From: Candidatus Dojkabacteria bacterium
Lineage (GTDB): Bacteria > Patescibacteriota > Dojkabacteria > JAHIVN01
DNA length: 64,000 nucleotides
Direction of reading: 5' to 3'
NCBI GenBank assembly: GCA_016932045.1
Contig: JAFGDO010000003.1
Span: 12,115-76,114, forward strand
Below the pieces are notes generated by a model. That model saw only the letters and a list, made by a program, of their open reading frames with translations, was not told where the DNA came from and searched no databases. This document shows, piece by piece, positions 1 to 64,000 of this stretch; positions within the stretch are counted from its first letter, which is position 1, and each line of letters begins with the position of its first letter. Both the position numbers and the translations under genes were made by a program.

Positions 1-203
1 TCCCAGTCAAAAAGAAGCGACCAGTCAATATTCGATAGCTCATTCTGTCTCAGGTTCTCTAGGAAGTTGTTAATCTTATCCATTTGAAGAATTCCCTGTA
101 AAATGTTTTGTACAAGAACTTGATGATAAACAGATTCCTGAATAATTACATTATAACAAAAATGTAGGAATTTGAATAAAATCAAATTCCTACATTTATT
201 CAT
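1..203 (-). CDS. partial hypothetical protein (N-terminal part only; runs off the window start)
   Basis: Minus-strand open frame from ATG at 203 (alternative ATG at 83) with no stop before position 1. Translation begins MNKCRNLI.../MDKINNFLENLRQNELSNIDWSLLFDW. No recognisable motif. Confidence 0.3.
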   Translation of the reverse strand, partial: MNKCRNLILFKFLHFCYNVIIQESVYHQVLVQNILQGILQMDKINNFLENLRQNELSNIDWSLLFDW

Positions 204-219
204 CAGCTAAGAAATTCTC

Positions 220-576
220 TTACTCCTTAACCATACCGCTTATTACAGGAACCTCAAATAGCTCTCCATTGTTTGCCTTAACAGCACCCATCACCCTTAC
301 AGCAATATCGGCAATCCAAACCACGGCATCGACACAGAAACAAACAGTACCTACTATAAATACCGCACCGACTGTTCCAAGAATCCATAGAGCTACATGA
401 ACTACAACCATAACTACTCCAAAGTATAGAGAGTGTTTTGCACACTTCTTTGTAAATTCATCCTCATCGTTCATGAATATAAAACTAGTAATCGGAGCGA
501 AAATCCAAGCTAAAAGTGCATTTGTTTTATTAGCCTTTGGACTTGCTGCAGTCTCTTTTTTTGCTGGCATGTACAC
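220..576 (-). CDS. small integral membrane protein (2-3 TM helices), function unknown
   Basis: ORF-table translation. Hydrophobic stretches LLAWIFAPITSFIF and VVMVVVHVALWILGTVGAVFIVGTVCF. Confidence 0.45.
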   Translation of the reverse strand: MYMPAKKETAASPKANKTNALLAWIFAPITSFIFMNDEDEFTKKCAKHSLYFGVVMVVVHVALWILGTVGAVFIVGTVCFCVDAVVWIADIAVRVMGAVKANNGELFEVPVISGMVKE

Positions 577-629
577 TTTCTTAAAAAATTAACTAACATG
601 ATTAAGTATAAGGCTCTCTTAGATTTAAG

Positions 630-2450
630 TCAATACATTACTAGGGTTCCTTCTAAAACTTTTTTTTTGTATTGAAGCTTGAACATATCACCTATCTCTT
701 TGACAGTAGTAACGTCTTCACTCGCTTTATCTTTTCGGTCAAACTCCTTAAGTCGAGGAAATCTCAATGAGTATCCCTTTCCCTTTGAAAATCCTGCTTT
801 GTGGTTTGGACTTTTTGTCACTTCGTCAGCGTCAACCACAACTACTACTTCCGGACGAACCCAGACATCAGGCTGTAACATCTTAGCAACATCTACTATT
901 GAAGGTTTCTTCTTCTGCGAAATATCATCCAGCCTCTTTCTAATCCTCCCCCATTCCTCGTCTTTGATCCCTGTTCCTACCTTGGCAATTGACTCAAAGT
1001 TCCCATTTCCTTTATTCAGAACACCAATAAGAATAGCACCAATTCCAAACTTAGCACGCGCTCCTCGTCCTTTATAATACCCCAGAACAACAGCATCGAC
1101 ATTGTCAATCAGGTGTCCCTTGGCACTTTTTTTGAATTTTATCCAATCAAATCCTCTTTTTCCAGGTTCATACAGACTAGCCGGAAGTTTAGCAACAATT
1201 CCTTCCACTCCCAAGGCAACATACTCTTCAAATATTTCTTCAAAACTCTCCACACTCCTTACTTTCCTGCTAGGAGTAAATTCTATAATATCTTCTGTCT
1301 TTCCATGTTTAAGTATTTTCTCCAGAATTTTTAGTCGCTCGTTTAACTCTAGTTCTGAAAGGTCTTTATTATCTAAATAGAGAATATCGAAAGCAAAAAC
1401 TTTTATAGGCACTTCCTTGGCAAGCTCTGCAATTTTATATTTTCTTTTTCTTTGTATGGTTTCCTGAAAAGGAATAAACTCTTTAGTCTTATGATCGTAA
1501 CCAACCGCTTCACTATCCAGAATCACCGAGTCAATTCCTAGCTTCTCAATCGCCTTTACAATATCCGGAAACATATTCGTTAAGTTCTCGAGATTTCTCG
1601 AGAAAATTCTTGCATTCTCCAAACCGCACTCCAGTAATTCACCCTGTGAAATCTGATAACTTACCCCCTTAAAACCACTTCTGTCATAATGTATCTGACA
1701 TCTTAACCCATCATACTTTGGCTGAACGATCCACTCATCGCCCCTCTCCATAATCTTCTTAATTGTACTCTCCCTCTCACATAACATCGAAGCAATAGGA
1801 ACTCCAGCTACAAATTTTATATCTTCAAGTACCTCTATACCTTTCATAAAAATTTCCTCTGCTATAAAGCCTATGTCAGAGCGTGCACCATATGCCTTGT
1901 CTAAAACTTCGCGATAAGATTTGTCGCCAACTGAAGCTATTGAAAGAGCATCAAGAGCGCTTTTGTCACTCAGACCAAGGCGCAAATTCCCGAGTATCAT
2001 TCTTATAACATATTTTGAGGATACACTATCACAAGATTTGATCAAATCGGCAATTTTACCCACCTTGGCCTCTTGCGACCCAGTTCCTCCCAAGATAGCA
2101 ATGTCATACAGCAGTTGATAAACTTCTTTTATTGTAAGACTTGATTTTGTACTTTTTTGCAACTTTTCCACTACTAATCCTAAGTCACCAAGCTCTTTAA
2201 AAGAGTCTTCAATAGTTTCTGCCTCGAGCAGAAAAGCCTCAGCCAATGAACGCATTATAAGTCTTCGCGCGACATTAAATTCTAAGGGTATAAATCTGGG
2301 GACAACTCTCCCTTGCATAAGGTACAATGTTTCAGCAATTTCATCTTTTTCAAGAGACTTAAGAAGACGTGCAAGAATTTCTATCATCTCGTTCCGTGAT
2401 GAAGTCTTCTCTAACTTCTGTAAAATTTGGGCAAACTTTTTGAACTGCAT
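630..2450 (-). CDS. ATP-dependent DNA ligase (archaeal/eukaryotic-type, with N-terminal DNA-binding domain)
   Basis: 606 aa. Adenylation motif I KYDGLRCQIH (KxDGxR). Length and layout match Lig-type ATP ligases. Confidence 0.85.
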   Translation of the reverse strand: MQFKKFAQILQKLEKTSSRNEMIEILARLLKSLEKDEIAETLYLMQGRVVPRFIPLEFNVARRLIMRSLAEAFLLEAETIEDSFKELGDLGLVVEKLQKSTKSSLTIKEVYQLLYDIAILGGTGSQEAKVGKIADLIKSCDSVSSKYVIRMILGNLRLGLSDKSALDALSIASVGDKSYREVLDKAYGARSDIGFIAEEIFMKGIEVLEDIKFVAGVPIASMLCERESTIKKIMERGDEWIVQPKYDGLRCQIHYDRSGFKGVSYQISQGELLECGLENARIFSRNLENLTNMFPDIVKAIEKLGIDSVILDSEAVGYDHKTKEFIPFQETIQRKRKYKIAELAKEVPIKVFAFDILYLDNKDLSELELNERLKILEKILKHGKTEDIIEFTPSRKVRSVESFEEIFEEYVALGVEGIVAKLPASLYEPGKRGFDWIKFKKSAKGHLIDNVDAVVLGYYKGRGARAKFGIGAILIGVLNKGNGNFESIAKVGTGIKDEEWGRIRKRLDDISQKKKPSIVDVAKMLQPDVWVRPEVVVVVDADEVTKSPNHKAGFSKGKGYSLRFPRLKEFDRKDKASEDVTTVKEIGDMFKLQYKKKVLEGTLVMY

Positions 2451-2568
2451 AATTATAAATAGTTATATAGTTATATAGTTGAATAGTTAGAATTCCTTCC
2501 ACCCAATTCTCATATCTGTCTTAATCATTTTGATCGATTAGATCATCTTGATCATTTTCCCCTTCTAC

Positions 2569-3618
2569 CTACTTCAGTACATATCTTGCCGCCTTAGTCC
2601 TTCCCTCCTTTTTAACTACCCCTTTATCGATCAAATCACGAAGATCTCTCAAGATACTATCGTCACTAACTAAAGGGAACAGCTCCTGCCAATCTTTATT
2701 CCGAACATGACCTTTTTTATTCATAAAATTTATAATTCTTACCTGTCGATCATTTAGCGCAACCTGCCCAATAGTCTTCCTAAGCTTTACATCCCTGCTT
2801 ATATCCAGTACTTTTTTCTTAATCCTGTCGAGTTCAACTGCAAGTCCCTTTGCAAAAAATTCAAGCCAAATTGTAAGATCATCATCATTCTCCTCAACAC
2901 TTGCAAGAGCTTTATAATACCCCTCCAAATTCTGATCATAATACTCTTCAAGAGAAAAAAACTTCTTTATATCGTATCCATCTGAGTATAGGCTGTAAGT
3001 CGCAAGTATTCTTGATGTGCGTCCGTTTCCATCTGTAAATGGATGAATCCTTGCTATTTCATATAGTATAATTCCTGATTTAATAACAGGATGCACCTTG
3101 CTTCCTTCCTTTTCCAGCCATTCTAAAAGTGCATCAATTTCTCCAACAATATACTCCGGTTCAACCGGTTCAAAAACAACCTCATGAGTTGAAGAATCTA
3201 TAAGAGCCTCTTTACATGTCCTAAATCTGCCAAGCTCATCTTCCGGAAGAATTCCGGACATCACTTTTTTGTGTATCTTAAGAATATTTTCTCTGTTAAT
3301 TGAGGTATCCCTCATCCTCCCCATATATTCAATCACCTCCCTATAATTAATGATTTCCTTAATGTCTCTTCTCCTAAAAGTTTGCACCTTTTTGCCTCCT
3401 AAAACCCTTTTAGCTTCATCGAAATCAAGTTTATTGCCTTCTATCTTTGTCGAAAAATATATAGTTCTTTGTTCGGCTTCCTCCCTGAACCTTCTTTCCC
3501 AGGCAGGAATAAGAGGGGCATTCTCGATAATCTGTTTAGCTGCTTCAACTTGAGAAATATATTTCAGAAGGTCATTTGTTATGTTATAGATGGGCTTATA
3601 CATAAAACAATTATACAT
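2569..3618 (-). CDS. Fic/Doc family protein with C-terminal winged-helix domain
   Basis: Fic motif HPFTDGNGRTSR (HPFx[DE]GNGR). C-terminal region ...ILRDLRDLIDKGVVKKEGRTKAARYVLK resembles a wHTH. Confidence 0.85.
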   Translation of the reverse strand: MYNCFMYKPIYNITNDLLKYISQVEAAKQIIENAPLIPAWERRFREEAEQRTIYFSTKIEGNKLDFDEAKRVLGGKKVQTFRRRDIKEIINYREVIEYMGRMRDTSINRENILKIHKKVMSGILPEDELGRFRTCKEALIDSSTHEVVFEPVEPEYIVGEIDALLEWLEKEGSKVHPVIKSGIILYEIARIHPFTDGNGRTSRILATYSLYSDGYDIKKFFSLEEYYDQNLEGYYKALASVEENDDDLTIWLEFFAKGLAVELDRIKKKVLDISRDVKLRKTIGQVALNDRQVRIINFMNKKGHVRNKDWQELFPLVSDDSILRDLRDLIDKGVVKKEGRTKAARYVLK

Positions 3619-3865
3619 AATTGTCTGTAATTTTCCACTGTAAGGGAGAGATCATAAATATGCAACTGTTCATGAAAGATTTAGACTCGCGTTTAGTGAG
3701 AATGAACTAGTATGTGATTTGGGGAAAGATCTGATGCTATATCCTGATATTCACATCGTAGTATGCCGACCCTAGACAAAAATCACGAAGTTGTCCAGAT
3801 CGCAGGTTTGGGAGGAGGAAGCCCAAAAGGCCAAAACTCTTCTAGTATAGGACTAACATTAAAAT

Positions 3866-4234
3866 TTACATTAACTCATAATGACTTCCCTTTGTTTTTC
3901 CTACTTGTTTGATATAACCTTTCTCGGAAAGTGTCGTTAAATCACGTCTAATTGTTCTTTCAGAAACATCATTAATTTCGTTTCCTATCATCTCGTTTGT
4001 AATCTTGTCTTCCCTGTCAAAAAGACTGAGAATTCTTTTTTGTCTTGCATTTAACTTACCTGTAGTAGTATCAATAGCATATCTGGTTTTTCTTAGTAAT
4101 TTTTTACCTTCTTTCCCAACTAACTTCCCCTTCCTCTTAACAGCAGAAACCGCAATAAGTACACCAACAGCAGCTGCGGCTCCATAAAAAAGAAACTTAA
4201 GCGACTTTTTTGCGAGAGATGATCTTTTTTTCAC
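3866..4234 (-). CDS. membrane-anchored HTH (DeoR/wHTH-like) transcriptional regulator
   Basis: N-terminal TM (FLFYGAAAAVGVLIAVSAV) and C-terminal SERTIRRDLTTLSEKGYIKQVGKTKGSHYEL HTH-like segment. Confidence 0.45.
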   Translation of the reverse strand: MKKRSSLAKKSLKFLFYGAAAAVGVLIAVSAVKRKGKLVGKEGKKLLRKTRYAIDTTTGKLNARQKRILSLFDREDKITNEMIGNEINDVSERTIRRDLTTLSEKGYIKQVGKTKGSHYELM

Positions 4235-4377
4235 TTATTCATAATAACATCTTATTCGGACGTATTTTACAGGAACAAAGAATTCTTTACAATAAATTTG
4301 TATCAGAATAAATCAAAATACCAAGAACCACTCAACTACCCGGTCATCAAATAACAATATAGCATTATAGCACAGCA

Positions 4378-7092
4378 TTAATGTACCTCCTCGAGATTCT
4401 TTCCCTCATAAATATCGACCTTTAACGGCACTTCCAGTGGATAAACGTTTTCCATTATATCCTTCACCTTCTTTTTTAATCCTACCTTTCCCAATTCCCC
4501 TTTATATTCAAAAACTAATTCATCATGTATTTGGAGAAGCATTCTAGCTTTCTTAGGGAATTCTTTTTGTATCATTTCAAAAACTTTTACCATCGCAAGT
4601 TTCATCATATCAGCAGCACTTCCTTGAATGGGAAAATTTATAAGCTCTCTTGTAGCCGCCCCTTGCACTGTCCTATTTAAGGACACAAGACCTCTAGCCA
4701 TTCTTCTCCTTCCGAATATAGTTTCTGCATATCCCTTATCTTTGCATTTACTTAAATATCCATCGAAATACTCACGCACCGAAGAATATTCATCAAAATA
4801 TTTCTCGATAAATTCGCATGCTTCAGAGAAAGAAATTTTAAGAGAATTTGAAAGTCCGTGAGGTCCCATACCATACATGACCGCGAAATTTATGGTTTTA
4901 CCAATGCCCCTCTCTCTCTTTGTAATCTTGTCCATCGACTTCTTAAATATTTTGGAAGCAGTAAGTAAGTGTACATCAACACCTTTTTCGAAAGCATCTA
5001 TCAAGTTTCTCTCGTGGGCCAAGTGAGCTAATATCCTAAGTTCCTGCTGGGAATAATCAAATGATATAAAGGAGCTTTCTAAACCTGAAACAAATGCCCT
5101 TCGAACCCTTCTTCCTAGATCAGAGGATATCGGGATATTCTGAAGATTTGGTTCAGTTGAAGATAATCTTCCTGTTGCTGTAACAGCTTGATTATATGTG
5201 GTATGAATTCTTTTAGTCTTAGAGTTAACAGCATCCAAAAGAGATGTTGTATATGTTGACCGAATTTTTGACAGTTCTCTATATTGAAGAATTTTGTTGA
5301 TAACCGGATGAACTTCTGTTAATTCGTTTAATATCCCAACTCCTGTTGAGTAACCTCCACTTTTCGTCTTTTTCGGCTTGGGAAGATTTAGTTCTTCAAA
5401 AAGAATCTCTGAGACCTGCTTTGGAGAATTCAGGTTAAATTCGTGTCCTACAAGCTTATATGCATCCTTCTGCACATCTTTTAAATCCTTATCTATCATA
5501 AGACCAAAGTTCTCAAGATACTTCCTATCAATTAGAATACCATTAAACTCCATTTTAGATAGTACGGGAATAAGTGGCATTTCTATAAGGGAAAAAAGTT
5601 TCTTCAGATTCCATTCACCACCCTTCGATGATTCTTCTAACTTCTTTTCTAATATTTTAAACAACTTCAATATTACCTGAGCTTCCTTTGACACACAGCT
5701 AGTATCCGAATCTGTGATTTCAATCTGACCGTTTTTGTCCTGATCAAAAACTGCACCTAGGTAATTAAATGCAAGATCTTTAAACGCTACGCTCCCATAC
5801 CCAGCTTGGGCTAGAAATGCTGCCAATTGAATATCAAAGAATTTCCCCTTTAATTCTATCCCTATATTCCTTAAAGCGTGGATTGAGGATTTAATATCAT
5901 ATCCTACTTTTAAGTAACTCCCATTCTCTAAAATACTTCTGATCTTTTTACCGTGCACTGTAAGATTTGCACCATCATAAACCGAATCTACACCAATGCA
6001 GTAAACCTTGCTCTCATCCCATGAAAACGACAAAAGAGAGGGCAACGCTTCAACTATACATCTTCTTGAAACTGTAAGTGCAAGCGAGAAAGTCTTTTCT
6101 TTCTTTAACTTATTTATAAAACTTAGAATCTGCTTATCGTTCTTAAGCAAACTCACATCTAAAGCCTTCTTATCAGATGTAGCTTGTTTTATATCTGTCA
6201 TGACAACACCCGATCCTTCCTGCATCTTATCAAGTCTTCTTAAAAGTGATAAAAACTCAAACCGCTGAAAAACCTTTTTAACTTTATCTGCATTAAACTT
6301 GCCCCATTTACATTTCTTTATCTCATAAGACAGGGAAATATCTTTCACTATTTCCGCAAGATCCCTGCTTAGATAAGCTATGTCCTTTCCTTCTTCCAGC
6401 CTGTTTCTATAACGCCCCTCCACTTTTTGAATATTGCGATAGATATTGTCCAAGCTGCCAAACCTTTCAAGTAAATTAACAGCTCCTTTTTTTCCTATTC
6501 CCGAAACACCGGGAATATTATCTGAAGGATCCCCACATAAAGCTTTGTAATCAACAATTTGATTAGGTTTAAGACCTACTTTTTTATAGACTTCAAGTGG
6601 CCCAAAGAGTTGTGAATCTTTGAAATTCCGTCCAGCAAGATAAACTTGTGTGTCAAGATCAACAAGTTGAAATATATCCTGATCTCCCGTTACTATAATC
6701 TTCTCTAAATTCCTGGCTTTTAAATCATTCTCTAAAGTTCCGATCACATCATCGGCTTCATAGCCACGCTTTTCAAGTATCGGTATATCAAACGCCTCCA
6801 CGACTTCTTTTGTTTTGGGTATTTGAGTTTTTAAATCTTCCTCGAGAGGCTTCCTGGTTGCCTTGTACTCTTTATATTTTTTATGTCTAATTGTTACTCC
6901 GGGTACATCATAAACACAAACTAAATAGTCTGGTTTCAATTCGTCGATAACTTTAAGAAGAATAACTGAGAATCCATAGGTAGCATTTGTTAACTCGCCT
7001 CTTGATGTTGAGAGTTCCTTCGGGTAAGCGTGATATGCTCGATGAATTAATGCATTTGAGTCTATCAGAACAAATTTCTTTTTACTTTTCAT
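4378..7092 (-). CDS. polA: DNA polymerase I (5'-3' exonuclease plus polymerase domain)
   Basis: 904 aa. 5'-nuclease N-terminus (LIDSNALIHRAYHA). Polymerase motifs YSQQELRILAHL and QIHDELVFE. Confidence 0.92.
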   Translation of the reverse strand: MKSKKKFVLIDSNALIHRAYHAYPKELSTSRGELTNATYGFSVILLKVIDELKPDYLVCVYDVPGVTIRHKKYKEYKATRKPLEEDLKTQIPKTKEVVEAFDIPILEKRGYEADDVIGTLENDLKARNLEKIIVTGDQDIFQLVDLDTQVYLAGRNFKDSQLFGPLEVYKKVGLKPNQIVDYKALCGDPSDNIPGVSGIGKKGAVNLLERFGSLDNIYRNIQKVEGRYRNRLEEGKDIAYLSRDLAEIVKDISLSYEIKKCKWGKFNADKVKKVFQRFEFLSLLRRLDKMQEGSGVVMTDIKQATSDKKALDVSLLKNDKQILSFINKLKKEKTFSLALTVSRRCIVEALPSLLSFSWDESKVYCIGVDSVYDGANLTVHGKKIRSILENGSYLKVGYDIKSSIHALRNIGIELKGKFFDIQLAAFLAQAGYGSVAFKDLAFNYLGAVFDQDKNGQIEITDSDTSCVSKEAQVILKLFKILEKKLEESSKGGEWNLKKLFSLIEMPLIPVLSKMEFNGILIDRKYLENFGLMIDKDLKDVQKDAYKLVGHEFNLNSPKQVSEILFEELNLPKPKKTKSGGYSTGVGILNELTEVHPVINKILQYRELSKIRSTYTTSLLDAVNSKTKRIHTTYNQAVTATGRLSSTEPNLQNIPISSDLGRRVRRAFVSGLESSFISFDYSQQELRILAHLAHERNLIDAFEKGVDVHLLTASKIFKKSMDKITKRERGIGKTINFAVMYGMGPHGLSNSLKISFSEACEFIEKYFDEYSSVREYFDGYLSKCKDKGYAETIFGRRRMARGLVSLNRTVQGAATRELINFPIQGSAADMMKLAMVKVFEMIQKEFPKKARMLLQIHDELVFEYKGELGKVGLKKKVKDIMENVYPLEVPLKVDIYEGKNLEEVH

Positions 7093-7165
7093 AGGAGGAA
7101 TTCTGTAAATCCACTAGATACGCACTTCTCTTCAATATCAACTAATTGAAAGCTTTTATCCTAAT

Positions 7166-9094
7166 TTACTCCTCATCATCTTCGACCTTTTTATCTCGAT
7201 TTTTTTTGAACAAGGCGTTAAACTCTTCAGCCTCGACAACTTCCTTTTCCTTGAGCATATTGGCCAGTTTATCTAGGTTCTTACGGTTTTTCTCTAAAAT
7301 ACTCTTCACTTCCTCATATGAAGTGTTTATCACCCGTCGTATCTCCTCATCTATCTCACGTGCTGTTTCTTCGGAATAATCTCTTTCATTCTGATAAGCA
7401 TAGCCTAGGTACTGCAATGTGTCGCTTTTACCGTATTCAATAAGTCCCAGTTTTTCACTCATTCCGTATTTCATAATCATCCTTCGAGCTAGATCAGATG
7501 CTTTTTCAATATCATTTGCCGCTCCGGTGGAAACATCTCCGAATACAATTTCTTCTGCAGCACGTCCTCCCAGTAAACCTTTTATCTCAGTAAGTATTTT
7601 AGTCCTTGTAACAAGAAGTTCATCATCCTGTGGTAAATGCAATGTACTCCCAAGTGACAAGCCACGCGATACTATAGTAATTCTATGAACAGGATCAGCT
7701 TCAGGAAGGAACTTTGTAACTAGCGCATGACCGGCTTCATGGTAGGCCGTTATGTCAACATCACGCTCTGTTCGCCTCCTTTTCCTTTCAGGCCCAACTA
7801 CCACCTTTGTAGCTGCTTCTTCAATATCATCTGTTGAAATCTTATTCCTATTGTCCTTTGCTGCTATTATTGCGGCTTCGTTCAGCATGTTTTCAAGGTC
7901 TGCACCTGAAAAACCAACTGTTCTTCGCGCAACCTTTTCCAGATCTACATTATCCGCGAGAGGCTTATTCCTTGCATGTATTTTTAGGATCTTCAATCTC
8001 CCATCAATATCAGGCAGATCCAAAACAATCCTACGATCAAACCTTCCTGGTCGCAGTATTGCAGGATCTAGTACATCTGGACGGTTAGTTGCTGCAATAA
8101 CAATTACATTGTCATGTTGCTCAAACCCATCCATCTCAACAAGTATCTGATTCAATGTTTGCTCAGTACTGCTGCTCTGTATAGTCGTACCGCGCTTCCT
8201 AGCAACAGCATCTATCTCATCAACGAAAATAAGTGCTGGAGCGGCCCTCTTTGCCTTGTCAAAAAGATCTCGTACTCTTGAAGCACCAGCACCAACTAAC
8301 ATTTCCTCAAATTCTGCTCCTGAAGTATGAAAAAACGGGACGCCAGCTTCACCAGCAACTGCTCGGGCAAAATACGTCTTACCAGTCCCAGGAGGTCCGA
8401 CAAGCAAAAGTCCTTTTGGAATCCGGGCACCAAGCTTCAGAAATCTCTTTGGATCCTTGAGGAATAGAACAACCTCCCGCAATTCTTCCTTTGCCTCAGC
8501 ATAATTCGCGACATCTTTAAATGTTAGATCAGGTTTCCTTCCAAATATTAGTTTCGCACGGCTTTTACCAAATGAAAAAAGCTTATTCCCACTTGATTGG
8601 ACTCCTCGTATAAGGAAAAGACCAAGTGCAATTATTCCTACAAACATGAGTATATTGAAAATACCATTTACAACCATTACCCAATCAATAGGAGGATTGC
8701 AATACCTTACCGGAACCTCCTGTTCACTTAAGCCCAAACCATCCTTACTGTATATAAAACTAGCAAAATCACTTTCTCCTCTTACTGCCACCTTCTTCTT
8801 GTCGCTATCCTTCACATTTTCCTCAACTTTATCACCACATACAATAAATTCTTCAACTCTGCCCTGCCTTGCATCTTCGTAAAGCTGTGAAATACCGACC
8901 TCCTCTATCTCTTCACTAGGAAAAATTCTGAAGACAAGGCTACCTATAAGACTCACTACCAGAAGAATTGGTAATAAGTAGCTGAAAATACTCCTCCTTT
9001 TCTTAACTGGTCTAAACTTTATAGTACGCCCAGTTGGACGCATAGTTTTCTGACCTTTACCCTCTTCTGTTTTATTTTCAGTATTTTTACTCAT
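7166..9094 (-). CDS. ftsH: ATP-dependent zinc metalloprotease FtsH
   Basis: Walker [12 protein letters not shown] region and HEAGHALV zinc motif. The table ORF starts at a TTG at 9169. I place the start at the in-frame ATG at 9094 (MSKNTENK...). Confidence 0.9.
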
Positions 9095-9150
9095 TATTTT
9101 TAATATAAAATTAACTCTTTTTCTTGTTAATAAACACTGCTTGACTGTGA

Positions 9151-9260
9151 CTGGGATGAGAATCCACAAGGCAGAACTTAGCGATGCTAAGCAGAACGAA
9201 GCAGAGCTATAGTCTGACCTAGTCCCGTGGATTTATTCTACGGGAGAACTCACCTTTCTC
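9151..9260 (+). repeat. copy 1 of a ~100-nt structured repeat (candidate small RNA/regulatory element) lying between the tRNA-Met(CAT) gene and the ftsH start
   Basis: About 85% identical over ~70 nt to the copy at 9556-9652. Shared hairpin CTTAGCGATGCTAAG. The terminal hairpin shows compensatory changes between copies (CCCGTGG...CTACGGG here, CCCGC...GCGGG in copy 2). Confidence 0.5.
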
Positions 9261-9324
9261 ATTATACTTCTTTTTATTAAACACAGGCTTATCTGCAAGT
9301 TACATTAAACGACGACTACCTGAA

Positions 9325-9398
9325 TGACGGGGGTGAGAATCGAACTCACGACCTGGGGCTTATGAGTCCCCCGCTCTAACCTACTGAGCTACCCCGCC
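9325..9398 (-). tRNA. tRNA-Met (anticodon CAT); elongator Met or lysidine-modified Ile2 cannot be distinguished
   Basis: Manual fold of the reverse complement. Acceptor GGCGGGG/CCCCGTC with one G-U pair, D-arm TAGCTCAGTAGGTTAGAGC, anticodon loop CTCATAA, T-arm GTGAGTTCGATTCTCAC. No encoded CCA. Confidence 0.8.
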
Positions 9399-9555
9399 CC
9401 AGTCAGGCAGATGAACTCTTAATTCAAAGATCCATAGACAAATTTGCATACAAATTCATAAACTACGAATAATTTTACTACATAGGCAAATGAAATAGAA
9501 ATAATAATTAATGATTCATTGTCGGCGTTTGGAAATTTATATTTGTAAAAATTGC

Positions 9556-9652
9556 GGGGGCTGGAATCCTCAAGGCAGAACTTAGCGATGCTGAGTAAAA
9601 CGAAGCAGGGCTAAAGTCTGACCTAGTCCCGCTCTGCGGGAGAACCAACCTG
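9556..9652 (+). repeat. copy 2 of the ~100-nt structured repeat, between tRNA-Met and tRNA-fMet
   Basis: See copy 1. Hairpin CTTAGCGATGCTGAG. The T/G change gives a G-U pair only if transcribed from the plus strand. Terminal hairpin CCCGCTCTGCGGG. Confidence 0.5.
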
Positions 9653-9764
9653 CGTACCCAGTGTCACAGTATCTATTCGACCTAGTATACGCCAGACAAG
9701 CACTTTCTGCTTGTTATCCTACTACCCCAAATAATATCATAACGAGCGTCAAATCATTCTTTGG

Positions 9765-9836
9765 TTGCGGGGGTTGGAATCGAACCAACGACCTCCAGGT
9801 TATGAGCCTAGCGAGCTACCACTGCTCCACCCCGCG
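9765..9836 (-). tRNA. initiator tRNA-fMet (anticodon CAT)
   Basis: The reverse complement CGCGGGGTGGAGCAGTGGTAGCTCGCTAGGCTCATAACCTGGAGGTCGTTGGTTCGATTCCAACCCCCGCAA closely resembles E. coli tRNA-fMet. It has the bacterial initiator hallmark C1xA72 mismatch. Confidence 0.85.
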
Positions 9837-10014
9837 TTCTTGTCTTTACGCTATCTATCTAGAATATGAGGATTTATTGAAATTCCCTCCTTAGCCAATT
9901 TCTCAATAATTCGGATAAAAACAATTGTCTGCAGCATAAGGACTATCAATTTATATCTTACATGCCCTCGTATAGTCAAGCAAACTCTAGATACACTATA
10001 CCGTAGATACTTGA

Positions 10015-10476
10015 TTATAACCCCAGATACTCAGTTAAAGTCTCACTTGGGAAATAAACAAGGAATTGAGAATTTGGATCATGAATTCCAATAAATTCAA
10101 ATCCTTCCCCGGTGAAAAGTTCAAAATTTTTCCTTCCCAGGTATTTCTTCTTAAAAGAATCGTATTCTTTGACTTTAAAATCACCACAACCAATTTGCGG
10201 CCTTTGTTTATCTGGTTTCCTTATCCTGAATACTTTCAGGATATCTTTTCCTAATTTCATTGGTTTAGTAAGTTTTATCACAGGACCATTGTGCTCATCA
10301 ATTCTTTTCCCAAGCTTTTTCGAAAACTTAATAAGGGTTCTAAACTCACTATTTGAATGAGAAAAAATCGTTATATAGTCTATCTTTAAGCCTTTTTCGG
10401 AAATGTATTGATCTTTTACTTCGGATATTCCTCGAGCGATCTGTTCTATTTTGCCTATAACTTCATCCTTGCCCAT
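10015..10476 (-). CDS. hypothetical protein
   Basis: 153-aa ORF with no recognisable motif. Confidence 0.35.
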   Translation of the reverse strand: MGKDEVIGKIEQIARGISEVKDQYISEKGLKIDYITIFSHSNSEFRTLIKFSKKLGKRIDEHNGPVIKLTKPMKLGKDILKVFRIRKPDKQRPQIGCGDFKVKEYDSFKKKYLGRKNFELFTGEGFEFIGIHDPNSQFLVYFPSETLTEYLGL

Positions 10477-10488
10477 AGATATAGCATA

Positions 10489-10923
10489 TTATGAAAATAT
10501 TAGATCATACCAAAGGCGCCATCCGGGTTTCAATTCCTCTTCCCTTACCTTCTCTTCACCTTCTGAATTCAACTCCTTTTGTTTTTCTATATATACGAGT
10601 TTCTGATTCGGAAAAGCTAAATTGAGCTCTTCTCGAGCTTTTAGATCTATATATTCTTTGCTAGAATAATATTTTAATTCCTCCCTCAATTCGGCATTTT
10701 TTTCGAAAAGCTTTTCGAGTCGTTCCTTTTCCTCAAGAATAATCTCATATCTTTCATAACCTTTCCTGATAATCCTAAATATATTTATGGAAAGAAGGAT
10801 AATGCTCAATATACAAATAGATGTAAAGATAACATACCCCCAATTTATACTTACCGATGAATATCTTCTGACAACCCCCTGCCAGAACTTAGATAAAATG
10901 TAGTTTATTTTTTTTCCTATCAT
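10489..10923 (-). CDS. membrane-anchored coiled-coil protein (possibly FtsB/DivIC-like)
   Basis: One N-terminal TM (VIFTSICILSIILLSINIF) followed by a K/E-rich coiled-coil. Confidence 0.35.
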   Translation of the reverse strand: MIGKKINYILSKFWQGVVRRYSSVSINWGYVIFTSICILSIILLSINIFRIIRKGYERYEIILEEKERLEKLFEKNAELREELKYYSSKEYIDLKAREELNLAFPNQKLVYIEKQKELNSEGEEKVREEELKPGWRLWYDLIFS

Positions 10924-11135
10924 AGCTTATTATAGCACCTAAGTTTTATAATATATAACTCATGGGCCAAGATATTAATTCGTTTTATGGAATTTTTTAC
11001 GAGTATTGACCTTACTATCTACATAATAGAACTACTTTAGCCGTTTAAGTACATTTATTACAAAATAATTGACATATATCACCTTCAATGTTAGAATTTG
11101 GGCAGTAAACCTCTAGTTTTCATAAAAATTAAAAA

Positions 11136-12020
11136 ATGACTTTACCAGAAGCACTAAAACAATTTACCGAATATTTAGAAAAACAGGGCCGATCATTATC
11201 GACGATAACCGCATATTCTAAAGACATAGAACAGATGAAAGATTATCTTTCTCAGGAAGAAAGTGTGAAAAAAATAGAAGAGGTTAACACAAAACAGCTT
11301 AATAACTATATAAATAAAATAAGGTCCGATAAGAAGAGTAATTACACTTTAAAGACGATTTCCAGGAAAATTAATAGTATGAAGACTTTATTTAAATTTC
11401 TGATCTCTGAACAATATGTTGACAATAACCCTGCCTTATCAGTAAAACATCCCAAATATGAGATTTCCCCCCCAAGAATTCTTACCAAATTAGAATATTG
11501 CGCCTTAAGGGACGTTACAAGGACTAATCTCCGCTTATTTACAATCGTCGAACTGTTACTTCAAACAGGTGTACGCATCGGCGAGCTTGCAAGACTCACA
11601 ATTGAAGATGTCGCCCTCGATTCAAATACGCCTAAGATTAATGTAAAAGCATTTGGTAGTAACCCCGCAAGAGAGGTAGAATTAAATTCTCAAGCAGAGC
11701 TGGCACTAAGAAAATACCTTGAAATTAGGCCCCAAGCCGAAGATAAGGTTAATGCATTATTCGTAACAAAGAATGGAAACCCATTACTTGTCAGAAATAT
11801 ACGAACAAGCATCACACGATCGCTAAAAAAGATTGGAGTTAAAGGAGCAACAGTTAACGATATACGGAATACTTTCATCCTTCATCAACTTAAGAATGGG
11901 ATGCCAATTGATGTGCTAGCTATTACCGTGGGACACAAGAGGATTACAAGCACAAAAAGGTACTTAGAACTAATTGACGATAAACCAAAGAGGAAATCTA
12001 CAAAGATATTACCCTTATAG
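11136..12020 (+). CDS. tyrosine recombinase (XerC/XerD-like phage-integrase family)
   Basis: Conserved Arg (GVRIGEL), box II region IRNTFILHQL...ITVGHKRITSTKRY with the terminal Tyr. The first box II His appears replaced by Asn. Confidence 0.75.
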   Translation: MTLPEALKQFTEYLEKQGRSLSTITAYSKDIEQMKDYLSQEESVKKIEEVNTKQLNNYINKIRSDKKSNYTLKTISRKINSMKTLFKFLISEQYVDNNPALSVKHPKYEISPPRILTKLEYCALRDVTRTNLRLFTIVELLLQTGVRIGELARLTIEDVALDSNTPKINVKAFGSNPAREVELNSQAELALRKYLEIRPQAEDKVNALFVTKNGNPLLVRNIRTSITRSLKKIGVKGATVNDIRNTFILHQLKNGMPIDVLAITVGHKRITSTKRYLELIDDKPKRKSTKILPL

Positions 12021-12049
12021 AATTCTTAAAAGAAGTAAAGAGAAAACCG

Positions 12050-13453
12050 CTATTTGTTTAACGACTTAATAATTCCCCGTGCACCCATTACACCAGTAAC
12101 TGCAGCTCCTATAATGTTACCTGAAACACCAGCTCCATCTCCTGCTACAAAAAGACCCCTTATCTCTGTTTGAAGTCCTTTATCGGTCATTACCTTAGAG
12201 CCTCTATATTTAACTTCAGGAGCATAAAGTAACGTAGAACCAGCATTTATACCAGGCATCACTCGATCAAGTTTTTCGAGACCTTCAAGAATATCCGTTG
12301 TGATCCTGTATGGCATAGCCATTGATATATCTCCTGGAGTTACTTCTTTTAGAGTAGGAGAAATATAACTCTTTTCAATTCTTTTCCATGTACTTCTCCT
12401 ACCAGCTTTAAGATCGGCTAACCTTTGTAAAATTGGCTTGCCTCCTCCAAGGGTAGTAGCAAGTTCAGCTATGGATCTTGCATATGCTGTTGTATTTTCT
12501 ACCGGTTCAGTTAATTCTATCTCTGTGACAAAAGCAAAGTTAGAATTGGTCGAGTCATGACTCGAGTTCGTATGGCCATTTACACACACATACCCTTTAT
12601 AATCCTCTATAGTAACCGTGCCATAGGGACATGGACAGAATGTCCTTATAACATCATCAAAATGCTTTGTTCTCATCTCAAATATTGACTCGTACATGAG
12701 CTCACTATATTCACGCATCACTGACTCTGGAAATTCTACTCTAACACCCACCTCTATCTTATCGTACAAATATTCGATGCTATATTTCTTGCAAATATCC
12801 TGCAGCCACTTAGCACCAACTCTACCTGGAGCAACCAACGTTTTTCCCGCATAAATCTCTCGTCCCTTATCAGTGACTACCCCTTTACACACTCCTCTTT
12901 TTATAATTAAGTCTTTCACTAGGGTTTTAGACATCAACACAACTCCGCTATCTTCGAAATAATCCTGGATTTTCTTGATTAACTTTTCTAATTTATCGGT
13001 CCCTACATGTCTAGCTTTTCTCACATAAAGCTTGATATCATTTTTTTGTGCTTGTTCAACCAACTCCTGAACCCTATCGCTGTCCTTTGGATAGTACTCT
13101 CCATTGACACCGTATTCTGAGAATATTTTATCAACATAGTTAACTAGCTTAACATACCTATCAATAGAGATCAGGCTCAAAGCTTTTCTGTGACTGAGTA
13201 CCGGAGTGTAATGCAGTTTTCCATCAGAATAGGTGCCTCCACCACCAAATCCGACCATTGCTTCTGTCTTTTTTCTCTTCTCTGCCCTTTCTCCCCTTTC
13301 AATAAGCAAAATTGCTAGATTTGGATTATGTTTTAATAGTTCATAAGTGGCAAATATACCAGCAGGTCCTGCGCCCACGACTATGACATCAAAATTTTTT
13401 GACCTTTGTCTTGACATGAGAGGATTGAGGAAAAAAGCAGTATTATGATACAC
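12050..13453 (-). CDS. FAD-dependent dehydrogenase (COG2509-like)
   Basis: N-terminal dinucleotide-binding motif DVIVVGAGPAGIFA. About 467 aa. Confidence 0.65.
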   Translation of the reverse strand: MYHNTAFFLNPLMSRQRSKNFDVIVVGAGPAGIFATYELLKHNPNLAILLIERGERAEKRKKTEAMVGFGGGGTYSDGKLHYTPVLSHRKALSLISIDRYVKLVNYVDKIFSEYGVNGEYYPKDSDRVQELVEQAQKNDIKLYVRKARHVGTDKLEKLIKKIQDYFEDSGVVLMSKTLVKDLIIKRGVCKGVVTDKGREIYAGKTLVAPGRVGAKWLQDICKKYSIEYLYDKIEVGVRVEFPESVMREYSELMYESIFEMRTKHFDDVIRTFCPCPYGTVTIEDYKGYVCVNGHTNSSHDSTNSNFAFVTEIELTEPVENTTAYARSIAELATTLGGGKPILQRLADLKAGRRSTWKRIEKSYISPTLKEVTPGDISMAMPYRITTDILEGLEKLDRVMPGINAGSTLLYAPEVKYRGSKVMTDKGLQTEIRGLFVAGDGAGVSGNIIGAAVTGVMGARGIIKSLNK

Positions 13454-13773
13454 AACTTGAGTAAACTGTGCAAATACGACATATATATTTTATATATATG
13501 ACCATCTATTCACCCATATCAGCATAAAAGCAAATACCCCGGAGAAATTGAATAAACTGCTTTTCTATTGTAAAATACCGAAGCAGTTTAAAAATATTTA
13601 TAGTAAAGTATAAATCTCAAACTGGGACCACTAGCTCAGCTGCTCAATGAGTTCAGGTTGAGTAGCTAGTTCAACAAGCTTACGAAACCTAGCGAGAATT
13701 AGTCCCGCTGAGACTACTGAATTGGGAGTGAGAGCTTATTGAAAAAGTTGTTCTTTAAATAATCAATTCTATT

Positions 13774-13847
13774 GGGCCAGTAGCTCAGTTGGTGAGAGCA
13801 CGGTTCTTATAAAGCCGGGGTCGGTGGTTCGAGTCCACCCTGGCCCA
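13774..13847 (+). tRNA. tRNA-Ile (anticodon TAT)
   Basis: Manual fold. Acceptor GGGCCAG/CTGGCCC, D-arm GCTCAGTTGGTGAGAGC, anticodon stem CGGTT/AGCCG, loop CTTATAA giving anticodon UAU, T-arm GGTGGTTCGAGTCCACC, discriminator A. Confidence 0.75.
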
Positions 13848-13922
13848 CACTAGAAATATTTAGTAATTCGTAGCCTGTAATCCGAAGGAATTCCATCCAA
13901 GAGGGAGATTACAATATATAAA

Positions 13923-15119
13923 TTACGCACCCTGACTTCTCTTTAAGATCAACTTTTCGTTATAAGAAAACAATAAAAACGCAGAGGCAAAACACACGAG
14001 CTGGCCATAATTCCACAAAAACGAAGTTAAGAAGTTCAAACTACTCAAATATCCAAAAGAAAAAAACACCATTGGACAGAGACAAGTAATTAAAACAAAA
14101 AGAATCTTTTTCTTAAAATCGTAACCTTTCGCAAGAAAATAAACTGGCAGTATAGCAAATGTTAGAGAATATGGCTTAAACCTTGGCAAGATGAGCATTA
14201 TACACAACACACCAAAAGAAAATAATTTTAGATAACTTCTTTTCTCTCGAGTATATCTATAGAAAGTAAATAGAACAAACAGCACAAAAAGAGCGTATAG
14301 TACCACTACTAATTCATTATTGCCATCCATAATTCTTTCTGCTGCCTCATTAATAAGAAAAAACATCGAAGGATTATTCACGCCGCCTTTTTCAAAAATC
14401 GGACTGTGTTGGTTATCTATACCCCCTGTAAGTGACAAATAGTAGGAAGAAGAAATCCCTGGGAACAAAATATACGATAAAAGATGAAGTAACAAAAACG
14501 TAAGTACAACAAGAGAAAAGAGCCTCATCTTTTCTCTCTTTGAAGTCCTTGAAAACAAAAGAAGAATACTATAAAAGACTGAAGTAATCTTCAAAAAGGA
14601 AAGAACTCCAATTATAAAAGCCGGCAATCGATGCTTTCTATTAATAATACCAAGAAAAATAAAAGCAAATAAACTCAGCTCAATTAAACCCACATTCCCC
14701 ACAAGAAAATTCCAGAAAGTGGCTGCAAAACAGCTTGTGAGTAATGTAACAAAGAATAATGGCTTAAAAGTCGTATCCCCTCTTTTAACAATAAAATAAA
14801 CGAATAAAAGAAGCAGAACCCAAATAAGATGGTACGTAAAAACTGAATCAAGAAAGCGAAGAAGTTTTAAAAAAAACAGACTTAAGGGAGGGTAAATGAA
14901 CGAGAACGGACTATCTGAATAAATCTTTACATTACTTACTACATACGGATCACAACCGTCATCATAAGTTCTTACTGCCCCACAGTAAATATTAAAATCA
15001 CCACCTGCAAGATATCTCAGAAGGCCAACCTCAATGAAGAATATACTAAGAATGATGATTGTTATACAGCAAGTATTAAATGCAGCCTCCCAGATAGACT
15101 TTGATTCTTCTTCCGCCAT
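13923..15119 (-). CDS. polytopic integral membrane protein (about 10 TM; VirB6-like role possible)
   Basis: 398 aa, almost entirely hydrophobic helices. Lies directly downstream of the VirB4-like ATPase on the same strand. Confidence 0.45.
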   Translation of the reverse strand: MAEEESKSIWEAAFNTCCITIIILSIFFIEVGLLRYLAGGDFNIYCGAVRTYDDGCDPYVVSNVKIYSDSPFSFIYPPLSLFFLKLLRFLDSVFTYHLIWVLLLLFVYFIVKRGDTTFKPLFFVTLLTSCFAATFWNFLVGNVGLIELSLFAFIFLGIINRKHRLPAFIIGVLSFLKITSVFYSILLLFSRTSKREKMRLFSLVVLTFLLLHLLSYILFPGISSSYYLSLTGGIDNQHSPIFEKGGVNNPSMFFLINEAAERIMDGNNELVVVLYALFVLFVLFTFYRYTREKRSYLKLFSFGVLCIMLILPRFKPYSLTFAILPVYFLAKGYDFKKKILFVLITCLCPMVFFSFGYLSSLNFLTSFLWNYGQLVCFASAFLLFSYNEKLILKRSQGA

Positions 15120-15148
15120 AAGGAGTGAGTTAACTAAGTATCAAATCA

Positions 15149-17611
15149 CTACATAAGTTTAGGGCCTGGAAATGAAGGTGGCGAAAAGCCCCCAGGAGCA
15201 CCAAGACTTGGTGCTGCCGGCTTGTACTCCTCTTCAAGTTCAGCTCTCTGCATGATCTCTGTCTCAACCATGGATCTGTCTCTACCATACTTTAATCTCG
15301 AAAGCTCTTTTACTGTTTGAGCAATTTGCATATCAGACTTCAAGTGACCGAATGGTGCATTTTCAAGGTGAGTATAAATTGAAAAAGGAGGAGGATATTC
15401 ACCATCAACTAATAACTTTATATATGCGTTAATAGCCTCAAGGTTTACAAGGTCATTCTGATCAAATATTGGAACGAACTCGTTTTGTAAATACTGAGCA
15501 TCACTTACTCCCACCTTAAAACTTACAATTGATCCTACATTGCCAAATACTGCATCCCTAATTCGCTCATCAATCTGAGCAATATATTGATTTGCCACAA
15601 TAAGATTTAGCTTATATTTTCTTGCCTCTGAAAGAATCTGGGCAAAGTCATCCGTAGCAAAGTTCTGGAATTCATCAACATACAGGTAAAAGTCCTGTCT
15701 TTGTTCTTCGGGTATATCAGCACGGCTCATTGCAGCAGACAGAATTTTTGGCACTAATAATAAACCTAGAAATTGTGAGTTTTCTTCTCCAACCAGACCT
15801 TTTGATAGGTTCACAATTAGAATTTTCTTCTCATCCATAATCTTCCTGATATTAAAACTCGACTTACCCTGTCCAATGATATTTCTCATAAGCTTGTTTG
15901 TTACAAACCTGTCAAATTTAGACACAATATAACCCAAAACTTCACTCTTATGGAAATCACTGGTTTGTGCTATCTCATCAGTCCAGTAACGTCTAACAAT
16001 ATCATCCTTTACAAGCGGCAGCTTCTTTTTCACAAACTGGGGATCAGTTAGTATCCTCATTACTTCAACCAAGGTATTACCCTCTTCTGACATAGCAGTT
16101 AGCATAGCATTTCTAACAGCTCGTTCAAATCTCGGTCCCACAATTCCTTGCCTGTTTGGATCAAACATCTTATACATAAGCCCAATGAAGGCATTTACAA
16201 TCCTATGCTTATCCTGCTCATCTAAGAAATCAATTACGTTAAAACCTATTGGTCTTTCTGTATCAGCTGGATTAAAATAAATTACATCCTCTGCTCTCTC
16301 TGGAGGAATTCTTTCAATAAGCCACTCCGAGGGATCACCGTGAGGATCAAGAAAAGCCAGCCCTTTTCCAGCCTTTATATCCTGCCAAATCATACTCTGC
16401 AAAAAGTAGGATTTACCAACACCGGTTTTTCCAACAATATACATATGTCTCCTTCGATCATCCTCCTTTATGCATACGTCTCTAGAAACTCCTCTATATA
16501 TTGACTTGCCAAGCCATAATCCTTTTGTAGGTACCTCCTGAGAAGCAGGAGCTCTTTTTGCTAGCAACCAGTGAATATGAGGGGTTTGAATATTCTTGTT
16601 CGGGAAATGATATATTGTAGCCAATTCTTCGGTATTCAATACATTTTCGGCAACCGGAATTCTATAGATAAATCTCCTAATAAAGCTCCTTGCCTTACCT
16701 CCACTTAGACTTTTCTTTTTTAAACTATTTCCCTGTTGATTCTTTAGAGACTCAAATGCCGCAAGTATATTCATAACGTGTCTGTTGGCATCTTCTTGCG
16801 TACGTCCTACAGCAACAACCCTCAGGTCGGTCGCAAAGCCGACCTTTGTGCATTTCTTCTCAACCGCAGCAATAACATCTTCTTGAATTGGAACTTTTTT
16901 TTCTTCGTTTTCTGAAGCCTTTGACTTGAGGTTGTTCACAAAGGACTTCCCGTTTGTTCTCCATTTATTGCCGGAAGACGAGATTATAACTTGTAATGCT
17001 ATCCCCTCTCCTTCATTTAATTTGCTTATAGCATTCGTGAGTGAAGAGAGCAAATCCACAGACAAATCTTCATAAGTTTTAATCGGTTTATATTTTTCAC
17101 TCTCCTGAACAAGAACCGCAAATGCCACTTTTCCATTCTCTTCAAATATATTGTACTCCTCTACATCTCTTACATCCGCCGTAGGATATGAGGCATGAAT
17201 CTGTTTCTCTATCATCACGCGTAAATTTTTAGGTACAGCTACAAAAAACCTTATAGTTTCAGGAAAGGCTATAATTTCAAAACTAATAAAATCCGCTGCT
17301 TTAAATTTACTCTTTATGCCTTTTTGTGACGAGAGGCCGTACAACGAGGAAAAAAGCTGATCCATAGCATTTATCTCTACTTCGTTATTTTGCGGGACCC
17401 TGACCTCGAGAAGATCCATACTAAGTGATCTTTTCTCAAACGCAGCCTCCTTTATCCTTCTTGCCAATAACATAAACACGAAAATACTTACAACCAAAAC
17501 GAGTATGAATAAGAGGATAGCCCCTACCATAAGGATACCATTGTCAGACTGCTGGGTTCTTACCGAATTCCCTGTTTCACCTATTGTTTGTGCAATAACT
17601 TGTGAAATCAT
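15149..17611 (-). CDS. type IV secretion-type ATPase of the FtsK-HerA superfamily (VirB4/TraC-like; VirD4/TraG-like also possible)
   Basis: 820 aa. N-terminal TM (ILMVGAILLFILVLVVSIFVFML). Walker A IVGKTGVGKS, DPHGD box (compare DPxGE of coupling proteins), Walker B YLYVDEFQNF. Confidence 0.7.
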   Translation of the reverse strand: MISQVIAQTIGETGNSVRTQQSDNGILMVGAILLFILVLVVSIFVFMLLARRIKEAAFEKRSLSMDLLEVRVPQNNEVEINAMDQLFSSLYGLSSQKGIKSKFKAADFISFEIIAFPETIRFFVAVPKNLRVMIEKQIHASYPTADVRDVEEYNIFEENGKVAFAVLVQESEKYKPIKTYEDLSVDLLSSLTNAISKLNEGEGIALQVIISSSGNKWRTNGKSFVNNLKSKASENEEKKVPIQEDVIAAVEKKCTKVGFATDLRVVAVGRTQEDANRHVMNILAAFESLKNQQGNSLKKKSLSGGKARSFIRRFIYRIPVAENVLNTEELATIYHFPNKNIQTPHIHWLLAKRAPASQEVPTKGLWLGKSIYRGVSRDVCIKEDDRRRHMYIVGKTGVGKSYFLQSMIWQDIKAGKGLAFLDPHGDPSEWLIERIPPERAEDVIYFNPADTERPIGFNVIDFLDEQDKHRIVNAFIGLMYKMFDPNRQGIVGPRFERAVRNAMLTAMSEEGNTLVEVMRILTDPQFVKKKLPLVKDDIVRRYWTDEIAQTSDFHKSEVLGYIVSKFDRFVTNKLMRNIIGQGKSSFNIRKIMDEKKILIVNLSKGLVGEENSQFLGLLLVPKILSAAMSRADIPEEQRQDFYLYVDEFQNFATDDFAQILSEARKYKLNLIVANQYIAQIDERIRDAVFGNVGSIVSFKVGVSDAQYLQNEFVPIFDQNDLVNLEAINAYIKLLVDGEYPPPFSIYTHLENAPFGHLKSDMQIAQTVKELSRLKYGRDRSMVETEIMQRAELEEEYKPAAPSLGAPGGFSPPSFPGPKLM

Positions 17612-17935
17612 GATTAAAATGGTAGCAGAATTTGAATAGCATTTTCTACAATTAAAATGGAAATTACAAATTCTATACTCAAATTCCTAAACTACAAAGT
17701 ATATTTTTTATTCTACATTTAAATAATCTAAAAGAAAAGTGTCATTGATAGCTCGCCTTAAGTGATTGCGGAAAAGTAAGGGCATGATTTTGTTAAATTT
17801 CGGTAGAATTGATCTAGATGATCAAAAATTATTGAAATAATCAAATTTGCTCACTTAAAACATACGAACCATTTTGATCATTTACATCAAGAATATTTGT
17901 TCAGTGAGGAAACCGTAGCTTCTCCGTTGAGAAAA

Positions 17936-18469
17936 TTATGACTCGGTCTTATACATTCTAACCAACCTGTTTATAAGTACAAACAACCATGTTTTGGCAG
18001 AAAAAACATCACCTTTAACTTTGTTGCCTTGAGTTTTTTGGCCCGCTAACGATGCGTTTCTTGAGAGCTGATACCCATAAACTTTAAATGGACTTTCAAA
18101 CTTCTGTTGGTCCGGAACAACATTTGGTGCTTCAACAGCCTTCTCTTTTTTCTCCTCCTCAACTCTCTCTTCTTTTAAAGCTTCAGATCCTTTCTCTGGT
18201 TCGACTTTTACTTCAGGTACTACTAATCGTTCCCCACCCTCAACTCTAGATGGTACCTCCGGAGAAGCACCAGGGATCACGGGCTGTATTTGCTGAACTG
18301 GCACTTGAGGAATATTTGAGACTTGCTGTCCCCGTTGGGTAGGGACTTGGGGAGAATAAGACATCGGATTTGCCGATGCAAATGGATAGGGAGTAGTAAC
18401 CGCTCCTACTCCAGTATTCTGGGAATTTGGATTGTCTGATACCTGATTCTGTATAATCTGATTGTCCAT
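17936..18469 (-). CDS. Pro/Gln-rich low-complexity hypothetical protein
   Basis: 177-aa ORF with P/Q/V-rich repeats and a charged EEKKEK stretch. No motif. Confidence 0.35.
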   Translation of the reverse strand: MDNQIIQNQVSDNPNSQNTGVGAVTTPYPFASANPMSYSPQVPTQRGQQVSNIPQVPVQQIQPVIPGASPEVPSRVEGGERLVVPEVKVEPEKGSEALKEERVEEEKKEKAVEAPNVVPDQQKFESPFKVYGYQLSRNASLAGQKTQGNKVKGDVFSAKTWLFVLINRLVRMYKTES

Positions 18470-18651
18470 AATTTGTAAGTCGAATAGTTCTAATCTATTT
18501 TATGTTGTTCACTTTATCTTAAAATCATTTGACTCTAATAAAATCTCTCGGACAGCAACTGGAAATCTTCCAAAAATTATCTTAGAAGTCAATTTAATCA
18601 GCAACAGCTCGCATATTTTATCATATCTCATCTACATTCCCAAACAAATTG

Positions 18652-19128
18652 TCAAAACTTTTCAATTCCAGCAATATCTTCTCTTACCTGTCTCTTCATC
18701 TCCCTCTCTTTAATTTTTTTCCTCTTATCATACTTCTTCCTTCCTTTCCCAGCACCTATTTTCACTTTTAATTTCCCATTTTGACTAAATATCTCTAGTG
18801 GGATTATAGCCATTTTCTTGGCATCTTGGAGAATTCGTAATTCTTCAACCTCTCTTTTAGTTAATAGTAATTTCCTCCTTATCCTTGGATCGTAATCAGT
18901 AATATCCGCAAACTTCCACTTTGAAATGTGAGCATTTATAAGCCATACTTCACCCCTTTCAACTCTTACAAAGCTCTCTTTTAGACTGATATTCCCATTT
19001 CTTACAGACTTGACTTCGTACCCTCTCAAAACCATACCTGCTACAAAACTCTTAGAGATTTCATAATCAAACCTAGCACGTTTATTCTGAGCTAGTATCT
19101 TTTTACTCGAGGGATTCTTTGTATTCAT
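18652..19128 (-). CDS. smpB: SsrA-binding protein SmpB
   Basis: KILAQNKRARFDYEI...GYEVKSVR is the canonical SmpB N-terminus. Start set at the internal ATG (19128); the table ORF extends to 19200. Confidence 0.85.
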   Translation of the reverse strand: MNTKNPSSKKILAQNKRARFDYEISKSFVAGMVLRGYEVKSVRNGNISLKESFVRVERGEVWLINAHISKWKFADITDYDPRIRRKLLLTKREVEELRILQDAKKMAIIPLEIFSQNGKLKVKIGAGKGRKKYDKRKKIKEREMKRQVREDIAGIEKF

Positions 19129-21301
19129 CAACCTTTGTAAGTTCGACTCTAAATATCTTAGTTTCGTCAAGAATATACATAACTCTACCTTCGTTATCAA
19201 CTATTATGTCCTTTATGTTACTCAGATAGTTATTCTCTCCTCTATATATGATCTGTCCGACATATCTTCCCTGATCAGGAGTCAGACTGCCCCCCTTTGT
19301 CACAACAACAACACGCCTATTTGCACTATCTCCAACATAAACGAGAAAATCATCCAGCTCTAAACAGGAAGCATCATTAATAGACTTATCAAGTCCGACC
19401 AAAGCATATGGATCAAGTTTTTCGCCAAAATATCTTACAATACCATCTGCCTGAGTCAGTATATATATCTTGCCATCAATCTCCATGTCTTTCGCCCCTC
19501 CAAACTGTGTACTCGAAAGCCTGAGTTCCGGTAAAGAATAGCCCGAGGAATACTTCGTAATTTTCCTCACATCATTCTTACTAGGTCTAAGTAAGTACAA
19601 TATATTTGTTCCATCTGGAGTAACATAATTATCTATTTCTTTCACTTCGCCAACACTTGTTGAGGATAAACCCGCAAGTCTCTCAACTTTCTTCTCGTCT
19701 AGATGCAATTTTAAAATCCCCTCCCCTCCATCAAAAATTATCATGTCTCCCTCCCCATCGAAAACGATTGAAGACGGAGACCTTAAGTCTGTATCTTCAC
19801 CCACAACACTGTAAACCTCCCCCCCCTCTACACTTAACTCGTAAATAGTAGATAAATTAGGATCAGAAACATACAATCTCGAACCAAGCATAGTCATATC
19901 AGCTGCCTGCGCTCCTTCAATGTAGCCTGCAATATCTGTAATAATATTCCCATCATCAAGCAAAATTACTTTTCGAACGTCATCCATAATAGCATACCCC
20001 TCTTCTTCCTTTGCTCTGATCTCATCAGTCATGATGCCGTACTCTTTTATGCTACTCAGTGATCCTAGCGCCTCTTCCAAAACTGCAACTGCTTCGGCAA
20101 TATTTCCTGCAGCACCAAGATTTCTTCCATTATTAAATTTCTCATCAATATCCGAAAGTACTGCCATTATTTCAGTCTTTTTATCATTCGTATCACTATG
20201 CCTTTGTATACCTCTTATGCTGATGTAAAGCAAACAGACCACAACAATGATAAGAACTATAATCCCTCTAATTGAGGTTTTTGGACCAGCACCTTTAAGA
20301 TACATACCTCTCTTACTCATACCCAGAAGACCTTCCCAGATATGAGTCTTTCCGAATACGAGTAACTTCTGTCCAAATTCTTTAAGTTTTATAAGCACAA
20401 CCTTATATGTCTCTTTATCAGTAACTTTATCCTTTAGATTCTTAATTGAATTTCCTTTCCTTAGGTCATTGTGCCGTTTAGCCTTCTCTAGCTCTTCGTC
20501 CCTCCCGGTTTCTTGAGGGATTTTTAATTTAGACTCCTCATACTCTTTCACAGATACGTCATCTTCTTCCTCAACTTTTGTTTCCTTCTTGCCTATCTGA
20601 TTAATCTTCTCAGACTCAAATTTACTGTCTGTATGCAACAAGGCTTCTCCTGCTTTATTTGAGATTCGGAGTAGTAAGATTCCAAGTAGAGAATCCTGCT
20701 TTACCCCCTTAATACGATCAAAATTAAAATCCCGAACTACATTCTGCATATCCTTTTCCGAGATTGTAAGCCCGCCTTGTGGAGAAAGAAGGACAAAATT
20801 ATCGTTCTCCTTGAACTTCCCGCTTCCCGTTTTAATAAGTCCTCTACCAGAGAGATCCTTTAATCCATCTGATAAACTGATAAGTCTGTCATCCCGTTCT
20901 AGCAATATACTTCCCTCCCCCAAAATAGCCATGTATACATACTCCTTATAGGTCACTAAGGCTTCTATATTCAAGTCAATTCCCGACTCCGCTGCTACTT
21001 CTTCTCTATCAAGTAAATGCTCTAGCCTCTTTGCAGTAGACATAATTGCTTTTTCAAGTCTAGCTATAATGTTTCTCTCATTTCCCTCGTTGTAGTAAAC
21101 ATCTTGGAGATTTTCTGATAGCAGATCTCCTGCCATTCTGCTATCAAATTCCTCTGGAGCGCTCAAACTTATAACAACATAAAGCTTGCCAAATAAGGAA
21201 GCCCTTCCTCCCTCAGTAGGAGTTACAAAAATGCCTGACCATTTCCCTCCTTTTGGATCACCAGTGAAAAATGTTGTATCAAAAGAATATTTTTCTTCCA
21301 T
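19103..21301 (-). CDS. single-pass membrane protein with a cytoplasmic N-domain and an extracellular beta-propeller-like (NHL/YVTN-type repeat) C-domain
   Basis: TM IRGIIVLIIVVVCLLYISI at about aa 330. The C-terminal 390 aa has repeated hydrophobic-G/D-rich blade-like segments (YVSDPNLSTIYEL, IVFDGEGDMIIFDG, YVGDSANRRVVVV). Confidence 0.5.
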   Translation of the reverse strand: MEEKYSFDTTFFTGDPKGGKWSGIFVTPTEGGRASLFGKLYVVISLSAPEEFDSRMAGDLLSENLQDVYYNEGNERNIIARLEKAIMSTAKRLEHLLDREEVAAESGIDLNIEALVTYKEYVYMAILGEGSILLERDDRLISLSDGLKDLSGRGLIKTGSGKFKENDNFVLLSPQGGLTISEKDMQNVVRDFNFDRIKGVKQDSLLGILLLRISNKAGEALLHTDSKFESEKINQIGKKETKVEEEDDVSVKEYEESKLKIPQETGRDEELEKAKRHNDLRKGNSIKNLKDKVTDKETYKVVLIKLKEFGQKLLVFGKTHIWEGLLGMSKRGMYLKGAGPKTSIRGIIVLIIVVVCLLYISIRGIQRHSDTNDKKTEIMAVLSDIDEKFNNGRNLGAAGNIAEAVAVLEEALGSLSSIKEYGIMTDEIRAKEEEGYAIMDDVRKVILLDDGNIITDIAGYIEGAQAADMTMLGSRLYVSDPNLSTIYELSVEGGEVYSVVGEDTDLRSPSSIVFDGEGDMIIFDGGEGILKLHLDEKKVERLAGLSSTSVGEVKEIDNYVTPDGTNILYLLRPSKNDVRKITKYSSGYSLPELRLSSTQFGGAKDMEIDGKIYILTQADGIVRYFGEKLDPYALVGLDKSINDASCLELDDFLVYVGDSANRRVVVVTKGGSLTPDQGRYVGQIIYRGENNYLSNIKDIIVDNEGRVMYILDETKIFRVELTKVDEYKESLE

Positions 21302-21661
21302 CTAGAAAAATTTATACTTAAAAATATCTCGCATAAGCTTATTCTCTAAACTAAGAAAAGTCAGAATTAAACAAGAATTACTATCAAAACCATAACTGCA
21401 AGAACAAGAAAGATATGCAATATACTAAGCAGATTCAAGCATCCTGCAAGTTTTGTCCTTATAGCCCGATTCATCAAGAAAACTTGTCTTGCTATAAGAA
21501 CTGATACAAGAAAATATATAAACAGTAAAACAATTATAAATGTTTTTATAACTAGATGCAGTAAATTTCCTGTTTCCATAATAAAATTTTTACATAAATT
21601 TATTTTCTAACTCCTCCCATATTCAACTGTTGGCAGGTTGGCTTTAGACCAATCGTACTTA

Positions 21662-22282
21662 CTACTTAGGCTTCTTGACCATAAGATCCCTTAGATCCAT
21701 GATCTTGTCTCTTACCCAAGCGGGTTTAGATACCGAAAGAAAATCAAACTCTCTTCTTTCTCCCGCTGTCTGTACATAAACATCACCAAAATTAAAAAGC
21801 ATCGGGAAAAACCCTATATTCTCCTGCGTCGCATCAACTATACTTTCAAGTCCGGCCTCACTTATCTTATGATAAGCAAATGGACTAAAGTCAAAGTCAA
21901 TGACTCGTTCACTTGTAATTACATAAATATTAAAATACCAATCCAAAAACTTCATAAAGGCGTTTGTAATGATCAGTACATACCACATTACAATCGCCGA
22001 CAGAACTTGCCCTCGTGTAAGACTAAAACTCTCATAGATATCCGCATCTATGGCTTTCAAGAATATCAATACTCCTATAGGTATAAGTATAGAGATGGCT
22101 GTCATGACTACCCAACCAAAATTAGTAATAATATGTTTTCTAAGCATAATATAAACCCTTTCGTTTGGATTCTGAGTTTCAAATTCCAGCTTCTCAGGGA
22201 GAATTATAACAGAGCTTATAGCACCGTCCTTTTTCTCAGGTAAGATAGTATGAAGCGATTCTGCTTTGTGAGTCATTTTCAA
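21662..22282 (-). CDS. bacterial PH-domain (YdbS/YdbT-like) membrane protein
   Basis: Two TM helices followed by a PH-like segment ITSERVIDFDFSPF... Confidence 0.45.
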   Translation of the reverse strand: MKMTHKAESLHTILPEKKDGAISSVIILPEKLEFETQNPNERVYIMLRKHIITNFGWVVMTAISILIPIGVLIFLKAIDADIYESFSLTRGQVLSAIVMWYVLIITNAFMKFLDWYFNIYVITSERVIDFDFSPFAYHKISEAGLESIVDATQENIGFFPMLFNFGDVYVQTAGERREFDFLSVSKPAWVRDKIMDLRDLMVKKPK

Positions 22283-22369
22283 GTTATAAGATATAAGCTA
22301 TGAGATATAAGTTAATATTTCTTAGTTGATTTATACCCTCTTCGAATATCTCACGTTGAACGCCTTCAT

Positions 22370-24169
22370 TTAAACCTTCCGGAAATAATAGGTAAGACTA
22401 AAAACCGGATCAACCTCACCAGAAGGTTGTACATTTCCGACCCATAAGTTCCAGATTTCCTTGAATATTTCACCATTTACATCAACCGAACCAGTACTAC
22501 CAATAACTTTTATACGTGCTGCTCTTCCAGAAGCATCACGACTAATTTGAAAATCTGCTAGTGTACCAACAGTATTCAAAAGCTGCCTAACATTTCCCGA
22601 ATTATAATAACCTTTATTTGCATACCACTCAAACATCGATTGGATCTCAGAAAGAGAATAACTATTTGTCCTCCACATCCAATCTGTATACGGCCCTTTT
22701 GCTGCAAAAGAAGAATCGTTAACAGACTGCAACCAAGAGAACCCACCACCGCAATTCCCATGGAAGTCCCAACACCAAGCCGGATTCCTATGAGTACCCG
22801 TACCCCAGCCATTATTATTATCAGATGAGTAATAAGCCTTTATAGTTGTTCCCCCTACTTGCAGGACCTTACCACTAGTCTCGTCAGCAGCCCATCTCTT
22901 GCCTTGCCCTCCTTTATAAACCTGGCATGCCGCACTAGTGCAAATAGGCCCACCATAAGCTACACCATACGAACGAGCCACTATCACCTGCGCCTTTACA
23001 GACTCCTCTGGCCAACAGTCCCATATAGAATTAGGATTGTCCAAGACATATTTATCTGGTCGTGAATTTACTTGAGCTTGCGAGCCGCACGCTTTATCAG
23101 GGATCTCCCCAAGTCCTGCAACATAATCCTCAATATTCATGGTACCATAGCCTATTACTTCAATTGTTCCTGAAACGTGACCAATGTATGAGCCTTGATA
23201 ATAAAAAGTCGCAATACTATCTGCCGGCATTCCGTGCTGCGCTCCTCCAAAAGCTCCATACTGAGAAAACCCCAGCCCGTGCCCTTGATATAAAGACCTG
23301 CCTCTCCCATAAAAGTAAAAGTCACCCGGTTCCAAAGGTTTTGTCCCACCATTCGCATCCCCAATAAGAGTATTCTCCTCTTCGATAATTCTTCGGTGCT
23401 CTTCTGTAAGTCCCTCAATCTGCTGTTCAACAGCTCCCATCTCCGCTCTTATACCTTCTTGTTTCCCGACACTGTAAGCAGCCATGGAAGCAAAATAAGA
23501 CTGCTGACTTTCAAGTTCAGCAATCCTTCCTGCTAACTTCTGATTCTCCTCATCTAAAAGTGCAATACTTCTCTCAATCTCTGCCCTCTCTTCTTTTAGA
23601 CTTTCTACTTCTAATGCTACCGATTCCACGCCAGCCAAATCATTATCAAGAATTGTTTCCCGATACTTATAATCTTTCCAGAATCCTTCCACCTCTCCAT
23701 TCTCTAACATTACATCTACAATACTCTGTCTGTTATAGATATAAAGATCCACCATTTTAACGTTCATTATTTTTTCGTTCTGTTCAAGTTCAAGTTCGCG
23801 AATCTTTAGTTCCTGATTATATTTTTCCAGTTCTGCTTGGTTTACATTCATTTCAGCCTCAAGCTGTTTCAGCTCAAATCCCACTCTCTCAATCTCTGAA
23901 CCAGCACTATTCTTCTGTGCTTCATAATAACTCGCCATCTCCTCAGCCTCCTGTAAACCTGCCTCAAGATTTTCTAGCTCACTTTGCTTGTCTTCTAGCT
24001 CTTTTTCAATTTCTTCAGCAGTTTTTCCATACACAGGGAAAATACTTACTAAACAAAAAGCCATAATGACCAATATAAATATTGGAAACTTAACACTTTT
24101 AAGGGTTTTGATAGACAGAATTTGGGTCATTTTAAATATAAACCAAATCTGCTTCACAATGGAAAGCAA
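22370..24169 (-). CDS. SpoIID/LytB-domain cell-wall protein with N-terminal signal/TM and long coiled-coil
   Basis: E/L/Q-rich coiled-coil (aa 50-270). C-terminal SpoIID-type region AQVIVARSYGVAYG...CTSAACQVYKGG. Confidence 0.65.
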   Translation of the reverse strand: MLSIVKQIWFIFKMTQILSIKTLKSVKFPIFILVIMAFCLVSIFPVYGKTAEEIEKELEDKQSELENLEAGLQEAEEMASYYEAQKNSAGSEIERVGFELKQLEAEMNVNQAELEKYNQELKIRELELEQNEKIMNVKMVDLYIYNRQSIVDVMLENGEVEGFWKDYKYRETILDNDLAGVESVALEVESLKEERAEIERSIALLDEENQKLAGRIAELESQQSYFASMAAYSVGKQEGIRAEMGAVEQQIEGLTEEHRRIIEEENTLIGDANGGTKPLEPGDFYFYGRGRSLYQGHGLGFSQYGAFGGAQHGMPADSIATFYYQGSYIGHVSGTIEVIGYGTMNIEDYVAGLGEIPDKACGSQAQVNSRPDKYVLDNPNSIWDCWPEESVKAQVIVARSYGVAYGGPICTSAACQVYKGGQGKRWAADETSGKVLQVGGTTIKAYYSSDNNNGWGTGTHRNPAWCWDFHGNCGGGFSWLQSVNDSSFAAKGPYTDWMWRTNSYSLSEIQSMFEWYANKGYYNSGNVRQLLNTVGTLADFQISRDASGRAARIKVIGSTGSVDVNGEIFKEIWNLWVGNVQPSGEVDPVFSLTYYFRKV

Positions 24170-24302
24170 GTTTGGAGCTTTTAGAATTTATAGCCTCTGC
24201 ATCTATTATCTTATATTTAGGAAAAAATCTCAACAAAATGATGGAAAAAATTGCATATTACGAGGATAGTATATTCAATCATTCATATTTGCAGCATGAA
24301 CG

Positions 24303-24803
24303 TTAAAAGTGACTAACCTCTGAAACATCACATGCTCCAGGAAAGAAAAACTGGAAAACCGGAGAATCTCCCATTCCAGCGGCCGCGTCAAAACATTTAT
24401 TTGGATCTCTCAAACCTAAAAGACTCATCACAAGCCTTACAGCAAGATAACCACCAAAAACAAGTGCAAAACTAAAAACAACATTCTTTCCTCTTGTTTT
24501 TAATTCAGTTAGTTTCTGCTCATCCCCTCCGCTTAACATCCACTGAACACCTATAGATCCAACAACAAACATAAAATAAGGAATCGATAGAACCCAAATA
24601 GCGATAATCACATTTACAAAGATAGACTCGGCTTCGCGCAACCTCATCGGTTCGGCATAAATATCAGCTGCAAAAACCTTTGTATTAATCTGAGTTAGAA
24701 AAACAGTAAACCCCGTTGCAAAAGTCATTATTATTTTTTTTGCCTTTTTCATCAATGGATTAAGCAATGAATTATAATAAACGAATTGAGTCGTCTTATT
24801 CAT
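24303..24803 (-). CDS. VirB2/TrbC-like T4SS pilin-family paralogue
   Basis: Signal/TM, then a TM1 - SGGDEQKLTELKTRGK loop - TM2 module shared with five other ORFs in 26.4-29.8 kb. Confidence 0.5.
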   Translation of the reverse strand: MNKTTQFVYYNSLLNPLMKKAKKIIMTFATGFTVFLTQINTKVFAADIYAEPMRLREAESIFVNVIIAIWVLSIPYFMFVVGSIGVQWMLSGGDEQKLTELKTRGKNVVFSFALVFGGYLAVRLVMSLLGLRDPNKCFDAAAGMGDSPVFQFFFPGACDVSEVSHF

Positions 24804-24858
24804 AATTTAACTACAAATACGTATAAAATACAAGCTAGAAGCTCCTGCCAGGCTAAAG

Positions 24859-26433
24859 TTGAGCTTTCACACATACTTGTCTACTTTTTTAAAAATAGTA
24901 AAATTAGGAAGACACATAGATATGATAGAAAAAATACATAGCATAACTGAATATTTAAATAGACAACCTCTTTTATATGTTGGGCTAATACTTCTTGTTG
25001 CTTCTTTTTTGCTTTTTATCCCTAATGACCCTGATTTCCCCTGGCATCTTAAGTATGGAGAATTAACACTTGAACAAGGGCCAATATCACACGATCCATA
25101 TTCGCACACATTCGCAGACTATACTTTTTACGACTATCAATGGTTCACACATGTCCTCATGTACACCTTTTATAAACTAGGTGGTTTCACACTTGTTGCG
25201 ATATTGTATGGCGTAATTGTTCTTGCTGCCCTACTCTTTAGCGTGAATACTCCTATAAAGAAAGTTGTCACAAATAAAAGCAAGATAATACTACTGTTAG
25301 TGGGATTACTTGCTGTGAAACCGATTATCGGCATAAGACCTCAAATGGCATCCGTTCTCGGGATAGCTATCGTTTACTTCCTTACGATAAAATATCTTAG
25401 AACCAAAAGTAAGACAGTATTTCTCATACCTTTAGTAATACTCATCTGGGCAAATCTTCATCCCGGTTTTCTTTCAGGAATTATGGTTCTTCTTATTATT
25501 ATATTTTCTGAGATTTTAAAAGTAATACTAAGAAAGTTAGGAGTGTCACAAAAGCAAGACCCCTTTTATGAGAAAAAACCTCCAAGTTTTAAAATACTAA
25601 TCCTAGTACTTATTCTTTCATCTTGCGCTACCCTTTGCACTCCATTCTTCTATAATATAGTTAAACAGTCGGTACTTTTCTCACTAGACGCCTATGCCCA
25701 AGAGCACATAGTTGAATGGCTTGGCGTTAACTTTCAGGAATTGACTGGAAAATTTATTGTCATCTACATGCTGATCACAGTGGCATCAATATTTAGAAGG
25801 AAGTTTATGAACTTAACCGAGGTTCTGATTGTGGCAGTCTTCGGTTTCATGGCGCTACAAAGTGTACGCCATATACCGCTTTTTGTCATCGTTTCGATTC
25901 CAAGTATACTCGCAAGCCCTGATTGGAAGTTTTTAAACCGACTTGATAAGTTCAAGTCAACGTTCTGGCTATTTACAAAAAGTTCCTTTTTGACCGCAGG
26001 ACTTTTAGTTTTCCTATTTACTACTTTTCAATTTTTTATAATCAACTCGGACAGGAAGGCAATATACGGAGAAGTAAAATACCCTTATGAGGCTGTGCAA
26101 TTCCTAAAGGAAAAAAATTATGAGGGGAATATCTTTAATAATTACGGCTGGGGTGGTTTTTTAATATGGGAGTATCCTGAAAAAAAGACATTTGTCGATG
26201 GACGTATGACAAGTTGGCGAATAGATCATGTTTCTATCCTTGAGGAATATGTAGATCTTTCCGATCTTCTAACTCCAGACTGGCAGGAAAAGTTACAGCA
26301 ATATGAAGTAAGAATTATTCTTTCAGATACCTCTACTCCCTTATGCAACGTGCTTAGAAACTCTAGTGACTGGGAGCTTGTGTATGAAGACGACCTTTCA
26401 GTAGTACTCTATAAAAAAGAGCCTTACGAGTAA
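24859..26433 (+). CDS. polytopic membrane protein with C-terminal soluble domain (GT-C-like topology; possible glycosyltransferase)
   Basis: 524 aa. About 11 TM helices over aa 30-400, then a roughly 120-aa hydrophilic domain. Topology guess only. Confidence 0.45.
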   Translation: MSFHTYLSTFLKIVKLGRHIDMIEKIHSITEYLNRQPLLYVGLILLVASFLLFIPNDPDFPWHLKYGELTLEQGPISHDPYSHTFADYTFYDYQWFTHVLMYTFYKLGGFTLVAILYGVIVLAALLFSVNTPIKKVVTNKSKIILLLVGLLAVKPIIGIRPQMASVLGIAIVYFLTIKYLRTKSKTVFLIPLVILIWANLHPGFLSGIMVLLIIIFSEILKVILRKLGVSQKQDPFYEKKPPSFKILILVLILSSCATLCTPFFYNIVKQSVLFSLDAYAQEHIVEWLGVNFQELTGKFIVIYMLITVASIFRRKFMNLTEVLIVAVFGFMALQSVRHIPLFVIVSIPSILASPDWKFLNRLDKFKSTFWLFTKSSFLTAGLLVFLFTTFQFFIINSDRKAIYGEVKYPYEAVQFLKEKNYEGNIFNNYGWGGFLIWEYPEKKTFVDGRMTSWRIDHVSILEEYVDLSDLLTPDWQEKLQQYEVRIILSDTSTPLCNVLRNSSDWELVYEDDLSVVLYKKEPYE

Positions 26434-26465
26434 GGCTCTTCCAAATGACTTATTTAATAAAGAAT

Positions 26466-26927
26466 TTATGTTCCACTAGGCTTATTATTTACGTTTAGAG
26501 CATTATTAAATTCACCTCCGGCTCCGAATAGCCACAATACAACAAAAATTCCAACAATAGCTATAATCATTGCTGCAAACCCCATAAGTATTGCTTTCAC
26601 GGCGGCCTTTGATTCTTCTAGTTTAGATGCATCACCCTGGCTCGACATGAATTTAATTCCGGCCATAGCCGAATATATGATTGCAACGATAAAAACAACA
26701 ACAAAAAGGATCGTTAGTCCCCATTGAACTCTAACCTTTGCCCATGCAACAGGTCCTTCTTGTCCAGTTCCAAGTCCAAGGCCTGAAATAATTTTTTCTA
26801 TCCAATCAGGAACATAGTCTTGTGCATATACCGGATTTGCTGCATTAAAAAGTACAGCTCCAGCCACACCTGCAAAAATTGAAGCTTTCGAGAGTGTTTT
26901 AACTACTACATCTTTTACTCTTTCCAT
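26466..26927 (-). CDS. VirB2/TrbC-like T4SS pilin-family paralogue
   Basis: Signal peptide (AAN..VYAQ), TM1 ILFVVVFIVAIIYSAMAGI, loop KFMSSQGDASKLEESKAAVK, TM2 AILMGFAAMIIAIVGIFVV. Confidence 0.55.
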   Translation of the reverse strand: MERVKDVVVKTLSKASIFAGVAGAVLFNAANPVYAQDYVPDWIEKIISGLGLGTGQEGPVAWAKVRVQWGLTILFVVVFIVAIIYSAMAGIKFMSSQGDASKLEESKAAVKAILMGFAAMIIAIVGIFVVLWLFGAGGEFNNALNVNNKPSGT

Positions 26928-26999
26928 TATGTGTATATAACTAAAATAAACATTTAGATTTTATCAAATCTAACACAGATAAGTAAAGTTTGCAACATA

Positions 27000-27677
27000 T
27001 TAGTTACAAGACCAGTCAGAAGCTCCTTCAGAACACTCGCACTCACAGTCAGAATAAACATCTCCGCACTGGTCAGTTTTAGATTCATATTGCACATGAT
27101 CACCACAGACTGCAAGATTTTGGGCAAGATCAAACACACTCCCAACTCCAATTAGCCACGTTACAACACTTACGCCTATAAAGACAACTACAACAACCAT
27201 AAGACCCTTAAAGGCATTTGAAACCCATTTTCTTGCACTTTGAACCTTAGTTTCTTCTCCCATACTACTCATCCATCTAATTGCCCCTATCCCAATTGCA
27301 ACTATAAACGCAACAAAAAGAATAGCTGTGAAAAAAGTATATAAAAAAGCAATGATGGACCAAATACTAGCTGTGCCCTCCATACTCCAAAAGTTGACCG
27401 GCTTCAAAATATTTAAAACCAAACCTCCAGAACCAAATACTTTCTCTAGCCAATCATCACCATCAACTGGAATTATAACTTCGCCTTCAGATTTCTGCGT
27501 TGAGATTTCGCAACATACTTGCCCACTTGCACAAGGCTCGCATAAACTAGAATCTGCAGGCACATCGCATTGGCTCTCGTACCGACACCCATAGTAGCCT
27601 GCTTCAGCAACCCGTGGCTGAAAAGCCCCAACGACCAAAAATAAAGTAATGATTATGATAAATGTTATTCTCTTCAT
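27000..27677 (-). CDS. cysteine-rich secreted domain fused to VirB2/TrbC-like pilin module
   Basis: Signal peptide, then GYYGCRYESQCD...CEPCASGQVCCE. Pilin module TM1 - SSMGEETKVQSARK - TM2. Additional C-terminal Cys cluster CGDVYSDCECECSEG. Confidence 0.55.
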   Translation of the reverse strand: MKRITFIIIITLFLVVGAFQPRVAEAGYYGCRYESQCDVPADSSLCEPCASGQVCCEISTQKSEGEVIIPVDGDDWLEKVFGSGGLVLNILKPVNFWSMEGTASIWSIIAFLYTFFTAILFVAFIVAIGIGAIRWMSSMGEETKVQSARKWVSNAFKGLMVVVVVFIGVSVVTWLIGVGSVFDLAQNLAVCGDHVQYESKTDQCGDVYSDCECECSEGASDWSCN

Positions 27678-27711
27678 ATTGTTTACTTAATTTATAATGG
27701 CAATGTGAATT

Positions 27712-28266
27712 CTAGCTCCCAAGGATTTCATCAAGAAAAGAAAAATCTGTGATGTTGACACCAAGGATTCCTGCCATAACACCTAGAATTACAAGAAAGC
27801 CAAATGTTATCACAATAGCCATTAGTCCATTCTTTATTACCTTTTTTGCCTTCTGAAGCTTTTCTTCGCTGTCTCCCGCTGTTATCCATAAAAAGCCGCC
27901 GTATCCAATAACTCCGACAAGACCTGCAACTAACGCTGATATAGCTACAATTATTAATGTTTTGATAAATGTTTTTATATACGAAACATCAACATCTATA
28001 CCTATGAGACGAAAACTTTCCGGAGGCCCATCGTCTCCCCAAATCTTCGTTCCCCAACCTTCAAATGCTTCACAACACACCATACCACTTGGGCAATCCC
28101 CTCCACAATTTGATACCGCCACTTGCTTATCGGCACTGCACTGGCTTTCCCACTGACAAGTATATCCCGCCGCATGTACAGGATTAAATCGGCCAAATGA
28201 AACAATACAGAAAACAGTCGTCAGTAAGACTAAAATAGCTTTTTTCTTCATTTTATTTTTTCTCAA
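27712..28266 (-). CDS. cysteine-rich secreted domain fused to VirB2/TrbC-like pilin module (paralogue of 27000-27677)
   Basis: Signal peptide, then GYTCQWESQCSADKQVAVSNCGGDCPSGMVCCE with the same Cys spacing as its neighbour. Pilin module TM1 - AGDSEEKLQKAKK - TM2. Confidence 0.55.
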   Translation of the reverse strand: MRKNKMKKKAILVLLTTVFCIVSFGRFNPVHAAGYTCQWESQCSADKQVAVSNCGGDCPSGMVCCEAFEGWGTKIWGDDGPPESFRLIGIDVDVSYIKTFIKTLIIVAISALVAGLVGVIGYGGFLWITAGDSEEKLQKAKKVIKNGLMAIVITFGFLVILGVMAGILGVNITDFSFLDEILGS

Positions 28267-28610
28267 CTTACAAGAGTTCCCTGAACTCCAAGTAAACTAG
28301 CAAGAACTTTTACTATTAATGGGGCCAATGCAATAATTGCAAATCCTACTGCTGCTGCAGTAGCAATTTTCATACTCTTTGCCTCTTTCTCAGGATTTCC
28401 ACCCGCTGTCATACGAACGAATCCAGCATAGATAACGCTAAAAATAAACCCAAGTACAGCAAGCGGCGTTACAACACCACTCACTTTAGTTATAAGTTCG
28501 CCTATACTTTCAAGTGTAATGGGACTAGGAATAGATATAGCAAAAACAGGAGTATAACCAAGGATAAAAAACAATATAGTGAGTATTAAAATTTTTACTG
28601 TTTTTCTCAT
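28263..28610 (-). CDS. minimal VirB2/TrbC-like T4SS pilin
   Basis: 115 aa. Signal peptide, TM1 VVTPLAVLGFIFSVIYAGFV, loop RMTAGGNPEKEAKSMK, TM2 IATAAAVGFAIIALAPLIV. Four-nt ATGA overlap with the downstream gene suggests an operon. Confidence 0.55.
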   Translation of the reverse strand: MRKTVKILILTILFFILGYTPVFAISIPSPITLESIGELITKVSGVVTPLAVLGFIFSVIYAGFVRMTAGGNPEKEAKSMKIATAAAVGFAIIALAPLIVKVLASLLGVQGTLVS

Positions 28611-28680
28611 TTTATGAAAAAGTTAATCTTAGATGAAGATAGTTATTTAAAACATAAATATCGATCTTCTTGTTCCCCGA

Positions 28681-29796
28681 TTAGAGAAATATCTCACCAA
28701 TTCCAAGTATATCTAACCCTATGAAATTTAGCAAAATCGGTATCATAGCACCAAAAATGACTGCAGCGATAGCACTCACCGCAATACTCTTACCTTCCTT
28801 TATCTTTTCGGGATCATCGGTATTTAACATAATTCCCGCTTGAATGAATCGCACAACAGCTAGTGCTGTTACAACACCGACAAAGATTCTCATAACTGCT
28901 ATGATGATTCCTTTTTCCGATGAATTTATACAGCCCAGCTCTGTCCAAATATTTCCATCTGCCATTTCTACATTACATACTGATGCTTCTCCTCCATCAG
29001 CACTACAAGCACAAGTTGGATTTTCCCCTTTCCAACTACATACGCACAAACAACATGCCTCATTCATTTCTCCATCTTCACCTCTGCAAACTTCTTCACA
29101 TGTTAGAGTCGAAGGAAGCTCACTGCCCCCTGGGCCTGGACTTGGTCCTGGTGGAGTTGGATCGGAATCCTGCCAGCCACTGCTTCCACACCACCATTCT
29201 GCTCCAGCTGGAGCAGGACAGGTAGGAACATCAGTAATTCTCATGCTCTCTCCCTGACTAAAGCAAGAATTAACCCAAGGCCATATAAATCCTGTTCCAG
29301 GACAACAATCATTTGCCCCCCACTGACATCCTGCCATACATTTATTAGTACCAGCACATGTTAAAAAATCATCCTTAAGTATATCGGCAATATCAGAATT
29401 GTCTAGGGTTTCCTTTACTGCTCCACCTGCCGCCGTACAATAAAGTCCATAAGTGCATGCTCTATCATTTTTATAAAAATATGTCCTTGCCTCACTTACG
29501 TCATCATCGCTGCATTCACCAGGATTCATCTCCTTTATTTTCTCTGCTATTGCTGATCTTTTTGTCCCCCTAGATTCTGCACAACAATCGTCATTCCCCG
29601 AGACATCCGTATGTTCGTAACCATCATCACATCCCCATATGGCATCCGTTTTTGCATAAACAATATTCATTGCACCAATAGAGATTGATGCTATAAGAAT
29701 AATTATATACACAAGCGATCCTCTTACTATTGATCTTTTTAGATTATGAAGTATACGCATAAAATAAACAATTAGAACCCTTAGAAAAATTAACAA
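28681..29796 (-). CDS. large cysteine-rich ectodomain (about 27 Cys) fused to VirB2/TrbC-like pilin module
   Basis: N-terminal TM/signal, then a roughly 250-aa Cys-rich region (CCAESRG, CAGTNKCMAGCQWGANDCCPG, CCLCVCSWKGENPTCAC). Pilin module TM1 - NTDDPEKIKEGK - TM2. Confidence 0.55.
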   Translation of the reverse strand: MLIFLRVLIVYFMRILHNLKRSIVRGSLVYIIILIASISIGAMNIVYAKTDAIWGCDDGYEHTDVSGNDDCCAESRGTKRSAIAEKIKEMNPGECSDDDVSEARTYFYKNDRACTYGLYCTAAGGAVKETLDNSDIADILKDDFLTCAGTNKCMAGCQWGANDCCPGTGFIWPWVNSCFSQGESMRITDVPTCPAPAGAEWWCGSSGWQDSDPTPPGPSPGPGGSELPSTLTCEEVCRGEDGEMNEACCLCVCSWKGENPTCACSADGGEASVCNVEMADGNIWTELGCINSSEKGIIIAVMRIFVGVVTALAVVRFIQAGIMLNTDDPEKIKEGKSIAVSAIAAVIFGAMIPILLNFIGLDILGIGEIFL

Positions 29797-29809
29797 TTCC
29801 GTATCTTTT

Positions 29810-32383
29810 TTACAGATTTACATTATCCCCAGACCTCACCTCACCCCTAACTATCATCTCCGCAACCTTATTCTCAACCTGCTCCTGTACTACTCTTCTC
29901 ATTTCTCTTGCACCGAATACTGGATTATAGCCTAAATGAGCAAGTCTTTCTAGTAGTGCATCACTGTAGTTCAGTTTAATACCTTTATCCAAAAGTTTCA
30001 AGCGAACCTGCTCTACAAACTTCTTTGCAATCAGCTTAACATCCTCACGGGAAAGCGGCTTAAACATAATTATTTTATCGAAACGGTTTAAGAATTCTAT
30101 CCTAAATACTCTTTTTAATTCCTCCAAAGCCTGAGTTCTGACTTCTTCATATACTTTGTCTTGCTCAATAAGATCTGCAATCAATTTTGATCCGGCATTT
30201 GACGTTGCAATAATTATAGTATTTGAAAAATCTATCCTGCGTCCTAATCCGTCATCAAGATACCCTTCGTCCAAAACCTGCAGGAACAGATCCAGCACCT
30301 TTGGGTTTGCTTTGTCTATCTCATCAAGAAGAACTAGTGAAAAAGGATTGTCATAAACCGGTTCAGTTAAGAATCCTCCCTCAAACGATCCCTGCTCCGA
30401 AGTATAGCCAATTAATCTTTTCAAATTTTCCTCCTCATGATACTCGCTCATATCAAGCCTCACCATCCTCTTTTCGCTCCCGTAATAAACTTCTGCAACC
30501 GTTTTAGCTACCTCTGTCTTTCCAACACCTGTTGGTCCAAAAAACAAAAATGAAGCAATTGGTTTGCCAGCTTGTCCAAGCCCGCTTCTTGCTCGACGTA
30601 ATGCCCCACATACAGCATCAATTGCTTCGTTCTGGTCAATCACTCTCTTGTGCATTTCACCCTCAAGCTTAGCTAGTTTTTCCGTCTCACTCTCTTTGAT
30701 CGACCCCAGCTCTACCCCAACTTTTGAAGAAACTATCTTCGCAACCTCATCATACTCAATCGGCTTTTTACCTTTCAAATTTTTGAAATTAACAACAGTT
30801 TCCTTAAGCAGATTTATAGCTTTATCCGGAAGTACCCTGTCATATGCGAATTTATGTGAAAGCTCAATTGAAGCTTTAACACCTGAATATGCAATTTTTA
30901 TGTTGTACTCATTTTCAATCGTTGGAACCTCATCAATGACAATTTGAGTAGCCACTTCATCAGTAGGTATATTCATCTCTACTTCTGAGAATATACTTGC
31001 TAGCGCTTTATGAGGTCGGATGAATCTTGTAAACTGCCCTTTATCGCTTGTTACTATCATCCTAAAGTTGTGAGCATCATAAGCATTGACAATGATATTT
31101 ACGATCTCCCCGGTTATTTCTCTTCGCAAATTTAAAAGTTGATCAAAATTATCAAGTACAAGAATAACATTCTTTGATTGTGCTACCTCCTCAAATACTT
31201 TCTGCAATTTCTTCTTAAACGAATCTACGTTTTTTGAAGTTGAAAAGGCTTTGTTAAAATCGAAGCCGATAAGCCTCATATCTTGAAGCTTCGGAGGTAT
31301 ATCTTCTACTACCATCCTAACAGCAAGGCTTTTAATCAAAGTTGTTTTACCAACCCCAGGTTCTCCAAGAACTAGAACTCCACTCTTTTCTCCTTTTTCA
31401 AGCAGAGCAATAAGTTGATTTAATTCGTTCTCGCGGGCAAGTGACACTACAAATTCACCTTGAATAACAGCGTTAGTAAAATCGCGACAATAGGAGTTCA
31501 ACATAGGAGTAAAACGAGAAGTATATGCCCTGTTAACAGTCGTCTTCGGCTTGATGCTCACCTTATCTTTCCATACCTCCACATACCTTTGTTTCAATGC
31601 CTCGTTTTGCAACCAGAGTTTTATACCATCAAAGTCCTTGGAGATGATATTGAACCTCTGAAGATATTCTAAAAAAAACTTTTGAAGGATAACAAAAGTG
31701 AAGCTCTCCTCCCCTGCGTATTTAAAATTATTCTCAAAGGCAAATGAAAACGAGTCGGCAATAAGATCTCTTAGAACTTCAACTTTACCTTTACCGACCG
31801 TTGCTTGAGAAAGTAATCCCAGATCAAAATTCTCAAATGATAAACCAAGACGCTCAATTAGAATACGGGCCCTATTCAGCTTCAAAAGCTTCACAAATAA
31901 CTCTTGCAAATAGTCATTCTTGGGAATATTAAATATATAGTCAAGGAGCCAGACAGTATGATGATTTAAGTAGTCGGTTACTTCGATAGTAAGGTTAGTC
32001 CTGCCTCGCTCAAGATCCTTTCTCAATTTATGTAAATTCTTCACCCGAGCCTTATCAAGAAAAACTCCCCGGTCCCTTAAAAAATAAAGCGAATATAGAA
32101 AAATACAAACAAATATCCAAAAGGCAAGACCTGTAGCTCCTTCAACATTAACTATCCTTTGAAAGTAGTAGCCCTTTGTAACCTCGTAGACTATTATCCC
32201 GACTTCTGTAACAAAAACCAGCCAAAAAAGAATTCTCCCCAATACCACCTGGAAAACATTTTCAATCTTCCTTACCCCTTTACCATCTCGCAAATACCGC
32301 CAATCAACGGTAAATTTTACATCATTTAACTCGGGAATATTTATTCTCAATATCTCAGAATCATTCATAAATCGATATAGCAC
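29810..32383 (-). CDS. membrane-anchored ClpA/ClpB-family double AAA+ ATPase (Hsp100-like)
   Basis: Two N-terminal TM helices replace the Clp N-domain. D1 has Walker A GEPGVGKT but DNFD in place of the DE Walker B. D2 has GPTGVGKTE, Walker B LVLLDEID, sensor IIIATSNAG, GAREMRR. Confidence 0.7.
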   Translation of the reverse strand: MLYRFMNDSEILRINIPELNDVKFTVDWRYLRDGKGVRKIENVFQVVLGRILFWLVFVTEVGIIVYEVTKGYYFQRIVNVEGATGLAFWIFVCIFLYSLYFLRDRGVFLDKARVKNLHKLRKDLERGRTNLTIEVTDYLNHHTVWLLDYIFNIPKNDYLQELFVKLLKLNRARILIERLGLSFENFDLGLLSQATVGKGKVEVLRDLIADSFSFAFENNFKYAGEESFTFVILQKFFLEYLQRFNIISKDFDGIKLWLQNEALKQRYVEVWKDKVSIKPKTTVNRAYTSRFTPMLNSYCRDFTNAVIQGEFVVSLARENELNQLIALLEKGEKSGVLVLGEPGVGKTTLIKSLAVRMVVEDIPPKLQDMRLIGFDFNKAFSTSKNVDSFKKKLQKVFEEVAQSKNVILVLDNFDQLLNLRREITGEIVNIIVNAYDAHNFRMIVTSDKGQFTRFIRPHKALASIFSEVEMNIPTDEVATQIVIDEVPTIENEYNIKIAYSGVKASIELSHKFAYDRVLPDKAINLLKETVVNFKNLKGKKPIEYDEVAKIVSSKVGVELGSIKESETEKLAKLEGEMHKRVIDQNEAIDAVCGALRRARSGLGQAGKPIASFLFFGPTGVGKTEVAKTVAEVYYGSEKRMVRLDMSEYHEEENLKRLIGYTSEQGSFEGGFLTEPVYDNPFSLVLLDEIDKANPKVLDLFLQVLDEGYLDDGLGRRIDFSNTIIIATSNAGSKLIADLIEQDKVYEEVRTQALEELKRVFRIEFLNRFDKIIMFKPLSREDVKLIAKKFVEQVRLKLLDKGIKLNYSDALLERLAHLGYNPVFGAREMRRVVQEQVENKVAEMIVRGEVRSGDNVNL

Positions 32384-32440
32384 TAAAAAGTATCACAAAG
32401 AATAAATTCTATTTAATAACTGAGCACCTAAACCTTCACT

Positions 32441-32818
32441 CTAAATAAAAAATCTCACTATCTGAACAAGACACAAAGGCGGAAGAATAACCCAAATAAA
32501 AACAACCGAGATTAGCGGAATAGTAATAAGGATCTGTATAAGTGACCCGCCAAACACCCAAACCACTCGAAAAAATAGACTGATAATTCTCCCACTTATA
32601 CTGGCGTCCTGATACATAGGAACAAATAGATTTGCGAGCATAGGCAGAATATTTAAAGTAGCAAGAGAAAGACTCCAGAATGAGTAGGTCATCTGTAAGC
32701 AAGCACGTAACTGAGCACCGTACCACCAGATCCAGAAGTTAAGGAAGTATTTCTTTAGCATGTCTTGAAAGATAATAGTCTCTTGAATTCTATCAGAAGG
32801 ATTATAAGAGGTAAACAA
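32441..32818 (-). CDS. small integral membrane protein
   Basis: 125-aa ORF with three predicted hydrophobic helices, upstream of and co-oriented with the Clp-like gene. Confidence 0.35.
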   Translation of the reverse strand: MFTSYNPSDRIQETIIFQDMLKKYFLNFWIWWYGAQLRACLQMTYSFWSLSLATLNILPMLANLFVPMYQDASISGRIISLFFRVVWVFGGSLIQILITIPLISVVFIWVILPPLCLVQIVRFFI

Positions 32819-32947
32819 GTTAAGCTTTCGATAATACCTAATCTTTTTCGTTCAAGGTCTTGCGCTAAGCTAAGCACAGTCGTAAATCCGAAGTGTTTCA
32901 AGGAATTTTAATCCTTAGTAAAATCAAAAAACTAAAATTTCTAAACG

Positions 32948-32978
32948 ATAAAAAAGGGTGGGATAAATCCCACCCTTT
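32948..32978 (-). terminator. rho-independent terminator downstream of groEL
   Basis: The minus strand reads GGGUGGGA-UUUA-UCCCACCC followed by UUUUUAU: a perfect 8-bp GC-rich stem plus U-tract about 80 nt after the groEL stop. Confidence 0.8.
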
Positions 32979-33055
32979 CCATCTGCCTAAATCTGTTTTA
33001 ATTTTCTCCTATCTGTTTACCCTGAGCGAAGTCAAAGGATTTAGATCTATTTTCT

Positions 33056-34702
<1,647 letters not shown>

Positions 34703-34794
34703 TTAAATATTTTAAAAAATAAAATTGCGATCTAGATGATCTACCTGATCTAGACGATCTTCAATCTTTTTAATCGTCTTAATCGTTTCGATCG

Positions 34795-35097
34795 TTACTT
34801 AATCACTGCCAAGATATCTTCCTCGCTCATTATTAAATACTCCTTATCATCAATCTCCAACTCGTCTGGCGAATACTTCTTAAAGATAATAATGTCACCG
34901 ACCTTAACATTAAAAGGAACTTTTTTGCCATCATCTGTAACCTTACCCGTTCCCGTGGCAATAATTTTGCCTTTTTGTGGTTTTTCTTTATCAACTGTAT
35001 CTGGAAGCACAATACCAGATGCTGTTTTTGTCTCTTCTGAAACAGGCTCAACAAGGATATTACCTCCGAGTGGTTGAACTTTAGTCTTTGCAGCCAT
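34795..35097 (-). CDS. groS: co-chaperonin GroES
   Basis: MAAKTKVQPLGGNILVEPVSEE... About 100 aa. Start set at the ATG at 35097; the table ORF begins at an upstream TTG. Confidence 0.9.
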   Translation of the reverse strand: MAAKTKVQPLGGNILVEPVSEETKTASGIVLPDTVDKEKPQKGKIIATGTGKVTDDGKKVPFNVKVGDIIIFKKYSPDELEIDDKEYLIMSEEDILAVIK

Positions 35098-35143
35098 AGA
35101 ATGATAAACTAACAATTTAAATTAAAGCAATACCTGGAATATT

Positions 35144-35170
35144 TTAGCAGTTTAGATTATTAATTGCTAA
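35144..35170. promoter_or_regulatory. CIRCE-like inverted repeat (possible HrcA operator) upstream of groES
   Basis: TTAGCAGTT-N9-AATTGCTAA: 27 nt with 9-nt arms 8/9 self-complementary. Matches the consensus TTAGCACTC-N9-GAGTGCTAA at 6/9 per arm. Lies about 45 nt upstream of the groES start. Confidence 0.5.
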
Positions 35171-35499
35171 CGGGATGAATTTTAGCGAAGAGCTCATTTG
35201 ATGTCAAGAGCTATTAAATCCCAATTCTCAATCTACAATCTTTCTCATCCTGCCTGCGGCGAGCTAAGGCGAGTCGAGCCTGCTTGCAATGAGTTTGCCG
35301 AATTGCCGAAGGACAATTTTTCAATTAATAATTAAAAATGAAGACCTAACAATGAAACAATGTAGCAATGTAACAGCCGATTTATTCACTGATTTACCGA
35401 TTCGCTGTTTGACTGCTAACTATGCAACTATGTAATTATGTAGCTATGCAGCAATATAGCATTTAATCATTGGAAATTTCTGACTTGGAAGAAGCCTAC

Positions 35500-37389
35500 T
35501 TATGCCTTCTCCACAACTACTTCTATCCTATTCACCGAGCTAGGAAAATGCTTCAGGAATGATGGTAGCCAAGTAGGTGAAAGTTCTATCTCGTAACTTT
35601 TAATTTCATTTACACCATTCAAGTACTCTTCTGCACTTCCTCTATTCTTTCCCTTGATATTTACCTTTACATCATCTTCGTTAACACTTGGAGTGACAAC
35701 TCCAGTTATAGAAAGGGTAATATAGATCTGATTCCCTTCAGTTCTTAAGACTTGTGACTTGTACTCAAATTCTTCAACTTCAACCTCTTGCTCATTATTC
35801 TGTTCAACAAGTACTTGCGCAAGATTATCAACATCCTCTTTTAAGAATGAAAGTGCGGTAGCTTTTACTGTGATACTCAAATTAAAAGTATCTGCTTCTG
35901 CATCAACACCTGGCGAAGCATCTTCATTTACTACTTCGTATGCTATAGTATCTTCAAGTAATTCTCTACTTGTACCAGCCTCCTGCTTTAAACTCTCAAG
36001 CAAATCCTCTTCAAGTTGCTTTACTAAAGAATCCTTAAGAGTGTCATAATCCTGCTGAGATACAACCTTTTTCTTCACAGTGGTTCCGCCAGTAATATTG
36101 TTGAAATTCTTACCGTATAAATTCTCAACATCATAACCTTGCACTCTAAACTCTTTTTTCCCTGAAACATTGTATTCCTCTCCGAAACTATCTGCTACAA
36201 CACCAACATCAATATTACCAATCAGCCCTGGACTCTCGGGATCATCGTCGGGCTTTTTGGCGGGAACAACAACCTCGCCAGCAGTTTTATATTTAAGACC
36301 GCTTTCAACTGATTCAAGGGTAGTCCCAGCAACTACTCTCACATCGCTTTCGGTCATATTGAAGAGGGTTACCTGTCCACTAGCCTTTTCTCCTGTCTCC
36401 TTCTCTCCTGTTGCATCAGCGCTTTCCGATCTATCCTTTGATGATTCTATCATCTTTGCAGGAATCGTTAATGCCTCGATATCAAGTGTAGTAACAGCAG
36501 TATCAGCAACTACTTGTTCCTCAAGCTCTATATCCTTGCTTTCCACTTTTATAATAACCCTACCTCTAGGAAAAACAAAATATGATAGTATAAAAAACAA
36601 AAGAAGAACTACACCCACCCCAATAAATATCTTGGGCTTATTCCCTCCTGAAGTGAAAAACTTCTTCACATTATCAATAGCGCCTGTAAAACTTTCACTA
36701 AGACTAAACCCCCTCTTGTCTTCCCTTACCTCTTTCTTCTTCTTTGGCGCCCGTGACATATAGCTATAAGTACTTAAATCCTTACCAACAAGACCAGCCC
36801 TTTCCTTTTTCTCGCTCCAGCTTAAAGTTCTCTTTTCTTCATCAACATCACCTGCTGTTTCTGATTGCCCTAATGCTTCGGTTTCTTCGTCTGTCTCAAA
36901 TTGTGCAATATCCCCCCCCGCTACCATCTCAAAACCTCCAAGATCAACCTTTTTCGGAGCTATCTTGGATTCAGTTGCTACTTCCTTCGTACTTGATGTA
37001 TCTTCACTCTCTAGGGGTTCTTTTTTCTCTTCTCTCTCGCTTATTAACTCTCTTTTTACGTTTTCTCTACCTTCAACAAATTCCTCTTTAAATCGAGATG
37101 CCTGTTCCCATTTCTCTTTGTTGATCTCACTTACTTGCTCAACAGCAACCAGTTTAGCATTCTTGGCAAGTTTCAATCCGACCTCGTCTTTCGTTACAAG
37201 AATAGCTAGTTTTCCACTCTTCGCTATCTCGGAAGAAAGAAGCTTCAGACTCACAACACTTCCAAGAAGTGCTGCCCTGTCTGGTACGATCAAGATAACC
37301 TTGCCTCCTTCAACATTTTTTATCTTTTCTGCGATGAATATAATTTCCTCATCGAGATCAACAAAAATTTTCTCTGACACTACAAACAA
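35500..37389 (-). CDS. membrane-anchored hypothetical protein (cytoplasmic N-domain, acidic linker, one TM, large extracytoplasmic domain)
   Basis: 629 aa. TM IFIGVGVVLLLFFILSYFVF at about aa 250. Twenty nt downstream of ftsA on the same strand. Confidence 0.45.
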   Translation of the reverse strand: MFVVSEKIFVDLDEEIIFIAEKIKNVEGGKVILIVPDRAALLGSVVSLKLLSSEIAKSGKLAILVTKDEVGLKLAKNAKLVAVEQVSEINKEKWEQASRFKEEFVEGRENVKRELISEREEKKEPLESEDTSSTKEVATESKIAPKKVDLGGFEMVAGGDIAQFETDEETEALGQSETAGDVDEEKRTLSWSEKKERAGLVGKDLSTYSYMSRAPKKKKEVREDKRGFSLSESFTGAIDNVKKFFTSGGNKPKIFIGVGVVLLLFFILSYFVFPRGRVIIKVESKDIELEEQVVADTAVTTLDIEALTIPAKMIESSKDRSESADATGEKETGEKASGQVTLFNMTESDVRVVAGTTLESVESGLKYKTAGEVVVPAKKPDDDPESPGLIGNIDVGVVADSFGEEYNVSGKKEFRVQGYDVENLYGKNFNNITGGTTVKKKVVSQQDYDTLKDSLVKQLEEDLLESLKQEAGTSRELLEDTIAYEVVNEDASPGVDAEADTFNLSITVKATALSFLKEDVDNLAQVLVEQNNEQEVEVEEFEYKSQVLRTEGNQIYITLSITGVVTPSVNEDDVKVNIKGKNRGSAEEYLNGVNEIKSYEIELSPTWLPSFLKHFPSSVNRIEVVVEKA

Positions 37390-37409
37390 AAATGAAAATT
37401 AAAATAAGT

Positions 37410-38645
37410 CTAGACTTTGAGCATCTCATTTTGGTTCTTAAGCTCCAAAGCCATATACGCCAACGCTGCTGGAGCGACATCCTGCACATCTCGCAAAAGA
37501 TTATTTTCATCGATAATTCCTTTTAAGTCAGACGGATTTATAAAGTCAATATCAGGGAACTTATCAAACCTCAGGGTCTGCAGCCACGGATGCTCCGAAA
37601 GACTTGTTTTGATCTCTCCTAGTAATGCACCACCTCCGCACAAAAGAAATTTAGAGGGGTATATATTTACATCTTCAAATTCTGCCAAAGCTAGCTCAAC
37701 CCCATCGACCCATACTTTTGAATCTTGAGCAAACACCTGCTTTATCTCTTTACTCTGTTTTTCTGATAATTCTCTTTCACTGTATTGTATTTTTAACTGT
37801 TCTGCCTCCTTGAAACTGGTTTCTAAGTGCCTTTCAAGCCGTTTGGTAAATACCTTCCCCCCAAAAGCCATCATCTTTGTACCCATGATGCCTCCTTTTT
37901 GAACAACTGCTATATCCGTTGTACCTCCCCCAATATCTATAAAAACAGCATTAAAATCATCCTTTGCAGCACCTTCAAATGCACGAGTAACTGCATATGG
38001 TTCAACAATAATGTCGAGGATCTCAAACCCCAATGCCTGAGCAATAGTTTTTAGGGAATTAACATGGATCGACGGAGCAAATGTTGAGAAAACCCTGAAT
38101 ACTACATTCTTCCCTTGGAATTCCAGAGGATTGGTAACTCGAAATCCATCTATAAAAGTGTCGTTTACAACCGAACTTATCTCTTCTACCTGTTCTTCAA
38201 GAAGCCCTGTTTCTCCGGCAATCTCAGCCTTTACATTTGAAAAAGCTCTTCCCCTGACCTTCCCGACTACCTCTTCTATTTCCTTTCTGGAAATTTTCGA
38301 ATCTGGATCTTCACGCTCATACTTTGCCATGATAGTCACGCCCTTTACAAGCTCTCCGGCGATACCCATGATTACTCTACTTGGAAGTTCATCTTCCAAA
38401 TCTCTTACTGCCTCACCAATTGCCAGGTCGCAGTTTTCTATGACATTCTGAAGATTTATGATCATCGCCCCTTTCATGGCATCACTCTGTTGGCTAGCTT
38501 TACCGTACCCCAAGATACGAACCTTGTTTTTTATAACTTTGAAGACACACGTCTTCACAAATGAAGTCCCCACATCAAGTGCCAGAAGAGTTTCATCTTC
38601 AATAGCTGGTGACTTTTGTTTTTTCGAAAAACCTGGAAATTTCAT
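37410..38645 (-). CDS. ftsA: cell-division protein FtsA (actin-like ATPase)
   Basis: LLALDVGTSFVKTCVF and FIDIGGGTTDIAVVQKGGIMGTKMMAFGG align with FtsA phosphate-binding motifs. 411 aa. Confidence 0.7.
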   Translation of the reverse strand: MKFPGFSKKQKSPAIEDETLLALDVGTSFVKTCVFKVIKNKVRILGYGKASQQSDAMKGAMIINLQNVIENCDLAIGEAVRDLEDELPSRVIMGIAGELVKGVTIMAKYEREDPDSKISRKEIEEVVGKVRGRAFSNVKAEIAGETGLLEEQVEEISSVVNDTFIDGFRVTNPLEFQGKNVVFRVFSTFAPSIHVNSLKTIAQALGFEILDIIVEPYAVTRAFEGAAKDDFNAVFIDIGGGTTDIAVVQKGGIMGTKMMAFGGKVFTKRLERHLETSFKEAEQLKIQYSERELSEKQSKEIKQVFAQDSKVWVDGVELALAEFEDVNIYPSKFLLCGGGALLGEIKTSLSEHPWLQTLRFDKFPDIDFINPSDLKGIIDENNLLRDVQDVAPAALAYMALELKNQNEMLKV

Positions 38646-38792
38646 GAGTAAGTATCTTTTTTAATGTCTTTTTTATATATTAACAGGTTGAATAAGAAAA
38701 ATAAACCTTCTTCGGAGTTTCAGACTTCCGGCTTACTGGGATAAAAAGAGTCTAACGATGATAAACCCTCCACTAAACTTGAGTAATTACAA

Positions 38793-39803
38793 TTAGAGAT
38801 TTCTATCTATCATCAGTTGATTACTAAGCTCTTGTAGCGCCAGATGCAAAAGGATCTCTTTATTGCCAATCCCGTTTCCTCTATATAATCCTTGATAACG
38901 CTCTGAATTCCTAATAGCGAGCTGTAATCCTACTTCAATTTCATTAATACAGCCGTGGGGAAAAGCCTTTAGATAAGCTACTCTACTAGATGCATACGCT
39001 AGAAATCTTTGTCTTCCGCGCATACTTATAAAAACAACAGGTTTCCGGGGATAATCTTCTATGCTACTATTCCCACGCCTCACTAATCTGTCCGCAAGCA
39101 ATTCCCTGAGTTGCATCACTTCATCCGAACTCGCCCAGCTGACACACTCTATAGGAGGAACAGGTTTAACACCTTTAAAAACAGTAGGAAATGGAGCAAA
39201 ACTTAAAAGTGTCGTCGCTAGCGGAAATTCTTCATGACTAACAGGGACTAAACCATTCCGTGCAAGCATTATCATTGCTACGGGATTACATGTACTCCCT
39301 ACTATCACGCCATTCCTATATTGAACATTGGCGTATAATCTACTTCTTAAGTAACCATTGTGTCCTTGCCCCCTACATTCAGGGACAGTATACCCCAAGG
39401 TTGATTCAAAAATTCTTGCACTTGTCAGACGTACATAAGGATTTGTAGCGTCTATGTGTTTTTTGAGTTTGACCTGGTCCCCGACTGCGATAGTCTCAGT
39501 TAAGAGTAGTATACTTACAGGAACTAACCTCCCTGCTTCCTCCAAAAACAATATATCACCAAAACCCGCATTTAAAATATTTAACACCTCCTGTTCCATT
39601 CGAGGCGTCAGGGTTTCAAGCCGCATTGATTCATTTACAACTGTGCTAACCCATATAGCGTGTTCCCGAATAAGTTCTTCTCTCCGACCTGGTTCGAAAT
39701 CTGCTAAAGTAACTCTTACTAAACCAGCAACTTCACCCGCCTCTATTCGTTCGGAAGGTAAAGTATCACCAGCTTGTGTTACCTCCGCAGTATCCGCAGT
39801 CAT
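38793..39803 (-). CDS. hypothetical protein (R/A/G-rich; unknown fold)
   Basis: 336-aa ORF, divergently oriented from the NDT-RHH/LOG cluster. No motif recognised (GYTVPECRGQGHNGY, VGSTCNPVAM). Confidence 0.45.
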   Translation of the reverse strand: MTADTAEVTQAGDTLPSERIEAGEVAGLVRVTLADFEPGRREELIREHAIWVSTVVNESMRLETLTPRMEQEVLNILNAGFGDILFLEEAGRLVPVSILLLTETIAVGDQVKLKKHIDATNPYVRLTSARIFESTLGYTVPECRGQGHNGYLRSRLYANVQYRNGVIVGSTCNPVAMIMLARNGLVPVSHEEFPLATTLLSFAPFPTVFKGVKPVPPIECVSWASSDEVMQLRELLADRLVRRGNSSIEDYPRKPVVFISMRGRQRFLAYASSRVAYLKAFPHGCINEIEVGLQLAIRNSERYQGLYRGNGIGNKEILLHLALQELSNQLMIDRNL

Positions 39804-39972
39804 TTAATTATTTTAATAAACTAAGTCCCATAGTATCAATTCGGGCACTTTGTACTGATGTAAAAAAATAATTAATTAATTATGTTGTCGAAGGGATTTT
39901 TAAGTTCTCTGCTTGTGTTAGCCTAGTGTATATAGTAGAATTATACAGAATTTAACTGTTAATTGCTACTTC

Positions 39973-40560
39973 ATGAATATATATTTCACAACTTCCGGAA
40001 AATTTTTTAAAGAGAACAAAAAAATATACGATAAGATTATCAAAACCTTAAGTAAACTCACTGGCAATAAACCATATGTAGCCCTTGAAGATATCGACTA
40101 TGAAAATGCCTCAGAGCAAGAAATACTTAGGGCAGTGAAGAAAATGGTAAAACAGTTAAACAATGCCGATATAGTAATCACTGAAAATACTTACTCTGTT
40201 GCAGCAGTAGGATATGACATAGCTACTGCGATAAATTCAAGAAAACCAGTCCTAGTACTTAAATTACAAGATAAAAGTAAACCCGGACCTCATCCTATAA
40301 ATGTACTGAGGAATAGATTATTAACGTATACAGAATACACTGGTCAGAACCTAGAAGATATACTGAAGGACTTTATTGAAAATGCTCATGAAATGCTTGA
40401 CACAAAGTTCATACTCATCATATCGCCGGAAATTGACCGTTATCTCGAATGGGCTGCTGATAATAAAAGAATGCACAAGGCCCAGATTGTGAGAAAAGCG
40501 GTAGAAAAAGAGATGGACAACGATGGCTTGTACAAACAGCACCTGGAAAGGAAAGCATAA
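39973..40560 (+). CDS. nucleoside 2-deoxyribosyltransferase-like domain fused to a C-terminal ribbon-helix-helix (CopG/Arc-like) DNA-binding domain
   Basis: N-terminal MNIYFTTSG...ADIVITE...SVAAVGYDIATAINSRKPVLVL fits the NDT-fold signature (YFaG...DlVia...GtafEiGyA..gKPV). C-terminal KFILIISPEIDRYLEWAADNKRMHKAQIVRKAVEKEM fits a beta-alpha-alpha RHH. Confidence 0.6.
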   Translation: MNIYFTTSGKFFKENKKIYDKIIKTLSKLTGNKPYVALEDIDYENASEQEILRAVKKMVKQLNNADIVITENTYSVAAVGYDIATAINSRKPVLVLKLQDKSKPGPHPINVLRNRLLTYTEYTGQNLEDILKDFIENAHEMLDTKFILIISPEIDRYLEWAADNKRMHKAQIVRKAVEKEMDNDGLYKQHLERKA

Positions 40561-40647
40561 CCACAAACCCTCATCTTTGTGATATAATAAATACAATATA
40601 TACCCAGTTGGCGTATATACCTACAATATAACTTGGGGTAGGATAAT

Positions 40648-41445
40648 ATGAATTCAAGTGATATCATTAAACTAAAACCCATTATTAGGGATTACTTATC
40701 GGGAGATATAACACAAACACAAGTAATCCGAAAGCTAAAAAAACAGGAGAGTGATACCTGGCACTTTGTCATGGATGATGATCGCATCCTCTTTAGGAAT
40801 CAAAACTCAAAAATTGTTATTAATACAAAAGTTGACTCTCCTTTTAGTACAGCAAAACAAGTGCCGGTAAACTACCGCGAAATAAATAATGAAAGCTTGA
40901 ACATAATTGCTGAAACAAAACTTTTAATACAAGATAGATTAGGCAACAAGAAGATTATTACTTTTTCTGGGACAGCAAGAAGACGTTTTGATGAAAAGAA
41001 AGCAAAAGAGGTAATCAAGAAGTTCTTAAATCAAATATCTCCTGATAAGTACATTGTTCTTACAGGAGGTTATCACAAAGGAATTCCACTTATTGCAGCG
41101 CAAGTCGCAAAAGATAATGGATTTAAAACCTTGGCTATATCACCACAAGTCATAAAAACCCTAAGAGGAAGAAAAAAATTGCAAGATCTTTATGATCTCG
41201 AAATCATAGAGGGAGAAGATTGGGGAGAAGAATCATTTTTATTATCCGGAGTATCCGATATCCTGGTGATTATTTGTGGAGGTTTTTGGACCAAATTAGA
41301 ATATACATACGCAAGAAAATTTAAGAAAAAAATCTTCCTTATTAAAAATTTAGGTGGTTTTTCTGAAGAAGAAGAAGAGCAAGGAAAGGATATTTTTCAC
41401 ATTTCCCCTTTACAAATCGGTGGTATAAGAGGTAAAATTGACTAA
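40648..41445 (+). CDS. LOG/SLOG-family Rossmann protein (TIGR00730/DprA-LOG-like) with a 100-aa N-terminal domain of unknown function
   Basis: IVLTGGYHKGIPLIAAQVA and VIICGGFWTKLEYTYA resemble the two LOG motifs (GGGxxGxMGxxA, PGGxGTxxE). AGGA RBS 6 nt before the ATG. Confidence 0.55.
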   Translation: MNSSDIIKLKPIIRDYLSGDITQTQVIRKLKKQESDTWHFVMDDDRILFRNQNSKIVINTKVDSPFSTAKQVPVNYREINNESLNIIAETKLLIQDRLGNKKIITFSGTARRRFDEKKAKEVIKKFLNQISPDKYIVLTGGYHKGIPLIAAQVAKDNGFKTLAISPQVIKTLRGRKKLQDLYDLEIIEGEDWGEESFLLSGVSDILVIICGGFWTKLEYTYARKFKKKIFLIKNLGGFSEEEEEQGKDIFHISPLQIGGIRGKID

Positions 41446-41477
41446 ACGTTATATATCACCTTTTATTATATATCACA

Positions 41478-42077
41478 ATGAAGGTATATTTCACAGGATC
41501 CATAACACATAAAAAGGAAAATAAAGACTGGTATACTAGGATAATACATATTCTAGAAAGCAATGGACATACACTCAATAAAGCTAATCTTAAAGTCGAC
41601 CCAAGCCAACTAAAGGAATATTCTGAGAATCAGATCGTGAAAACATACAAAAATATAATGAAATGGATAGATGAAGCTGATGTTGTCATAGCAGAACTCT
41701 CGAAGCATAGCAGTGGTGTCGGTTATGAAATCGCCTATGCACTGGATCAAAGGAAACCAGTTCTTGCTATATATAATAAAAAGCTGACTCCAAGTCCAGT
41801 ATCTATTCCTATTAGAGGAAACCCCTCTAGATATCTAGTATTCAAGGAGTGTGATGATAAAACTCTAGAAACAACCTTGAAAGAATTTCTAAGATCTTCG
41901 AAACAAAAACTAGATACTAAGTTCATTCTGATCATTTCTCCGGAGATAGATAGGTATCTTGAATGGGCTAGTGATTTTAAAAGAATGCATAAGGCACAAA
42001 TAGTGAGAAACGCTGTCGAGAACGATATGAATAGTGATAAAGATTACCGAGCTTTCTTAAAGGAAAAGACGAAATAA
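41478..42077 (+). CDS. paralogue of 39973-40560: NDT-like domain plus C-terminal ribbon-helix-helix domain
   Basis: MKVYFTGS...ADVVIAELSKHSSGVGYEIAYALDQRKPVLAIY. C-terminal KFILIISPEIDRYLEWASDFKRMHKAQIVRNAVENDM is nearly identical to the first copy, with about 75% nucleotide identity over the 3' 110 nt. Confidence 0.6.
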   Translation: MKVYFTGSITHKKENKDWYTRIIHILESNGHTLNKANLKVDPSQLKEYSENQIVKTYKNIMKWIDEADVVIAELSKHSSGVGYEIAYALDQRKPVLAIYNKKLTPSPVSIPIRGNPSRYLVFKECDDKTLETTLKEFLRSSKQKLDTKFILIISPEIDRYLEWASDFKRMHKAQIVRNAVENDMNSDKDYRAFLKEKTK

Positions 42078-42130
42078 CCCTTCATCATAGAACCTAAATT
42101 CGGGTCGATACAATACTAACCTGACACTCA

Positions 42131-43060
42131 TCATTTTATTTTGTACCCCTGTCCACCGTATTCCTCTACACTTTTAGCTGCAAGTCTAGCACCGATTTTA
42201 CAAGATTCTTTAATGTCTTTCCCTTCAATAAGTCCCGCTATAAGTCCAGCTCTATAGGCATCTCCTGCACCTGTGGTTTCAATGACCTCACGTGGTTTTA
42301 CCCCCTCAATATCTACTCTTTTGTTTACCGAGTAAATACTACTCCCCTTTTCACCTTTTGTCTCAATCACATACTCAATTCCAAGTGAAAGTAAATCTTT
42401 AGTAGAGAGCTTATGCAGCCTATTTAATTCCCAAAGCTCTATCTCGTTTGATATAAATATATTACTTAATGAAATACACTCTTCGAGTTCGACCTTTGAG
42501 AATCGTGGAATATTTACACCTATATCAAGTATAACAGTGGCCTTCTTATTTAATCTTCTGAACTCTCTTATAGTATTCAATGTAGCTGTATTTGTAAGGG
42601 CAGAAAATATTGCAATCTTAATCCCACCCAGCTCAGCCTTTGAAAGCGTCTCAAAAAGAGATACATCATCTGACCTCTCTCCATAATAGTTAGCTTGAAA
42701 AACTTGAATTTGTTGATGGAGATCGTCAGAGATAATATAGGCTTTAGCGCTTTCAGATAACTTGGGTCCGATGATCGGTTTGCAAATTATCCCTTTATCT
42801 TCAAGATACTGCTGATAATTATCCTTAAAGTCTATTCCAGCCACTGAAAAAATGATGGGATTCTTACCAAGCAGAGAAAGTCCATAGGCCATATTCCCCG
42901 CAGTTCCTCCATAATAATACTGAGATTTACGAGCGAGAAATGTCATGTTCACACTTCTTATTTTTCCTCTTTTAAGTGGAATTTCTTTGCGCATATCCCC
43001 CTGGATCGGGAATAAAATATCGAAGGCAATTGTACCAACAATTAATATATTTCTTTTCAT
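42131..43060 (-). CDS. pfkB-family carbohydrate/nucleoside kinase (ribokinase-like)
   Basis: GG motif region and C-terminal TTGAGDAYRAGLIAGL anion-hole/catalytic motif typical of ribokinase/adenosine-kinase family. Confidence 0.8.
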   Translation of the reverse strand: MKRNILIVGTIAFDILFPIQGDMRKEIPLKRGKIRSVNMTFLARKSQYYYGGTAGNMAYGLSLLGKNPIIFSVAGIDFKDNYQQYLEDKGIICKPIIGPKLSESAKAYIISDDLHQQIQVFQANYYGERSDDVSLFETLSKAELGGIKIAIFSALTNTATLNTIREFRRLNKKATVILDIGVNIPRFSKVELEECISLSNIFISNEIELWELNRLHKLSTKDLLSLGIEYVIETKGEKGSSIYSVNKRVDIEGVKPREVIETTGAGDAYRAGLIAGLIEGKDIKESCKIGARLAAKSVEEYGGQGYKIK

Positions 43061-43180
43061 TTCATAATGGTAACTGGATTAATTATATCTAAACAAAGAT
43101 ATTATTTAAACATTTAAAATTAGACAGAAATAATCAGGTAGGACACATTTTATATTGGTAATAGATTTACGAAACACCTC

Positions 43181-43209
43181 TTGACAAATTTCAAAAAACT
43201 ATTTATATT
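43181..43209 (+). promoter_or_regulatory. sigma70-like promoter (TTGACA-17-TATATT)
   Basis: Consensus -35 TTGACA at 43181-43186, 17-nt spacer, -10 TATATT at 43204-43209. Drives the plus-strand intergenic transcript below. Confidence 0.4.
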
Positions 43210-43215
43210 ATTTTC

Positions 43216-43359
43216 AGGAATTCCTATCGCCAAGGAAGTTTCTCGAGAGCGACCAGACGCGATGTGCACACCAGACTTGTTTAGCTTCGGCTAAATGAGT
43301 CTTACGAGGATAACATTTGTTTGTGAGTGTATTCTCTCAATCGATGTTATCCTCTTTTT
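43216..43359 (+). ncRNA. candidate small RNA (about 140 nt) in the pfkB/PEP-enzyme intergenic region
   Basis: Starts about 7 nt after the -10 box. Contains a 6-bp stem capped by a UUCG tetraloop (TTTAGC-TTCG-GCTAAA, 43280-43295). Ends with an 11-bp perfect hairpin GAGGATAACAT...ATGTTATCCTC plus TTTTT (43306-43359). No plus-strand ORF follows. Confidence 0.4.
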
Positions 43360-43527
43360 AATTATATAGCTCTATATTCCCCAATCCTGAGCTCCTGAGA
43401 TGAGTTTATCGCATCTTGTCTATAGAATAGAGAAATCGTAGAGATACATCTCGTAAAATCTCGTTGAGACAAGCATAGCAAATTTTCTACGGGATAAAAA
43501 TACTCGAAGCTTTATACACTAACAGCC

Positions 43528-45588
43528 TTAAGTGGTTATTGGCCTAGTCTGAAGTAGATAGATCTTTTTCCCCTTTATCGCCCACTCTATATCACACGAC
43601 AATTCAAACGCCTCCTCTACTCTTTTCCCTAAATTGGTCAAGTTCAAAATCTGAGAAGTAGTAAGAAGCTCCTTTGAGGATCCTTCCTTATTCATGATTC
43701 TCCCTGTTTCTTTTGATACAGTATATGTCACTGGAGTCACCTCTCCTGACACTACATTTTCACCAATTCCTTTTGCCGCCTCAATAATCATAATATCCTT
43801 CTTACCTTCCAAATCTTTCGTAAATATTACTCCAGCCTTATCAGCATCAACCATCCCTTGTATTATGACAGCCATCTTGACCTTTTTAATGTCTATCCCG
43901 TGTTTTACTGCATAAACAACGGCACCAGCTCTAAAGAGCGACGCCCAGCATCTTCTAACAGATTCAAATAATGTTTCCTTATCATCTACAAATAAAAATG
44001 ATTGAAACTGACCGGCAAAAGAGGCTTTTACGCTGTCTTCACAGGTAGCAGAAGACCTGACTGATACTTTTCCATATTCTGCTTTTAACTTTTTAAAAGC
44101 TTCCAGAATTTCAGATTTAAGTTTATTGTTAATCTTTCCTGAAAGTATTTTCTTCTTTAACAATTCTTCACTATCCCCTAAATTTTCAACATCTATCTTG
44201 ACAAGCTCTTGTTCTATATATTTATCTATTCTATTTTCCTTTAAGAACTCGCTGAATGCCTCAGTTGTAGCAACATATGCAGCGGGAACATTTTCCCCAA
44301 GCTGCATTAACCCTATTAGATTAAAAGCTTTCGCTCCTACCAAATCCAACTTTGCCTTCAGACCTTCCAGCCAGAGTACCCTACTTGATGAGCCCAATGA
44401 AGTTATAGCCTGTCCTGACGGATAAATTTTACCTACATCTGCATCGACAACCACCCTCATTCCGTTCTTTAACTTTTTTGATGCATCTTGAGTCCCAACT
44501 ATACATGGTATCTTGCATTCTTTGGCTATAGTCGAAATATGAGCAGTAATGCCACCTGTATCCGTTATTAATGCTTTTATTTTACCTATTACCGGGATAT
44601 CCTCCCCCATAAGTTCCGAAGGCAAAACTAATACTGCTCCCGGTTGAACTTCCTTTAATTCCTTCAACTCTTTAACAATCTTAACTATACCTTCAACCCT
44701 GCCTTTATTCACAACGATTCCATTCACAAGAGCTGACTTGTCAAATTTTTTCTTACTTGGTACATCAAGATTTAAACCCGATCTTTCCTGTAACTCATAC
44801 ATATCAATAAACCCATCCCTCCTTATCATATACTCAATCTCAACCGAGGTATTATGATAAGTCGCAGCCTTAAATGCATTCTCTGCTAACCTTTTGACTT
44901 CATTATCTGTTAAGGAAGGATTTTTTCTTACAGATTTGCTTATTGCTCTCTTTACTTTATCACCATTCTTGAAGTAGTAGCCCTTTTTCTTTTCGCGTAT
45001 TACTTTATGTACTATCTTTCCTTTTCTATTTACCCAGTACGAGTCAAAATCGTCCTCACCAACTGCTATCAAGTGAACATCACCCCAGCATACCTCAACT
45101 ACACATAAATTAGACTTCTCAGGATCAACGATTATTATTCCGGATTTTTCAGCCTCTACTCTTCCCATAATTATAAGCCCAAGCTCAAACCAATCAATAT
45201 TATTCTCTTTTGCAAAATCCTCTCCAGCCTTATAAGCTTGCTTAATACCTGTCAACACCTGTTTTTGATTCTTTAGATCTCGAAAGGCGGGGAGAGACCT
45301 AGGATTTTCATACCCTGAAAAACGAAAGCACGTTCTTACAGTTATCTTTGAAAACTTCTTTATAAGCTTTTTTACAACAGGAGCTAATTCGCTTTTTAGT
45401 GACTCTGGAAACTTCTTTTCCTTCAGTAGCGAAATGTAAAGCTTAGGAGAGATAATATAAGCATCAGCCCCAGGAAGATCTGCATTTCTGAGCTCAACCG
45501 TTCCTTCTAACTTCTTAGTTCGAAAGTTATCAATATTAAAGTAGTCAAAATTCTTTTTTAAGGGGAATATAAATTTTCTCTTCATCAC
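43528..45588 (-). CDS. PEP-utilising-enzyme family protein (phosphohistidine swivel domain plus PPDK_N/PEP-synthase-type ATP-grasp), atypical domain order
   Basis: Mobile-domain motif TDTGGITAHISTIAKECKIPCIVG at about aa 340. C-terminal ATP-grasp motifs VRSSATCEDSVKASFAGQFQSF, RCWASLF, MAVIIQGMVDADKAGVIFTKD, DIEWAI. The N-terminal 330 aa carries a second degenerate ATP-grasp-like half (IIMGRVEAEKSGIIIVDPEKS). Confidence 0.65.
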   Translation of the reverse strand: MMKRKFIFPLKKNFDYFNIDNFRTKKLEGTVELRNADLPGADAYIISPKLYISLLKEKKFPESLKSELAPVVKKLIKKFSKITVRTCFRFSGYENPRSLPAFRDLKNQKQVLTGIKQAYKAGEDFAKENNIDWFELGLIIMGRVEAEKSGIIIVDPEKSNLCVVEVCWGDVHLIAVGEDDFDSYWVNRKGKIVHKVIREKKKGYYFKNGDKVKRAISKSVRKNPSLTDNEVKRLAENAFKAATYHNTSVEIEYMIRRDGFIDMYELQERSGLNLDVPSKKKFDKSALVNGIVVNKGRVEGIVKIVKELKELKEVQPGAVLVLPSELMGEDIPVIGKIKALITDTGGITAHISTIAKECKIPCIVGTQDASKKLKNGMRVVVDADVGKIYPSGQAITSLGSSSRVLWLEGLKAKLDLVGAKAFNLIGLMQLGENVPAAYVATTEAFSEFLKENRIDKYIEQELVKIDVENLGDSEELLKKKILSGKINNKLKSEILEAFKKLKAEYGKVSVRSSATCEDSVKASFAGQFQSFLFVDDKETLFESVRRCWASLFRAGAVVYAVKHGIDIKKVKMAVIIQGMVDADKAGVIFTKDLEGKKDIMIIEAAKGIGENVVSGEVTPVTYTVSKETGRIMNKEGSSKELLTTSQILNLTNLGKRVEEAFELSCDIEWAIKGKKIYLLQTRPITT

Positions 45589-45656
45589 AACTGGTATTTT
45601 ATCTGATGCATACCTAAATCACAAGAGGTAAACAAAGCATATACTACTGCATAGAA

Positions 45657-46310
45657 TTAACTTAAAATCCCAATTTGTGAATTCTCCTTCCTCTTCTCTT
45701 CACGCCGCTTTTCTAACCTCGTCTTTATATCGGATTTGGGAATATCGAGCACATTGATACTATCTTGTTTACCATCTAGTATTTCTCTCAGTATCTTCAT
45801 ATCTGCAAGCATAACCTCACGGAAACTTCCATTGTAAAGTGCAACCGCAGGATGATACATCACAACAAAAACACGATCCCACTTTTTATACGCTTTACCA
45901 TGTACTTGTGAAATCTTAAAGCTAGGGAAGAACTTTGCCATTGCAAAACGTCCAAGAAGTATAAATACTTTTGGTCGAATAATTTTAATCAGCTCATTTG
46001 TCCAAGGTTTACATGCCTTTATCTCGTCGTCCTGCGGATCCCTATTTCCAGGAGGACGGCATTTCACGATATTAGTAATAAATACATTCTCGCGTTTAAG
46101 GTCAATCGAAGCAAGCATCTCTTCAAGAAACTTGCCTGCCGCTCCACAAAATGGAATTCCCTCTTTGTCCTCACTAGCGCCCGGAGCCTCTCCAATAAAC
46201 ATAATCTCCGCCTTCGGATTACCATCTCCCGGAACTACTTGGGTAGCCGACTTACGAAGCCGACAACTCTTGCATTTCTTACATTTTGTTATGTATTCTT
46301 TATATGTCAT
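45657..46310 (-). CDS. uracil-DNA glycosylase, family 4 (4Fe-4S type)
   Basis: CKKCKSCRL Cys cluster, [23 protein letters not shown], and [11 protein letters not shown] motifs. Confidence 0.85.
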
Positions 46311-46386
46311 TGCATATCAACTATCCAAAATAGAACTTAGTTCCGCATTTTCAGTCATCAGTTATGAGGAAATAGAATGTGCTTTA

Positions 46387-47874
46387 TTAGTTTAGCTCAA
46401 ACGTCTTTCTAAAATGGTAGCCGTAAATTGCGAAGGTCAACGCAGATGGAAAGACCTTGGGCCTTGTTAACAAGGCCCAAAAAAATAACTTCCAATAATA
46501 CCTCCTTGCTCTCTCTCTTATTCCCAGGATCCAAATGGATTTGAATAATGCTTTTAGGTGAGACATGCTGATTTGTGCTTTCCTTTTGGAATTATAGAAT
46601 TTATCACGAACCTTCAGATAATTCTTTACTCTTTCGTAATATTCTTTCGGGGAGTAGATAGTGTTTACAATTTTTTTGTATCCTTCTACCAACTTCTCCA
46701 TCTTCATCTTTGGTTTAAAGTTAATAGAAAAATCCGTGTTGCATCCCGTAGGCTTACTTAGTATTCTTCCCTCTTTTTTGAGTCTTTGATAAAGACGTGT
46801 CCCTTGAATTGCATTCAGAAGTCCAACCATCGCGACAACAACACCACTTTTCTGAATGAAGTTAATCTGTCTTTGGAAGATAGACGGACTGTCATTGTCA
46901 AAGCCGACTATAAAACCACCCTGTACTTGCAAACCACTTTCTTGAATTTTTTTCACCGAAGAAATAAGGCTGCGATTAGTATTCTGGAATTTCCCGCACT
47001 CTGCTAGACTCTCCTCACTTGGAGTTTCTATCCCAATAAAAACTGTACTAAAACCTGCTTCAACCATGAGTTTCATCAATTCGGAATCATCAGCAAGATT
47101 TATAGAAGCTTCGGTATTAAACGAAAATGGGTGTTCCTTTTTTTCCATCCACGAAATGATTGCTGGAAGAATTTCTTTTTTTAATTTATATTGATTGCCA
47201 ATAAAATTATCGTCAACAAAAAACACCTGCCCACGCCATCCAATGTTATACAACATATTTAATTCTTTAATAATTTGTCCCTTATCCTTACATCTCTGCA
47301 CCCTACCATAGATGCGAGTTATATCACAAAAATCACAGTTAAATGGACAGCCGCGCGTGTATTGGATACTTAAAGAGGCATACCTGTCTACATCAATAAG
47401 GCTCCAATCAGGTACAGGAACCTTACTCATCATAGGTCTTATCTTGCTTTTATAAATTCTCTTAGGTGTCCCCTTCTCAAGATCCTTTACGAGCCTTGGC
47501 ATGATATCTTCTGATTCTCCAATAACAAATGTTTGAACGAATTTTTCATATTCACTGTATCCACTAGAAAAATGTGGACCTCCTACGACCACTTTCTTAC
47601 CAAGTTTTTTACATTTCTTTACTACATGCATCAGAGAATCTTTCTGAACAACCATTGCACTCACCAAAACATAATCAGCCCAGCTTATGTCTCTAGTCTT
47701 TAATCTGTCCATATTCATGTCAACTAATCTTTTCTCCCACTTCTTGGGTAGAAAAGCTGCTATTGTAAGTAGCCCTAATGGAGGAAATGCAGCACTTTTT
47801 GAGATAAACGACAGTGCGTGTCTAAAACTCCAAAAAGTATCGGGATAGCGGGGATATACAAGAAGAATTTTCAT
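46387..47874 (-). CDS. B12-binding domain radical SAM protein (DUF4070-type C-terminus)
   Basis: N-terminal B12-binding-like Rossmann domain. CPFNCDFCD radical-SAM cysteine triad. Confidence 0.8.
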
Positions 47875-48093
47875 CTTTGCAGTAGTTAATTTTAGTTCAA
47901 CTCTTACAGTTTATATCAGTTTAGGATAAGAATCAACCCGGCACTTTATCGATGTAAAGAATTTATGCTTGAGCACTCTACTGTAGTAAAGTATTGGGCT
48001 TGATTTTTATCCATAGCTATTTAGTCAAATAGCTATAAGCCGATAACTGGGTGTTGAAAGCTGTAGGCAGACGGTTAAAAGATAGGAAGCTAC

Positions 48094-49293
48094 TTAAGAA
48101 TAAACTCCAATATCTGCAGGTAAGTATTCTCTAAAGTTCTCCGAAGTAAGAGTAAACTTCTCCCCCTTACCCTGAACGATTTTCATTGCAACTTTACGGC
48201 AGATAGTTGTAATATTCCTCTCGAGCTGCCTGACGCCTGCATCAAATCCTAATGGTCGGATGACAAGAGGCCAGGTACTTTCTTTTATATCAAGCTGATC
48301 CTGCTTAAGTCCGCACGCTTTCATAACCTTTGGCAAAAGATAGTGCCTTCCGATCTGCTCCTTCTCTTCATCCGAGTAACTAGGGAATCGTATAATCTCT
48401 AGCCTGTCAAGAAGAGCTGCGGATAAAGTAGATAATGTATTTGCGGTACATATGAATAAAACCCTTGAGAGATCAACAGGATAATCAATGTATGAATCTA
48501 TAAAAGATGGGTTCTGTTCTGGATCAAGAATTTCAAGAAGAGATGCGTTTATATCTGCTCTCCGGCCTTCTGCAGCACTCACCTTATCTATCTCATCAAG
48601 AAGAATTAGGGGATTCATGACTCCTGTCCTGCACAAAGCCTTTATCACCTGTCCTGGCTCAGCATCCAGAAATGCACGCGACTGACCCTTAAGATCAGTT
48701 ACACTTCCCATTGCTCCAAGTGATATTCGGACAAATTTTCGGCCAAGAGCATGGGCTATAGATTTAGCCATACTGGTTTTTCCAATTCCCTGGATACCTA
48801 CAAAACACAGAATCGGAGCATGCTGTTCGACTTTTTTCATCTCCTTCATCTTTTCAAAACCACCTTCTCCTCCTTCTGATGTTATCTCATCAAAAGGATT
48901 CAACGTTGCAACAGCGAGAAACTCAAGAATTCTTTCCTTGACTGATAGTAAACCATAGTGGTTTCTATCAAGAACATCCCTTGCATTTCCAAGGTCCAAA
49001 TTATCTTTACTTAAACTACCCCATGGAATAGTTATAATCCAGTCAACGTACTTTTCGATCAGTTCATACTCACCGCTATAACTCCCAAACTTTGCCATTC
49101 TTCGTAACCTGCCAACCATTTTTAAAGCTTTTTCCCTAAGAGTTTCCGGCAGGTCAGCTTTCATAAGCTTGCTTGCAAGCTCCTCAATCTCGACTAACTC
49201 CTCCGTTTCAATATCAATTGAAGTGTTTGCTTGAGACTGCTGTATCTTCTTTATATCGGCTACTTTTTGTGGTGTTTTCTTTATCTGCTCCAA
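48094..49293 (-). CDS. Lon-like AAA+ ATPase lacking both the N-terminal LAN domain and the C-terminal protease domain
   Basis: YVDWIITIPWG...HYGLLSVKERILEFLAV, Walker A GIQGIGKTSMAKSIAHALGRKFVRISLG, Walker B ILLDEIDK. Ends at ...CRKVAMKIVQGKGEKF..., where Lon's protease domain would start. A 220-nt non-coding gap follows. Confidence 0.65.
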   Translation of the reverse strand: MEQIKKTPQKVADIKKIQQSQANTSIDIETEELVEIEELASKLMKADLPETLREKALKMVGRLRRMAKFGSYSGEYELIEKYVDWIITIPWGSLSKDNLDLGNARDVLDRNHYGLLSVKERILEFLAVATLNPFDEITSEGGEGGFEKMKEMKKVEQHAPILCFVGIQGIGKTSMAKSIAHALGRKFVRISLGAMGSVTDLKGQSRAFLDAEPGQVIKALCRTGVMNPLILLDEIDKVSAAEGRRADINASLLEILDPEQNPSFIDSYIDYPVDLSRVLFICTANTLSTLSAALLDRLEIIRFPSYSDEEKEQIGRHYLLPKVMKACGLKQDQLDIKESTWPLVIRPLGFDAGVRQLERNITTICRKVAMKIVQGKGEKFTLTSENFREYLPADIGVYS

Positions 49294-49445
49294 TTTAGAA
49301 CTTTAAATAATTAAGTCAAAGCAAATAAATTCTACTTGATCGCATATAATTAACGAATAAGTGGAATTTTTAGCTAAGAATAATATACAGAAGGAGTGAA
49401 AATTGTGCAAATGTGTAGTAAAATTGAGACACAAGAAGCTTAAAC

Positions 49446-50155
49446 TTGGATACAGTATTAATGAATAAGAAAACAAATCTTGGAAAATTATTTATTGTTG
49501 GAACTCCAATAGGAAACCTTCAGGATACAACTCTACGTGCTATAAAAATTTTAAAGGAAGCAGACTTTATCCTGGCAGAAGACACAAGGAAAACTAGCGT
49601 TTTACTGCGGAATTTCAATATTGGCACTCCTATGATTTCGTATAGAGATCAAAATCACAAGAGAGTATTTTCAAAAATCCTAAGTCTTCTATCTGAGGGA
49701 AAAAACCTTGCCCTTGTATCTGATAGCGGCACTCCAGTAATTTCAGATCCTGGATTTAAACTAATCAAAGAACTTAGAGAATCGGATTTGATATCGTGTC
49801 TATACCAGGACCATCTGCTATAACCTCAGCGCTCTGTATCTCAGGTTTACCTACCGACAACTTCACTTTTTTAGGATTCCTCCCTAAGGGATCAGGAAAA
49901 AGAGAAAAGCTACTTAAGACTTTCGGCAGTCTAGAAACAACTCTCGTACTATACGAGTCACCCTTCCGAGTAAAAAAACTTCTTTCACAAATAGAGAAAA
50001 GCCTTGGGGGAGATAGGATGATATTCGTAGCAAATGAGCTTACAAAAAAGTTTGAAAAGGTATGGAGAGGTCGCGTCTGCAACATCAAAACACAAATAGA
50101 AGAAATCACTCCTAAAGGAGAATTTACAATACTAGTTTCAAAAGAAGGATTTTAA
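49446..50155 (+). pseudogene. rsmI: 16S rRNA 2'-O-methyltransferase RsmI with an apparent single-base frameshift near 49790 (authentic pseudogene or assembly error)
   Basis: ORF 49446-49823 encodes the N-terminal half (LFIVGTPIGNLQDTTLRAIKILKEADFILAEDTRK...VSDSGTPVISDPG). The next frame, 49796-50155, continues with IPGPSAITSALCISGLP... The halves are colinear with full-length RsmI. Confidence 0.6.
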
Positions 50156-50275
50156 AGGTACACATTTCTTGACCAAGATGTTTGTTAATTGTACACGAAT
50201 TTCGACTAATGCCCGGACATCGGCACTATTAGCAGGAGATATTTCCGGAAAATCCCTAAAGAATCTTCAATGTTA

Positions 50276-51016
50276 CTAACTTTTCCCCCCCGCGTCCTCT
50301 GCTTTTCCTTCTGGTACAGCCTCTTCCTTCCCCTTCTTCTCTTCTCCTTCTTTTTCTTCACCTTCAGCCTCTTCGCCCTCAGCTACCTCACCTTCTTCAC
50401 CTTCCTCCGCCTCTTCGCCTTCTTCCTCAACTTCCTCCACCTCTTCAACAATCTCCTTCTGAGGAGGAGCAATATATGCAAGAGTTGCATGCTCATCAAC
50501 TTCTGACGTAAGCTCCACTCCTTCAGGAAGTTTTAAATCAGAGATTGGTACATTATCTCCTATTTCATTCAGGTTTGAGATATCTATAACTAACTTTTCA
50601 GGAAGCTTATCGGGAAGACACCTAACCTCAAGAGTATCAAATGGAACAACTAAAAATCCTACACTTTCAACAACTGCCATTGACTGCCCCGTTGTCTCAA
50701 CAGGAACATCTGTAGTCATTGGTTTGGTAAGATCAAGTTCATAAAAAGAAACATGTATAACATTATCTTTAACAGGATCGTGTTGCACTTCGCGTATGAT
50801 CACTTTTTTTGTATCTTTCTCTCCCTCAATTTCTAAATCCATCAGCTTACTGTAGCCAACGTCTTTAAATATTTTTTCAAATGTAACAGCATCAAACTGA
50901 ATATTTAGTGATTGTTTTCTCTTGGGCCCGTAAATAACACCGGGAATTTCACCGCTGTTAAGAAGATCCTTGACTTTTTTCCTAAGCACATTCCTTTTCT
51001 GAACTGCAAATTTCAT
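50276..51016 (-). CDS. rplY: ribosomal protein L25/general stress protein Ctc with long poly-acidic C-terminal tail
   Basis: MKFAVQKRNVLRKKVKDLLNSGEIPGVIYG is the canonical L25 N-terminus. The last about 55 aa are E/G/A-rich (EEVEEVEEEGEEAEEGEEGEVAEGEEAEGEE). Confidence 0.8.
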   Translation of the reverse strand: MKFAVQKRNVLRKKVKDLLNSGEIPGVIYGPKRKQSLNIQFDAVTFEKIFKDVGYSKLMDLEIEGEKDTKKVIIREVQHDPVKDNVIHVSFYELDLTKPMTTDVPVETTGQSMAVVESVGFLVVPFDTLEVRCLPDKLPEKLVIDISNLNEIGDNVPISDLKLPEGVELTSEVDEHATLAYIAPPQKEIVEEVEEVEEEGEEAEEGEEGEVAEGEEAEGEEKEGEEKKGKEEAVPEGKAEDAGGKS

Positions 51017-51049
51017 TTTTAAAAATATTAAAACTAAAATTCAATAATT

Positions 51050-51526
51050 CTACTTTTTATTCACCTTAACAACTATGTGCCTATCCTCTCCCTCTCCTTC
51101 ACTCTCTGTACTTATCCCTTTCTCCTCCTTTAATTCTATATGAATTATCCTTCTCTCATATGGCGAAAGTGGAGGAAGTTCTACATTTTGTCCGCTTTCT
51201 TTTGCCTCCTGCACCGCTTGAAGAGCAAGCGACTTCAGATATCTTGCCCGCTTTTCTCGATAATCATTCACATCAACTAGAATAGTTATCATCTCCCCTA
51301 TCTGATTCGTCATCATCTGAGCAAGTATAAGCTGGATAGAACTAAGAGTCTTACCTCTATATCCAATCAACAACCCGAGCTCATCACCCTCAATACCTAC
51401 CTTTAAGAGCCTATTGTCGGAATCATCAGTCCCCATAGCTACCTTGACTCCAGCATCAACTTTTAAAAGGCCTAAGAACTCCTTTACAAGTTCCTCACAC
51501 TTTTTAATAATTTCTGAGTCCTTCAT
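51050..51526 (-). CDS. jag: Jag/KhpB-like KH plus R3H domain RNA-binding protein
   Basis: KH-like IGYRGKTLSSIQLIL and R3H-like ERRIIHIEL. Located immediately downstream of yidC, as is usual. Confidence 0.7.
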   Translation of the reverse strand: MKDSEIIKKCEELVKEFLGLLKVDAGVKVAMGTDDSDNRLLKVGIEGDELGLLIGYRGKTLSSIQLILAQMMTNQIGEMITILVDVNDYREKRARYLKSLALQAVQEAKESGQNVELPPLSPYERRIIHIELKEEKGISTESEGEGEDRHIVVKVNKK

Positions 51527-51539
51527 TTTGATATAAATA

Positions 51540-52874
51540 TTATTTTACTTCCTTTCCTATTTTTAATTTTAAAGCATCTAGAATCTTTTTTCTATTCATA
51601 AGAAGTTGCTGAATTATAACAAAGAGACTTTGCACAGTCCAGAAAATGCTAAGTCCTGAGGGGAAAATATTTGACCCACCCCAATACCCCAAAGATGTGA
51701 TAATGGTTAAGACAGGAAACATAAACATCATCTGCTTGCTTGTCATACTCATCAGTTCACTCATATCCGGCATCTCCTCTTCACCTTTCTTTTTCTTCTT
51801 TGACTTCTTGGCTGATTCCTTCTTTTTTTCAGGACCAATATTTTTAATGCCACTTAAAATCTGAGTTGTTGCATACTGAGATCCTCCAACTAGTATAGCC
51901 AAGACAACATATGGGATGATCTCTGGGTTTGACCATGAAAAATCAGCTGCAACCTTAGAAAGGTCAATCCCCAAAAAGTTTAAGTTTATAGACTCGCCCT
52001 CGCCAATATCACATTTCTCAGTTACATCCTCATCATCAAAATATACTTCTGTCTCTTCGATTAATAGGACCTGATTTGAAGGCGGCCTTAGATAAAAATC
52101 AAGCTCTGGCTTTCTTGCTGTCACAAGGTATGCTGCTTTCTTCTCTGAAACAAAGAATAGAAATCTCTTTACGGCAATAACATCAGCATTCTCAGCAAGG
52201 TACTCACTATAAAGAGAAATATCCGACTCTCTCATCTTTTTTGCCTCTTCCTCTAGTTTCTTCCTTTCCTCATTCTTCTCTTCATCCGACTTATTTTTTT
52301 CACTTTCTGCTATTTCTTTTTCCCTTGCCTCCTCATCATCAACAACTTCAAAACTATATTCTTGTTCCAGTTCGTTTCCTTCGTTTGTTTTCACCTTCAC
52401 TTTTATCTTATGTTCTCCTGTCTCAAGATCTTCTTCGGGCTGGTATTTTATATAATCCTCGTCACGCTTTAAAGACTCCACGTATGCCACTTGATTAAAT
52501 GCATGCCACCCCTGATCTACAAGGTTGCGTATACCGCCTCTTACCTGTATCAAAAGTATGATGAGAATAATTATTGGAAGACATCCTCCCAGCTGAGAGG
52601 GTAAATATTTCGACTGAAGCTTCATAAGCTCATCGTTTAGCTTTTCTTTATTTTTCCCGTATTTTTTCTTCAGTTTTTCGTACTTCTTCTGGAATTCTTT
52701 CCCTTTTTCAGCTGATTTTATCTGAGACTTAGTAATAGGATACGTGATAAGCCTAGAAAGTACGGCAACACCAACTATAGCCCACCCAAGGTTACCTGCA
52801 AAAAACCTGTAGAAAATTATCAGAAGATTGAATGTAGGTTGATAGAAAAGAATTCTAAATAATGTTCCCACCAA
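51540..52874 (-). CDS. yidC: membrane protein insertase YidC/Oxa1 family with a large charged insertion
   Basis: N-terminus FYQPTFNLLIIFYRF...GWAIVGVAVLSRLITYPITKSQIKS matches the YidC core. A roughly 200-aa E/K-rich insertion precedes the C-terminal TM helices. Confidence 0.75.
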   Translation of the reverse strand: MVGTLFRILFYQPTFNLLIIFYRFFAGNLGWAIVGVAVLSRLITYPITKSQIKSAEKGKEFQKKYEKLKKKYGKNKEKLNDELMKLQSKYLPSQLGGCLPIIILIILLIQVRGGIRNLVDQGWHAFNQVAYVESLKRDEDYIKYQPEEDLETGEHKIKVKVKTNEGNELEQEYSFEVVDDEEAREKEIAESEKNKSDEEKNEERKKLEEEAKKMRESDISLYSEYLAENADVIAVKRFLFFVSEKKAAYLVTARKPELDFYLRPPSNQVLLIEETEVYFDDEDVTEKCDIGEGESINLNFLGIDLSKVAADFSWSNPEIIPYVVLAILVGGSQYATTQILSGIKNIGPEKKKESAKKSKKKKKGEEEMPDMSELMSMTSKQMMFMFPVLTIITSLGYWGGSNIFPSGLSIFWTVQSLFVIIQQLLMNRKKILDALKLKIGKEVK

Positions 52875-53094
52875 AAATTAAAAATACATTAAATACTTGC
52901 TGCTAAGCAAAAGATTCTATCAGTAAGGGTATCAATAGTCAATTGAAAAGCTTATCAAGACAAGTACTAATCATCTCAGTGATCGGAATTAGTACGCTCT
53001 ACTATATGAACTATCGTATATACTACACCTCAAATATTATACAACTAAAATAGGAATTGTTATAATCCTCGAAATAAAATATTAAATAACCTTA

Positions 53095-53673
53095 ATGGAA
53101 ATTACTAGAGAAAAAGCTCAGGAACTTCTTGATAAATATGTAAAAACAGATTGGATCAAGTTGCATTCAAGGGAAACTGAAGTGATTATGAGAGAACTTG
53201 CGAAAAAGTTGGGGGAAGATGAAGATCTTTGGGGAATAACCGGACTTTTGCACGATCTTGATATGGACCAGATTGATGTAAATGACCCCAAAGATCACGG
53301 CAAGAAAACAACCGCAATTCTAAAAAATGAACTTAGAAAAGACATCCCTAACGAAATGATAAATGCTATACAAGCCCACTGTGAGAATTTAGGATATCTC
53401 GAAGTAAAGCGGGAATCAAAACTTGACTATTGTCTTAGTGCTGCAGAGAATCTTTCGGGATTTCTTGTTGCCTGTACACTGGTCATGCCTGATAAAAAAA
53501 TATCAAGTGTCAAAACTGATTCTGTAATAAAGAAGTTAAAAAAGAAAGATTTTGCGAGAAAAGTGCATAGAGAATTCATTTATGATATTGAGAAAGCAGG
53601 GGTAAGTTTAGAAGAATTGATAAATCTATCGCTTAATGCACTTGCGGAAATCGCTGATGAGATCGGTTTGTAA
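53095..53673 (+). CDS. HD-domain phosphohydrolase
   Basis: ITGLLHDLD HD motif. 192 aa. Confidence 0.65.
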   Translation: MEITREKAQELLDKYVKTDWIKLHSRETEVIMRELAKKLGEDEDLWGITGLLHDLDMDQIDVNDPKDHGKKTTAILKNELRKDIPNEMINAIQAHCENLGYLEVKRESKLDYCLSAAENLSGFLVACTLVMPDKKISSVKTDSVIKKLKKKDFARKVHREFIYDIEKAGVSLEELINLSLNALAEIADEIGL

Positions 53674-53676
53674 AAC

Positions 53677-54012
53677 TTAGAACTTTTTTCCTTTTGTCCT
53701 GGCCATCAGATCCTGGTAAGCAATATTGAACCTTTCGGCATCTTTTAGAATTCTGACTAATTCCCCCATGGATTCAGGACCTTTAGCTTGCACCGTTAGT
53801 CTAGTTCTTCCATCTATCCCAGTTGACTGATCAATCCCCAATGGGTGAGTTACCGATGATCCTTCTAGTTTAAGCCAAGCATTCAGTGCATCCCTTCCGA
53901 GAGGATACGATTCACTAAGGCCCACTAGTGTAGCCCGAATACACACAAACTGACCTACCTTAACCTCGGACAGATCACCTAATCGTACTAATCCATTTCC
54001 TTCAGTTTCCAT
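53677..54012 (-). CDS. hypothetical protein
   Basis: 111-aa ORF with no recognisable motif. Confidence 0.3.
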   Translation of the reverse strand: METEGNGLVRLGDLSEVKVGQFVCIRATLVGLSESYPLGRDALNAWLKLEGSSVTHPLGIDQSTGIDGRTRLTVQAKGPESMGELVRILKDAERFNIAYQDLMARTKGKKF

Positions 54013-54044
54013 TGTCCTTCAAACAAATAAATAATCTAAAACGA

Positions 54045-55010
54045 CTACTCTGCTTTAGATTCGCCCATAAGCATTCTCATAAACTTAGTCCAATAAGTAT
54101 TCTGGAATACTACAAACGGCGCCTGGATAACATTCATGACAAGTGATATAAGGCAGATACCGCAACCACCAACACCTATACCAAGAAGAAGCGCGTCTGG
54201 ATTTAAAAAAATAGGAACTAGCATGAACAAAAGAGGCAAGATTGTAATTAGTGAAATCGCACCTATCACAATTCCCCAACCACAACCAGGGAGAAGCATG
54301 GCAAGCCATGCAAGAAAATACTTCCCAAAATTCCGTGTAAAGATATCCCATGACTTTTTGATGGCTTCAAACGGCTGCATATCTTCTTTATAAGCTAAGA
54401 ATCTCTCTCCTGTCTCTCTTATCCCTGAAACAAAAATTGCAAATATGAAAAGCAGAGGGAATGTGATACAGCAAAGGGCTATAACAAAACCACCTGGTCC
54501 ACCAATAAGACCTAAAAAAGCCATACCAACCGAAATTATGACAACAGGAAAAAAGATCGCAAACCATATCAGGTCATATAAAAGAAAGGTGATCAACCTA
54601 GAATGTGTTTCTGTCCATAAAGACTTTAACTTGATCTTCTCCTCTTCACCATTCTCGTCATACTTTACGGAATTCATAAGAGCAAGTTTTGCCACCCTTC
54701 TTAAGTACCAGGAAATAACTGTAAATATTAGAACCACCCCTATAATTACTAGGATAATCAATGATATTGTAATCCAAAAGGATGGAGACTGTGTAAATTC
54801 ATCAAATTTTTCGCCGATCGTATCAAAGGTTTCGTCGTATCTTCCTCCAAAAGAAACATCTGATCTATCTTCAAAATTATAAGAGCTGCTGTTTGAATTC
54901 CCACCACTTCCAGAGAGAAAGGCAAGGATAAAACCAAATACCCAAAGTACCTTGTACTTCCAGGCAAACTCTGCCGATTCTTTGATAAGTTTAAAGTAAT
55001 CTACCTTCAT
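54045..55010 (-). CDS. integral membrane protein (about 6 TM), function unknown
   Basis: 321 aa with several long hydrophobic helices. Confidence 0.45.
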   Translation of the reverse strand: MKVDYFKLIKESAEFAWKYKVLWVFGFILAFLSGSGGNSNSSSYNFEDRSDVSFGGRYDETFDTIGEKFDEFTQSPSFWITISLIILVIIGVVLIFTVISWYLRRVAKLALMNSVKYDENGEEEKIKLKSLWTETHSRLITFLLYDLIWFAIFFPVVIISVGMAFLGLIGGPGGFVIALCCITFPLLFIFAIFVSGIRETGERFLAYKEDMQPFEAIKKSWDIFTRNFGKYFLAWLAMLLPGCGWGIVIGAISLITILPLLFMLVPIFLNPDALLLGIGVGGCGICLISLVMNVIQAPFVVFQNTYWTKFMRMLMGESKAE

Positions 55011-55306
55011 CTATCAAGAATAAAAAGTAATAATAAAGTCATTGTAACACGCTAAAGCTAGATGTACAATTTTCTACTTTCAAAATATCAAAAGGGAACC
55101 TCCGCATATCTGGCATAAAAAAAACAAAAGAGCTATAACAGCCAAAATTATTATAATAATAAGACACGGGAAACCTCTCCCAGCTCGAAGCCCATGAAAC
55201 CTTCGGGGTCTAAGGGGTCTTAGTGGACGTATTCTTCTTCGAAATCTTGGGGGCATATTTAATGAAGAATAAACTTAAATATTGAACAGTATAGCATAAA
55301 AAACTT

Positions 55307-56650
55307 CTACAGAGAATGCGAGCGATAGCTTCGCAAATAAGCAATAGGGGCCCGTAAGTATGCCTCCTTAATGTCTTTTTCTCCAGTAATTCTGAGAAGT
55401 AGATTCTTAAAACCCATATTAAGAGCACTTTTGTAATCCAAAAGTAAGAAAGAAAACTTGCTTTTCTGAATAGCAGCTAAAATGAGTCCACTTTTAGTAA
55501 GAAGCAGCTCACGAAATCTTCCAGGAATTAATCCTAGCAAAAATCTTTCAGCATTTTGCATAAATCTCGTGCAGGAAAGCCTTGCCACTTGTTCTTGTAC
55601 TATCCTATTCCTCTCCTGTAGCTCTCCTAAAGTTCGCGCATTCAGGCCGGCCACCCTAAGAAATTCAATCGAGAGTAGGGATCTTTCCGACTCCTGCAGA
55701 ATCTCATCTTTTTGCAAACATTTGTGGTATCCAACTAGTATATTCAACCATTCTCTGTAGCCAAGATATTGTACATAAGGACATCCTGATTGAATCTGTG
55801 CAATGACGCCAACAAGCTGCGCCTGAAGTTCCTTTGGTAATCCCCTCAAATGGGCAAACTCATGAGCCATAGTCTCTGGATACAAATCCGTAGCAAAAAC
55901 GACTTCATGAATAAAAGGGTTCATAAAGGCCACAATCCCTCTCCTGTGAAATAAAGAGTTGCCCACAAATGATCTCTTCACTTTCCTTGCTGAACTAAAA
56001 GTATAACCATCCACTTGAGCAGTAAATTTTTCAACGGCTTCAAATACTTTTAGAACAAGATCTTCTAACTCAACGCGCTCAACATCTACAAGAACATTTA
56101 ACCTCTCGATCACGAATTCTATCTCCTCAGCAACCTCAAATTGATCAGCAGAAAGATTTAGCTTTTCTTCAAGCGGAGTTCTAAGAAAATTTAATCCATA
56201 AGTTGCAGAAGCTAAAATTACAGCCATCGCTGCGCCCGTTGCTAAAGCCAGACTATTTTTACTTATCAAAATAACCTTATCAGCGATTGGAGCTTCCTGA
56301 CCAATAATTCTTCCGATAGTATAGCTCAAGTATACAAGTCCAGCAGCTAGTAACTCCTCCTGAAATAATGCTGGAATAAGACCTAAATCACTTACTGCAA
56401 AATCAAAACTTTCAGTAATTCTTGACGTAAATGAAGCAAGTCTTGTATAAGCTACTCTGTGATAGAAGTCTCCAACCTCATGAAGTCCATGCATTCTTGC
56501 TTCCCTTTGTAATGCATTTATCGAATGCACAATTCCATAAGCAGCTGCTTGGGAATCTAAAAACTCTGAGTCTATGTATGACTCAACCTCGCGAGATAAT
56601 GATGTGCAACCCTGATATCCCTCACTTAAGTTAGGATAATAATTTTCCAT
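55307..56650 (-). CDS. putative zinc metallopeptidase (HExxH motif; DUF3810-like)
   Basis: TMAHEFAHLRG contains HExxH. 447 aa with central hydrophobic helices. Confidence 0.45.
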   Translation of the reverse strand: MENYYPNLSEGYQGCTSLSREVESYIDSEFLDSQAAAYGIVHSINALQREARMHGLHEVGDFYHRVAYTRLASFTSRITESFDFAVSDLGLIPALFQEELLAAGLVYLSYTIGRIIGQEAPIADKVILISKNSLALATGAAMAVILASATYGLNFLRTPLEEKLNLSADQFEVAEEIEFVIERLNVLVDVERVELEDLVLKVFEAVEKFTAQVDGYTFSSARKVKRSFVGNSLFHRRGIVAFMNPFIHEVVFATDLYPETMAHEFAHLRGLPKELQAQLVGVIAQIQSGCPYVQYLGYREWLNILVGYHKCLQKDEILQESERSLLSIEFLRVAGLNARTLGELQERNRIVQEQVARLSCTRFMQNAERFLLGLIPGRFRELLLTKSGLILAAIQKSKFSFLLLDYKSALNMGFKNLLLRITGEKDIKEAYLRAPIAYLRSYRSHSL

Positions 56651-56968
56651 GTTGCCACTATGTTCAAATAGAAGATTAAATTAATTGTATCACAAGTTAT
56701 TATAGGGTAGGAAAAAAACTTCTGAAGATTAGGAGAGAAAATGAGAATCGTAACTCGCATTCATAACCAAGTACTTTATTACTCAATGACTATATCTAGA
56801 TTTTTCAAAAGTGAAGCTGCTTCGGGCATTGAAAATCTAGCTTTTGCAATTTTATTTATACTCGCGTGAATAAAATAATTTTTCGCATCAACAAAATTTA
56901 CCATTTGTGGGAATTTTACTAAAAAAGGTGAGATTTCACTAGCTAACCGATTTGCATTCAAATGCTTC

Positions 56969-57514
56969 CTAAACCATGAGAATACCCACTGTAGTAACAA
57001 CTGATACCATCGTCATAAATAATCCGTAAACAAGCAAAAGTTTCATAGCAAGGACTCCAAACTTCTTCCTGAGCTTTCCAACACCACTTAGATACATGAG
57101 TAAAACTCCAACAAGAAGGTAAACAACAAGAGTCACAACTATAGTTGCAGTGCTTAGATTATCCGAACCCCAGGAGGGCTTAAATACAACTCTTTCAATG
57201 AAAGTCGTAAGTCCTTTAACAAAAGTAACTGTTAAGCAGATAGCTACATTCACAAGGATAAATGGAAGACATACTTTCAATTTCTCCAGGCTCTTAATGA
57301 ATTTTTTTGCTACCAGACATACAAGTCCCAACAAGACTCCGAAGAATGAAAGACTGCAAATAAGTACACCCACTAACTCAACAACCCTAAGTTGCAATTC
57401 CCTTCTTGAGATAAGCGAAAGGGCATAAACAGGTGAAGTGAATAAAAGAAATAAAGGAATAGTAAGGAAGTAAATTAAAAGGTTGCGAGGGAATTTTGCT
57501 TTAAATGTACTCAA
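56969..57514 (-). CDS. integral membrane protein (4-5 TM)
   Basis: 181-aa hydrophobic ORF. Confidence 0.4.
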   Translation of the reverse strand: MSTFKAKFPRNLLIYFLTIPLFLLFTSPVYALSLISRRELQLRVVELVGVLICSLSFFGVLLGLVCLVAKKFIKSLEKLKVCLPFILVNVAICLTVTFVKGLTTFIERVVFKPSWGSDNLSTATIVVTLVVYLLVGVLLMYLSGVGKLRKKFGVLAMKLLLVYGLFMTMVSVVTTVGILMV

Positions 57515-57684
57515 GGCAGGTTGTTAATAAGTAAGGTTGACAACATGGTAATAGATTTTGAAGAATTTATCAATGTCTGAACCTATATTTAGAACTAGTT
57601 CAGAGGTTATGACAAAGATGCTAGTTTGGTAAAGCAGCCAGTGAGTATGAGGCAGACACATTAAAGTGGAATTTGTAAATAATT

Positions 57685-58566
57685 CTATCTTCCTCTGACT
57701 TGCCTCCTTGGCTCCTTAAGTCTCTCCATAACGTCGCCAATGTATCTAAAGGCGCCATAAATACTTTCTAAAACTTCCGGTTCATATTCATCTACACGTA
57801 ACGTGAGTGTTGATACCGGAGCCTCCTGATTTCCTGGGAAAATTATAAGAGAAACTTCAACCCTATCGTAATACCTTGTGGCTCTTATACCTATTTGTTT
57901 GTGAAAGATAATAGTCCTTAGTTGTTGGTTATACTCTACTGGTGTATTTGCAATCACTATACTTTCAAGTGGCAGATTAAAAAGTCTCTCAAGCAAAGGT
58001 AGTCTTACTCGCTGATTATAATCAGATGCTTCTTCAGCCCCCTTTGCAGTGCCTATCTTTTCCATAGTCCCAGTAAGTTGTTCAACTCTACCGCCGACTA
58101 CATCAGTAAATGCAGCCAGCTTAGTACTTCCAGTCACTATCTCTTCACGTCCTTCAAACATTAACTGATTCTCTCTTCGTCCAGGCGGAATAAACATAGT
58201 ATCCGTCTGGCGAGCTGCGAATCTTGTATAAGTATGTGTTGCCTTACCAGCCGGATATCCAGTTACACCAGGAACTTCCAAACTATGTTGCTCCGCCTTA
58301 GAAACAACTCTTTTAAAAGAACCAGAGTCTTCAAGCAGTCTTGTTAAGAGATTTCGCAAAACATCAAGTTGACCACGAATTTCTTCTCTTTGAACAAGAC
58401 AATGTTCTAGGTTAAGTTCAAGTTCTCCAAAACCATTCTCAAGATCCTCTCTCTGTATAAGCCACCGGCCTAAAATATCTAGACTGTGTTCGAGTACGTA
58501 TCTTGCCGCATCTATGCGGTCACCCCCCATACTCTCCTGATCAAAAGCTTGCTCTGCTTCTTCCAT
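57685..58566 (-). CDS. hypothetical protein
   Basis: 293-aa ORF, soluble, no motif recognised. Confidence 0.4.
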   Translation of the reverse strand: MEEAEQAFDQESMGGDRIDAARYVLEHSLDILGRWLIQREDLENGFGELELNLEHCLVQREEIRGQLDVLRNLLTRLLEDSGSFKRVVSKAEQHSLEVPGVTGYPAGKATHTYTRFAARQTDTMFIPPGRRENQLMFEGREEIVTGSTKLAAFTDVVGGRVEQLTGTMEKIGTAKGAEEASDYNQRVRLPLLERLFNLPLESIVIANTPVEYNQQLRTIIFHKQIGIRATRYYDRVEVSLIIFPGNQEAPVSTLTLRVDEYEPEVLESIYGAFRYIGDVMERLKEPRRQVRGR

Positions 58567-58842
58567 TAATCTTCCTTAACAATATTAAGTAAAGAGACTT
58601 ATGGATAAACATAAGTCTTAAATAAAAAGGAAATTCTTACTATTGTTAAGATTATATCTTAATTTAGAGGGTTTATTCAAATCTGATATAATCAGGAAAG
58701 ATTAACCTTATAGCAAATTAAGATAGAAAACCAACACGCAGATCATGAAACAGCAATTGCCCAAACTAGACTCCTCGAAGAATTCTCCTCCTCAAGCGGA
58801 GTAAGTTTCCACGTTGCATCTCTTAGAGGTCAGGGCACTTTT

Positions 58843-59457
58843 ATGAATCTTCATGCACCTACAATTATAGAGACTAATGTACAACCATGTCTAATAACAA
58901 GTTTTTGGAGTGCAGCTCTCTGTGAAACAGAATTCCCGGGGATCTTAGAACGTATCGAGAGAGAAAGGGGAAAAATCTTATTCCTGGGAAATGGTCTAAG
59001 TGACATACCACTTATTCCGGCTGCATTACTCTCAAAAGGAATCCTCGATCAACCTGCGACTATAGTTGATGTTTTCGACTACATGCTGCTCAAAGACGAT
59101 ATCTATGCTGTTTACGAGTTACTAAAGGGTAATGGTCCTATCCCTCAAAACCTCTGGTATATTCTAAATAAAACCGTTTTTCTATGCAATGCAATTAGCC
59201 TAGGAAGATTAAAAGTGATTCAGTATTGCTTCGGAACTTCAAATATCCCAGCCGAACTACTCAACTCCAACTTAGTCGTAAATCTCTGGGGGCCTCCCAT
59301 AACAACACTTCACGAACAGCTTGCACTTTTAACAGTCGGAGGAGAATTGTACCTAAAAGGTATAGAAACCCGCCATCTTGTACTCAGCGCAGAGTTTGAA
59401 TTCACTCCTCTTGCAAAAGGCGTTGGGGGTATCATCCAAAGAATAGCTAATTCTTAA
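58843..59457 (+). CDS. hypothetical protein
   Basis: 204-aa ORF. Possible Rossmann-like ILFLGNGLSD, otherwise no motif. Confidence 0.4.
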   Translation: MNLHAPTIIETNVQPCLITSFWSAALCETEFPGILERIERERGKILFLGNGLSDIPLIPAALLSKGILDQPATIVDVFDYMLLKDDIYAVYELLKGNGPIPQNLWYILNKTVFLCNAISLGRLKVIQYCFGTSNIPAELLNSNLVVNLWGPPITTLHEQLALLTVGGELYLKGIETRHLVLSAEFEFTPLAKGVGGIIQRIANS

Positions 59458-59846
59458 GAGACTGTATTTGCAAGATTATACATTGGCATATAAACAACTA
59501 GCGACAGAAAAGCAACAAAACCGCAGGTTAAAAGAATTCCTGGAATAACGTATAGGAGAATGAGCATCTTCTTGCCAACATTTCTAAGTAGGTATGCAAT
59601 ACCAAGCGAGATCAATAAAATGAAAATAAGAACTACTGGGAGAAATATAAACCAGAACTGCGTAAAGTATTCTGTAGACCTGACAAAAAATAATGTAAGA
59701 ACAGGCAGATCTGCCCCGAATTCTTCGTACAATTTAGAAACACTTGGCGTGAAGATAAGCGAGTTGATCAGAAACACACCAAACAAAACAGAAAGAACTA
59801 TGAAGTTAATAGCTGATATTTTTAAAAATTTACTCCCCGATTCCAT
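59454..59846 (-). CDS. small integral membrane protein (4 TM)
   Basis: 130-aa hydrophobic ORF. Confidence 0.4.
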   Translation of the reverse strand: MESGSKFLKISAINFIVLSVLFGVFLINSLIFTPSVSKLYEEFGADLPVLTLFFVRSTEYFTQFWFIFLPVVLIFILLISLGIAYLLRNVGKKMLILLYVIPGILLTCGFVAFLSLVVYMPMYNLANTVS

Positions 59847-59985
59847 AATAAATAAAAAAAATATTAGTTAGCATATTCTATCTAAATAAAGATAATTTGT
59901 CATGTGAAGGAAGAGCTATGCCAAAGTAAAGTCATAAGTAGTACTTACAGTGATATGCCCTGGTTACTTTCAAAATTCTAACGAA

Positions 59986-60387
59986 TCAAGCAGCAAGGGG
60001 TACATCACTATTACCTAATTGTAACTGTATTATTGGAACGACAACACTGGGAAATACATGATTTGTAAAAATTGCTTCAGCAACTTCCCCAGGGATCATT
60101 CTACTACCTTCTATACCTCTTGGGATGAAATGAGTTGCTACAAATCTTGTTTGTAGATTTACTACTACTTGAACCTGCATAACAGCTCCGGGATATCCTT
60201 GATGTACAATATTTGCAAATATCACACCACGATCATTTATACCTACTGCCACAGCATAAGCATCCTCATCATCGGGATCTACTTCTGGAATCATGATTTC
60301 AGGACGAAAAGCGACATCTAAACCAGATGGTCTGTAATCATTGAAATCTGTTTCTTTTTCAGTTTCTCCCATATTATCCGTATTCAA
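59986..60387 (-). CDS. hypothetical protein
   Basis: 133-aa ORF, no motif. Confidence 0.35.
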   Translation of the reverse strand: MNTDNMGETEKETDFNDYRPSGLDVAFRPEIMIPEVDPDDEDAYAVAVGINDRGVIFANIVHQGYPGAVMQVQVVVNLQTRFVATHFIPRGIEGSRMIPGEVAEAIFTNHVFPSVVVPIIQLQLGNSDVPLAA

Positions 60388-60498
60388 ACAAGCCCATATT
60401 AATTATATTGCAAGAATAATATATCTCAAAATGAAAGCCCCATATCTACTGCCTTCTAATCTTTGTGCATTATTATAACTCGAAAATTCTGTTAATCT

Positions 60499-61272
60499 TT
60501 GCTACAATTCTTTTATAACTTGGTCGATAAGAAAATGCTAGAGAGTCCTGATAGTACTTGGAAAGAAAAGTCTTATACTTCACAGGAAGCAGTTCAACAT
60601 TTTGTTGATGCCATATCCCGCGCTGATGGAGAATTAATTCCACTGCCTGGAGTAAGATCGAAGCTAGACGAACCTTTATTCATTTCAGCACGTATCGGAC
60701 GAACAGACTTTTGGGGTGATAGGGTCGATGCAATCCTACTTATCGATGTATTTGCTGAGCGTAATGGCGACTTCGAACCAGTTGGGCACTACGACTGGGT
60801 TATAAAGGATCAATCTGCACTTGGTAACAAAAACAGACATGGCCACCTTGAGCAACCGCAAGAGGCTCATCGCAAAGCTGTAAGAAAATGGTCAACAGGA
60901 GAAGCATTTAAAGTTGATGAAACAACTTTTTTCAACTATGCAATGCAGCATGGAGGAATGAGGGGAATGACTGAACTCCGGCAAGCAGGTGTGATTACAG
61001 ATGAAAGTCAATGGCAGGAACGAATATATCAAAGACTTAATGTTGGAGAACATAGGGTTGGAATTGGAAGCCTAATGCTAGTTGCCTCTGCCTGCGTTCT
61101 TCGCAGCTGGGGGATAAACGAACTTGAAGTAGGTTCCCTCTCCCCTTCTGCAAGAGGCGTCTGGGCAAAGTTTGGAAGAACCGACGGGTCGCCTATTAAT
61201 GTTCAGAGGATCTTAGTCCACCCCGTTGCAGTCTCAACAGCAGAGTCATTCCTTAGAAATTCAGAAACTTAA
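60499..61272 (+). CDS. hypothetical protein
   Basis: 257-aa ORF, no motif recognised. Confidence 0.4.
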   Translation: MLQFFYNLVDKKMLESPDSTWKEKSYTSQEAVQHFVDAISRADGELIPLPGVRSKLDEPLFISARIGRTDFWGDRVDAILLIDVFAERNGDFEPVGHYDWVIKDQSALGNKNRHGHLEQPQEAHRKAVRKWSTGEAFKVDETTFFNYAMQHGGMRGMTELRQAGVITDESQWQERIYQRLNVGEHRVGIGSLMLVASACVLRSWGINELEVGSLSPSARGVWAKFGRTDGSPINVQRILVHPVAVSTAESFLRNSET

Positions 61273-61346
61273 AAAGTTTATATCAGGGCTTTTTTGTGTT
61301 ATATTTTACATAACAATCTACTACTTTATTTTAAATTAAAAATACT

Positions 61347-62120
61347 ATGGAAGGCACACTTCTTGGCTGTTCCACTACCCTTTTTGTAATTGTTGGACTT
61401 ATACTTCTGATGATCCTACTCTCCGGAATCAAGCTTCTTTACCAATACGAACGCGGCGTGGTTTTCACACTTGGTAAATACTCAAGAACTTTAAATCCGG
61501 GTTTGAATATTGTCATCCCGGTTTTACAAACCATGCGAAAGGTTGATATGAGGATTAAGACTAGTGATATACCAAGACAGGAAGTAATGACCAAAGACAA
61601 TATTCCAGTACTTGCAAACGCAGTTGTTTACTACAAAGTTGAAAGACCCGAAGATGCGATCATAAAAATTCAATCATATGACTATGCCGTAACTCAATAT
61701 ACTCAAGCAGCTCTTCGTGATGTAATCGGTAACTCAGAACTTGATGTAGTTCTAACTCAAAGAGAAGAAGTCGCCTCGAGTATCAAACAGATCGTTGATC
61801 AAGAAACATCCGACTGGGGCATAAATATTGAGGCAATCAAAATTCAGGAAATAGAACTTCCTGCTGAGATGAAACGAGTAATGGCAAAACAAGCAGAAGC
61901 TGAAAGAGAAAGAAGAGCTGTAATCATTGCTGCAGATGGCGAACTAAAAGCATCTGAAAATCTTTTGAGAGCTGCTATAAATCTATCCCAGAACCCAACA
62001 GCACTGCAACTTAGAACCCTTCAGACAATCCGCGATATTGCATCTGATCCAAGCGAAAAAATAGTTATGTTTATGCCTTTAGAAGCATCAGATATTCTAA
62101 AGAATGTATTAAAAAGATAA
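61347..62120 (+). CDS. SPFH/band-7 (stomatin/prohibitin-like) membrane protein
   Basis: N-terminal TM, then YERGVVFTLGKY...PGLNIVIPVLQTMRKVDMRIKT, the core SPFH signature. C-terminal coiled-coil AKQAEAERERRA. Confidence 0.85.
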   Translation: MEGTLLGCSTTLFVIVGLILLMILLSGIKLLYQYERGVVFTLGKYSRTLNPGLNIVIPVLQTMRKVDMRIKTSDIPRQEVMTKDNIPVLANAVVYYKVERPEDAIIKIQSYDYAVTQYTQAALRDVIGNSELDVVLTQREEVASSIKQIVDQETSDWGINIEAIKIQEIELPAEMKRVMAKQAEAERERRAVIIAADGELKASENLLRAAINLSQNPTALQLRTLQTIRDIASDPSEKIVMFMPLEASDILKNVLKR

Positions 62121-62123
62121 TAG

Positions 62124-62789
62124 ATGCTAGACACAAAAATACGTTATCTACAAATTGCATTTAATTATGACGTTGCTGCTGTTTCACGCATACTTCCAAC
62201 AATTCCCTTCGATGAACATATCTTTATAGAGGCCGGAACTCCATTCATAAAAAAAGAGGGTTCAAGAGGAATCAGGTACATATCAAGACTATGGCGCGGA
62301 ATAGTAGTTGCTGACACTAAGGTGTGTGACGGAGCAGTTGGAGAAGTAGACATGGCTCATCAAGCCGGAGCAGATGCCGCAACAGTAATTGGAAATGCAC
62401 CACCCGAGACAATCGATCTTTTTATCCAAAGGTGCAAAGAGCACAAGATGATCTCTATGATAGATATGGTAGGAGTAGCAAACCCTCTAAAGGTTGTCTT
62501 TAAAACAAAATACAAACCAGATGTTGTAGTTCTTCATAAAGGGCGGGACGAGGAGGAAACCAAGGGCAAGACAATTCCATACAAGCATATCAACAAGATT
62601 CGAAGCAAGTACGATTGTCTAATTTCTGCTGCAGGTGGTGTGGATCTGAAGGAATCCAGAAGCGCAATTTTTAACGGAGCAAATATCGTTGTAGTAAACA
62701 TAGTCAGACAAACTGACCCATGGCAAGGGATTGCGAGTAACGCAAATATAGCTCAAATGGCAAGGCAGTTTTTAAAGACTATAGAATAG
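62124..62789 (+). CDS. 3-hexulose-6-phosphate synthase-like / KGPDC-like protein (OMP-decarboxylase fold)
   Basis: YLQIAFNYD...FIEAGTPFIKKEG...IVVADTKVCDGAVGEVDMAHQAGADAATVIG aligns with HxlA (LQLALD...IVEIGTP.IK...VLADMKTMDAA...GAD). Confidence 0.65.
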   Translation: MLDTKIRYLQIAFNYDVAAVSRILPTIPFDEHIFIEAGTPFIKKEGSRGIRYISRLWRGIVVADTKVCDGAVGEVDMAHQAGADAATVIGNAPPETIDLFIQRCKEHKMISMIDMVGVANPLKVVFKTKYKPDVVVLHKGRDEEETKGKTIPYKHINKIRSKYDCLISAAGGVDLKESRSAIFNGANIVVVNIVRQTDPWQGIASNANIAQMARQFLKTIE

Positions 62790-63055
62790 CGAGTCATCCA
62801 AGGAAAGGAGAAATTGGGAAATTATTACTTGTTAAGAAAATGGAAATAAGAAAACTGTAGCCTCCCAATATATTCATCTAAGAAGCTGTTTAATGAATAT
62901 CTATTTCCCTCTTTTCAATCTCTTTACTAGTTACCAATTTCCACTCCCCATTTTCCATATATTTTATTCCTCTGTTCATAACATTCACACGGTGTGTAAT
63001 TCAGAATTGAATAACCACGTTATATAAGAACGATATAACTTACTTTGGGGATAAA

Positions 63056-63307
63056 ATGAATGAGGAACTGTTTATAAACATACCAGAGCTTCTCAGAGAT
63101 CCTGGAGTCCAACAGCAGGTTGCTGTCTTTGGCGATAAGGCTACACTGACTGCATGGAGACTATCTCATGGCCTAAGCCCACAGGATTTTCCGATACAAC
63201 CATCCTCATTTGGTCCTCATATAGACATATATGGCAATGACGTTGAAAGTTTAATCCCCAAAGACCGAATTCGACCATTTAGATCACTCGCTTCGAAAGA
63301 ACCTTAA
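63056..63307 (+). CDS. hypothetical small protein
   Basis: 83-aa ORF, no motif. Confidence 0.3.
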   Translation: MNEELFINIPELLRDPGVQQQVAVFGDKATLTAWRLSHGLSPQDFPIQPSSFGPHIDIYGNDVESLIPKDRIRPFRSLASKEP

Positions 63308-63495
63308 TCAATCTTTCTAACTCCACCTCATCTGTAATACACATTTTTCCATAGTGCATCAATTATTTTAACCTGATTGCTCCTCTAATTCCTTATACAC
63401 CCTGGGTGATCTATCATTCCAGTTATCCTATTAAGTAGTTACTATTCCCCAAAAATTATGTTATATTATTATTCAATTAATCATTAAAGAATATA

Positions 63496-64000
63496 TATGC
63501 AAGATCAAAATACACCAGTTACCCAGTCTCAAGAACAAGTTCAACAAGTCCCGACACAACCTGAAAGTGACAGTAAGAAAAAGCCAAATTCAATAATTAT
63601 TTTGTTCTTACTTCTCTTCACCTCCCTCCTCTCATGCGCCATTGGCATTGGAGTTTATTGGTTCCTTACAAAAGATAAGGAAGCAGAACCTGAGCAGAAA
63701 CAAAACTGCACACACAACAATGAAACTTATGACAATGGTGAAACATTTGATGCGGGTGATGATTGCAACGAATGCTTCTGTGATAATGGTAAAGTAACTT
63801 GCACACTACTTTCATGTGATACAGTCGATGAGACTCAATTAACAGAATATGAAAGTGATAACTTTAAGATGAAGTTTAAATATCCTTCAGAGTGGGGAGA
63901 AGTCGATGAAAGAGTAATTGACCAGAATGGTTCATCTGAAGTAATTATTTCCTTTACTGAAAATCCTTATCTATATTTGGAGGGAACTAATTCTAACTTT
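63496..64000 (+). CDS. partial secreted/membrane-anchored protein with Cys-rich module (continues past window end)
   Basis: ATG at 63496 and open to the window end (absent from the ORF table because it has no stop). Translation: MQDQNTPVTQSQEQ..., then TM IIILFLLLFTSLLSCAIGIGVYWFL, then CTHNNETYDNGETFDAGDDCNECFCDNGKVTCTLLSCD. Confidence 0.4.

Follow-up and report, generated by a model that had tools for sequence, protein, structure and literature searches.

The region studied is covered by 15 NCBI proteins (MBN2015408 to MBN2015422) and lies in a 64-kb window, by which we mean the whole stretch of DNA analysed, from a Candidatus Dojkabacteria (CPR/Patescibacteria) metagenome-assembled genome deposited in NCBI. 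An initial annotation had read this region as a reduced T4SS-like surface system of the kind reported in episymbiotic ultra-small bacteria rather than a conjugative element. All of the genes it listed were recovered at the positions given below, on the minus strand, and the CPR/Patescibacteria origin it implied is correct. We also agree that this is no conjugative element: the flanks are chromosomal (ligase, polA, ftsH, groESL, ftsA and yidC), and the region is core chromosome rather than a mobile element.

The proposed six VirB2/TrbC-like pilin paralogues were found both with Pfam PF18895 and with an HMM of our own, built from the six modules of the window and iterated on related loci. PF18895 matched five of the six, above its cut-off only for a 115-aa copy, and our HMM recovered all six (E 1e-16 to 3e-28) with no further match in the 64-kb window. 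All lie on the minus strand. Paralogue 1 (24303..24803) has 166 aa (PF18895 E 2.7e-4; own HMM 3e-28). Paralogue 2 (26466..26927, 153 aa) had no Pfam pilin match, and was assigned through our HMM (7e-24) and an alignment in which it shares the C-terminal module common to the other copies. Paralogue 3 (27000..27677, 225 aa; PF18895 E 1.3e-3; own HMM 2e-22) has N- and C-terminal extensions that are both Cys-rich, with 12 Cys in total. Paralogue 4 (27712..28266, 184 aa; PF18895 E 9e-5; own HMM 3e-19) has an ectodomain with 7 Cys. Paralogue 5 (28263..28610) is the 115-aa copy, at 43 bits with PF18895. Paralogue 6 (28681..29796, 371 aa; PF18895 E 1.7e-5; own HMM 1e-16) consists of a signal/anchor, an ectodomain of about 250 aa with 24 Cys, and a C-terminal VirB2-type two-helix module.

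All six pilins have a Sec signal peptide whose cleavage site is of the AxA type and, at the C-terminus, a hairpin of two helices linked by a short charged “GGxxEK” loop. One shared module aligns across all six copies; several have ectodomains in addition, the Cys-rich ones being the three described above. Across Dojkabacteria, PF18895 matched 54 of 62 pilin modules and the TrbC/VirB2 profile 13 of 62. Sister genomes hold six counterparts, paired by position and best hit, at 35-71% identity. No DNA repeats were found among the paralogues, which are an anciently diverged tandem set. The array is split by a plus-strand gene (24859..26433) that the initial annotation overlooked. It encodes a polytopic membrane protein of 524 aa with about nine TM segments and belongs to no family (no Pfam, NCBIfam or PDB match); none of 93 related loci holds a homologue, and the gene is an accessory, strain-specific insertion.

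Paralogue 5 is the minimal and most conserved copy (64-71% identity to sister genomes), and is our candidate for the major pilin. It matches a haloarchaeal plasmid pilin (E 1e-8), and, over its whole module, the pilin-like protein Mbov_0395 of a Mycoplasma ICE (NCBIfam NF045849, E 2.9e-6), albeit at 26.9 bits, below the family cut-off of 40. The Mycoplasma protein is encoded by a single gene beside VirB4 on a mobile element, whereas the window holds a chromosomal array of six. Because the 115-aa pilin matches this ICE protein, a VirB2-like protein exists in some monoderm (MPF-FATA) systems.

Upstream of the pilins lies the membrane-anchored Clp-like AAA+ ATPase that the initial annotation had described (29810..32383, minus strand; identical to MBN2015422.1). 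It is a two-ring protein of the ClpB/ClpV kind with two N-terminal hydrophobic (TM) segments, lacking a Clp_N domain, an M-domain and a ClpP-binding loop. Its D1 ring has a degenerate Walker B (LVLDN) and has lost the pore-loop Tyr, and its D2 ring is intact. All of its family (about 47 clusters) belongs to Dojkabacteria. Directly upstream is a gene for a small hydrophobic protein of 125 aa and no family (h125; 32441..32818, minus strand). This gene accompanies the Clp gene in six of six loci, its end overlapping the Clp start in three (L089, L091 and L093) and abutting it in a fourth (L092). The spacer between the Clp gene and the first pilin gene is 13 nt in the window and 2-100 nt across loci. 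An intrinsic-terminator-like hairpin (32951..32980, minus strand; a 13-bp stem and a T-run) directly follows groEL, and separates groESL from the h125-Clp-pilin unit. Most likely, then, the pilin array is co-transcribed with h125 and the Clp-like unfoldase.

Does this unfoldase serve the pilins? ClpV is the AAA+ protein that recycles the sheath of the T6SS. Like ClpV and ClpB, the window protein has two AAA+ rings and a ClpB_D2-small domain and lacks the ClpP-binding loop; with ClpV it also shares the missing M-domain and a specialised N-terminus. It differs from both in that its N-terminus is a two-TM anchor followed by a helical domain of no known family, in its catalytically degenerate D1 without the pore-loop Tyr, and in its restriction to Dojkabacteria. 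It is quite plausible, if somewhat short of probable, that the protein is simply this lineage's general Hsp100 chaperone, encoded beside groESL and with no specific link to the pilins. The groES-groEL pair is directly upstream in every locus that carries the Clp gene, NCBI names the protein a Clp ATP-binding subunit, and one locus (L082) lacks the gene at this site with its pilin array intact. Against this, a strong terminator stands between groEL and the Clp gene, while the gap to the first pilin is so short. Moreover, the protein has lost Clp_N, the M-domain and, in D1, both the pore loop and the catalytic Glu, and has gained an anchor in the membrane and a small membrane protein as its dedicated partner, as is typical of specialised unfoldases like ClpV. 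The role of such an unfoldase could be quality control of pilins or membrane proteins, or pilin extraction.

Downstream of the array is a string of five minus-strand genes. The first (22370..24169) encodes the SpoIID/LytB-like cell-wall enzyme of the initial annotation, which scores 31.8 bits against Pfam SpoIID (cut-off 23) and 5e-19 against TIGR02669; it is anchored at its N-terminus and contains a long coiled coil, and its match to the SpoIID structure 4rwr in the PDB is weak. The second (21662..22282) encodes the expected PH-domain membrane protein, with two TM segments and a bacterial PH domain. The window copy alone matches weakly, and the assignment comes from its orthologues, of which 15 of 22 match bPH_2 and 6 of 22 match bPH_3. 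It is followed by a small DUF5657 protein (21367..21579; two TM segments; Pfam 46.9 bits), whose gene is kept in Dojkabacteria and in some Microgenomatia loci. Next is a bitopic protein (19103..21301) with a cytoplasmic domain of about 340 aa of no known family, one TM segment and an extracellular propeller of the NHL/PknD type. The predicted beta-propeller ectodomain is thus confirmed: an ortholog profile matched Pizza6 at E 1e-30 and PknD NHL propellers at E 1e-15. The last gene is smpB, encoding the tmRNA-binding protein (18652..19128; Pfam SmpB 2.3e-48), as first annotated; the gene probably starts inside the preceding one, with an overlap of 26 nt. These five genes are conserved neighbours, and as T4SS parts they are at most putative.

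Between smpB and the ATPase gene, Dojkabacteria keep a gene for a low-complexity protein of 177 aa (h177; 17936..18469, minus strand). Beyond the ATPase lies the gene proposed to encode a 10-TM VirB6-like protein (13923..15119, minus strand). We reject this identity, as well as TrbL: the protein is a GT87-family glycosyltransferase (E 2.7e-18, 67 bits). Its gene has no homologue in any of 93 related loci, and is a strain-specific accessory insertion between the ATPase gene and a tRNA-Ile gene (anticodon TAT; 13774..13848, plus strand), which in relatives is the ATPase's conserved downstream neighbour.

The P-loop ATPase itself (15149..17611, minus strand; 820 aa) had been called VirB4/VirD4-class. 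The VirD4 half of this description stands: the motor scores above the Pfam gathering thresholds of DUF87, TrwB_AAD_bind and TraG-D_C, its NCBIfam matches are coupling proteins as well, and its best PDB matches by sequence are TrwB and DotL. The VirB4 half does not extend to sequence, as there is no VirB4 profile match, and the likeness lies in the predicted fold. The protein has one TM segment (aa 31-49), an N-domain (DUF8128; aa 55-350) and a nucleotide-binding domain whose Walker A (aa 394-401) and Walker B (aa 642-651) motifs do not vary among 57 homologues, with an all-helical insert at aa 465-595. In Foldseek searches, the full-length AlphaFold2 model (pLDDT 85.6) was collinear with TrwK/VirB4 over its whole length (E 2e-16), and its C-terminal half matched TrwB with a TM-score of 0.60-0.64. 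For the N-domain alone (pLDDT 93), every PDB match at E<1e-3 was a VirB4 chain (E 5.6e-8, TM about 0.5); sequence profiles of the VirB4 N-domain families (CagE_TrbE_VirB) did not match it. The motor is therefore a VirD4/TrwB-type coupling-protein domain, and the DUF8128 N-domain is predicted to adopt the VirB4 N-domain fold.

The ATPase shares with VirD4, TrwB and TraD the nucleotide-binding domain with its Walker motifs and all-helical insert, the N-terminal membrane anchor, and matches to TrwB_AAD_bind and TraG-D_C (and, in its homologues, T4SS-DNA_transf). It differs from them in an additional VirB4-like N-domain of 300 aa, one TM segment instead of two, the lack of a relaxase partner or an adjacent T4SS core gene, and its housekeeping-level conservation. 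With VirB4/TrwK it shares the two-domain architecture and an N-domain fold matched in the PDB by VirB4 only, whereas its motor is closer by sequence to coupling proteins (T4CPs) and it lacks a CagE_TrbE_VirB match.

Identity to Microgenomatia is 50-56% for the ATPase, compared with 58-60% for GroEL, 44-50% for FtsH, 38-43% for PolA and 36-39% for SmpB. Conservation at the level of GroEL or FtsH is atypical of coupling proteins and counts against reading the ATPase as part of a T4SS satellite. It would instead fit a housekeeping translocase, exapted and without relation to the pilins, that might move DNA in segregation, dimer resolution or uptake, or handle an envelope substrate, and that lies near the pilins only by virtue of the very conserved gene order of these small genomes. 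In the same direction point the many invariant residues of the AAD-like insert, a divergently oriented Xer recombinase gene that lies within a few kb of the ATPase in 37 of 80 loci and precedes those for DivIC, FtsH and PolA, the size of the family (1,810 clusters at 50% identity) and an S1 nucleic-acid-binding domain at the C-terminus of one member. In published work, T4CPs are seldom near virB4, and the one tested, the homologue in S. epibionticum, was dispensable for epibiotic growth, although it may not be DUF8128-type (PMC12102498). We nevertheless regard this explanation as unlikely. The relatives of the ATPase by sequence are coupling proteins and not FtsK: the FtsK_SpoIIIE match (Pfam E 0.014) is confined to the P-loop, and a gamma domain is lacking. 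In TM7x, ftsK is annotated as a separate gene. Finally, outside the CPR, full-length relatives are encoded solely in conjugation-like clusters that also carry a pilin gene of the same family.

One such cluster is on the Haloterrigena salifodinae megaplasmid pHTS138 (NZ_CP069189.1), and encodes a PF18895 pilin, a TrbL_3/VirB6-like protein, a 1,099-aa “conjugal transfer protein”, a DUF8128 protein and a T4CP; a second haloarchaeal plasmid has the same last three genes. The window and pHTS138 have in common the pilin family (E 1e-8 to the window pilin), DUF8128 (BLASTP 2e-16) and the T4CP-type motor (phmmer 2e-38), with DUF8128 and T4CP encoded by two adjacent genes in the plasmid and by one fused gene in the window. 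Unlike the window, pHTS138 has the TrbL_3/VirB6 gene and, beside the DUF8128/T4CP pair, the gene for a large separate ATPase that may not be VirB4. The cluster is archaeal and plasmid-borne, with only about 25% identity to the window.

VirB4 is the hallmark of T4SSs. Profile scans of the approximately 57 larger ORFs of the 64-kb window gave no match for VirB4 (CagE_TrbE_VirB), VirB3/PrgI, VirB6/TrbL or TrsD, nor, as the initial annotation had anticipated, for a relaxase, VirB11 or VirB8-10. No other VirB4/T4CP-like ATPase was found within 10 kb of the ATPase in 80 genomes. The order groESL-(h125-Clp)-pilins-SpoIID-PH-DUF5657-propeller-smpB-h177-ATPase persists across Dojkabacteria, down to 38% Clp identity, but the flanking groESL, ftsA, ftsH and polA are kept too. 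Because this region-wide synteny takes in unrelated housekeeping genes, gene order alone says little. The SpoIID-PH-propeller-smpB string is co-conserved with adjoining housekeeping genes, and in Microgenomatia both it and the ATPase occur without nearby pilins. One Dojkabacteria contig has about 30 kb between its pilin block and its ATPase block. Linkage of pilins and ATPase is thus lineage-specific.

These data bear on whether the locus could be a self-contained, VirB4-independent minimal T4SS-like machine for a pilus or for secretion, in which the DUF8128 ATPase would be the sole motor, SpoIID a VirB1-like wall opener, the PH, DUF5657 and propeller proteins a membrane scaffold, and the Clp-like AAA+ a device to extract or recycle pilins. 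The VirB4-collinear architecture of the ATPase, the tight same-strand spacing conserved across Dojkabacteria, the adjacency of the ATPase to SpoIID-PH-smpB in some Microgenomatia and the apparent co-transcription of Clp gene and pilins are all consistent with such a machine. So is the excess of about 500 Patescibacteria genomes with T4CP homologues (2,918) over those with VirB4 (2,417), though these T4CPs may not be DUF8128-type (PMC12102498). We consider it very unlikely, however, since the conserved genes include no polytopic VirB6-like channel protein, the two blocks are separable, the ATPase occurs without nearby pilins in Microgenomatia, and one sister genome and one distant subclade lack the Clp gene at this site. 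The haloarchaeal clusters, moreover, pair the same pilin and DUF8128/T4CP with a TrbL_3 protein and a separate large ATPase, and have nothing in common with the SpoIID, PH or propeller proteins.

For Patescibacteria, publications already describe VirB2-like pilins in tandem and parts of T4SSs that lack a relaxase (PMC12102498, PMC10633639, PMC12857230); in one survey, the arrays comprised 2-11 genes, most T4CPs were encoded far from virB4, and no relaxase was found (PMC12102498). The T4SS of Southlakia epibionticum (SEML1_0006-0019; PMC12102498) resembles the window in being chromosomal, relaxase-less and in a monoderm CPR host, in its tandem of six divergent PF18895/VirB2-like pilins, and in a VirD4-like ATPase encoded away from virB4. 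Its array, however, lies within a virB4 cluster with VirB3, VirB6, TrsD and a hydrolase, none of which was found in the 64 kb of the window, where the array instead has a membrane-anchored Clp-like AAA+ upstream of it and the SpoIID-PH-propeller-smpB string and the ATPase downstream.

The reduced T4SS-like system of the initial annotation therefore survives in part: pilins and a coupling-type ATPase are present without a relaxase, matching pilin profiles and, above cut-offs, coupling-protein profiles, but VirB4 and VirB6 were not found, and several genes counted in are unrelated or accessory. We think it probable that this segment of core chromosome holds two T4SS-derived modules, parted by conserved envelope and housekeeping genes, that are a satellite of the Patescibacteria T4SS and not a complete T4SS. 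We prefer a satellite with conserved neighbours to a single reduced locus because VirB4, VirB3/PrgI, TrsD and VirB6 were not found among the larger ORFs of the window, the supposed VirB6 is a non-conserved GT87 enzyme, the SpoIID-to-smpB string occurs in Microgenomatia with no pilin near it, and the blocks can lie some 30 kb apart.

In such a satellite, Sec would insert the pilins, which would form a pool in the membrane. A machine based on VirB4 and encoded at another place in the genome, its presence suggested by other Dojkabacteria (two genomes scored VirB4-positive), might then extract them and polymerise a surface filament, with the 115-aa copy as its major subunit and the ectodomain-bearing copies as minor or tip subunits touching the host cell. 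The ATPase would assemble at the membrane into a hexamer that uses NTP to drive translocation, and may either dock on the T4SS base or be exapted for a conserved cellular task. Six pilins and a coupling-protein-like motor ATPase are a set of a kind already described for CPR bacteria.

The initial annotation had described a T4SS-like envelope locus at window positions 13923-32818, and we found every one of the genes that it listed to be present at the positions given. VirB4 is the only universal T4SS marker. When the roughly 57 larger ORFs of the 64-kb window were scanned with Pfam and NCBIfam, the scans on which these absences rest, no profile match was obtained to VirB4, to VirB3/PrgI, TrsD or VirB6/TrbL, to VirB8-11, or to relaxase families; the earlier remark that relaxase, VirB11 and VirB8-10 genes are lacking thus held. 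None of the conserved genes of the locus encodes a protein with at least five TM segments, which leaves no polytopic VirB6/TrbL channel among them. Two types of T4SS component are represented: the VirB2/TrbC-type pilin, by six paralogues, and the VirD4-type coupling protein, by an 820-aa single-TM P-loop ATPase (15149-17611, minus strand). In a survey of 3,035 Patescibacteria genomes, T4SSs were defined by VirB4, which co-occurs with TrsD, VirB3 and VirB6 and with VirB2-like pilins in arrays of 2-11, while 5,713 VirD4-like coupling proteins were found in 2,918 genomes and just 148 of them lie near virB4 (PMC12102498). The two other Dojkabacteria genomes read from Table S1 of that survey are VirB4-positive (PMC12102498), and a VirB4 core is probably encoded elsewhere in the source genome. 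The claim of a T4SS-like locus is partly supported: its T4SS-derived parts are real and of a kind already known in CPR, but with neither VirB4 nor VirB6 in the window it is not a self-contained T4SS.

The 10-TM protein that had been put forward as a VirB6-like candidate (13923-15119) is the one item that the initial annotation, otherwise largely correct, had wrong. It is a GT87 glycosyltransferase by Pfam (67 bits), has no TrbL match, and has no homologue in 93 related loci. On one side its gene borders the stop codon of the ATPase and on the other a conserved tRNA-Ile (anticodon TAT; 13774-15119 for gene and tRNA together). Because relatives have the tRNA directly after the ATPase and lack the gene, as in a sister genome (L082, 19570-19646) and a further related locus (L084, 10303-10377), it appears to be a small insertion at the tRNA that is specific to this strain. 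A second gene, on the plus strand (24859-26433) and missing from the initial annotation, splits the pilin array from the opposite strand; its 524-aa, approximately 9-TM product matches no family and has no homologue in the 93 related loci, and it is likewise a strain-specific insertion.

A C-terminal module in which two hydrophobic helices flank a “GGxxEK” loop is common to all six pilin ORFs (24303-29796), whose products carry signal peptides with AxA-type sites together with VirB2-type hairpins. Five of the six match PF18895 (T4SS_pilin), one above the cut-off and four below threshold. With an HMM built from the window's six modules and refined in rounds on related loci, all six score between 1e-16 and 3e-28 and nothing else in the window is recovered, which upholds their assignment as VirB2/TrbC-like pilins. 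Across Dojkabacteria, 54 of 62 pilin modules match PF18895 and 13 of 62 match TrbC/VirB2. A PDB sequence search with the pilin profile returned only designed helical proteins and was uninformative. As paralogues the six are old, and sister genomes have counterparts that match them by position; the most conserved is the 115-aa copy (64-71%). Recent duplication, gene conversion and a phase-variation cassette were each considered for the array and rejected, as it contains only chance-level short DNA repeats.

We next consider the ATPase, which is identical to MBN2015408.1 (named “DUF87 domain-containing protein” at NCBI). This entry comes from a Candidatus Dojkabacteria MAG, on a 115,485-bp contig, that also supplies the entries identical to the 115-aa pilin and the Clp-like ATPase. 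It matches DUF87, TrwB_AAD_bind (27.1 bits) and TraG-D_C (24 bits) above the Pfam cut-offs, and more weakly the TraD and VirD4-like families of NCBIfam; its homologues carry PF10412, PF02534 and PF12696. Its only PDB sequence matches are DotL and TrwB, the best two, and more weakly HerA. FtsK_SpoIIIE is matched (E 0.014) over 21 residues at the P-loop only, and the C-terminus is a low-complexity tail in place of an FtsK gamma (KOPS/XerD) domain, so we rejected an FtsK identity. By sequence the protein classifies as a T4CP, with a motor of the coupling-protein type.

The fold of the protein adds a further element, as judged from AlphaFold2 models and from Foldseek output that is given without aligned residue ranges. 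In the full-length model (pLDDT 85.6), the P-loop NBD has Walker A at aa 394 and Walker B at aa 642, with eight helices between them (aa 465-595), just as TrwB carries an all-helical insert between the two motifs. Foldseek places TrwB on the C-terminal half (TM ~0.6, rmsd ~5 A), and the best full-length matches are TrwK/VirB4 (E 2e-16, ~860 aligned columns). Modeled alone, the N-domain (aa 55-350, annotated as DUF8128 in homologues) reaches a pLDDT of 93, and its matches at E<1e-3 are exclusively VirB4 (TrwK/VirB4) chains (14 PDB matches, E 5.6e-8 to 3e-4, TM ~0.5), the next matches being non-specific. VirB4 N-domain sequence profiles do not match the ATPase. Sequence matches and structure models together therefore suggest a VirB4-like N-domain and a VirD4-like motor in one protein. 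Of the VirB4/VirD4-class ATPase proposed initially, the coupling-protein part stands by sequence, while the VirB4 part has no sequence profile behind it and is seen in the predicted N-domain fold.

The DUF8128 ATPase family comprises 1,810 clusters at 50% identity, and all nine of the distant members that we examined have a T4CP-type motor; one distant member of 988 aa (P0379) also carries a C-terminal S1 RNA-binding domain. We found no mention of DUF8128 in the literature searched. In 80 genomes, the neighborhood of the DUF8128 gene contained no second VirB4/T4CP-like ATPase. Between the window and Microgenomatia (L006-L064), the ATPase is 50-56% identical, compared with 58-60% for GroEL, 44-50% for FtsH, 38-43% for PolA and 36-39% for SmpB, organism labels being unreliable for many MAG loci. 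On these sequence identities the ATPase is as conserved as GroEL and more so than PolA or SmpB, and so unusually conserved for a protein of the coupling type.

Searched with tblastn, plasmids gave 23 full-length ATPase matches, and all those inspected are haloarchaeal megaplasmids (~25% identity). Whereas DUF8128 and T4CP form one fused gene in CPR, in these megaplasmids they are two adjacent genes. In pHTS138 (L094, NZ_CP069189.1, 147-12051), the halves are encoded as separate overlapping genes, for a 399-aa DUF8128 homologue (BLASTP 2e-16) and a 1,034-aa T4CP. The same cluster includes a PF18895 pilin that matches the 115-aa pilin of the window at 1e-8, a TrbL_3/VirB6-like protein and a 1,099-aa “conjugal transfer protein”, for which neither PDB nor Pfam searches support a VirB4 identity. 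A second plasmid (L095, 6687-13839) retains the “conjugal transfer protein”, the DUF8128 gene and the T4CP. The unassigned proteins of the haloarchaeal cluster have no homology to the SpoIID, PH or propeller proteins of the window, or to h177, a 177-aa low-complexity protein encoded between smpB and the ATPase. The haloarchaeal clusters tie the ATPase and pilin families to a single type of conjugation-like machine in their ancestry, which fits the published placement of Patescibacteria VirB4 in the monoderm/archaeal MPF-FATA class. The occurrence of pilin, DUF8128 and T4CP as a set in such clusters points to an archaeal/monoderm-type origin of the pilins too.

The Clp-like ATPase (29810-32383, minus strand; identical to MBN2015422.1) contains a pair of AAA+ modules and a ClpB_D2-small domain, and two hydrophobic segments lie at its N-terminus, in keeping with its description as a membrane-anchored Clp-like AAA+ protein. 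Its family is small (~47 clusters, 46 of 47 members having the N-terminal hydrophobic anchor), and the few source-named members are all labeled Dojkabacteria or Patescibacteria. ClpB is defined by a Clp_N domain, a coiled-coil M-domain and two active AAA+ rings, and this set is not found here: Clp_N gave no match in the protein, the M-domain is absent because AAA_lid_9 is uninterrupted (aa 476-572), and across the family D1 has a degenerate Walker B (DN) and has lost the KYRG pore loop, with the D2 Walker motifs kept. In ClpA and ClpC the D2 Walker B is followed by an IGF/IGL loop for ClpP docking, but no such tripeptide occurs at aa 728-760 of the Clp-like protein. Clp_N, the M-domain and the docking loop are lacking in the family too. 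This is the pattern of a specialized unfoldase, with a layout that may be compared to that of ClpV.

The Clp-like gene is always preceded by a gene for a small membrane protein (here h125, 125 aa), and in one distant relative (L089, 8153-9574) another polytopic protein (DUF2079) is inserted between groEL and h125. A clean terminator separates groEL from the Clp-like gene, and 13 nt separate Clp from the first pilin gene. Heat-shock (CIRCE) control joining Clp to groESL was rejected, as the window contains no CIRCE element. The Clp-like unfoldase appears to be co-transcribed with the pilins, and it is this operon structure that suggests a Clp-pilin link.

Three further envelope proteins of the initial annotation proved to be what they were called. 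The SpoIID-like protein (22370-24169) scores 31.8 bits against Pfam SpoIID (cut-off 23 bits) and 5e-19 against TIGR02669, the latter below the NCBIfam cut-off; this predicted protein is a possible VirB1-like wall opener. The PH protein (21662-22282) is weak alone, and 15 of its 22 orthologues match bPH_2 and 6 of 22 match bPH_3. The 732-aa propeller protein (19103-21301, minus strand) has one TM segment and an ortholog profile that matches PknD-type/NHL six-bladed propellers (Pizza6 1e-30, PknD 1e-15). Its layout, with an extracellular NHL propeller and a single TM, is PknD-like, but the place of a kinase is taken by a 340-aa cytoplasmic domain that matches no family. The smpB gene (18652-19128) shares ~26 nt with the end of the propeller gene upstream of it. 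In Dojkabacteria and Microgenomatia alike it accompanies SpoIID-PH-propeller, and the window contains no tmRNA gene. Nothing in the analysis ties SpoIID, PH, DUF5657, the PknD-like receptor or smpB to a T4SS role; they stand as conserved neighbors.

To place the locus, we examined its flanks and gene order. On the ATPase side lie an ATP-dependent DNA ligase, Fic, PolA, FtsH, two tRNA-Met, DivIC, a Xer-type recombinase, an FAD protein and tRNA-Ile, and on the pilin/Clp side groES-groEL, ftsA, ribosomal protein L25, Jag and YidC. Because these are ordinary core genes, the locus belongs to the CPR/Patescibacteria core chromosome and not to a mobile element; with the class-wide conserved order, this agrees with the earlier view that it is not a conjugative element. 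The tyrosine recombinase (11136-12020, plus strand, divergent) could be read as an island integrase, a reading that we rejected, as it is a conserved Xer-type neighbor: in 37 of 80 genomes (L001-L080) such a gene lies no more than a few kb downstream of the ATPase, often with DivIC, FtsH and PolA next. The ligase, of archaeal/eukaryal type, and the Fic protein are accompanied by a DeoR-like HTH protein (630-4234), and this trio follows polA in several relatives.

In Dojkabacteria, the order from flank to array is ftsA, a gene for a 629-aa protein, groES, groEL, h125 and Clp where present, and the pilin array (5-8 genes), followed by sbcCD in some; from array to flank it is SpoIID, PH, DUF5657, propeller protein, smpB, a small protein, ATPase, tRNA-Ile, Xer, ftsH, polA and ligase. 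This order persists down to 38-42% Clp identity. Synteny in sister genomes is thus seen, but since the conserved stretch takes in plainly unrelated housekeeping genes, gene order taken by itself gives weak support to a shared function, and the blocks of the locus are separable. On one 201-kb contig, groESL-Clp-pilins lie ~30 kb from the stretch running from sbcCD-SpoIID to the ATPase; h125-Clp is missing at the corresponding site in one sister genome, and in a distant subclade a UvrD-like gene stands upstream of the pilins in place of h125-Clp. In Microgenomatia, the ATPase sometimes adjoins SpoIID-PH-smpB, and no pilin module could be detected up to 10 kb away from it.

The window as a whole is low in GC (~38%), with strongly negative GC skew and a majority of genes on the minus strand. 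GC and AT skew flip locally at a plus-strand island (39973-42077) that encodes a 195-aa protein without assigned family, a SLOG-cluster4 protein and a nucleoside 2-deoxyribosyltransferase/TIR-like protein; a related locus (L093) has a similar deoxyribosyltransferase gene close to ftsA. Two unusual proteins are also encoded: a Lon-like AAA+ protein that combines AAA and Lon_lid but lacks a protease domain (48094-49293), and a 686-aa protein (43528-45588) in which a 300-aa N-terminus without family precedes a PEP-utilizers mobile domain placed ahead of PPDK_N.

We propose that the pilins would be inserted by Sec and polymerized by a VirB4-based machine encoded elsewhere, with the short 115-aa pilin (identical to MBN2015420.1, hypothetical at NCBI) as the putative major subunit and the ectodomain-bearing pilins, three of them Cys-rich, as candidate minor or tip subunits in contact with the host. 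The ATPase would be a hexameric membrane translocase that either docks on the VirB4-based machine through its VirB4-like N-domain or has gained a conserved cellular role. A bolder reading would make the DUF8128 family a hybrid or intermediate of VirB4 and VirD4 motors that, in Dojkabacteria, with the six pilins and a dedicated membrane-anchored ClpV-like unfoldase extracting or recycling pilins, forms a VirB4-independent pilus/translocation apparatus in episymbiont core physiology; we regard this as improbable.

Few functions have been shown to be essential when cultivated Patescibacteria live epibiotically, and T4SS genes with their pilin arrays are among them. The locus shows for another class, the Dojkabacteria, a pilin array and a coupling-type ATPase that stand apart from the probable VirB4 core and are fixed in the core chromosome. 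It also offers three leads: split DUF8128/T4CP genes in haloarchaeal plasmids; a Clp-pilin operon in which a specialized membrane-bound unfoldase is apparently co-transcribed with pilins; and a widespread “orphan T4CP” of CPR that, according to its structure model, may have a VirB4-like N-domain and that evolves as slowly as GroEL.

What the first reader, a model, noticed from the sequence alone, without database searches (positions are those of the whole stretch)
24303..29796. Expansion of six VirB2/TrbC-like pilin paralogues, three carrying cysteine-rich ectodomains
All six ORFs end in the same module: a roughly 20-aa hydrophobic helix, a short loop with a (S/A/T)xGDxE(K)...K signature, then a second hydrophobic helix. 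Three (27000-27677, 27712-28266, 28681-29796) add secreted domains with conserved Cys spacing (C..C..CxxGxVCCE). The largest carries about 27 Cys, including CC and CxC pairs suggestive of disulfide-knotted adhesin or tip domains. Multiple pilin paralogues with adhesive heads could reflect host-attachment specialisation or antigenic diversification.
Basis: seen in the sequence. Interest (0 to 1): 0.7.

Follow-up and report, generated by a model that had tools for sequence, protein, structure and literature searches.

The report
Six-gene secretion-pilin set of Dojkabacteria
These six neighbouring genes are the conserved set of pilin-like subunits of the type IV secretion system that ultrasmall parasitic bacteria (Patescibacteria) need to live on their hosts. 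The gene set itself is already published, but the cysteine-rich outer domains on three of the subunits, including one very large one, have not been described.

Summary
Six minus-strand ORFs (24303-29796) share signal peptide, variable ectodomain, TM helix, charged loop and TM helix. P5 matches Pfam T4SS_pilin (PF18895) above threshold and four others just below it. P2 has no direct match and is linked to the rest by profile-profile alignment.

The genome is a Candidatus Dojkabacteria (Patescibacteria). The genes sit in its chromosomal T4SS locus with a VirB4-like ATPase, DUF5657 and a SpoIID-like enzyme.

Tandem arrays of divergent VirB2-like pilins in Patescibacteria are already published. 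There are six in Southlakia, each scored essential, and 441 arrays were surveyed in 2025. The core finding is therefore known.

- This is not a recent expansion. Each paralogue has a 1:1 orthologue in the same order in six other genomes (40-72% identity, against 18-25% between paralogues).
- Only two proteins share the C..C..CxxGxVCCE cap.
- The largest protein has 24 Cys, not 27.

New here:
- The first gene belongs to a widespread family of 320-490 aa pilins. These have a hypervariable, Cys-rich ectodomain on a strongly conserved anchor.
- Small Cys caps come and go on different paralogues.

Best reading: a heteromeric pilus or stalk whose exposed termini carry host-contact domains. Assembly into a filament is inferred, not shown.

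The parts
28681..29796 (-). P6 (array position 1): large pilin of 371 aa (359 aa from the alternative ATG at 29760). It has a signal peptide, a ~177-aa hypervariable Cys-rich ectodomain, a conserved membrane-proximal Cys motif (aa 226-292, nt 28921-29121) and a T4SS_pilin hairpin (aa 293-371). It contains 24 Cys.
   Evidence: (PF18895 25.2 bits).
28263..28610 (-). P5 (position 2): canonical small pilin of 115 aa with no Cys. It is the most conserved member (60-72% identity to its orthologues) and is the candidate major subunit.
   Evidence: PF18895 43.1 bits, above the gathering score; AF2 pLDDT 84, hairpin H36-67/H73-107.
27712..28266 (-). P4 (position 3): 184 aa (179 aa from the ATG at 28251). 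It is a pilin with an N-terminal six-Cys cap (nt 28060-28170).
   Evidence: 22.9 bits; NF045849 E 1.3e-5.
27000..27677 (-). P3 (position 4): 225 aa. It is a pilin with an N-terminal six-Cys cap (nt 27498-27599) and a conserved C-terminal Cys tail (LAQNLAVCG...C.C..W.C).
   Evidence: (19.2 bits).
26466..26927 (-). P2 (position 5): 153 aa, no Cys. It is a pilin-like hairpin with no direct Pfam hit.
   Evidence: NF045848 E 6e-4, NF045849 E 2.4e-3; hhalign to the P3 group 97.8%.
24303..24803 (-). P1 (position 6): 166 aa (probably 149 aa from the ATG at 24752). It is a pilin with a conserved C-terminal tail, C..FQFFFP..C, containing 2 Cys.
   Evidence: (21.4 bits).
24859..26433 (+). 524-aa polytopic (~10 TM) membrane protein encoded inside the array on the opposite strand. 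It matches no known family. It occupies the same place in L004/L005 and L007 (43% identity) and is absent from the L002 and L003 arrays.
22370..24169 (-). SpoIID-like cell-wall enzyme with an N-terminal anchor and a coiled coil. It is syntenic with the array in all Dojkabacteria loci and is a candidate VirB1-type wall-opening factor.
   Evidence: (PF08486 E 2.3e-7).
21662..22282 (-). 206-aa two-TM protein. Its orthologues give weak bacterial PH-domain hits. It is a syntenic T4SS-locus gene.
21370..21606 (-). DUF5657 small two-TM protein (called as ~70 aa), a syntenic T4SS-locus gene.
   Evidence: (PF18901 E 4e-12).
19103..21301 (-). 732-aa single-TM protein with no family match, syntenic in all loci (749-754 aa).
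15149..17611 (-). VirB4/T4CP-like ATPase of 820 aa with an N-terminal TM helix.
   Evidence: DUF87, TrwB_AAD_bind, TraG-D_C; orthologues also carry DUF8128.
29810..32383 (-). ClpB/ClpC-like double AAA+ ATPase of 857 aa with two N-terminal TM-like helices, immediately upstream of P6. It is syntenic in L003 and L004 and absent in L002. Whether it belongs to the system is uncertain.

Best explanation
The six genes are the complete, ancient pilin set of the chromosomal type IV secretion system of a Candidatus Dojkabacteria (Patescibacteria). This system is derived from monoderm conjugation machinery.

Shown:
- All six are homologous members of the T4SS_pilin (PF18895) kind.
- Each has a Sec-type signal peptide and a two-helix hairpin.
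- The lysine-rich loop is predicted to be cytoplasmic, and the N- and C-termini are predicted to be outside.
- All Cys-rich sequence sits on those outside termini.
- The six are six distinct orthogroups kept in the same gene order across related and more distant genomes.

Inferred:
- As with VirB2, TraA and PrgF, the membrane-inserted hairpins are extracted at the T4SS platform, powered by the VirB4-like ATPase. They polymerise into a tube or stalk that crosses the cell wall towards the host cell. The charged loop lines the lumen and both termini lie on the outer surface.
- Because the six are non-interchangeable, they probably build one heteromeric structure.
- The small, most conserved P5 would be the bulk subunit.
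- P6 has a conserved anchor, a disulfide-rich stem and a hypervariable head. It would be a low-copy distal or surface subunit that contacts the host, doing the job VirB5 or minor pilins do elsewhere.
- The small six-Cys caps on P3 and P4 would be optional, fast-evolving surface decorations.
For: Family:
- PF18895 hits for 5 of 6 proteins, one above the gathering score.
- 21 of 22 P6-family members hit PF18895, and all 37 P5 orthologues carry it.
- hhalign links the six orthogroups: P5-P4 96%, P4-P3 98%, P3-P2 98%, P5-P1 88%, P6-P5 79%.
- Weak hits to the Mollicutes ICE pilin-like family NF045849.

Topology, measured over 23 array proteins:
- 130 of 135 Cys lie in the N-ectodomain or C-tail, and 0 of 544 loop residues are Cys.
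- K+R make up 17.8% of the loop, against 7.0% of the N-ectodomain and 4.1% of the C-tail.
- AF2 of P5 gives a confident hairpin (pLDDT 84).
- AF2 of P6 gives a hairpin at pLDDT about 80-85.

Context:
- The VirB4-like ATPase, DUF5657, the SpoIID-like enzyme and the 732-aa protein are syntenic in four loci.

Ancient non-redundant set:
- Positional 1:1 orthologues share 40-72% identity, against 18-25% between paralogues.
- Six modules per array occur in L002, L004 and L007. L003 has six plus a broken duplicate, L009 has six and L008 has seven.
- Every ORF scores best with the HMM of its positional orthogroup, including in the distant L008 and L009.
- In Southlakia the six tandem PF18895 genes SEML1_0014-0019 are each scored GD/ES/ES in Tn-seq (PMC10633639 supplement).

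Variable head on a conserved anchor, in the P6 family:
- Mean pairwise identity is 64% in the pilin module, 42% in the proximal Cys motif and 13-20% in the ectodomain.

Pilus precedent:
- PrgF is a VirB2-like pilin essential for Gram-positive conjugation, and it has the same loop-in-lumen, termini-out geometry (bioRxiv 10.64898/2025.12.18.695078).
- Tubular structures that may be T4SS pili were seen by cryo-EM in a cultivated patescibacterium (10.64898/2026.06.21.733656).
- T4SS pilins are among the most highly expressed unknown-function genes in Patescibacteria enrichment cultures (PMC10936435).
Against: - No patescibacterial T4SS pilus has been isolated or solved.
- There is no sequence similarity to TrbC/VirB2 (PF04956) or to any solved pilin.
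- A ~250-aa ectodomain on every subunit could not pack in a VirB2-type filament, so P6 must be substoichiometric. This is assumed, not shown.
- No recognisable polytopic VirB6 homologue was found in the window.
- The P6 ectodomain model has low confidence (pLDDT about 45-55) and matches no adhesin fold or Pfam domain.
- Disulfide formation is inferred only from location and from mostly even Cys counts.
- Tn-seq essentiality of small tandem genes may partly reflect polar effects.
Confidence: 0.6

Rival explanations
1. Membrane-resident reading. The two-helix module is only a membrane anchor, or a ring or channel component of the T4SS translocon. The proteins stay in the cytoplasmic membrane and display their Cys-rich termini in the wall zone as surface proteins. 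No extracellular filament is made.
For: - No pilus has been demonstrated for this family.
- The organism is a monoderm.
- The large ectodomains (P6 here, and positions 3 and 6 in L008/L009) are hard to fit into a tight filament.
- Helical-hairpin fold matches are non-specific.
- No VirB6-like assembly platform was identified in the window.
Against: - The hairpin with a short charged loop and both termini outside is exactly the VirB2/PrgF design.
- The anchor is the most conserved part (64% identity in the P6 family, with a nearly invariant loop). That conservation is more than a passive anchor would need.
- PrgF, a protein of similar design, behaves as a lumen-forming pilin in a Gram-positive T4SS.
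- Tubes have been seen at a patescibacterium-host interface.
Confidence: 0.25
2. This is a lineage-specific expansion of interchangeable pilin paralogues used for antigenic variation or for alternating between hosts, as proposed for the VirB2 paralogues of Bartonella and Anaplasma.
For: - The paralogues are highly divergent (18-25% identity).
- The ectodomains and caps are hypervariable between species.
- L003 carries a tandem second copy of the large pilin with a completely different ectodomain.
- The published survey offers the same speculation (PMC12102498).
Against: - The number and order are fixed, with 1:1 orthology of all six across seven arrays, including distant ones.
- There are no DNA repeats or conversion tracts between paralogues in the window.
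- Each orthogroup has its own conserved hallmark, such as the P3 and P1 C-tails and the P6 stem.
- All six Southlakia genes are individually scored essential.
- Variation is concentrated in the appended domains, not in paralogue number.
Confidence: 0.1
3. The genes are unrelated to the T4SS. They are a cluster of generic small Sec-exported membrane or Cys-rich secreted proteins that merely lie near T4SS genes.
For: - Most Pfam scores are below the gathering threshold and P2 has no hit.
- Hydrophobic helices attract spurious profile hits, as the noise hits show.
Against: - P5 and all 37 of its orthologues are bona fide PF18895.
- All six are linked by profile-profile alignment through the charged loop.
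- Synteny with the VirB4-like ATPase and other T4SS-locus genes is conserved.
- The same arrangement lies inside the essential T4SS cluster of Southlakia.
Confidence: 0.03

Closest known systems
Patescibacterial T4SS pilin arrays: Southlakia epibionticum SEML1_0014-0019 (Wang et al. 2023, PMC10633639), and the 441 arrays of 2-11 PF18895/VirB2-like genes surveyed by Quinonero-Coronel et al. 2025 (PMC12102498)
   Same: - Six tandem, sequence-divergent (~25% identity) PF18895 genes.
- Located in a chromosomal T4SS locus with a VirB4-like ATPase.
- Monoderm-type system with no relaxase evident.
- Same two-TM hairpin design.
   Different: - The Southlakia pilins are all small (103-185 aa).
- Here the first gene is 371 aa with 24 Cys, and two more carry six-Cys caps.
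- A polytopic membrane gene interrupts the array.
- The fixed order and 1:1 orthology of the six subtypes, and the Cys-rich domains, are not described in the papers I could search.
VirB2/TrbC/TraA conjugative pilins of Gram-negative T4SS (Pfam PF04956; solved pili such as R388 TrwL, PDB 8s6h)
   Same: - Signal peptide.
- Two hydrophobic helices joined by a short charged cytoplasmic loop.
- Termini outside.
- Encoded with a VirB4 ATPase.
   Different: - No PF04956 hit at E up to 1 and no sequence hit to any solved pilin.
- Classical systems use one major pilin plus VirB5, not six paralogues.
- None carries a ~250-aa ectodomain.
- The fold match is not specific.
PrgF (pCF10) and the pilin-like proteins of Mollicutes ICEs (NCBIfam NF045849 Mbov_0395 family, NF045848 MMCAP2_0566 family): VirB2-like proteins of monoderm (MPF-FATA) T4SS
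   Same: - Monoderm T4SS context.
- Two-TM hairpin with a charged loop.
- Weak profile hits of P5 (E 2.9e-6), P4 (1.3e-5) and P2 to NF045849, and of P2 and P3 to NF045848.
- NF045848 is likewise a pilin-like module with an added domain.
   Different: - All scores are below the NCBIfam cut-offs.
- PrgF is a single gene.
- Those systems conjugate DNA, whereas patescibacterial loci mostly lack relaxases.
Tandem VirB2 paralogues of Bartonella and Anaplasma (proposed antigenic variation)
   Same: Several tandem virB2-like genes in a host-associated bacterium (cited in PMC12102498).
   Different: Here the paralogues are ancient, fixed in number and order, and 1:1 orthologous between genomes. That pattern argues for division of labour rather than variation.
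VirB5 tip adhesin and the minor-pilin tip complexes of type IV pili (functional analogy only)
   Same: The proposed role of P6: a low-copy, host-contacting subunit with a variable head on a conserved assembly module.
   Different: No sequence or fold relationship was detected. P6 is itself a pilin-module protein.

Membership tests
Pfam PF18895 T4SS_pilin | Profile match at or above the gathering score (26.6 bits) | tested here: met
   P5 scores 43.1 bits. P6 (25.2), P4 (22.9), P1 (21.4) and P3 (19.2) fall just below, and P2 has no hit. The feature is therefore strictly met by one protein. The others are joined to it by hhalign and by their orthologues.
Pfam PF18895 T4SS_pilin | Two transmembrane helices joined by a short charged loop, preceded by a signal peptide | tested here: met
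   Hydropathy shows two helices in all six proteins. AF2 gives a hairpin in P5 and P6. Positive-inside and Cys statistics support the topology. No dedicated signal-peptide or topology predictor was available.
Patescibacterial T4SS pilin array (Wang 2023; Quinonero-Coronel 2025) | Two to eleven tandem pilin genes with ~25% mutual identity, allowing an interposed non-pilin gene | tested here: met
   Six genes at 18-25% identity, with one interposed gene.
Patescibacterial T4SS pilin array (Wang 2023; Quinonero-Coronel 2025) | Located near a Patescibacteria-type virB4 in a patescibacterial genome | tested here: met
   The VirB4/T4CP-like ATPase at 15149-17611 lies 6.7 kb from P1. Proteins identical to those in the window are annotated Candidatus Dojkabacteria. 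VirB4 phylogeny was not done.
Patescibacterial T4SS pilin array (Wang 2023; Quinonero-Coronel 2025) | Required for epibiotic growth | not testable with these tools
   Known only for Southlakia Tn-seq.
TrbC/VirB2 pilin (Pfam PF04956) | Profile or sequence similarity to TrbC/VirB2 or to solved conjugative pilins | tested here: not met
   No PF04956 hit at E up to 1 for any of the six proteins. A profile of the P5 group against PDB sequences finds only Sec61-gamma TM noise. Two Southlakia pilins do hit PF04956 at about 1e-6, so the link is indirect.
TrbC/VirB2 pilin (Pfam PF04956) | Fold equivalent to the VirB2 helical hairpin | tested here: inconclusive
TrbC/VirB2 pilin (Pfam PF04956) | Polymerises into an extracellular, lipid-containing filament | not testable with these tools
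   Needs cryo-EM or biochemistry. Multimer modelling was not available.
Antigenically variable VirB2 paralogue families (Bartonella/Anaplasma type) | Lineage-specific duplications with variable copy number and interchangeable paralogues | tested here: not met
   There are six fixed orthogroups in conserved order across seven arrays. There are no inter-paralogue DNA repeats.
VirB5-type tip adhesin | Sequence or fold similarity to VirB5/TraC | tested here: not met
   No Pfam domain other than PF18895 occurs in 22 P6-family proteins. There is no significant Foldseek hit, and the ectodomain model has low confidence.

The most novel reading that the evidence does not exclude
Patescibacteria may build a heteropolymeric T4SS pilus or stalk from six dedicated, non-interchangeable VirB2-like subunits. 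No characterised conjugative pilus is built this way.

In Dojkabacteria and many other lineages, the first subunit would be a giant pilin whose hypervariable, disulfide-rich head sits at the distal end and determines which host cell is recognised. The modular Cys-rich caps that hop between the exposed termini of the other subunits would tune the surface of the filament.
Probability: 0.3. Interest if true: 0.8.

Novelty: new variant of a known kind. Interest (0 to 1): 0.45.

Why it matters
The T4SS is one of the few machines shown to be essential for the epibiotic life of Patescibacteria, a group that makes up a large share of bacterial diversity. Its function is unknown, and how these cells recognise and tap a specific host is an open question.

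Three results here turn that question into testable hypotheses:
- The six pilins are six ancient, ordered subtypes rather than redundant copies.
- A widespread subtype carries a hypervariable Cys-rich head on a strongly conserved anchor.
- Cys-rich modules are confined to the two termini that a VirB2-type filament exposes.

Together these give concrete candidates for the host-contact determinant and for subunit roles. They can be tested in Southlakia or Nanosynbacter genetics and by cryo-ET.

The core observation, tandem divergent VirB2-like pilins in a patescibacterial T4SS locus, is nevertheless already in the literature. The increment is moderate.

Tried and rejected
- Foldseek of the P6 model against PDB gave no hit at E up to 0.001. 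The ectodomain model is too poor (pLDDT about 45-55) to interpret.
- A profile search of the P5 orthogroup against all PDB sequences gave no pilin, only Sec61-gamma TM noise.
- Pfam on 22 P6-family proteins found no domain in the ectodomains.
- A genome-contig scan with the P6 alignment returned only 6 loci, two of which duplicate loci already held. Taxonomic breadth therefore could not be mapped. Cluster look-ups of distant large pilins gave almost no names.
- The promoter and terminator scan was no better than shuffles: 22 promoter-like sites against 18.1 +/- 4.2, and 3 terminators against 4.4. Operon structure is inferred only from spacing.
- Rfam found only three tRNAs in the window.
- Searching for a seventh copy found none in the window. 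The DUF5657 ORF at 21370-21606 scored E 0.81 and belongs to a different family.
- Recent gene conversion between paralogues was considered and rejected, because there are no DNA repeats. The P3 and P4 caps are related to each other (protein score 71 against 26-49 to other caps; DNA alignment score 58 against a null of 28 +/- 7), but only at 61% DNA identity.
- A haem- or metal-binding reading of the Cys-rich regions was considered. I saw no CxxCH motif on reading the P6 sequence (not systematically scanned), and Cys counts are mostly even. Metal binding is not excluded.
- The 524-aa, 732-aa and 206-aa neighbours could not be identified by Pfam, NCBIfam or PDB. No VirB6 could be named.
- One-to-one matching of these six subtypes to the six Southlakia pilins could not be done, because no Southlakia sequences were accessible.

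Full report
**Observation**

The region holds six minus-strand ORFs: P1 24303-24803, P2 26466-26927, P3 27000-27677, P4 27712-28266, P5 28263-28610 and P6 28681-29796. All have an N-terminal signal-peptide-like segment ending in a (V/A)xA site. This is followed by two ~19-residue hydrophobic helices joined by a charged loop: SGGDEQK, SQGDASK, SMGEETK, AGDSEEK, AGGNPEK or NTDDPEK.

An HMM built from the six modules retrieves only these six among 359 six-frame ORFs of the window. Their E-values run from 6e-33 to 3.5e-23, and the next best is 0.4. The paralogues are 18-25% identical and share no DNA-level repeats.

- P3 and P1 continue beyond the second helix with Cys-containing tails.
- Only P3 and P4 share the C..C..CxxGxVCCE cap.
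- P6 has 24 Cys.
- A 524-aa polytopic membrane gene on the + strand splits the array.
- The starts of P6, P4 and P1 are ambiguous.

**What the proteins are**

Pfam PF18895 (T4SS_pilin) matches P5 at 43.1 bits, against a gathering score of 26.6. P6 (25.2), P4 (22.9), P1 (21.4) and P3 (19.2) fall just below, and P2 has no hit. NCBIfam gives sub-threshold hits to the Mollicutes ICE pilin-like families NF045849 and NF045848.

Profile-profile alignments of the orthogroups chain all six together: P5-P4 96%, P4-P3 98%, P3-P2 98%, P5-P1 88%, P3-P1 84% and P6-P5 79%. In addition, 21 of 22 P6-family proteins and all 37 P5 orthologues carry PF18895.

There is no hit to TrbC/VirB2 PF04956 and none to any solved pilin by sequence.

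**Topology**

I measured 23 array proteins from four genomes:
- 130 of 135 Cys lie in the N-terminal ectodomain or the C-terminal tail.
- None lies in the 544 loop residues.
- K+R make up 17.8% of the loop, against 7.0% of the N-ectodomain and 4.1% of the C-tail.

This places the loop in the cytoplasm and both termini outside, which is the VirB2/PrgF arrangement described.

AF2 gives a confident hairpin for P5 (pLDDT 84, H36-67/H73-107). It also gives a confident hairpin for the C-terminal module of P6 (pLDDT about 80-85). The P6 ectodomain is not reliably modelled.

**Organism and context**

Proteins identical to P6, P3 and P5 are annotated in a Candidatus Dojkabacteria MAG, with locus tags JW766_01175, JW766_01160 and JW766_01170.

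The window's gene order is:
- GroES/GroEL
- a membrane-anchored ClpB-like ATPase
- P6, P5, P4, P3, P2
- the 524-aa membrane protein on the + strand
- P1
- a SpoIID-like enzyme
- a 206-aa two-TM protein
- DUF5657
- a 732-aa protein
- SmpB
- a 177-aa protein
- the VirB4/T4CP-like ATPase

It recurs in three other Dojkabacteria-like contigs. This is the chromosomal T4SS locus typical of Patescibacteria.

**Comparative result that changes the interpretation**

Each of the six paralogues has a positional 1:1 orthologue in L002, L003 and L004 at 40-72% identity (37-49% for the truncated position-5 ORF of L003). This is far above the 18-25% seen between paralogues.

Arrays hold six modules in L002, L004, L007 and L009. 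L003 has six plus a broken duplicate, and L008 has seven through a duplicated position 5. The large protein always comes first.

Orthogroup HMMs assign every ORF of L007, L008 and L009 to the subtype expected from its position. This holds even where the P6 module is only 31-36% identical. The set is therefore ancient and ordered, not a recent expansion.

**The Cys-rich parts**

The P6 family comprises 22 close relatives. With the family profile, 2520 representative clusters match at E up to 1e-3 and 698 at E up to 1e-10. The weaker of these may match through the shared pilin module alone. Most of the best 150 are 320-490 aa.

Mean pairwise identity within the P6 family differs sharply by region:
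- 64% in the pilin module
- 42% in the membrane-proximal motif (LTCxExCxGE..C..CVC...WTELGCI)
- 13-20% in the ~180-260-aa ectodomain

Among 116 further full-length representatives, the median Cys count is 16 (range 6-30), and the count is even in 80%.

The small six-Cys cap is optional and mobile:
- It sits on positions 3 and 4 in the window.
- It sits on position 2 in L003, L004 and about a third of the P5 orthologues.
- It is absent from L002.

The window's P3 and P4 caps resemble each other more than they resemble caps on orthologues.

In L008 and L009, Cys-rich extensions sit on the N-terminus of position 3 and on the C-termini of positions 5 and 6. Every such addition lies on a terminus predicted to be outside.

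**Literature**

- Wang et al. [quoted passage not shown] Their supplement lists six tandem PF18895 genes, SEML1_0014-0019. These are 103-185 aa and each is scored GD/ES/ES. Two of them also hit PF04956.
- Quinonero-Coronel et al. 2025 (PMC12102498) found 441 arrays of 2-11 pilin genes with a mean identity of 25%. They raised antigenic variation or host adaptation as explanations.
- A 2025 review highlights the six VirB2-like pilins.
- PrgF has been shown to be a VirB2-like pilin essential in a Gram-positive T4SS.
- Possible T4SS pili were seen by cryo-EM in a cultivated patescibacterium.
- None of the papers found mentions large or Cys-rich pilins, or fixed subtypes.

**Mechanism**

Shown: homology to T4SS pilins, topology, T4SS context, six fixed subtypes, and variable exposed termini.

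Inferred: Sec export and membrane insertion, followed by extraction and polymerisation at the T4SS driven by the VirB4-like ATPase. The loop would face the lumen and the termini the surface. P5 would be the bulk subunit. P6 would be a substoichiometric distal or host-contact subunit. The caps would be surface decoration. The SpoIID-like enzyme would open the wall.

The main rival is that the proteins never leave the membrane. The antigenic-variation reading is disfavoured by the 1:1 orthology.

**Verdict**

This is a real feature and its family was correctly identified. As a phenomenon it is already published. The added value is the ordered six-subtype architecture and the family of large, hypervariable, Cys-rich pilins. 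Interest is moderate.

Noticed in passing
window 29810-32383 (-): A ClpB/ClpC-like double AAA+ ATPase (857 aa) carries two N-terminal TM-like helices (aa 46-64 and 84-102). It sits directly upstream of the pilin array. It is syntenic in L003 and L004 but missing in L002. A membrane-anchored unfoldase next to a pilin operon is unusual.
   Followed up: partly
window 24859-26433 (+): A 524-aa protein with about 10 TM helices is encoded inside the array on the opposite strand. It has no Pfam, NCBIfam or PDB match. It is conserved at the same spot in L004/L005 and L007 (43% identity). Its DPDFPW and C-terminal NNYGWGGFLIW...FVDGR motifs recall GT-C glycosyltransferases. That resemblance is from memory only and was not tested. 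In Southlakia a divergently oriented VirB6-like gene sits next to the pilin array.
   Followed up: partly
L003 10574-10971 and 11540-11938: A ~400-nt direct repeat at 98-99% identity creates a tandem second copy of the large pilin. The second copy has a completely different Cys-rich ectodomain (23 Cys) and a 1-nt frameshift near its 3' end. It could be an alternative-head cassette, a decaying duplicate or an assembly artefact.
   Followed up: partly
window 22370-24169 (-): A SpoIID-like cell-wall enzyme with a long N-terminal coiled coil is syntenic with the pilin array in every Dojkabacteria locus. The published survey found that most pilin-bearing Patescibacteria lack VirB1, so this enzyme may be the functional substitute.
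   Followed up: partly
window 13774-13848 (+); 9325-9398 and 9762-9836 (-): The window has a tRNA-Ile with anticodon UAU, which is unusual for bacteria, and two tRNA genes with CAU anticodons within 500 nt of each other.
   Followed up: no
window 51050-52874 (-): yidC and jag/KhpB (R3H) lie next to each other, and cumulative GC skew flattens near 60-64 kb. This suggests the replication origin is close, which would fit the reported placement of patescibacterial T4SS loci near oriC.
   Followed up: no
window 630-2450 (-), 2569-3618 (-), 11136-12020 (+): Three other genes stood out: a eukaryotic/archaeal-type ATP-dependent DNA ligase (ligase A N, M and C domains), a Fic-domain protein and a tyrosine recombinase (XerC/D-like).
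   Followed up: no
window 27498-27599 and 28060-28170 (-): The six-Cys caps of the neighbouring P3 and P4 resemble each other (61% DNA identity; protein score 71) more than they resemble the caps on orthologues in other genomes (26-49). This hints that caps are copied between paralogues within a lineage.
   Followed up: yes
L008 2165-3337; L009 8758-9522 and 10752-11792: In more distant arrays, position 5 is duplicated (L008). Large Cys-rich extensions also sit on other subunits: the N-terminus of position 3, and the C-termini of positions 5 and 6, the last reaching 347 aa. The decorated subunit therefore differs between lineages.
   Followed up: partly

Follow-up and report, generated by a model that had tools for sequence, protein, structure and literature searches.

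Textbooks describe Hsp100 proteins as soluble machines. A gene of Candidatus Dojkabacteria whose product is a double-ring Hsp100 tethered to the membrane, and which stands beside an array of pilin genes, thus raises the question of what such an ATPase might act on and in which direction it might move its clients. Within the window analysed (a 64,000-nt stretch of contig JAFGDO010000003.1, assembly GCA_016932045.1), the gene occupies positions 29810..32383 of the minus strand, with an open reading frame that begins at a GTG at 32383 and ends with the stop codon at 29810-29812. Translation probably begins at the ATG at 32368, which would give a product of 852 aa; the MNDSE encoded there fits the M-x-x-x-E found at the start of homologues and of the NCBI copy P0001 (852 aa). 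Residues are numbered here along the 857-aa frame counted from the GTG. Pfam identifies AAA (residues 336-439, E = 9e-22), AAA_lid_9 (476-572, 1e-10), AAA_2 (607-771, 9e-51) and ClpB_D2-small (777-856, 4e-22) in this frame, and no match to Clp_N. These are the tandem modules of a class-I Hsp100/Clp protein, with a D1 of the AAA/AAA_lid_9 type and a D2 of the AAA_2 type followed by ClpB_D2-small. An AlphaFold2 model (mean pLDDT 88.8) could be superposed on ClpC, ClpB and ClpA protomers with a target TM-score of 0.85 and an rmsd of 3.4-3.8 Å over some 575 columns (Foldseek E about 1e-40 or lower). The protein nevertheless falls far below the NCBIfam equivalog cut-offs for ClpB (TIGR03346, 451.5 bits vs 1232.1), ClpA (TIGR02639, 407 vs 993) and ClpV (TIGR03345, 379 vs 885). 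Given the last of these scores, and since the scan of window proteins brought up none from type VI secretion, the protein does not qualify as ClpV/TssH. From N- to C-terminus, the protein begins with a short stretch in the cytoplasm, crosses the membrane and returns through a hairpin of two helices, and continues with what is probably a diverged Clp N-domain, followed by D1 and D2; the two AAA+ modules behind N-terminal transmembrane helices that a preliminary description had read from the DNA are thus borne out by Pfam, hydropathy and AlphaFold2.

The first membrane helix (residues 40-66, IENVFQVVLGRILFWLVFVTEVGIIVY; 32186..32266, minus strand) was identified by hydropathy, and the second (residues 82-102, GATGLAFWIFVCIFLYSLYFL; 32078..32140, minus strand), which is followed directly by a conserved YS.YLLRDR motif, by hydropathy and modelling. 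In the AlphaFold2 model they form long helices that span residues 38-69 and 82-101 (pLDDT 86-95). Both segments fall at the same alignment positions across relatives and, at the thresholds used, both were found in most members and the first alone in the rest. Because Lys and Arg are plentiful in the flanks of the hairpin and scarce in its loop of about 15 residues (6.6 / 1.4 / 5.8), the sequence indicates an N-in/C-in topology that would keep the ATPase rings in the cytoplasm. The conserved hydrophobic segments, the charge distribution and the modelled helices together uphold the proposed membrane tether, and the conserved position and confident modelling of the hairpin refute the idea that the hydrophobic N-terminal part is a product of ORF calling. 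An explanation by faulty annotation or decay, with this part of the protein left untranslated or the whole a functionless pseudo-enzyme, has a negligible probability. The longest frame does open with a GTG, five codons ahead of the likely ATG, and has no obvious Shine-Dalgarno sequence close by; however, the N-terminal 300 residues stay in frame across a 46-member subfamily and across the 276 representatives (at 50% identity, E<=1e-3) reached by an N-terminal profile, the hairpin and N-domain are modelled with a pLDDT of 85-96, and the catalytic residues of D2 are invariant.

The helices had been thought to replace the N-domain found in other Clp proteins, but this appears not to be the case. 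In ClpA and ClpC that domain is a recognisable double Clp_N repeat, which Pfam does not see here. In the AlphaFold2 model a helical domain (residues 103-275; 31559..32077, minus strand) follows directly on the second membrane helix, and the family profile aligns with canonical Clp_N at a probability of 89.5% (hhalign, E 2e-6). A4, a profile built from the N-terminal part of the family, also reaches relatives of about 900 aa with a Pfam Clp_N match, such as P0194, P0184 and P0204, so that a diverged Clp N-domain appears to have been kept behind the hairpin. A Foldseek search with the N-terminal model returned nothing significant, the sole relevant match being the Hsp104 N domain (E 7.6). Longer relatives carry, on the cytoplasmic N-terminus, a zinc ribbon of the DnaJ type (CxxCxGxG), which is known from the client-binding region of that chaperone.

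The two rings were delimited by alignment and motif tallies, and are in very different states (all coordinates on the minus strand). D1 (residues 311-575; 30659..31453) keeps a Walker A motif (GEPGVGKT, 31343-31366), the Lys of which is present in 45/45 aligned members of the subfamily of 46. At the Walker B position (VILVLDN, 31148-31168), an alignment to ClpB of T. thermophilus (1qvr) sets VILVLDNFDQL against VILFIDELHTV, so that the Asp is retained and the catalytic Glu has become Asn. Both Arg fingers are absent from the corresponding site (ALASIFSEV, 30980-31006; ALASIF vs ALERRF, SI for RR), and the pore loop (STSKNVDSFKKKL, 31205-31243) has lost its Tyr (SKNVDSF vs AKYRGEF, N for Y). 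The Asp-Glu pair, Arg fingers and pore-loop Tyr that mark an active D1 of the ClpB type are therefore all missing from this protein, and the same is true across the subfamily: Walker B DE occurs in 0/46 members (DN 23, ED 9, DD 7, EE 7), as do the RR fingers (0/46) and the pore Tyr (0/46). The earlier observation that D1 combines an intact Walker A with LDNFD in place of the catalytic DE is confirmed by these counts. D1 is predicted to bind ATP by its preserved Walker A, but the loss of the Walker B Glu and of both Arg fingers probably rules out hydrolysis; as judged from its motifs, the ring would thus bind nucleotide without hydrolysing it.

D2 together with its small domain (residues 576-857; 29813..30658) is the predicted motor, and is the most conserved region of the protein, with a mean pairwise identity of 0.67 (D1, 0.48; N-domain, 0.27). 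Its Walker A Lys (motif at 30515-30538), Walker B DE (LVLLDE, 30320-30337), sensor-1 Asn, Arg finger R767 (within EFLNRFDK, 30074-30097) and sensor-2 R826 (within FGAREMRR, 29894-29917) are each found in 46/46 members, as expected from the description of D2 as intact. The D2 pore loop (GYTSEQGSFEGG, 30374-30409) is not the canonical GYVG and has a conserved F667 instead (F 43/46, L 3/46). Many distant family members have a shortened D2 pore loop without any aromatic residue, implying that threading may not be universal across the family. The coiled-coil M-domain that is inserted in the D1 small domain of ClpB is absent: the PDKAI motif and the D2 Walker A are 97 aa apart here, vs 157 in ClpC and 218-223 in ClpB controls, and a phmmer alignment to ClpB breaks into two stretches around the absent insert, whereas that to ClpA runs as one uninterrupted stretch of equal length. 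Neither this protein nor any of 124/124 family members has the [LIVM]-G-[FL] loop that docks ClpP, which is evident in ClpC controls (PLGF, RLGF, SMGF). Without the M-domain, no coupling to DnaK in the manner of ClpB is expected and, without the loop, no docking of ClpP.

Although the Hsp100 gene had been taken as the first of its operon, it is the second. It is preceded by a gene for a small membrane protein of 106 aa (MLKKYFLNFWIWWY...; 32441..32761, minus strand), the ATG of which, at 32761, matches the starts of its homologues and that of a 106-aa NCBI 'hypothetical protein' (P0277). The C-terminal ~45 residues of this protein are strongly hydrophobic, and it has no Pfam or NCBIfam match. 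In 26/26 related loci that have upstream DNA, the gene directly before the ATPase gene is a homologue of this small gene. At those loci the two genes usually share 1-23 nt, an arrangement that points to coupled translation; in the window, the small gene stands 72 nt upstream of the probable Hsp100 ATG and there is no overlap. Since the partner is found upstream at all of these loci, from Dojkabacteria to distant Patescibacteria, what is conserved is a module of two genes. The gene pair is the Dojkabacteria version of a module widespread in Patescibacteria/CPR, in which a polytopic membrane protein of ~105-130 aa, encoded immediately upstream, accompanies a tethered class-I Hsp100 with an N-terminal hairpin, an N-domain, a degenerate D1 and an intact D2. 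The partner family comprises at least 194 clusters in Patescibacteria, and its named members come from Dojkabacteria and from lineages of the Parcubacteria group (Buchananbacteria, Falkowbacteria, Uhrbacteria and Magasanikbacteria). The module has no Pfam or NCBIfam model, and we found no published description of it.

A probable counterpart, likened by gene layout rather than by sequence, is present in the cultured Saccharibacterium Southlakia epibionticum, where the gene for an 860-aa 'AAA family ATPase' without a Clp_N match (SEML1_0700) is overlapped by SEML1_0701 (127 aa). By Tn-seq, both of these Southlakia genes are non-essential and cause only a late growth deficit, and the T4SS pilin genes are essential. 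If the Southlakia pair is orthologous to the module, the module would be dispensable for pilin function in that organism. Southlakia also possesses a canonical ClpC (two Clp_N repeats and a UVR motif) and ClpP.

On the same strand, 13 nt beyond the Hsp100 stop, begins an array of six paralogous genes (24303..29796, minus strand; 28681-29796, 28263-28610, 27712-28266, 27000-27677, 26466-26927 and 24303-24803), interrupted by a gene for a membrane protein on the opposite strand (24859-26433, plus). The gene at 28263-28610 matches PF18895 (T4SS_pilin), the model of a VirB2/TrbC-like hairpin with two membrane helices, with 43.1 bits, above the Pfam gathering cut-off of 26.6, and matches an NCBIfam model for a pilin-like conjugal transfer protein at a score under its cut-off. 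Four paralogues score 19-25 bits with PF18895, under the cut-off, and that at 26466-26927 has no match to it; a local HMM built from the six genes recovers all six of these same genes (E 1e-10 to 1e-22). These are pilins of the VirB2/TrbC type, belonging to a type IV secretion system, and not type IV pilus pilins. Arrays of 2-11 sequence-divergent VirB2-like pilins have been described in Patescibacteria and are essential in Southlakia (PMC12102498; PMC10633639), and the six downstream genes match them. The terms 'Clp' and 'AAA' are absent from the main text of both papers, which apparently do not mention an associated Hsp100 or small partner.

Using the local HMM, we found 6-8 pilin genes in the same position downstream of the ATPase in every Dojkabacteria-type locus, generally starting ~0-50 nt from the ATPase stop (684 nt in L010), and this linkage persists to about 35% identity. 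Synteny with the pilin genes, earlier proposed as a check, thus recurs at every Dojkabacteria-type locus examined, but not at distant ones, where the only universal partner is the small membrane protein. There, the family members adjoin mraZ/dcw genes, tRNA synthetases or HSP20, and a same-strand pilin array was seen in 0/5 loci having downstream DNA, so that dedication to pilins is not a property of the entire family. Furthermore, a block of ~25 kb is syntenic across the Dojkabacteria-type loci (FtsA-like gene, unknown gene, groES, groEL, small gene, Hsp100, pilins, SpoIID), so that the adjacency of pilins could reflect inherited gene order rather than functional coupling. Just downstream of groEL, a strong hairpin resembling an intrinsic terminator (32951..32980, minus strand; 13 pairs followed by a T run) parts groESL from the small gene, Hsp100 and pilins, which in the Dojkabacteria lineage are probably co-transcribed.

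The proximity of groESL invites an explanation in terms of general proteostasis, in which the protein would be the lineage's equivalent of ClpB/ClpC, disaggregating or unfolding cytosolic proteins, with a tether that is incidental or that concentrates it at the membrane. The unit directly follows groES-groEL in all Dojkabacteria-type loci, HSP20 is nearby at one distant locus, D2 is 41-45% identical to that of bona fide ClpB, and the Southlakia table lists the probable counterpart there as a 'core family'. We nonetheless consider this role unlikely. The protein lacks the M-domain needed for DnaK-dependent disaggregation, together with the D1 activity and D1 pore Tyr used by ClpB; groESL ends at a strong terminator; a single CIRCE-like inverted repeat was found, upstream of groES and not ahead of the unit; Southlakia has its canonical ClpC and ClpP in addition; and a hairpin and obligate membrane partner that are conserved over a very deep family are hard to call incidental.

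How, then, might the module work? By analogy with ClpA, ClpB, ClpC and Hsp104, the protein is expected to form a hexamer in which D1, binding ATP without hydrolysing it and lacking the Tyr with which to grip substrate, would serve as an assembly and scaffold ring, leaving D2, whose catalytic residues are complete and whose pore loop has a conserved Phe, as the sole motor. Because the anchor is N-terminal, it is the entry face formed by the N-domain and D1, and not the D2 exit face, that would be set against the inner face of the membrane, with the small partner and twelve membrane helices beside it. In all substrate-bound Hsp100 structures known to us, translocation runs from D1 to D2. Threading in that direction, with the entry face at the membrane, would draw clients from within the membrane, or from its surface, into the cytoplasm. 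We therefore favour, tentatively and with a probability of roughly 45%, a reading in which the module is a ClpP-independent extractase/unfoldase for membrane-embedded clients, acting in the manner of FtsH, Msp1 or Cdc48 but without a protease of its own; outward secretion would be less likely. At this locus, the six VirB2-like pilins would form a membrane-embedded pool and would be the likeliest major clients, for dislodging, turnover or exchange of paralogues.

This geometry also bears on the proposal that the ATPase is a dedicated motor for pilus biogenesis or secretion, which would assemble or export the pilins, for example by taking over the pilin dislocation attributed to VirB4 in classical type IV secretion systems. 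Such a motor would fit the 13-nt spacing and shared strand, a terminator that lies upstream of the unit and not within it, and pilin arrays directly downstream in every Dojkabacteria-type locus to about 35% identity. It would also fit the conjugation-type ATPases in the window, where no VirB4 was recognised and the only one found is a VirD4/TraD-like coupling protein (15149-17611). However, an entry face turned towards the membrane is the wrong orientation for pushing outwards, the module is far more widespread than its linkage to pilins, the region belongs to a conserved block that includes groESL and the FtsA-like gene, and the probable Southlakia counterpart is non-essential where pilins are essential; on balance, a dedicated pilus motor seems improbable. 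Thus, of the dedicated unfoldase or secretion motor first suggested, the tether, the dead D1 and intact D2, and the abutting pilins stand, while the geometry argues against outward secretion and the family as a whole is not tied to pilins.

Outward transport could alternatively be imagined along the lines of the HSP101-EXP2-PTEX150 complex of Plasmodium, in which an Hsp100 drives export through a membrane pore, with its D2 exit face docked on that pore. In such an arrangement, oligomers of the small protein would make up the channel through which the Hsp100 passes the cargo that it has unfolded. While this precedent and the obligate small membrane partner speak for such a translocation motor, it is highly improbable, since the N-terminal anchor would turn the exit face towards the cytoplasm, the hairpin exposes no more than ~15 residues on the outside, and the neighbouring pilins have N-terminal sequences that, by eye, resemble signal peptides, so that they would use Sec. 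The resemblance to HSP101/PTEX lies in an Hsp100 that stays permanently with a membrane complex and is dedicated to membrane-linked protein traffic, but HSP101 is soluble, has two active rings and presents its exit face, rather than its entry face, to the membrane.

The two-ring fold, catalytic D2 and what appears to be a remnant of the Clp N-domain are shared with ClpC, ClpA and ClpB, and the D1-D2 spacing without an M-domain with ClpA. In contrast to all three, the protein has a hairpin and an obligate membrane partner, a D1 without the Walker B Glu, Arg fingers and pore Tyr, and a D2 loop that is not GYVG; ClpB and ClpC have an M-domain, and ClpA and ClpC a ClpP-docking loop, neither of which is found here. 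FtsH, a normal copy of which is encoded in the window (7166-9169), and Msp1/ATAD1 likewise have an N-terminal anchor that places the entry side of the hexamer against the cytoplasmic face of the membrane, as is proposed here; however, these are single-ring AAA proteins of the classical clade, with a protease in the case of FtsH, as opposed to a two-ring Hsp100 with neither protease nor ClpP loop. As analogies only, Cdc48/p97 with Hrd1/Derlin (ERAD) combines a double-ring AAA+ with a small polytopic membrane partner for the extraction of membrane proteins, and NSF and Pex1/Pex6 are type-II AAA+ with one inactive ring, dividing assembly from work between rings. All of these belong to an unrelated AAA+ clade, are eukaryotic and are soluble ATPases that are recruited, and no ubiquitin-like targeting is evident here.

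In type IV secretion, VirB4, a cytoplasmic or membrane ATPase, has been proposed to dislodge membrane-integrated VirB2 pilin, and TraQ is a small inner-membrane chaperone for F-pilin. The gene content of this locus, with a small membrane protein, an ATPase and VirB2-like pilins, resembles that set, in which the pilin helper has ~100 aa. There is no sequence relationship, VirB4 being an ATPase of the FtsK/HerA type, and the small partner here follows the ATPase across CPR rather than the pilins. A bolder version of the extractase reading, which we regard as a long shot, is that in Dojkabacteria the small protein, the Hsp100 with one working ring and the 6-8 VirB2-like pilins make up a self-contained pilin-handling engine that does VirB4's job, dislodging subunits for polymerisation or the swapping of paralogues. 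Were that so, it would be the first Hsp100-powered pilus system and the first bacterial Hsp100 to act as a membrane-protein dislocase.

CPR/Patescibacteria account for a large share of bacterial diversity, and the module is spread over this group, in which envelope biology and proteostasis are almost unexplored. If borne out, a membrane-built Hsp100 lineage with one working ring and a tiny partner, lacking the elements that couple to DnaK and ClpP, would represent a new mode of Hsp100 action. It also offers a natural 'D1-dead' experiment for studying how Hsp100 rings share work. In one class the module is physically linked to VirB2-like arrays, on which the only relative amenable to genetics depends for its epibiotic lifestyle (PMC10633639), and this linkage provides a concrete, testable candidate for the extraction, turnover or exchange of pilins.

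The minus-strand ORF at 29810–32383 encodes a specialised, membrane-bound Hsp100 in which the first AAA+ ring (D1) is probably dead. Counted from its GTG codon the ORF is 857 aa long, the frame used for residue numbering here, while the starts of homologues and an identical NCBI protein lie five codons downstream, at the position of ATG 32368 (MNDSE), where translation probably begins. A Pfam scan identified AAA (aa 336–439), AAA_lid_9 (aa 476–572), AAA_2 (aa 607–771) and ClpB_D2-small (aa 777–856) domains and found no Clp_N. The protein falls far under the cut-offs of the NCBIfam models for ClpB (451 bits vs 1232), ClpA, ClpV, ClpG and ClpK, and none of the curated Pfam or NCBIfam models covers it. 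An AlphaFold2 model generated from 63 sequences (mean pLDDT 88.8) could nevertheless be superimposed on ClpC, ClpB and ClpA protomers with a target TM-score of 0.85 and an rmsd of 3.4–3.8 Å over ~575 columns. We found no description in the literature of a membrane-anchored Hsp100, ClpB or ClpC in the CPR (Patescibacteria); a 2026 preprint on a ‘Pam pilus’ deals with an unrelated chaperone-usher-like system.

The preliminary description proposed that two N-terminal helices anchor the protein in the membrane, unless the N-terminus were an ORF-calling artefact with the true start at an internal Met. Two hydrophobic segments (aa 40–66 and 82–102) occupy alignment positions common to relatives; most relatives showed both segments at the thresholds used, and the remainder the first only. 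The Lys and Arg residues average 6.6 before helix 1 and 5.8 after helix 2, as against 1.4 in the ~15-residue loop, a distribution that predicts an N-in/C-in topology with cytoplasmic rings. In the AlphaFold2 model the segments form long helices (residues 38–69 and 82–101, pLDDT 86–95), and the N-terminal 290 residues carry the family motifs DWDYL, G.RK, YS.YLLRDR and VNRAYTSR in sequences that are 37–71% identical overall. Taken together, the conserved segments, charge pattern, modelled helices and motifs exclude an internal start, and the membrane hairpin is real. A short alignment around VNRAYTSR was used as the pattern for locus searches and reaches only Dojkabacteria-type relatives; a homologue search with a diverse N-terminal profile returned 11 fragments only and added no taxonomic breadth.

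In the preliminary description the membrane helices were set against the N-domain of canonical Clp/Hsp100 proteins, a picture we have had to revise. The region C-terminal to the hairpin (aa 103–275) is helical and matches the canonical Clp N-domain profile in hhalign (probability 89.5%, E 2e-6), and in the long relatives P0049, P0184, P0194 and P0204 a Pfam Clp_N match lies C-terminal to the membrane segment. On these grounds the N-domain appears to have been retained in diverged form, not replaced. A Foldseek search of the PDB with the N-terminal 290-residue model gave nothing significant (best match, ABC-transporter helices at E ~1; the Hsp104 N domain only at E 7.6) and was uninformative, so that the homology rests on the hhalign and transitive Pfam matches and not on fold comparison. 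When the N-terminal profile A4 was run against 1.84 billion proteins, 276 representatives at 50% identity were recovered (E<=1e-3), many of them 830–930 aa long.

Among family members 870 aa or longer, 28/35 have a CxxC zinc ribbon in the cytoplasmic N-terminal stretch that precedes the membrane segment (23 of the 28 in the DnaJ-type CxxCxGxG form), as do 1/91 of the shorter members. Relatives with the ribbon, which falls within the N-terminal ~60 residues, include P0178, P0179, P0184, P0189, P0194, P0198, P0204 and P0209, together with the proteins of loci L020, L022 and L024. The window's Hsp100 has a small beta-hairpin in its place, and its subfamily has lost the ribbon.

To compare the D1 motifs we aligned the protein to T. 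thermophilus ClpB (1qvr). The Walker A motif, GEPGVGKT, is identical in the two, and its Lys is present in 45/45 aligned members of the 46-member subfamily. At Walker B, where ClpB has VILFIDELHTV, the Hsp100 has VILVLDNFDQL, in which the Asp is retained and the catalytic Glu is changed to Asn. Substitution of this Glu is the classic hydrolysis-dead ‘trap’ change, and DE was found in 0/46 subfamily members (DN in 23, ED in 9, DD in 7 and EE in 7). The Arg-finger segment (ALASIF vs ALERRF) and the pore loop (SKNVDSF vs AKYRGEF) also differ from those of ClpB, with RR and the pore Tyr each present in 0/46. All 46 subfamily members retain, in the second ring (D2), the Walker A Lys, the Walker B DE, the Asn of sensor 1, the Arg finger R767 and R826 of sensor 2. 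The earlier picture of a D1 that keeps Walker A and has an inactivated Walker B, followed by an intact D2, is therefore borne out across the subfamily. In place of GYVG, the D2 pore loop has a conserved Phe, F667 (43 F and 3 L of 46), one position past the canonical Tyr in a MAFFT alignment. Conservation is also highest in D2, where the mean pairwise identity is 0.67, compared with 0.48 in D1 and 0.27 in the N-domain. By analogy with ClpA, ClpB and Hsp104, D1 is expected to bind nucleotide, in support of assembly but without hydrolysis, and D2 to act as the motor. The M-domain is absent, the corresponding spacing being 97 aa vs 157 in ClpC and 218–223 in ClpB, and the protein aligns with ClpA along one stretch. 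The ClpP-docking [LIVM]-G-[FL] loop, present in ClpC controls, was found in 0/124 family members.

Far from being the first gene of its operon, as had been supposed, the Hsp100 gene is the second, preceded by a gene for a small membrane protein of 106 aa (ATG 32761 to 32441), whose start was set by homologues and by the NCBI protein P0277 (106 aa, ‘hypothetical protein’). In this small partner an aromatic motif, FLNFWIWWY, marks the N-terminal part, Pro, Gly and Arg are conserved at certain positions, and the C-terminal part is a hydrophobic stretch of ~45 residues. A homologue lies directly 5' of the ATPase gene in 26/26 related loci with upstream DNA, the most distant of those examined being L005, L008, L019, L020, L022, L023 and L024, and usually overlaps the ATPase start by 1–23 nt; in the window there is a 72-nt gap up to the probable ATPase ATG and no overlap. 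Since the small gene is directly upstream in every such locus, the conserved unit is a two-gene membrane module, with the small membrane protein as the universal partner of the Hsp100. The family of the small protein comprises at least 194 clusters, for which neither Pfam nor NCBIfam has a model, and the named clusters belong to Patescibacteria, including Buchananbacteria, Falkowbacteria, Uhrbacteria, Magasanikbacteria and Dojkabacteria.

An array of six pilin paralogues, each with a VirB2/TrbC-like C-terminal hairpin, begins 13 nt past the ATPase stop. In Pfam, one paralogue matches PF18895 over the cut-off, four match under it and the sixth has no match; a local HMM recovers 6/6. With this HMM, 6–8 same-strand pilin genes were identified directly 3' of the ATPase in every Dojkabacteria-type locus (13 distinct), and a further locus type of this kind, present in three copies, has a matching gene layout and two Pfam T4SS_pilin matches. 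The linkage within these loci extends to ~35% identity. A strong terminator lies downstream of groEL (32951–32980). A search for the CIRCE/HrcA operator found no canonical site; the only CIRCE-like inverted repeat in the window, TTAGCA-N15-TGCTAA at 35144–35170, is a degenerate form flanked by groES on one side and a TTGACA/TAAAAT promoter-like pair on the other, with none before the Hsp100 unit. Given the terminator past groEL and a CIRCE-like repeat only at groES, the small gene, ATPase and pilins look like one transcription unit, apart from groESL.

The association of the Hsp100 with pilins thus holds in all Dojkabacteria-type loci, but the array is absent from 5/5 distant loci with downstream DNA. 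There the neighbours are mraZ and division genes (L005 and L023), tRNA synthetases (L022), a single opposite-strand T4SS_pilin (L024) or, directly after the Hsp100 in L020, a type IV pilus-type prepilin (Pfam N_methyl, 9036–9632) without VirB2-like pilins, an adjacency that may be fortuitous or may point to another type of association with pilins. Across Dojkabacteria-type loci an entire block is syntenic, comprising an FtsA-like gene, an uncharacterised gene, groES, groEL, the small gene, the ATPase, the pilins and SpoIID, so that the adjacency of ATPase and pilins on its own could reflect inherited gene order. The pilin link is, on this comparison of loci, lineage-specific.

Three pilin paralogues (28681–29796, 27712–28266 and 27000–27677, minus strand) have Cys-rich N-terminal extensions, two of which share the motif G-Y-x-C-x-x-E-S-Q-C ... 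C-C-E; the first paralogue in the array, of 371 aa, contains numerous Cys residues together with a linker rich in Pro. Such extensions could represent tip or adhesin domains rich in disulfides and joined to an anchor of VirB2 type. A gene of opposite orientation (24859–26433, plus strand) separates the fifth pilin gene from the sixth and encodes a polytopic membrane protein of 524 aa with no Pfam or NCBIfam match. The window's own contig copy (L001) has a called gene in this position, and the arrays of the close relatives L009 and L010 show a corresponding gap; more distant arrays lack the gene.

Two further conserved proteins of the syntenic block, of 629 aa (35500–37389, minus strand) and 732 aa (19103–21301, minus strand), have no Pfam or NCBIfam matches; in related loci, the gene for the former is always flanked by groES and the FtsA-like gene. 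Some 7 kb past the array, a VirD4/TraD-like coupling ATPase is encoded whose N-terminal part includes a membrane segment (15149–17611, minus strand; DUF87, TrwB_AAD_bind and TraG-D_C, with NCBIfam TraD and VirD4-like matches below cut-off), followed by a GT87 glycosyltransferase (13923–15119, minus strand). The window proteins scanned included no recognisable VirB4, and the other AAA+ proteostasis genes found among them encode FtsH and a Lon ATPase module. The 399-aa ORF at 48094–49293 (minus strand) matches the AAA+ and lid part of Lon only (TIGR00763 positions 243–571, 375 bits, below cut-off) without a protease domain, and may be a protease-less Lon-like ATPase; a similar gene of 395–417 aa adjoins L25 and YidC genes in loci L003 and L006. 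GC skew is -0.1 to -0.33 over nearly all of the first 60 kb, apart from one near-zero bin at 40–42 kb, and genes there are almost all on the minus strand. At 60–64 kb the skew nears zero and genes turn to the plus strand, which possibly reflects a boundary at the origin or terminus of replication.

In the solved hexamers of ClpA, ClpB, ClpC and Hsp104, the N-domains crown D1 and substrate threads from D1 to D2. As the N-domain directly follows the second membrane helix in the AlphaFold2 model, the D1 entry face would abut the membrane on its cytoplasmic side, beside twelve membrane helices and the small partner, and the exit face would point toward the cytoplasm. This would be the geometry of FtsH and Msp1 and unlike that of the PTEX exporter. 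From this likeness, we favour an extractase or unfoldase for membrane-embedded or membrane-associated clients, which would need neither ClpP nor the M-domain/DnaK route; in the window's lineage, membrane-pooled VirB2-like pilins would be the obvious candidate clients. The interpretation first offered, a dedicated unfoldase or secretion motor, is partly supported; the predicted geometry argues for extraction and not secretion.

The main texts of two papers on Patescibacteria T4SS (PMC12102498 and PMC10633639) describe VirB2-like arrays of 2–11 genes, essential in the cultured Saccharibacterium Southlakia epibionticum; ‘Clp’ and ‘AAA’ do not occur in those texts, and an associated Hsp100 apparently goes unmentioned in them. 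In the Southlakia tables, SEML1_0700 is annotated as an ‘AAA family ATPase’; its 860 aa include AAA (276–381), AAA_2 (544–706) and D2-small domains and no Clp_N match, and its start is overlapped by a hypothetical gene of 127 aa, SEML1_0701. The 860-aa homologue P0397 was considered as SEML1_0700 and proved to belong to another Dojkabacteria-type locus. Domain layout and gene arrangement suggest that SEML1_0700/0701 are orthologous to the module. In the Tn-seq data, neither gene scored as essential at either of the first two time points and both showed a growth deficit by the last; the genome also encodes canonical ClpC and ClpP, each non-essential. If the orthology is correct, the module would coexist with a normal ClpC/ClpP system and would be dispensable for pilin function in Southlakia.
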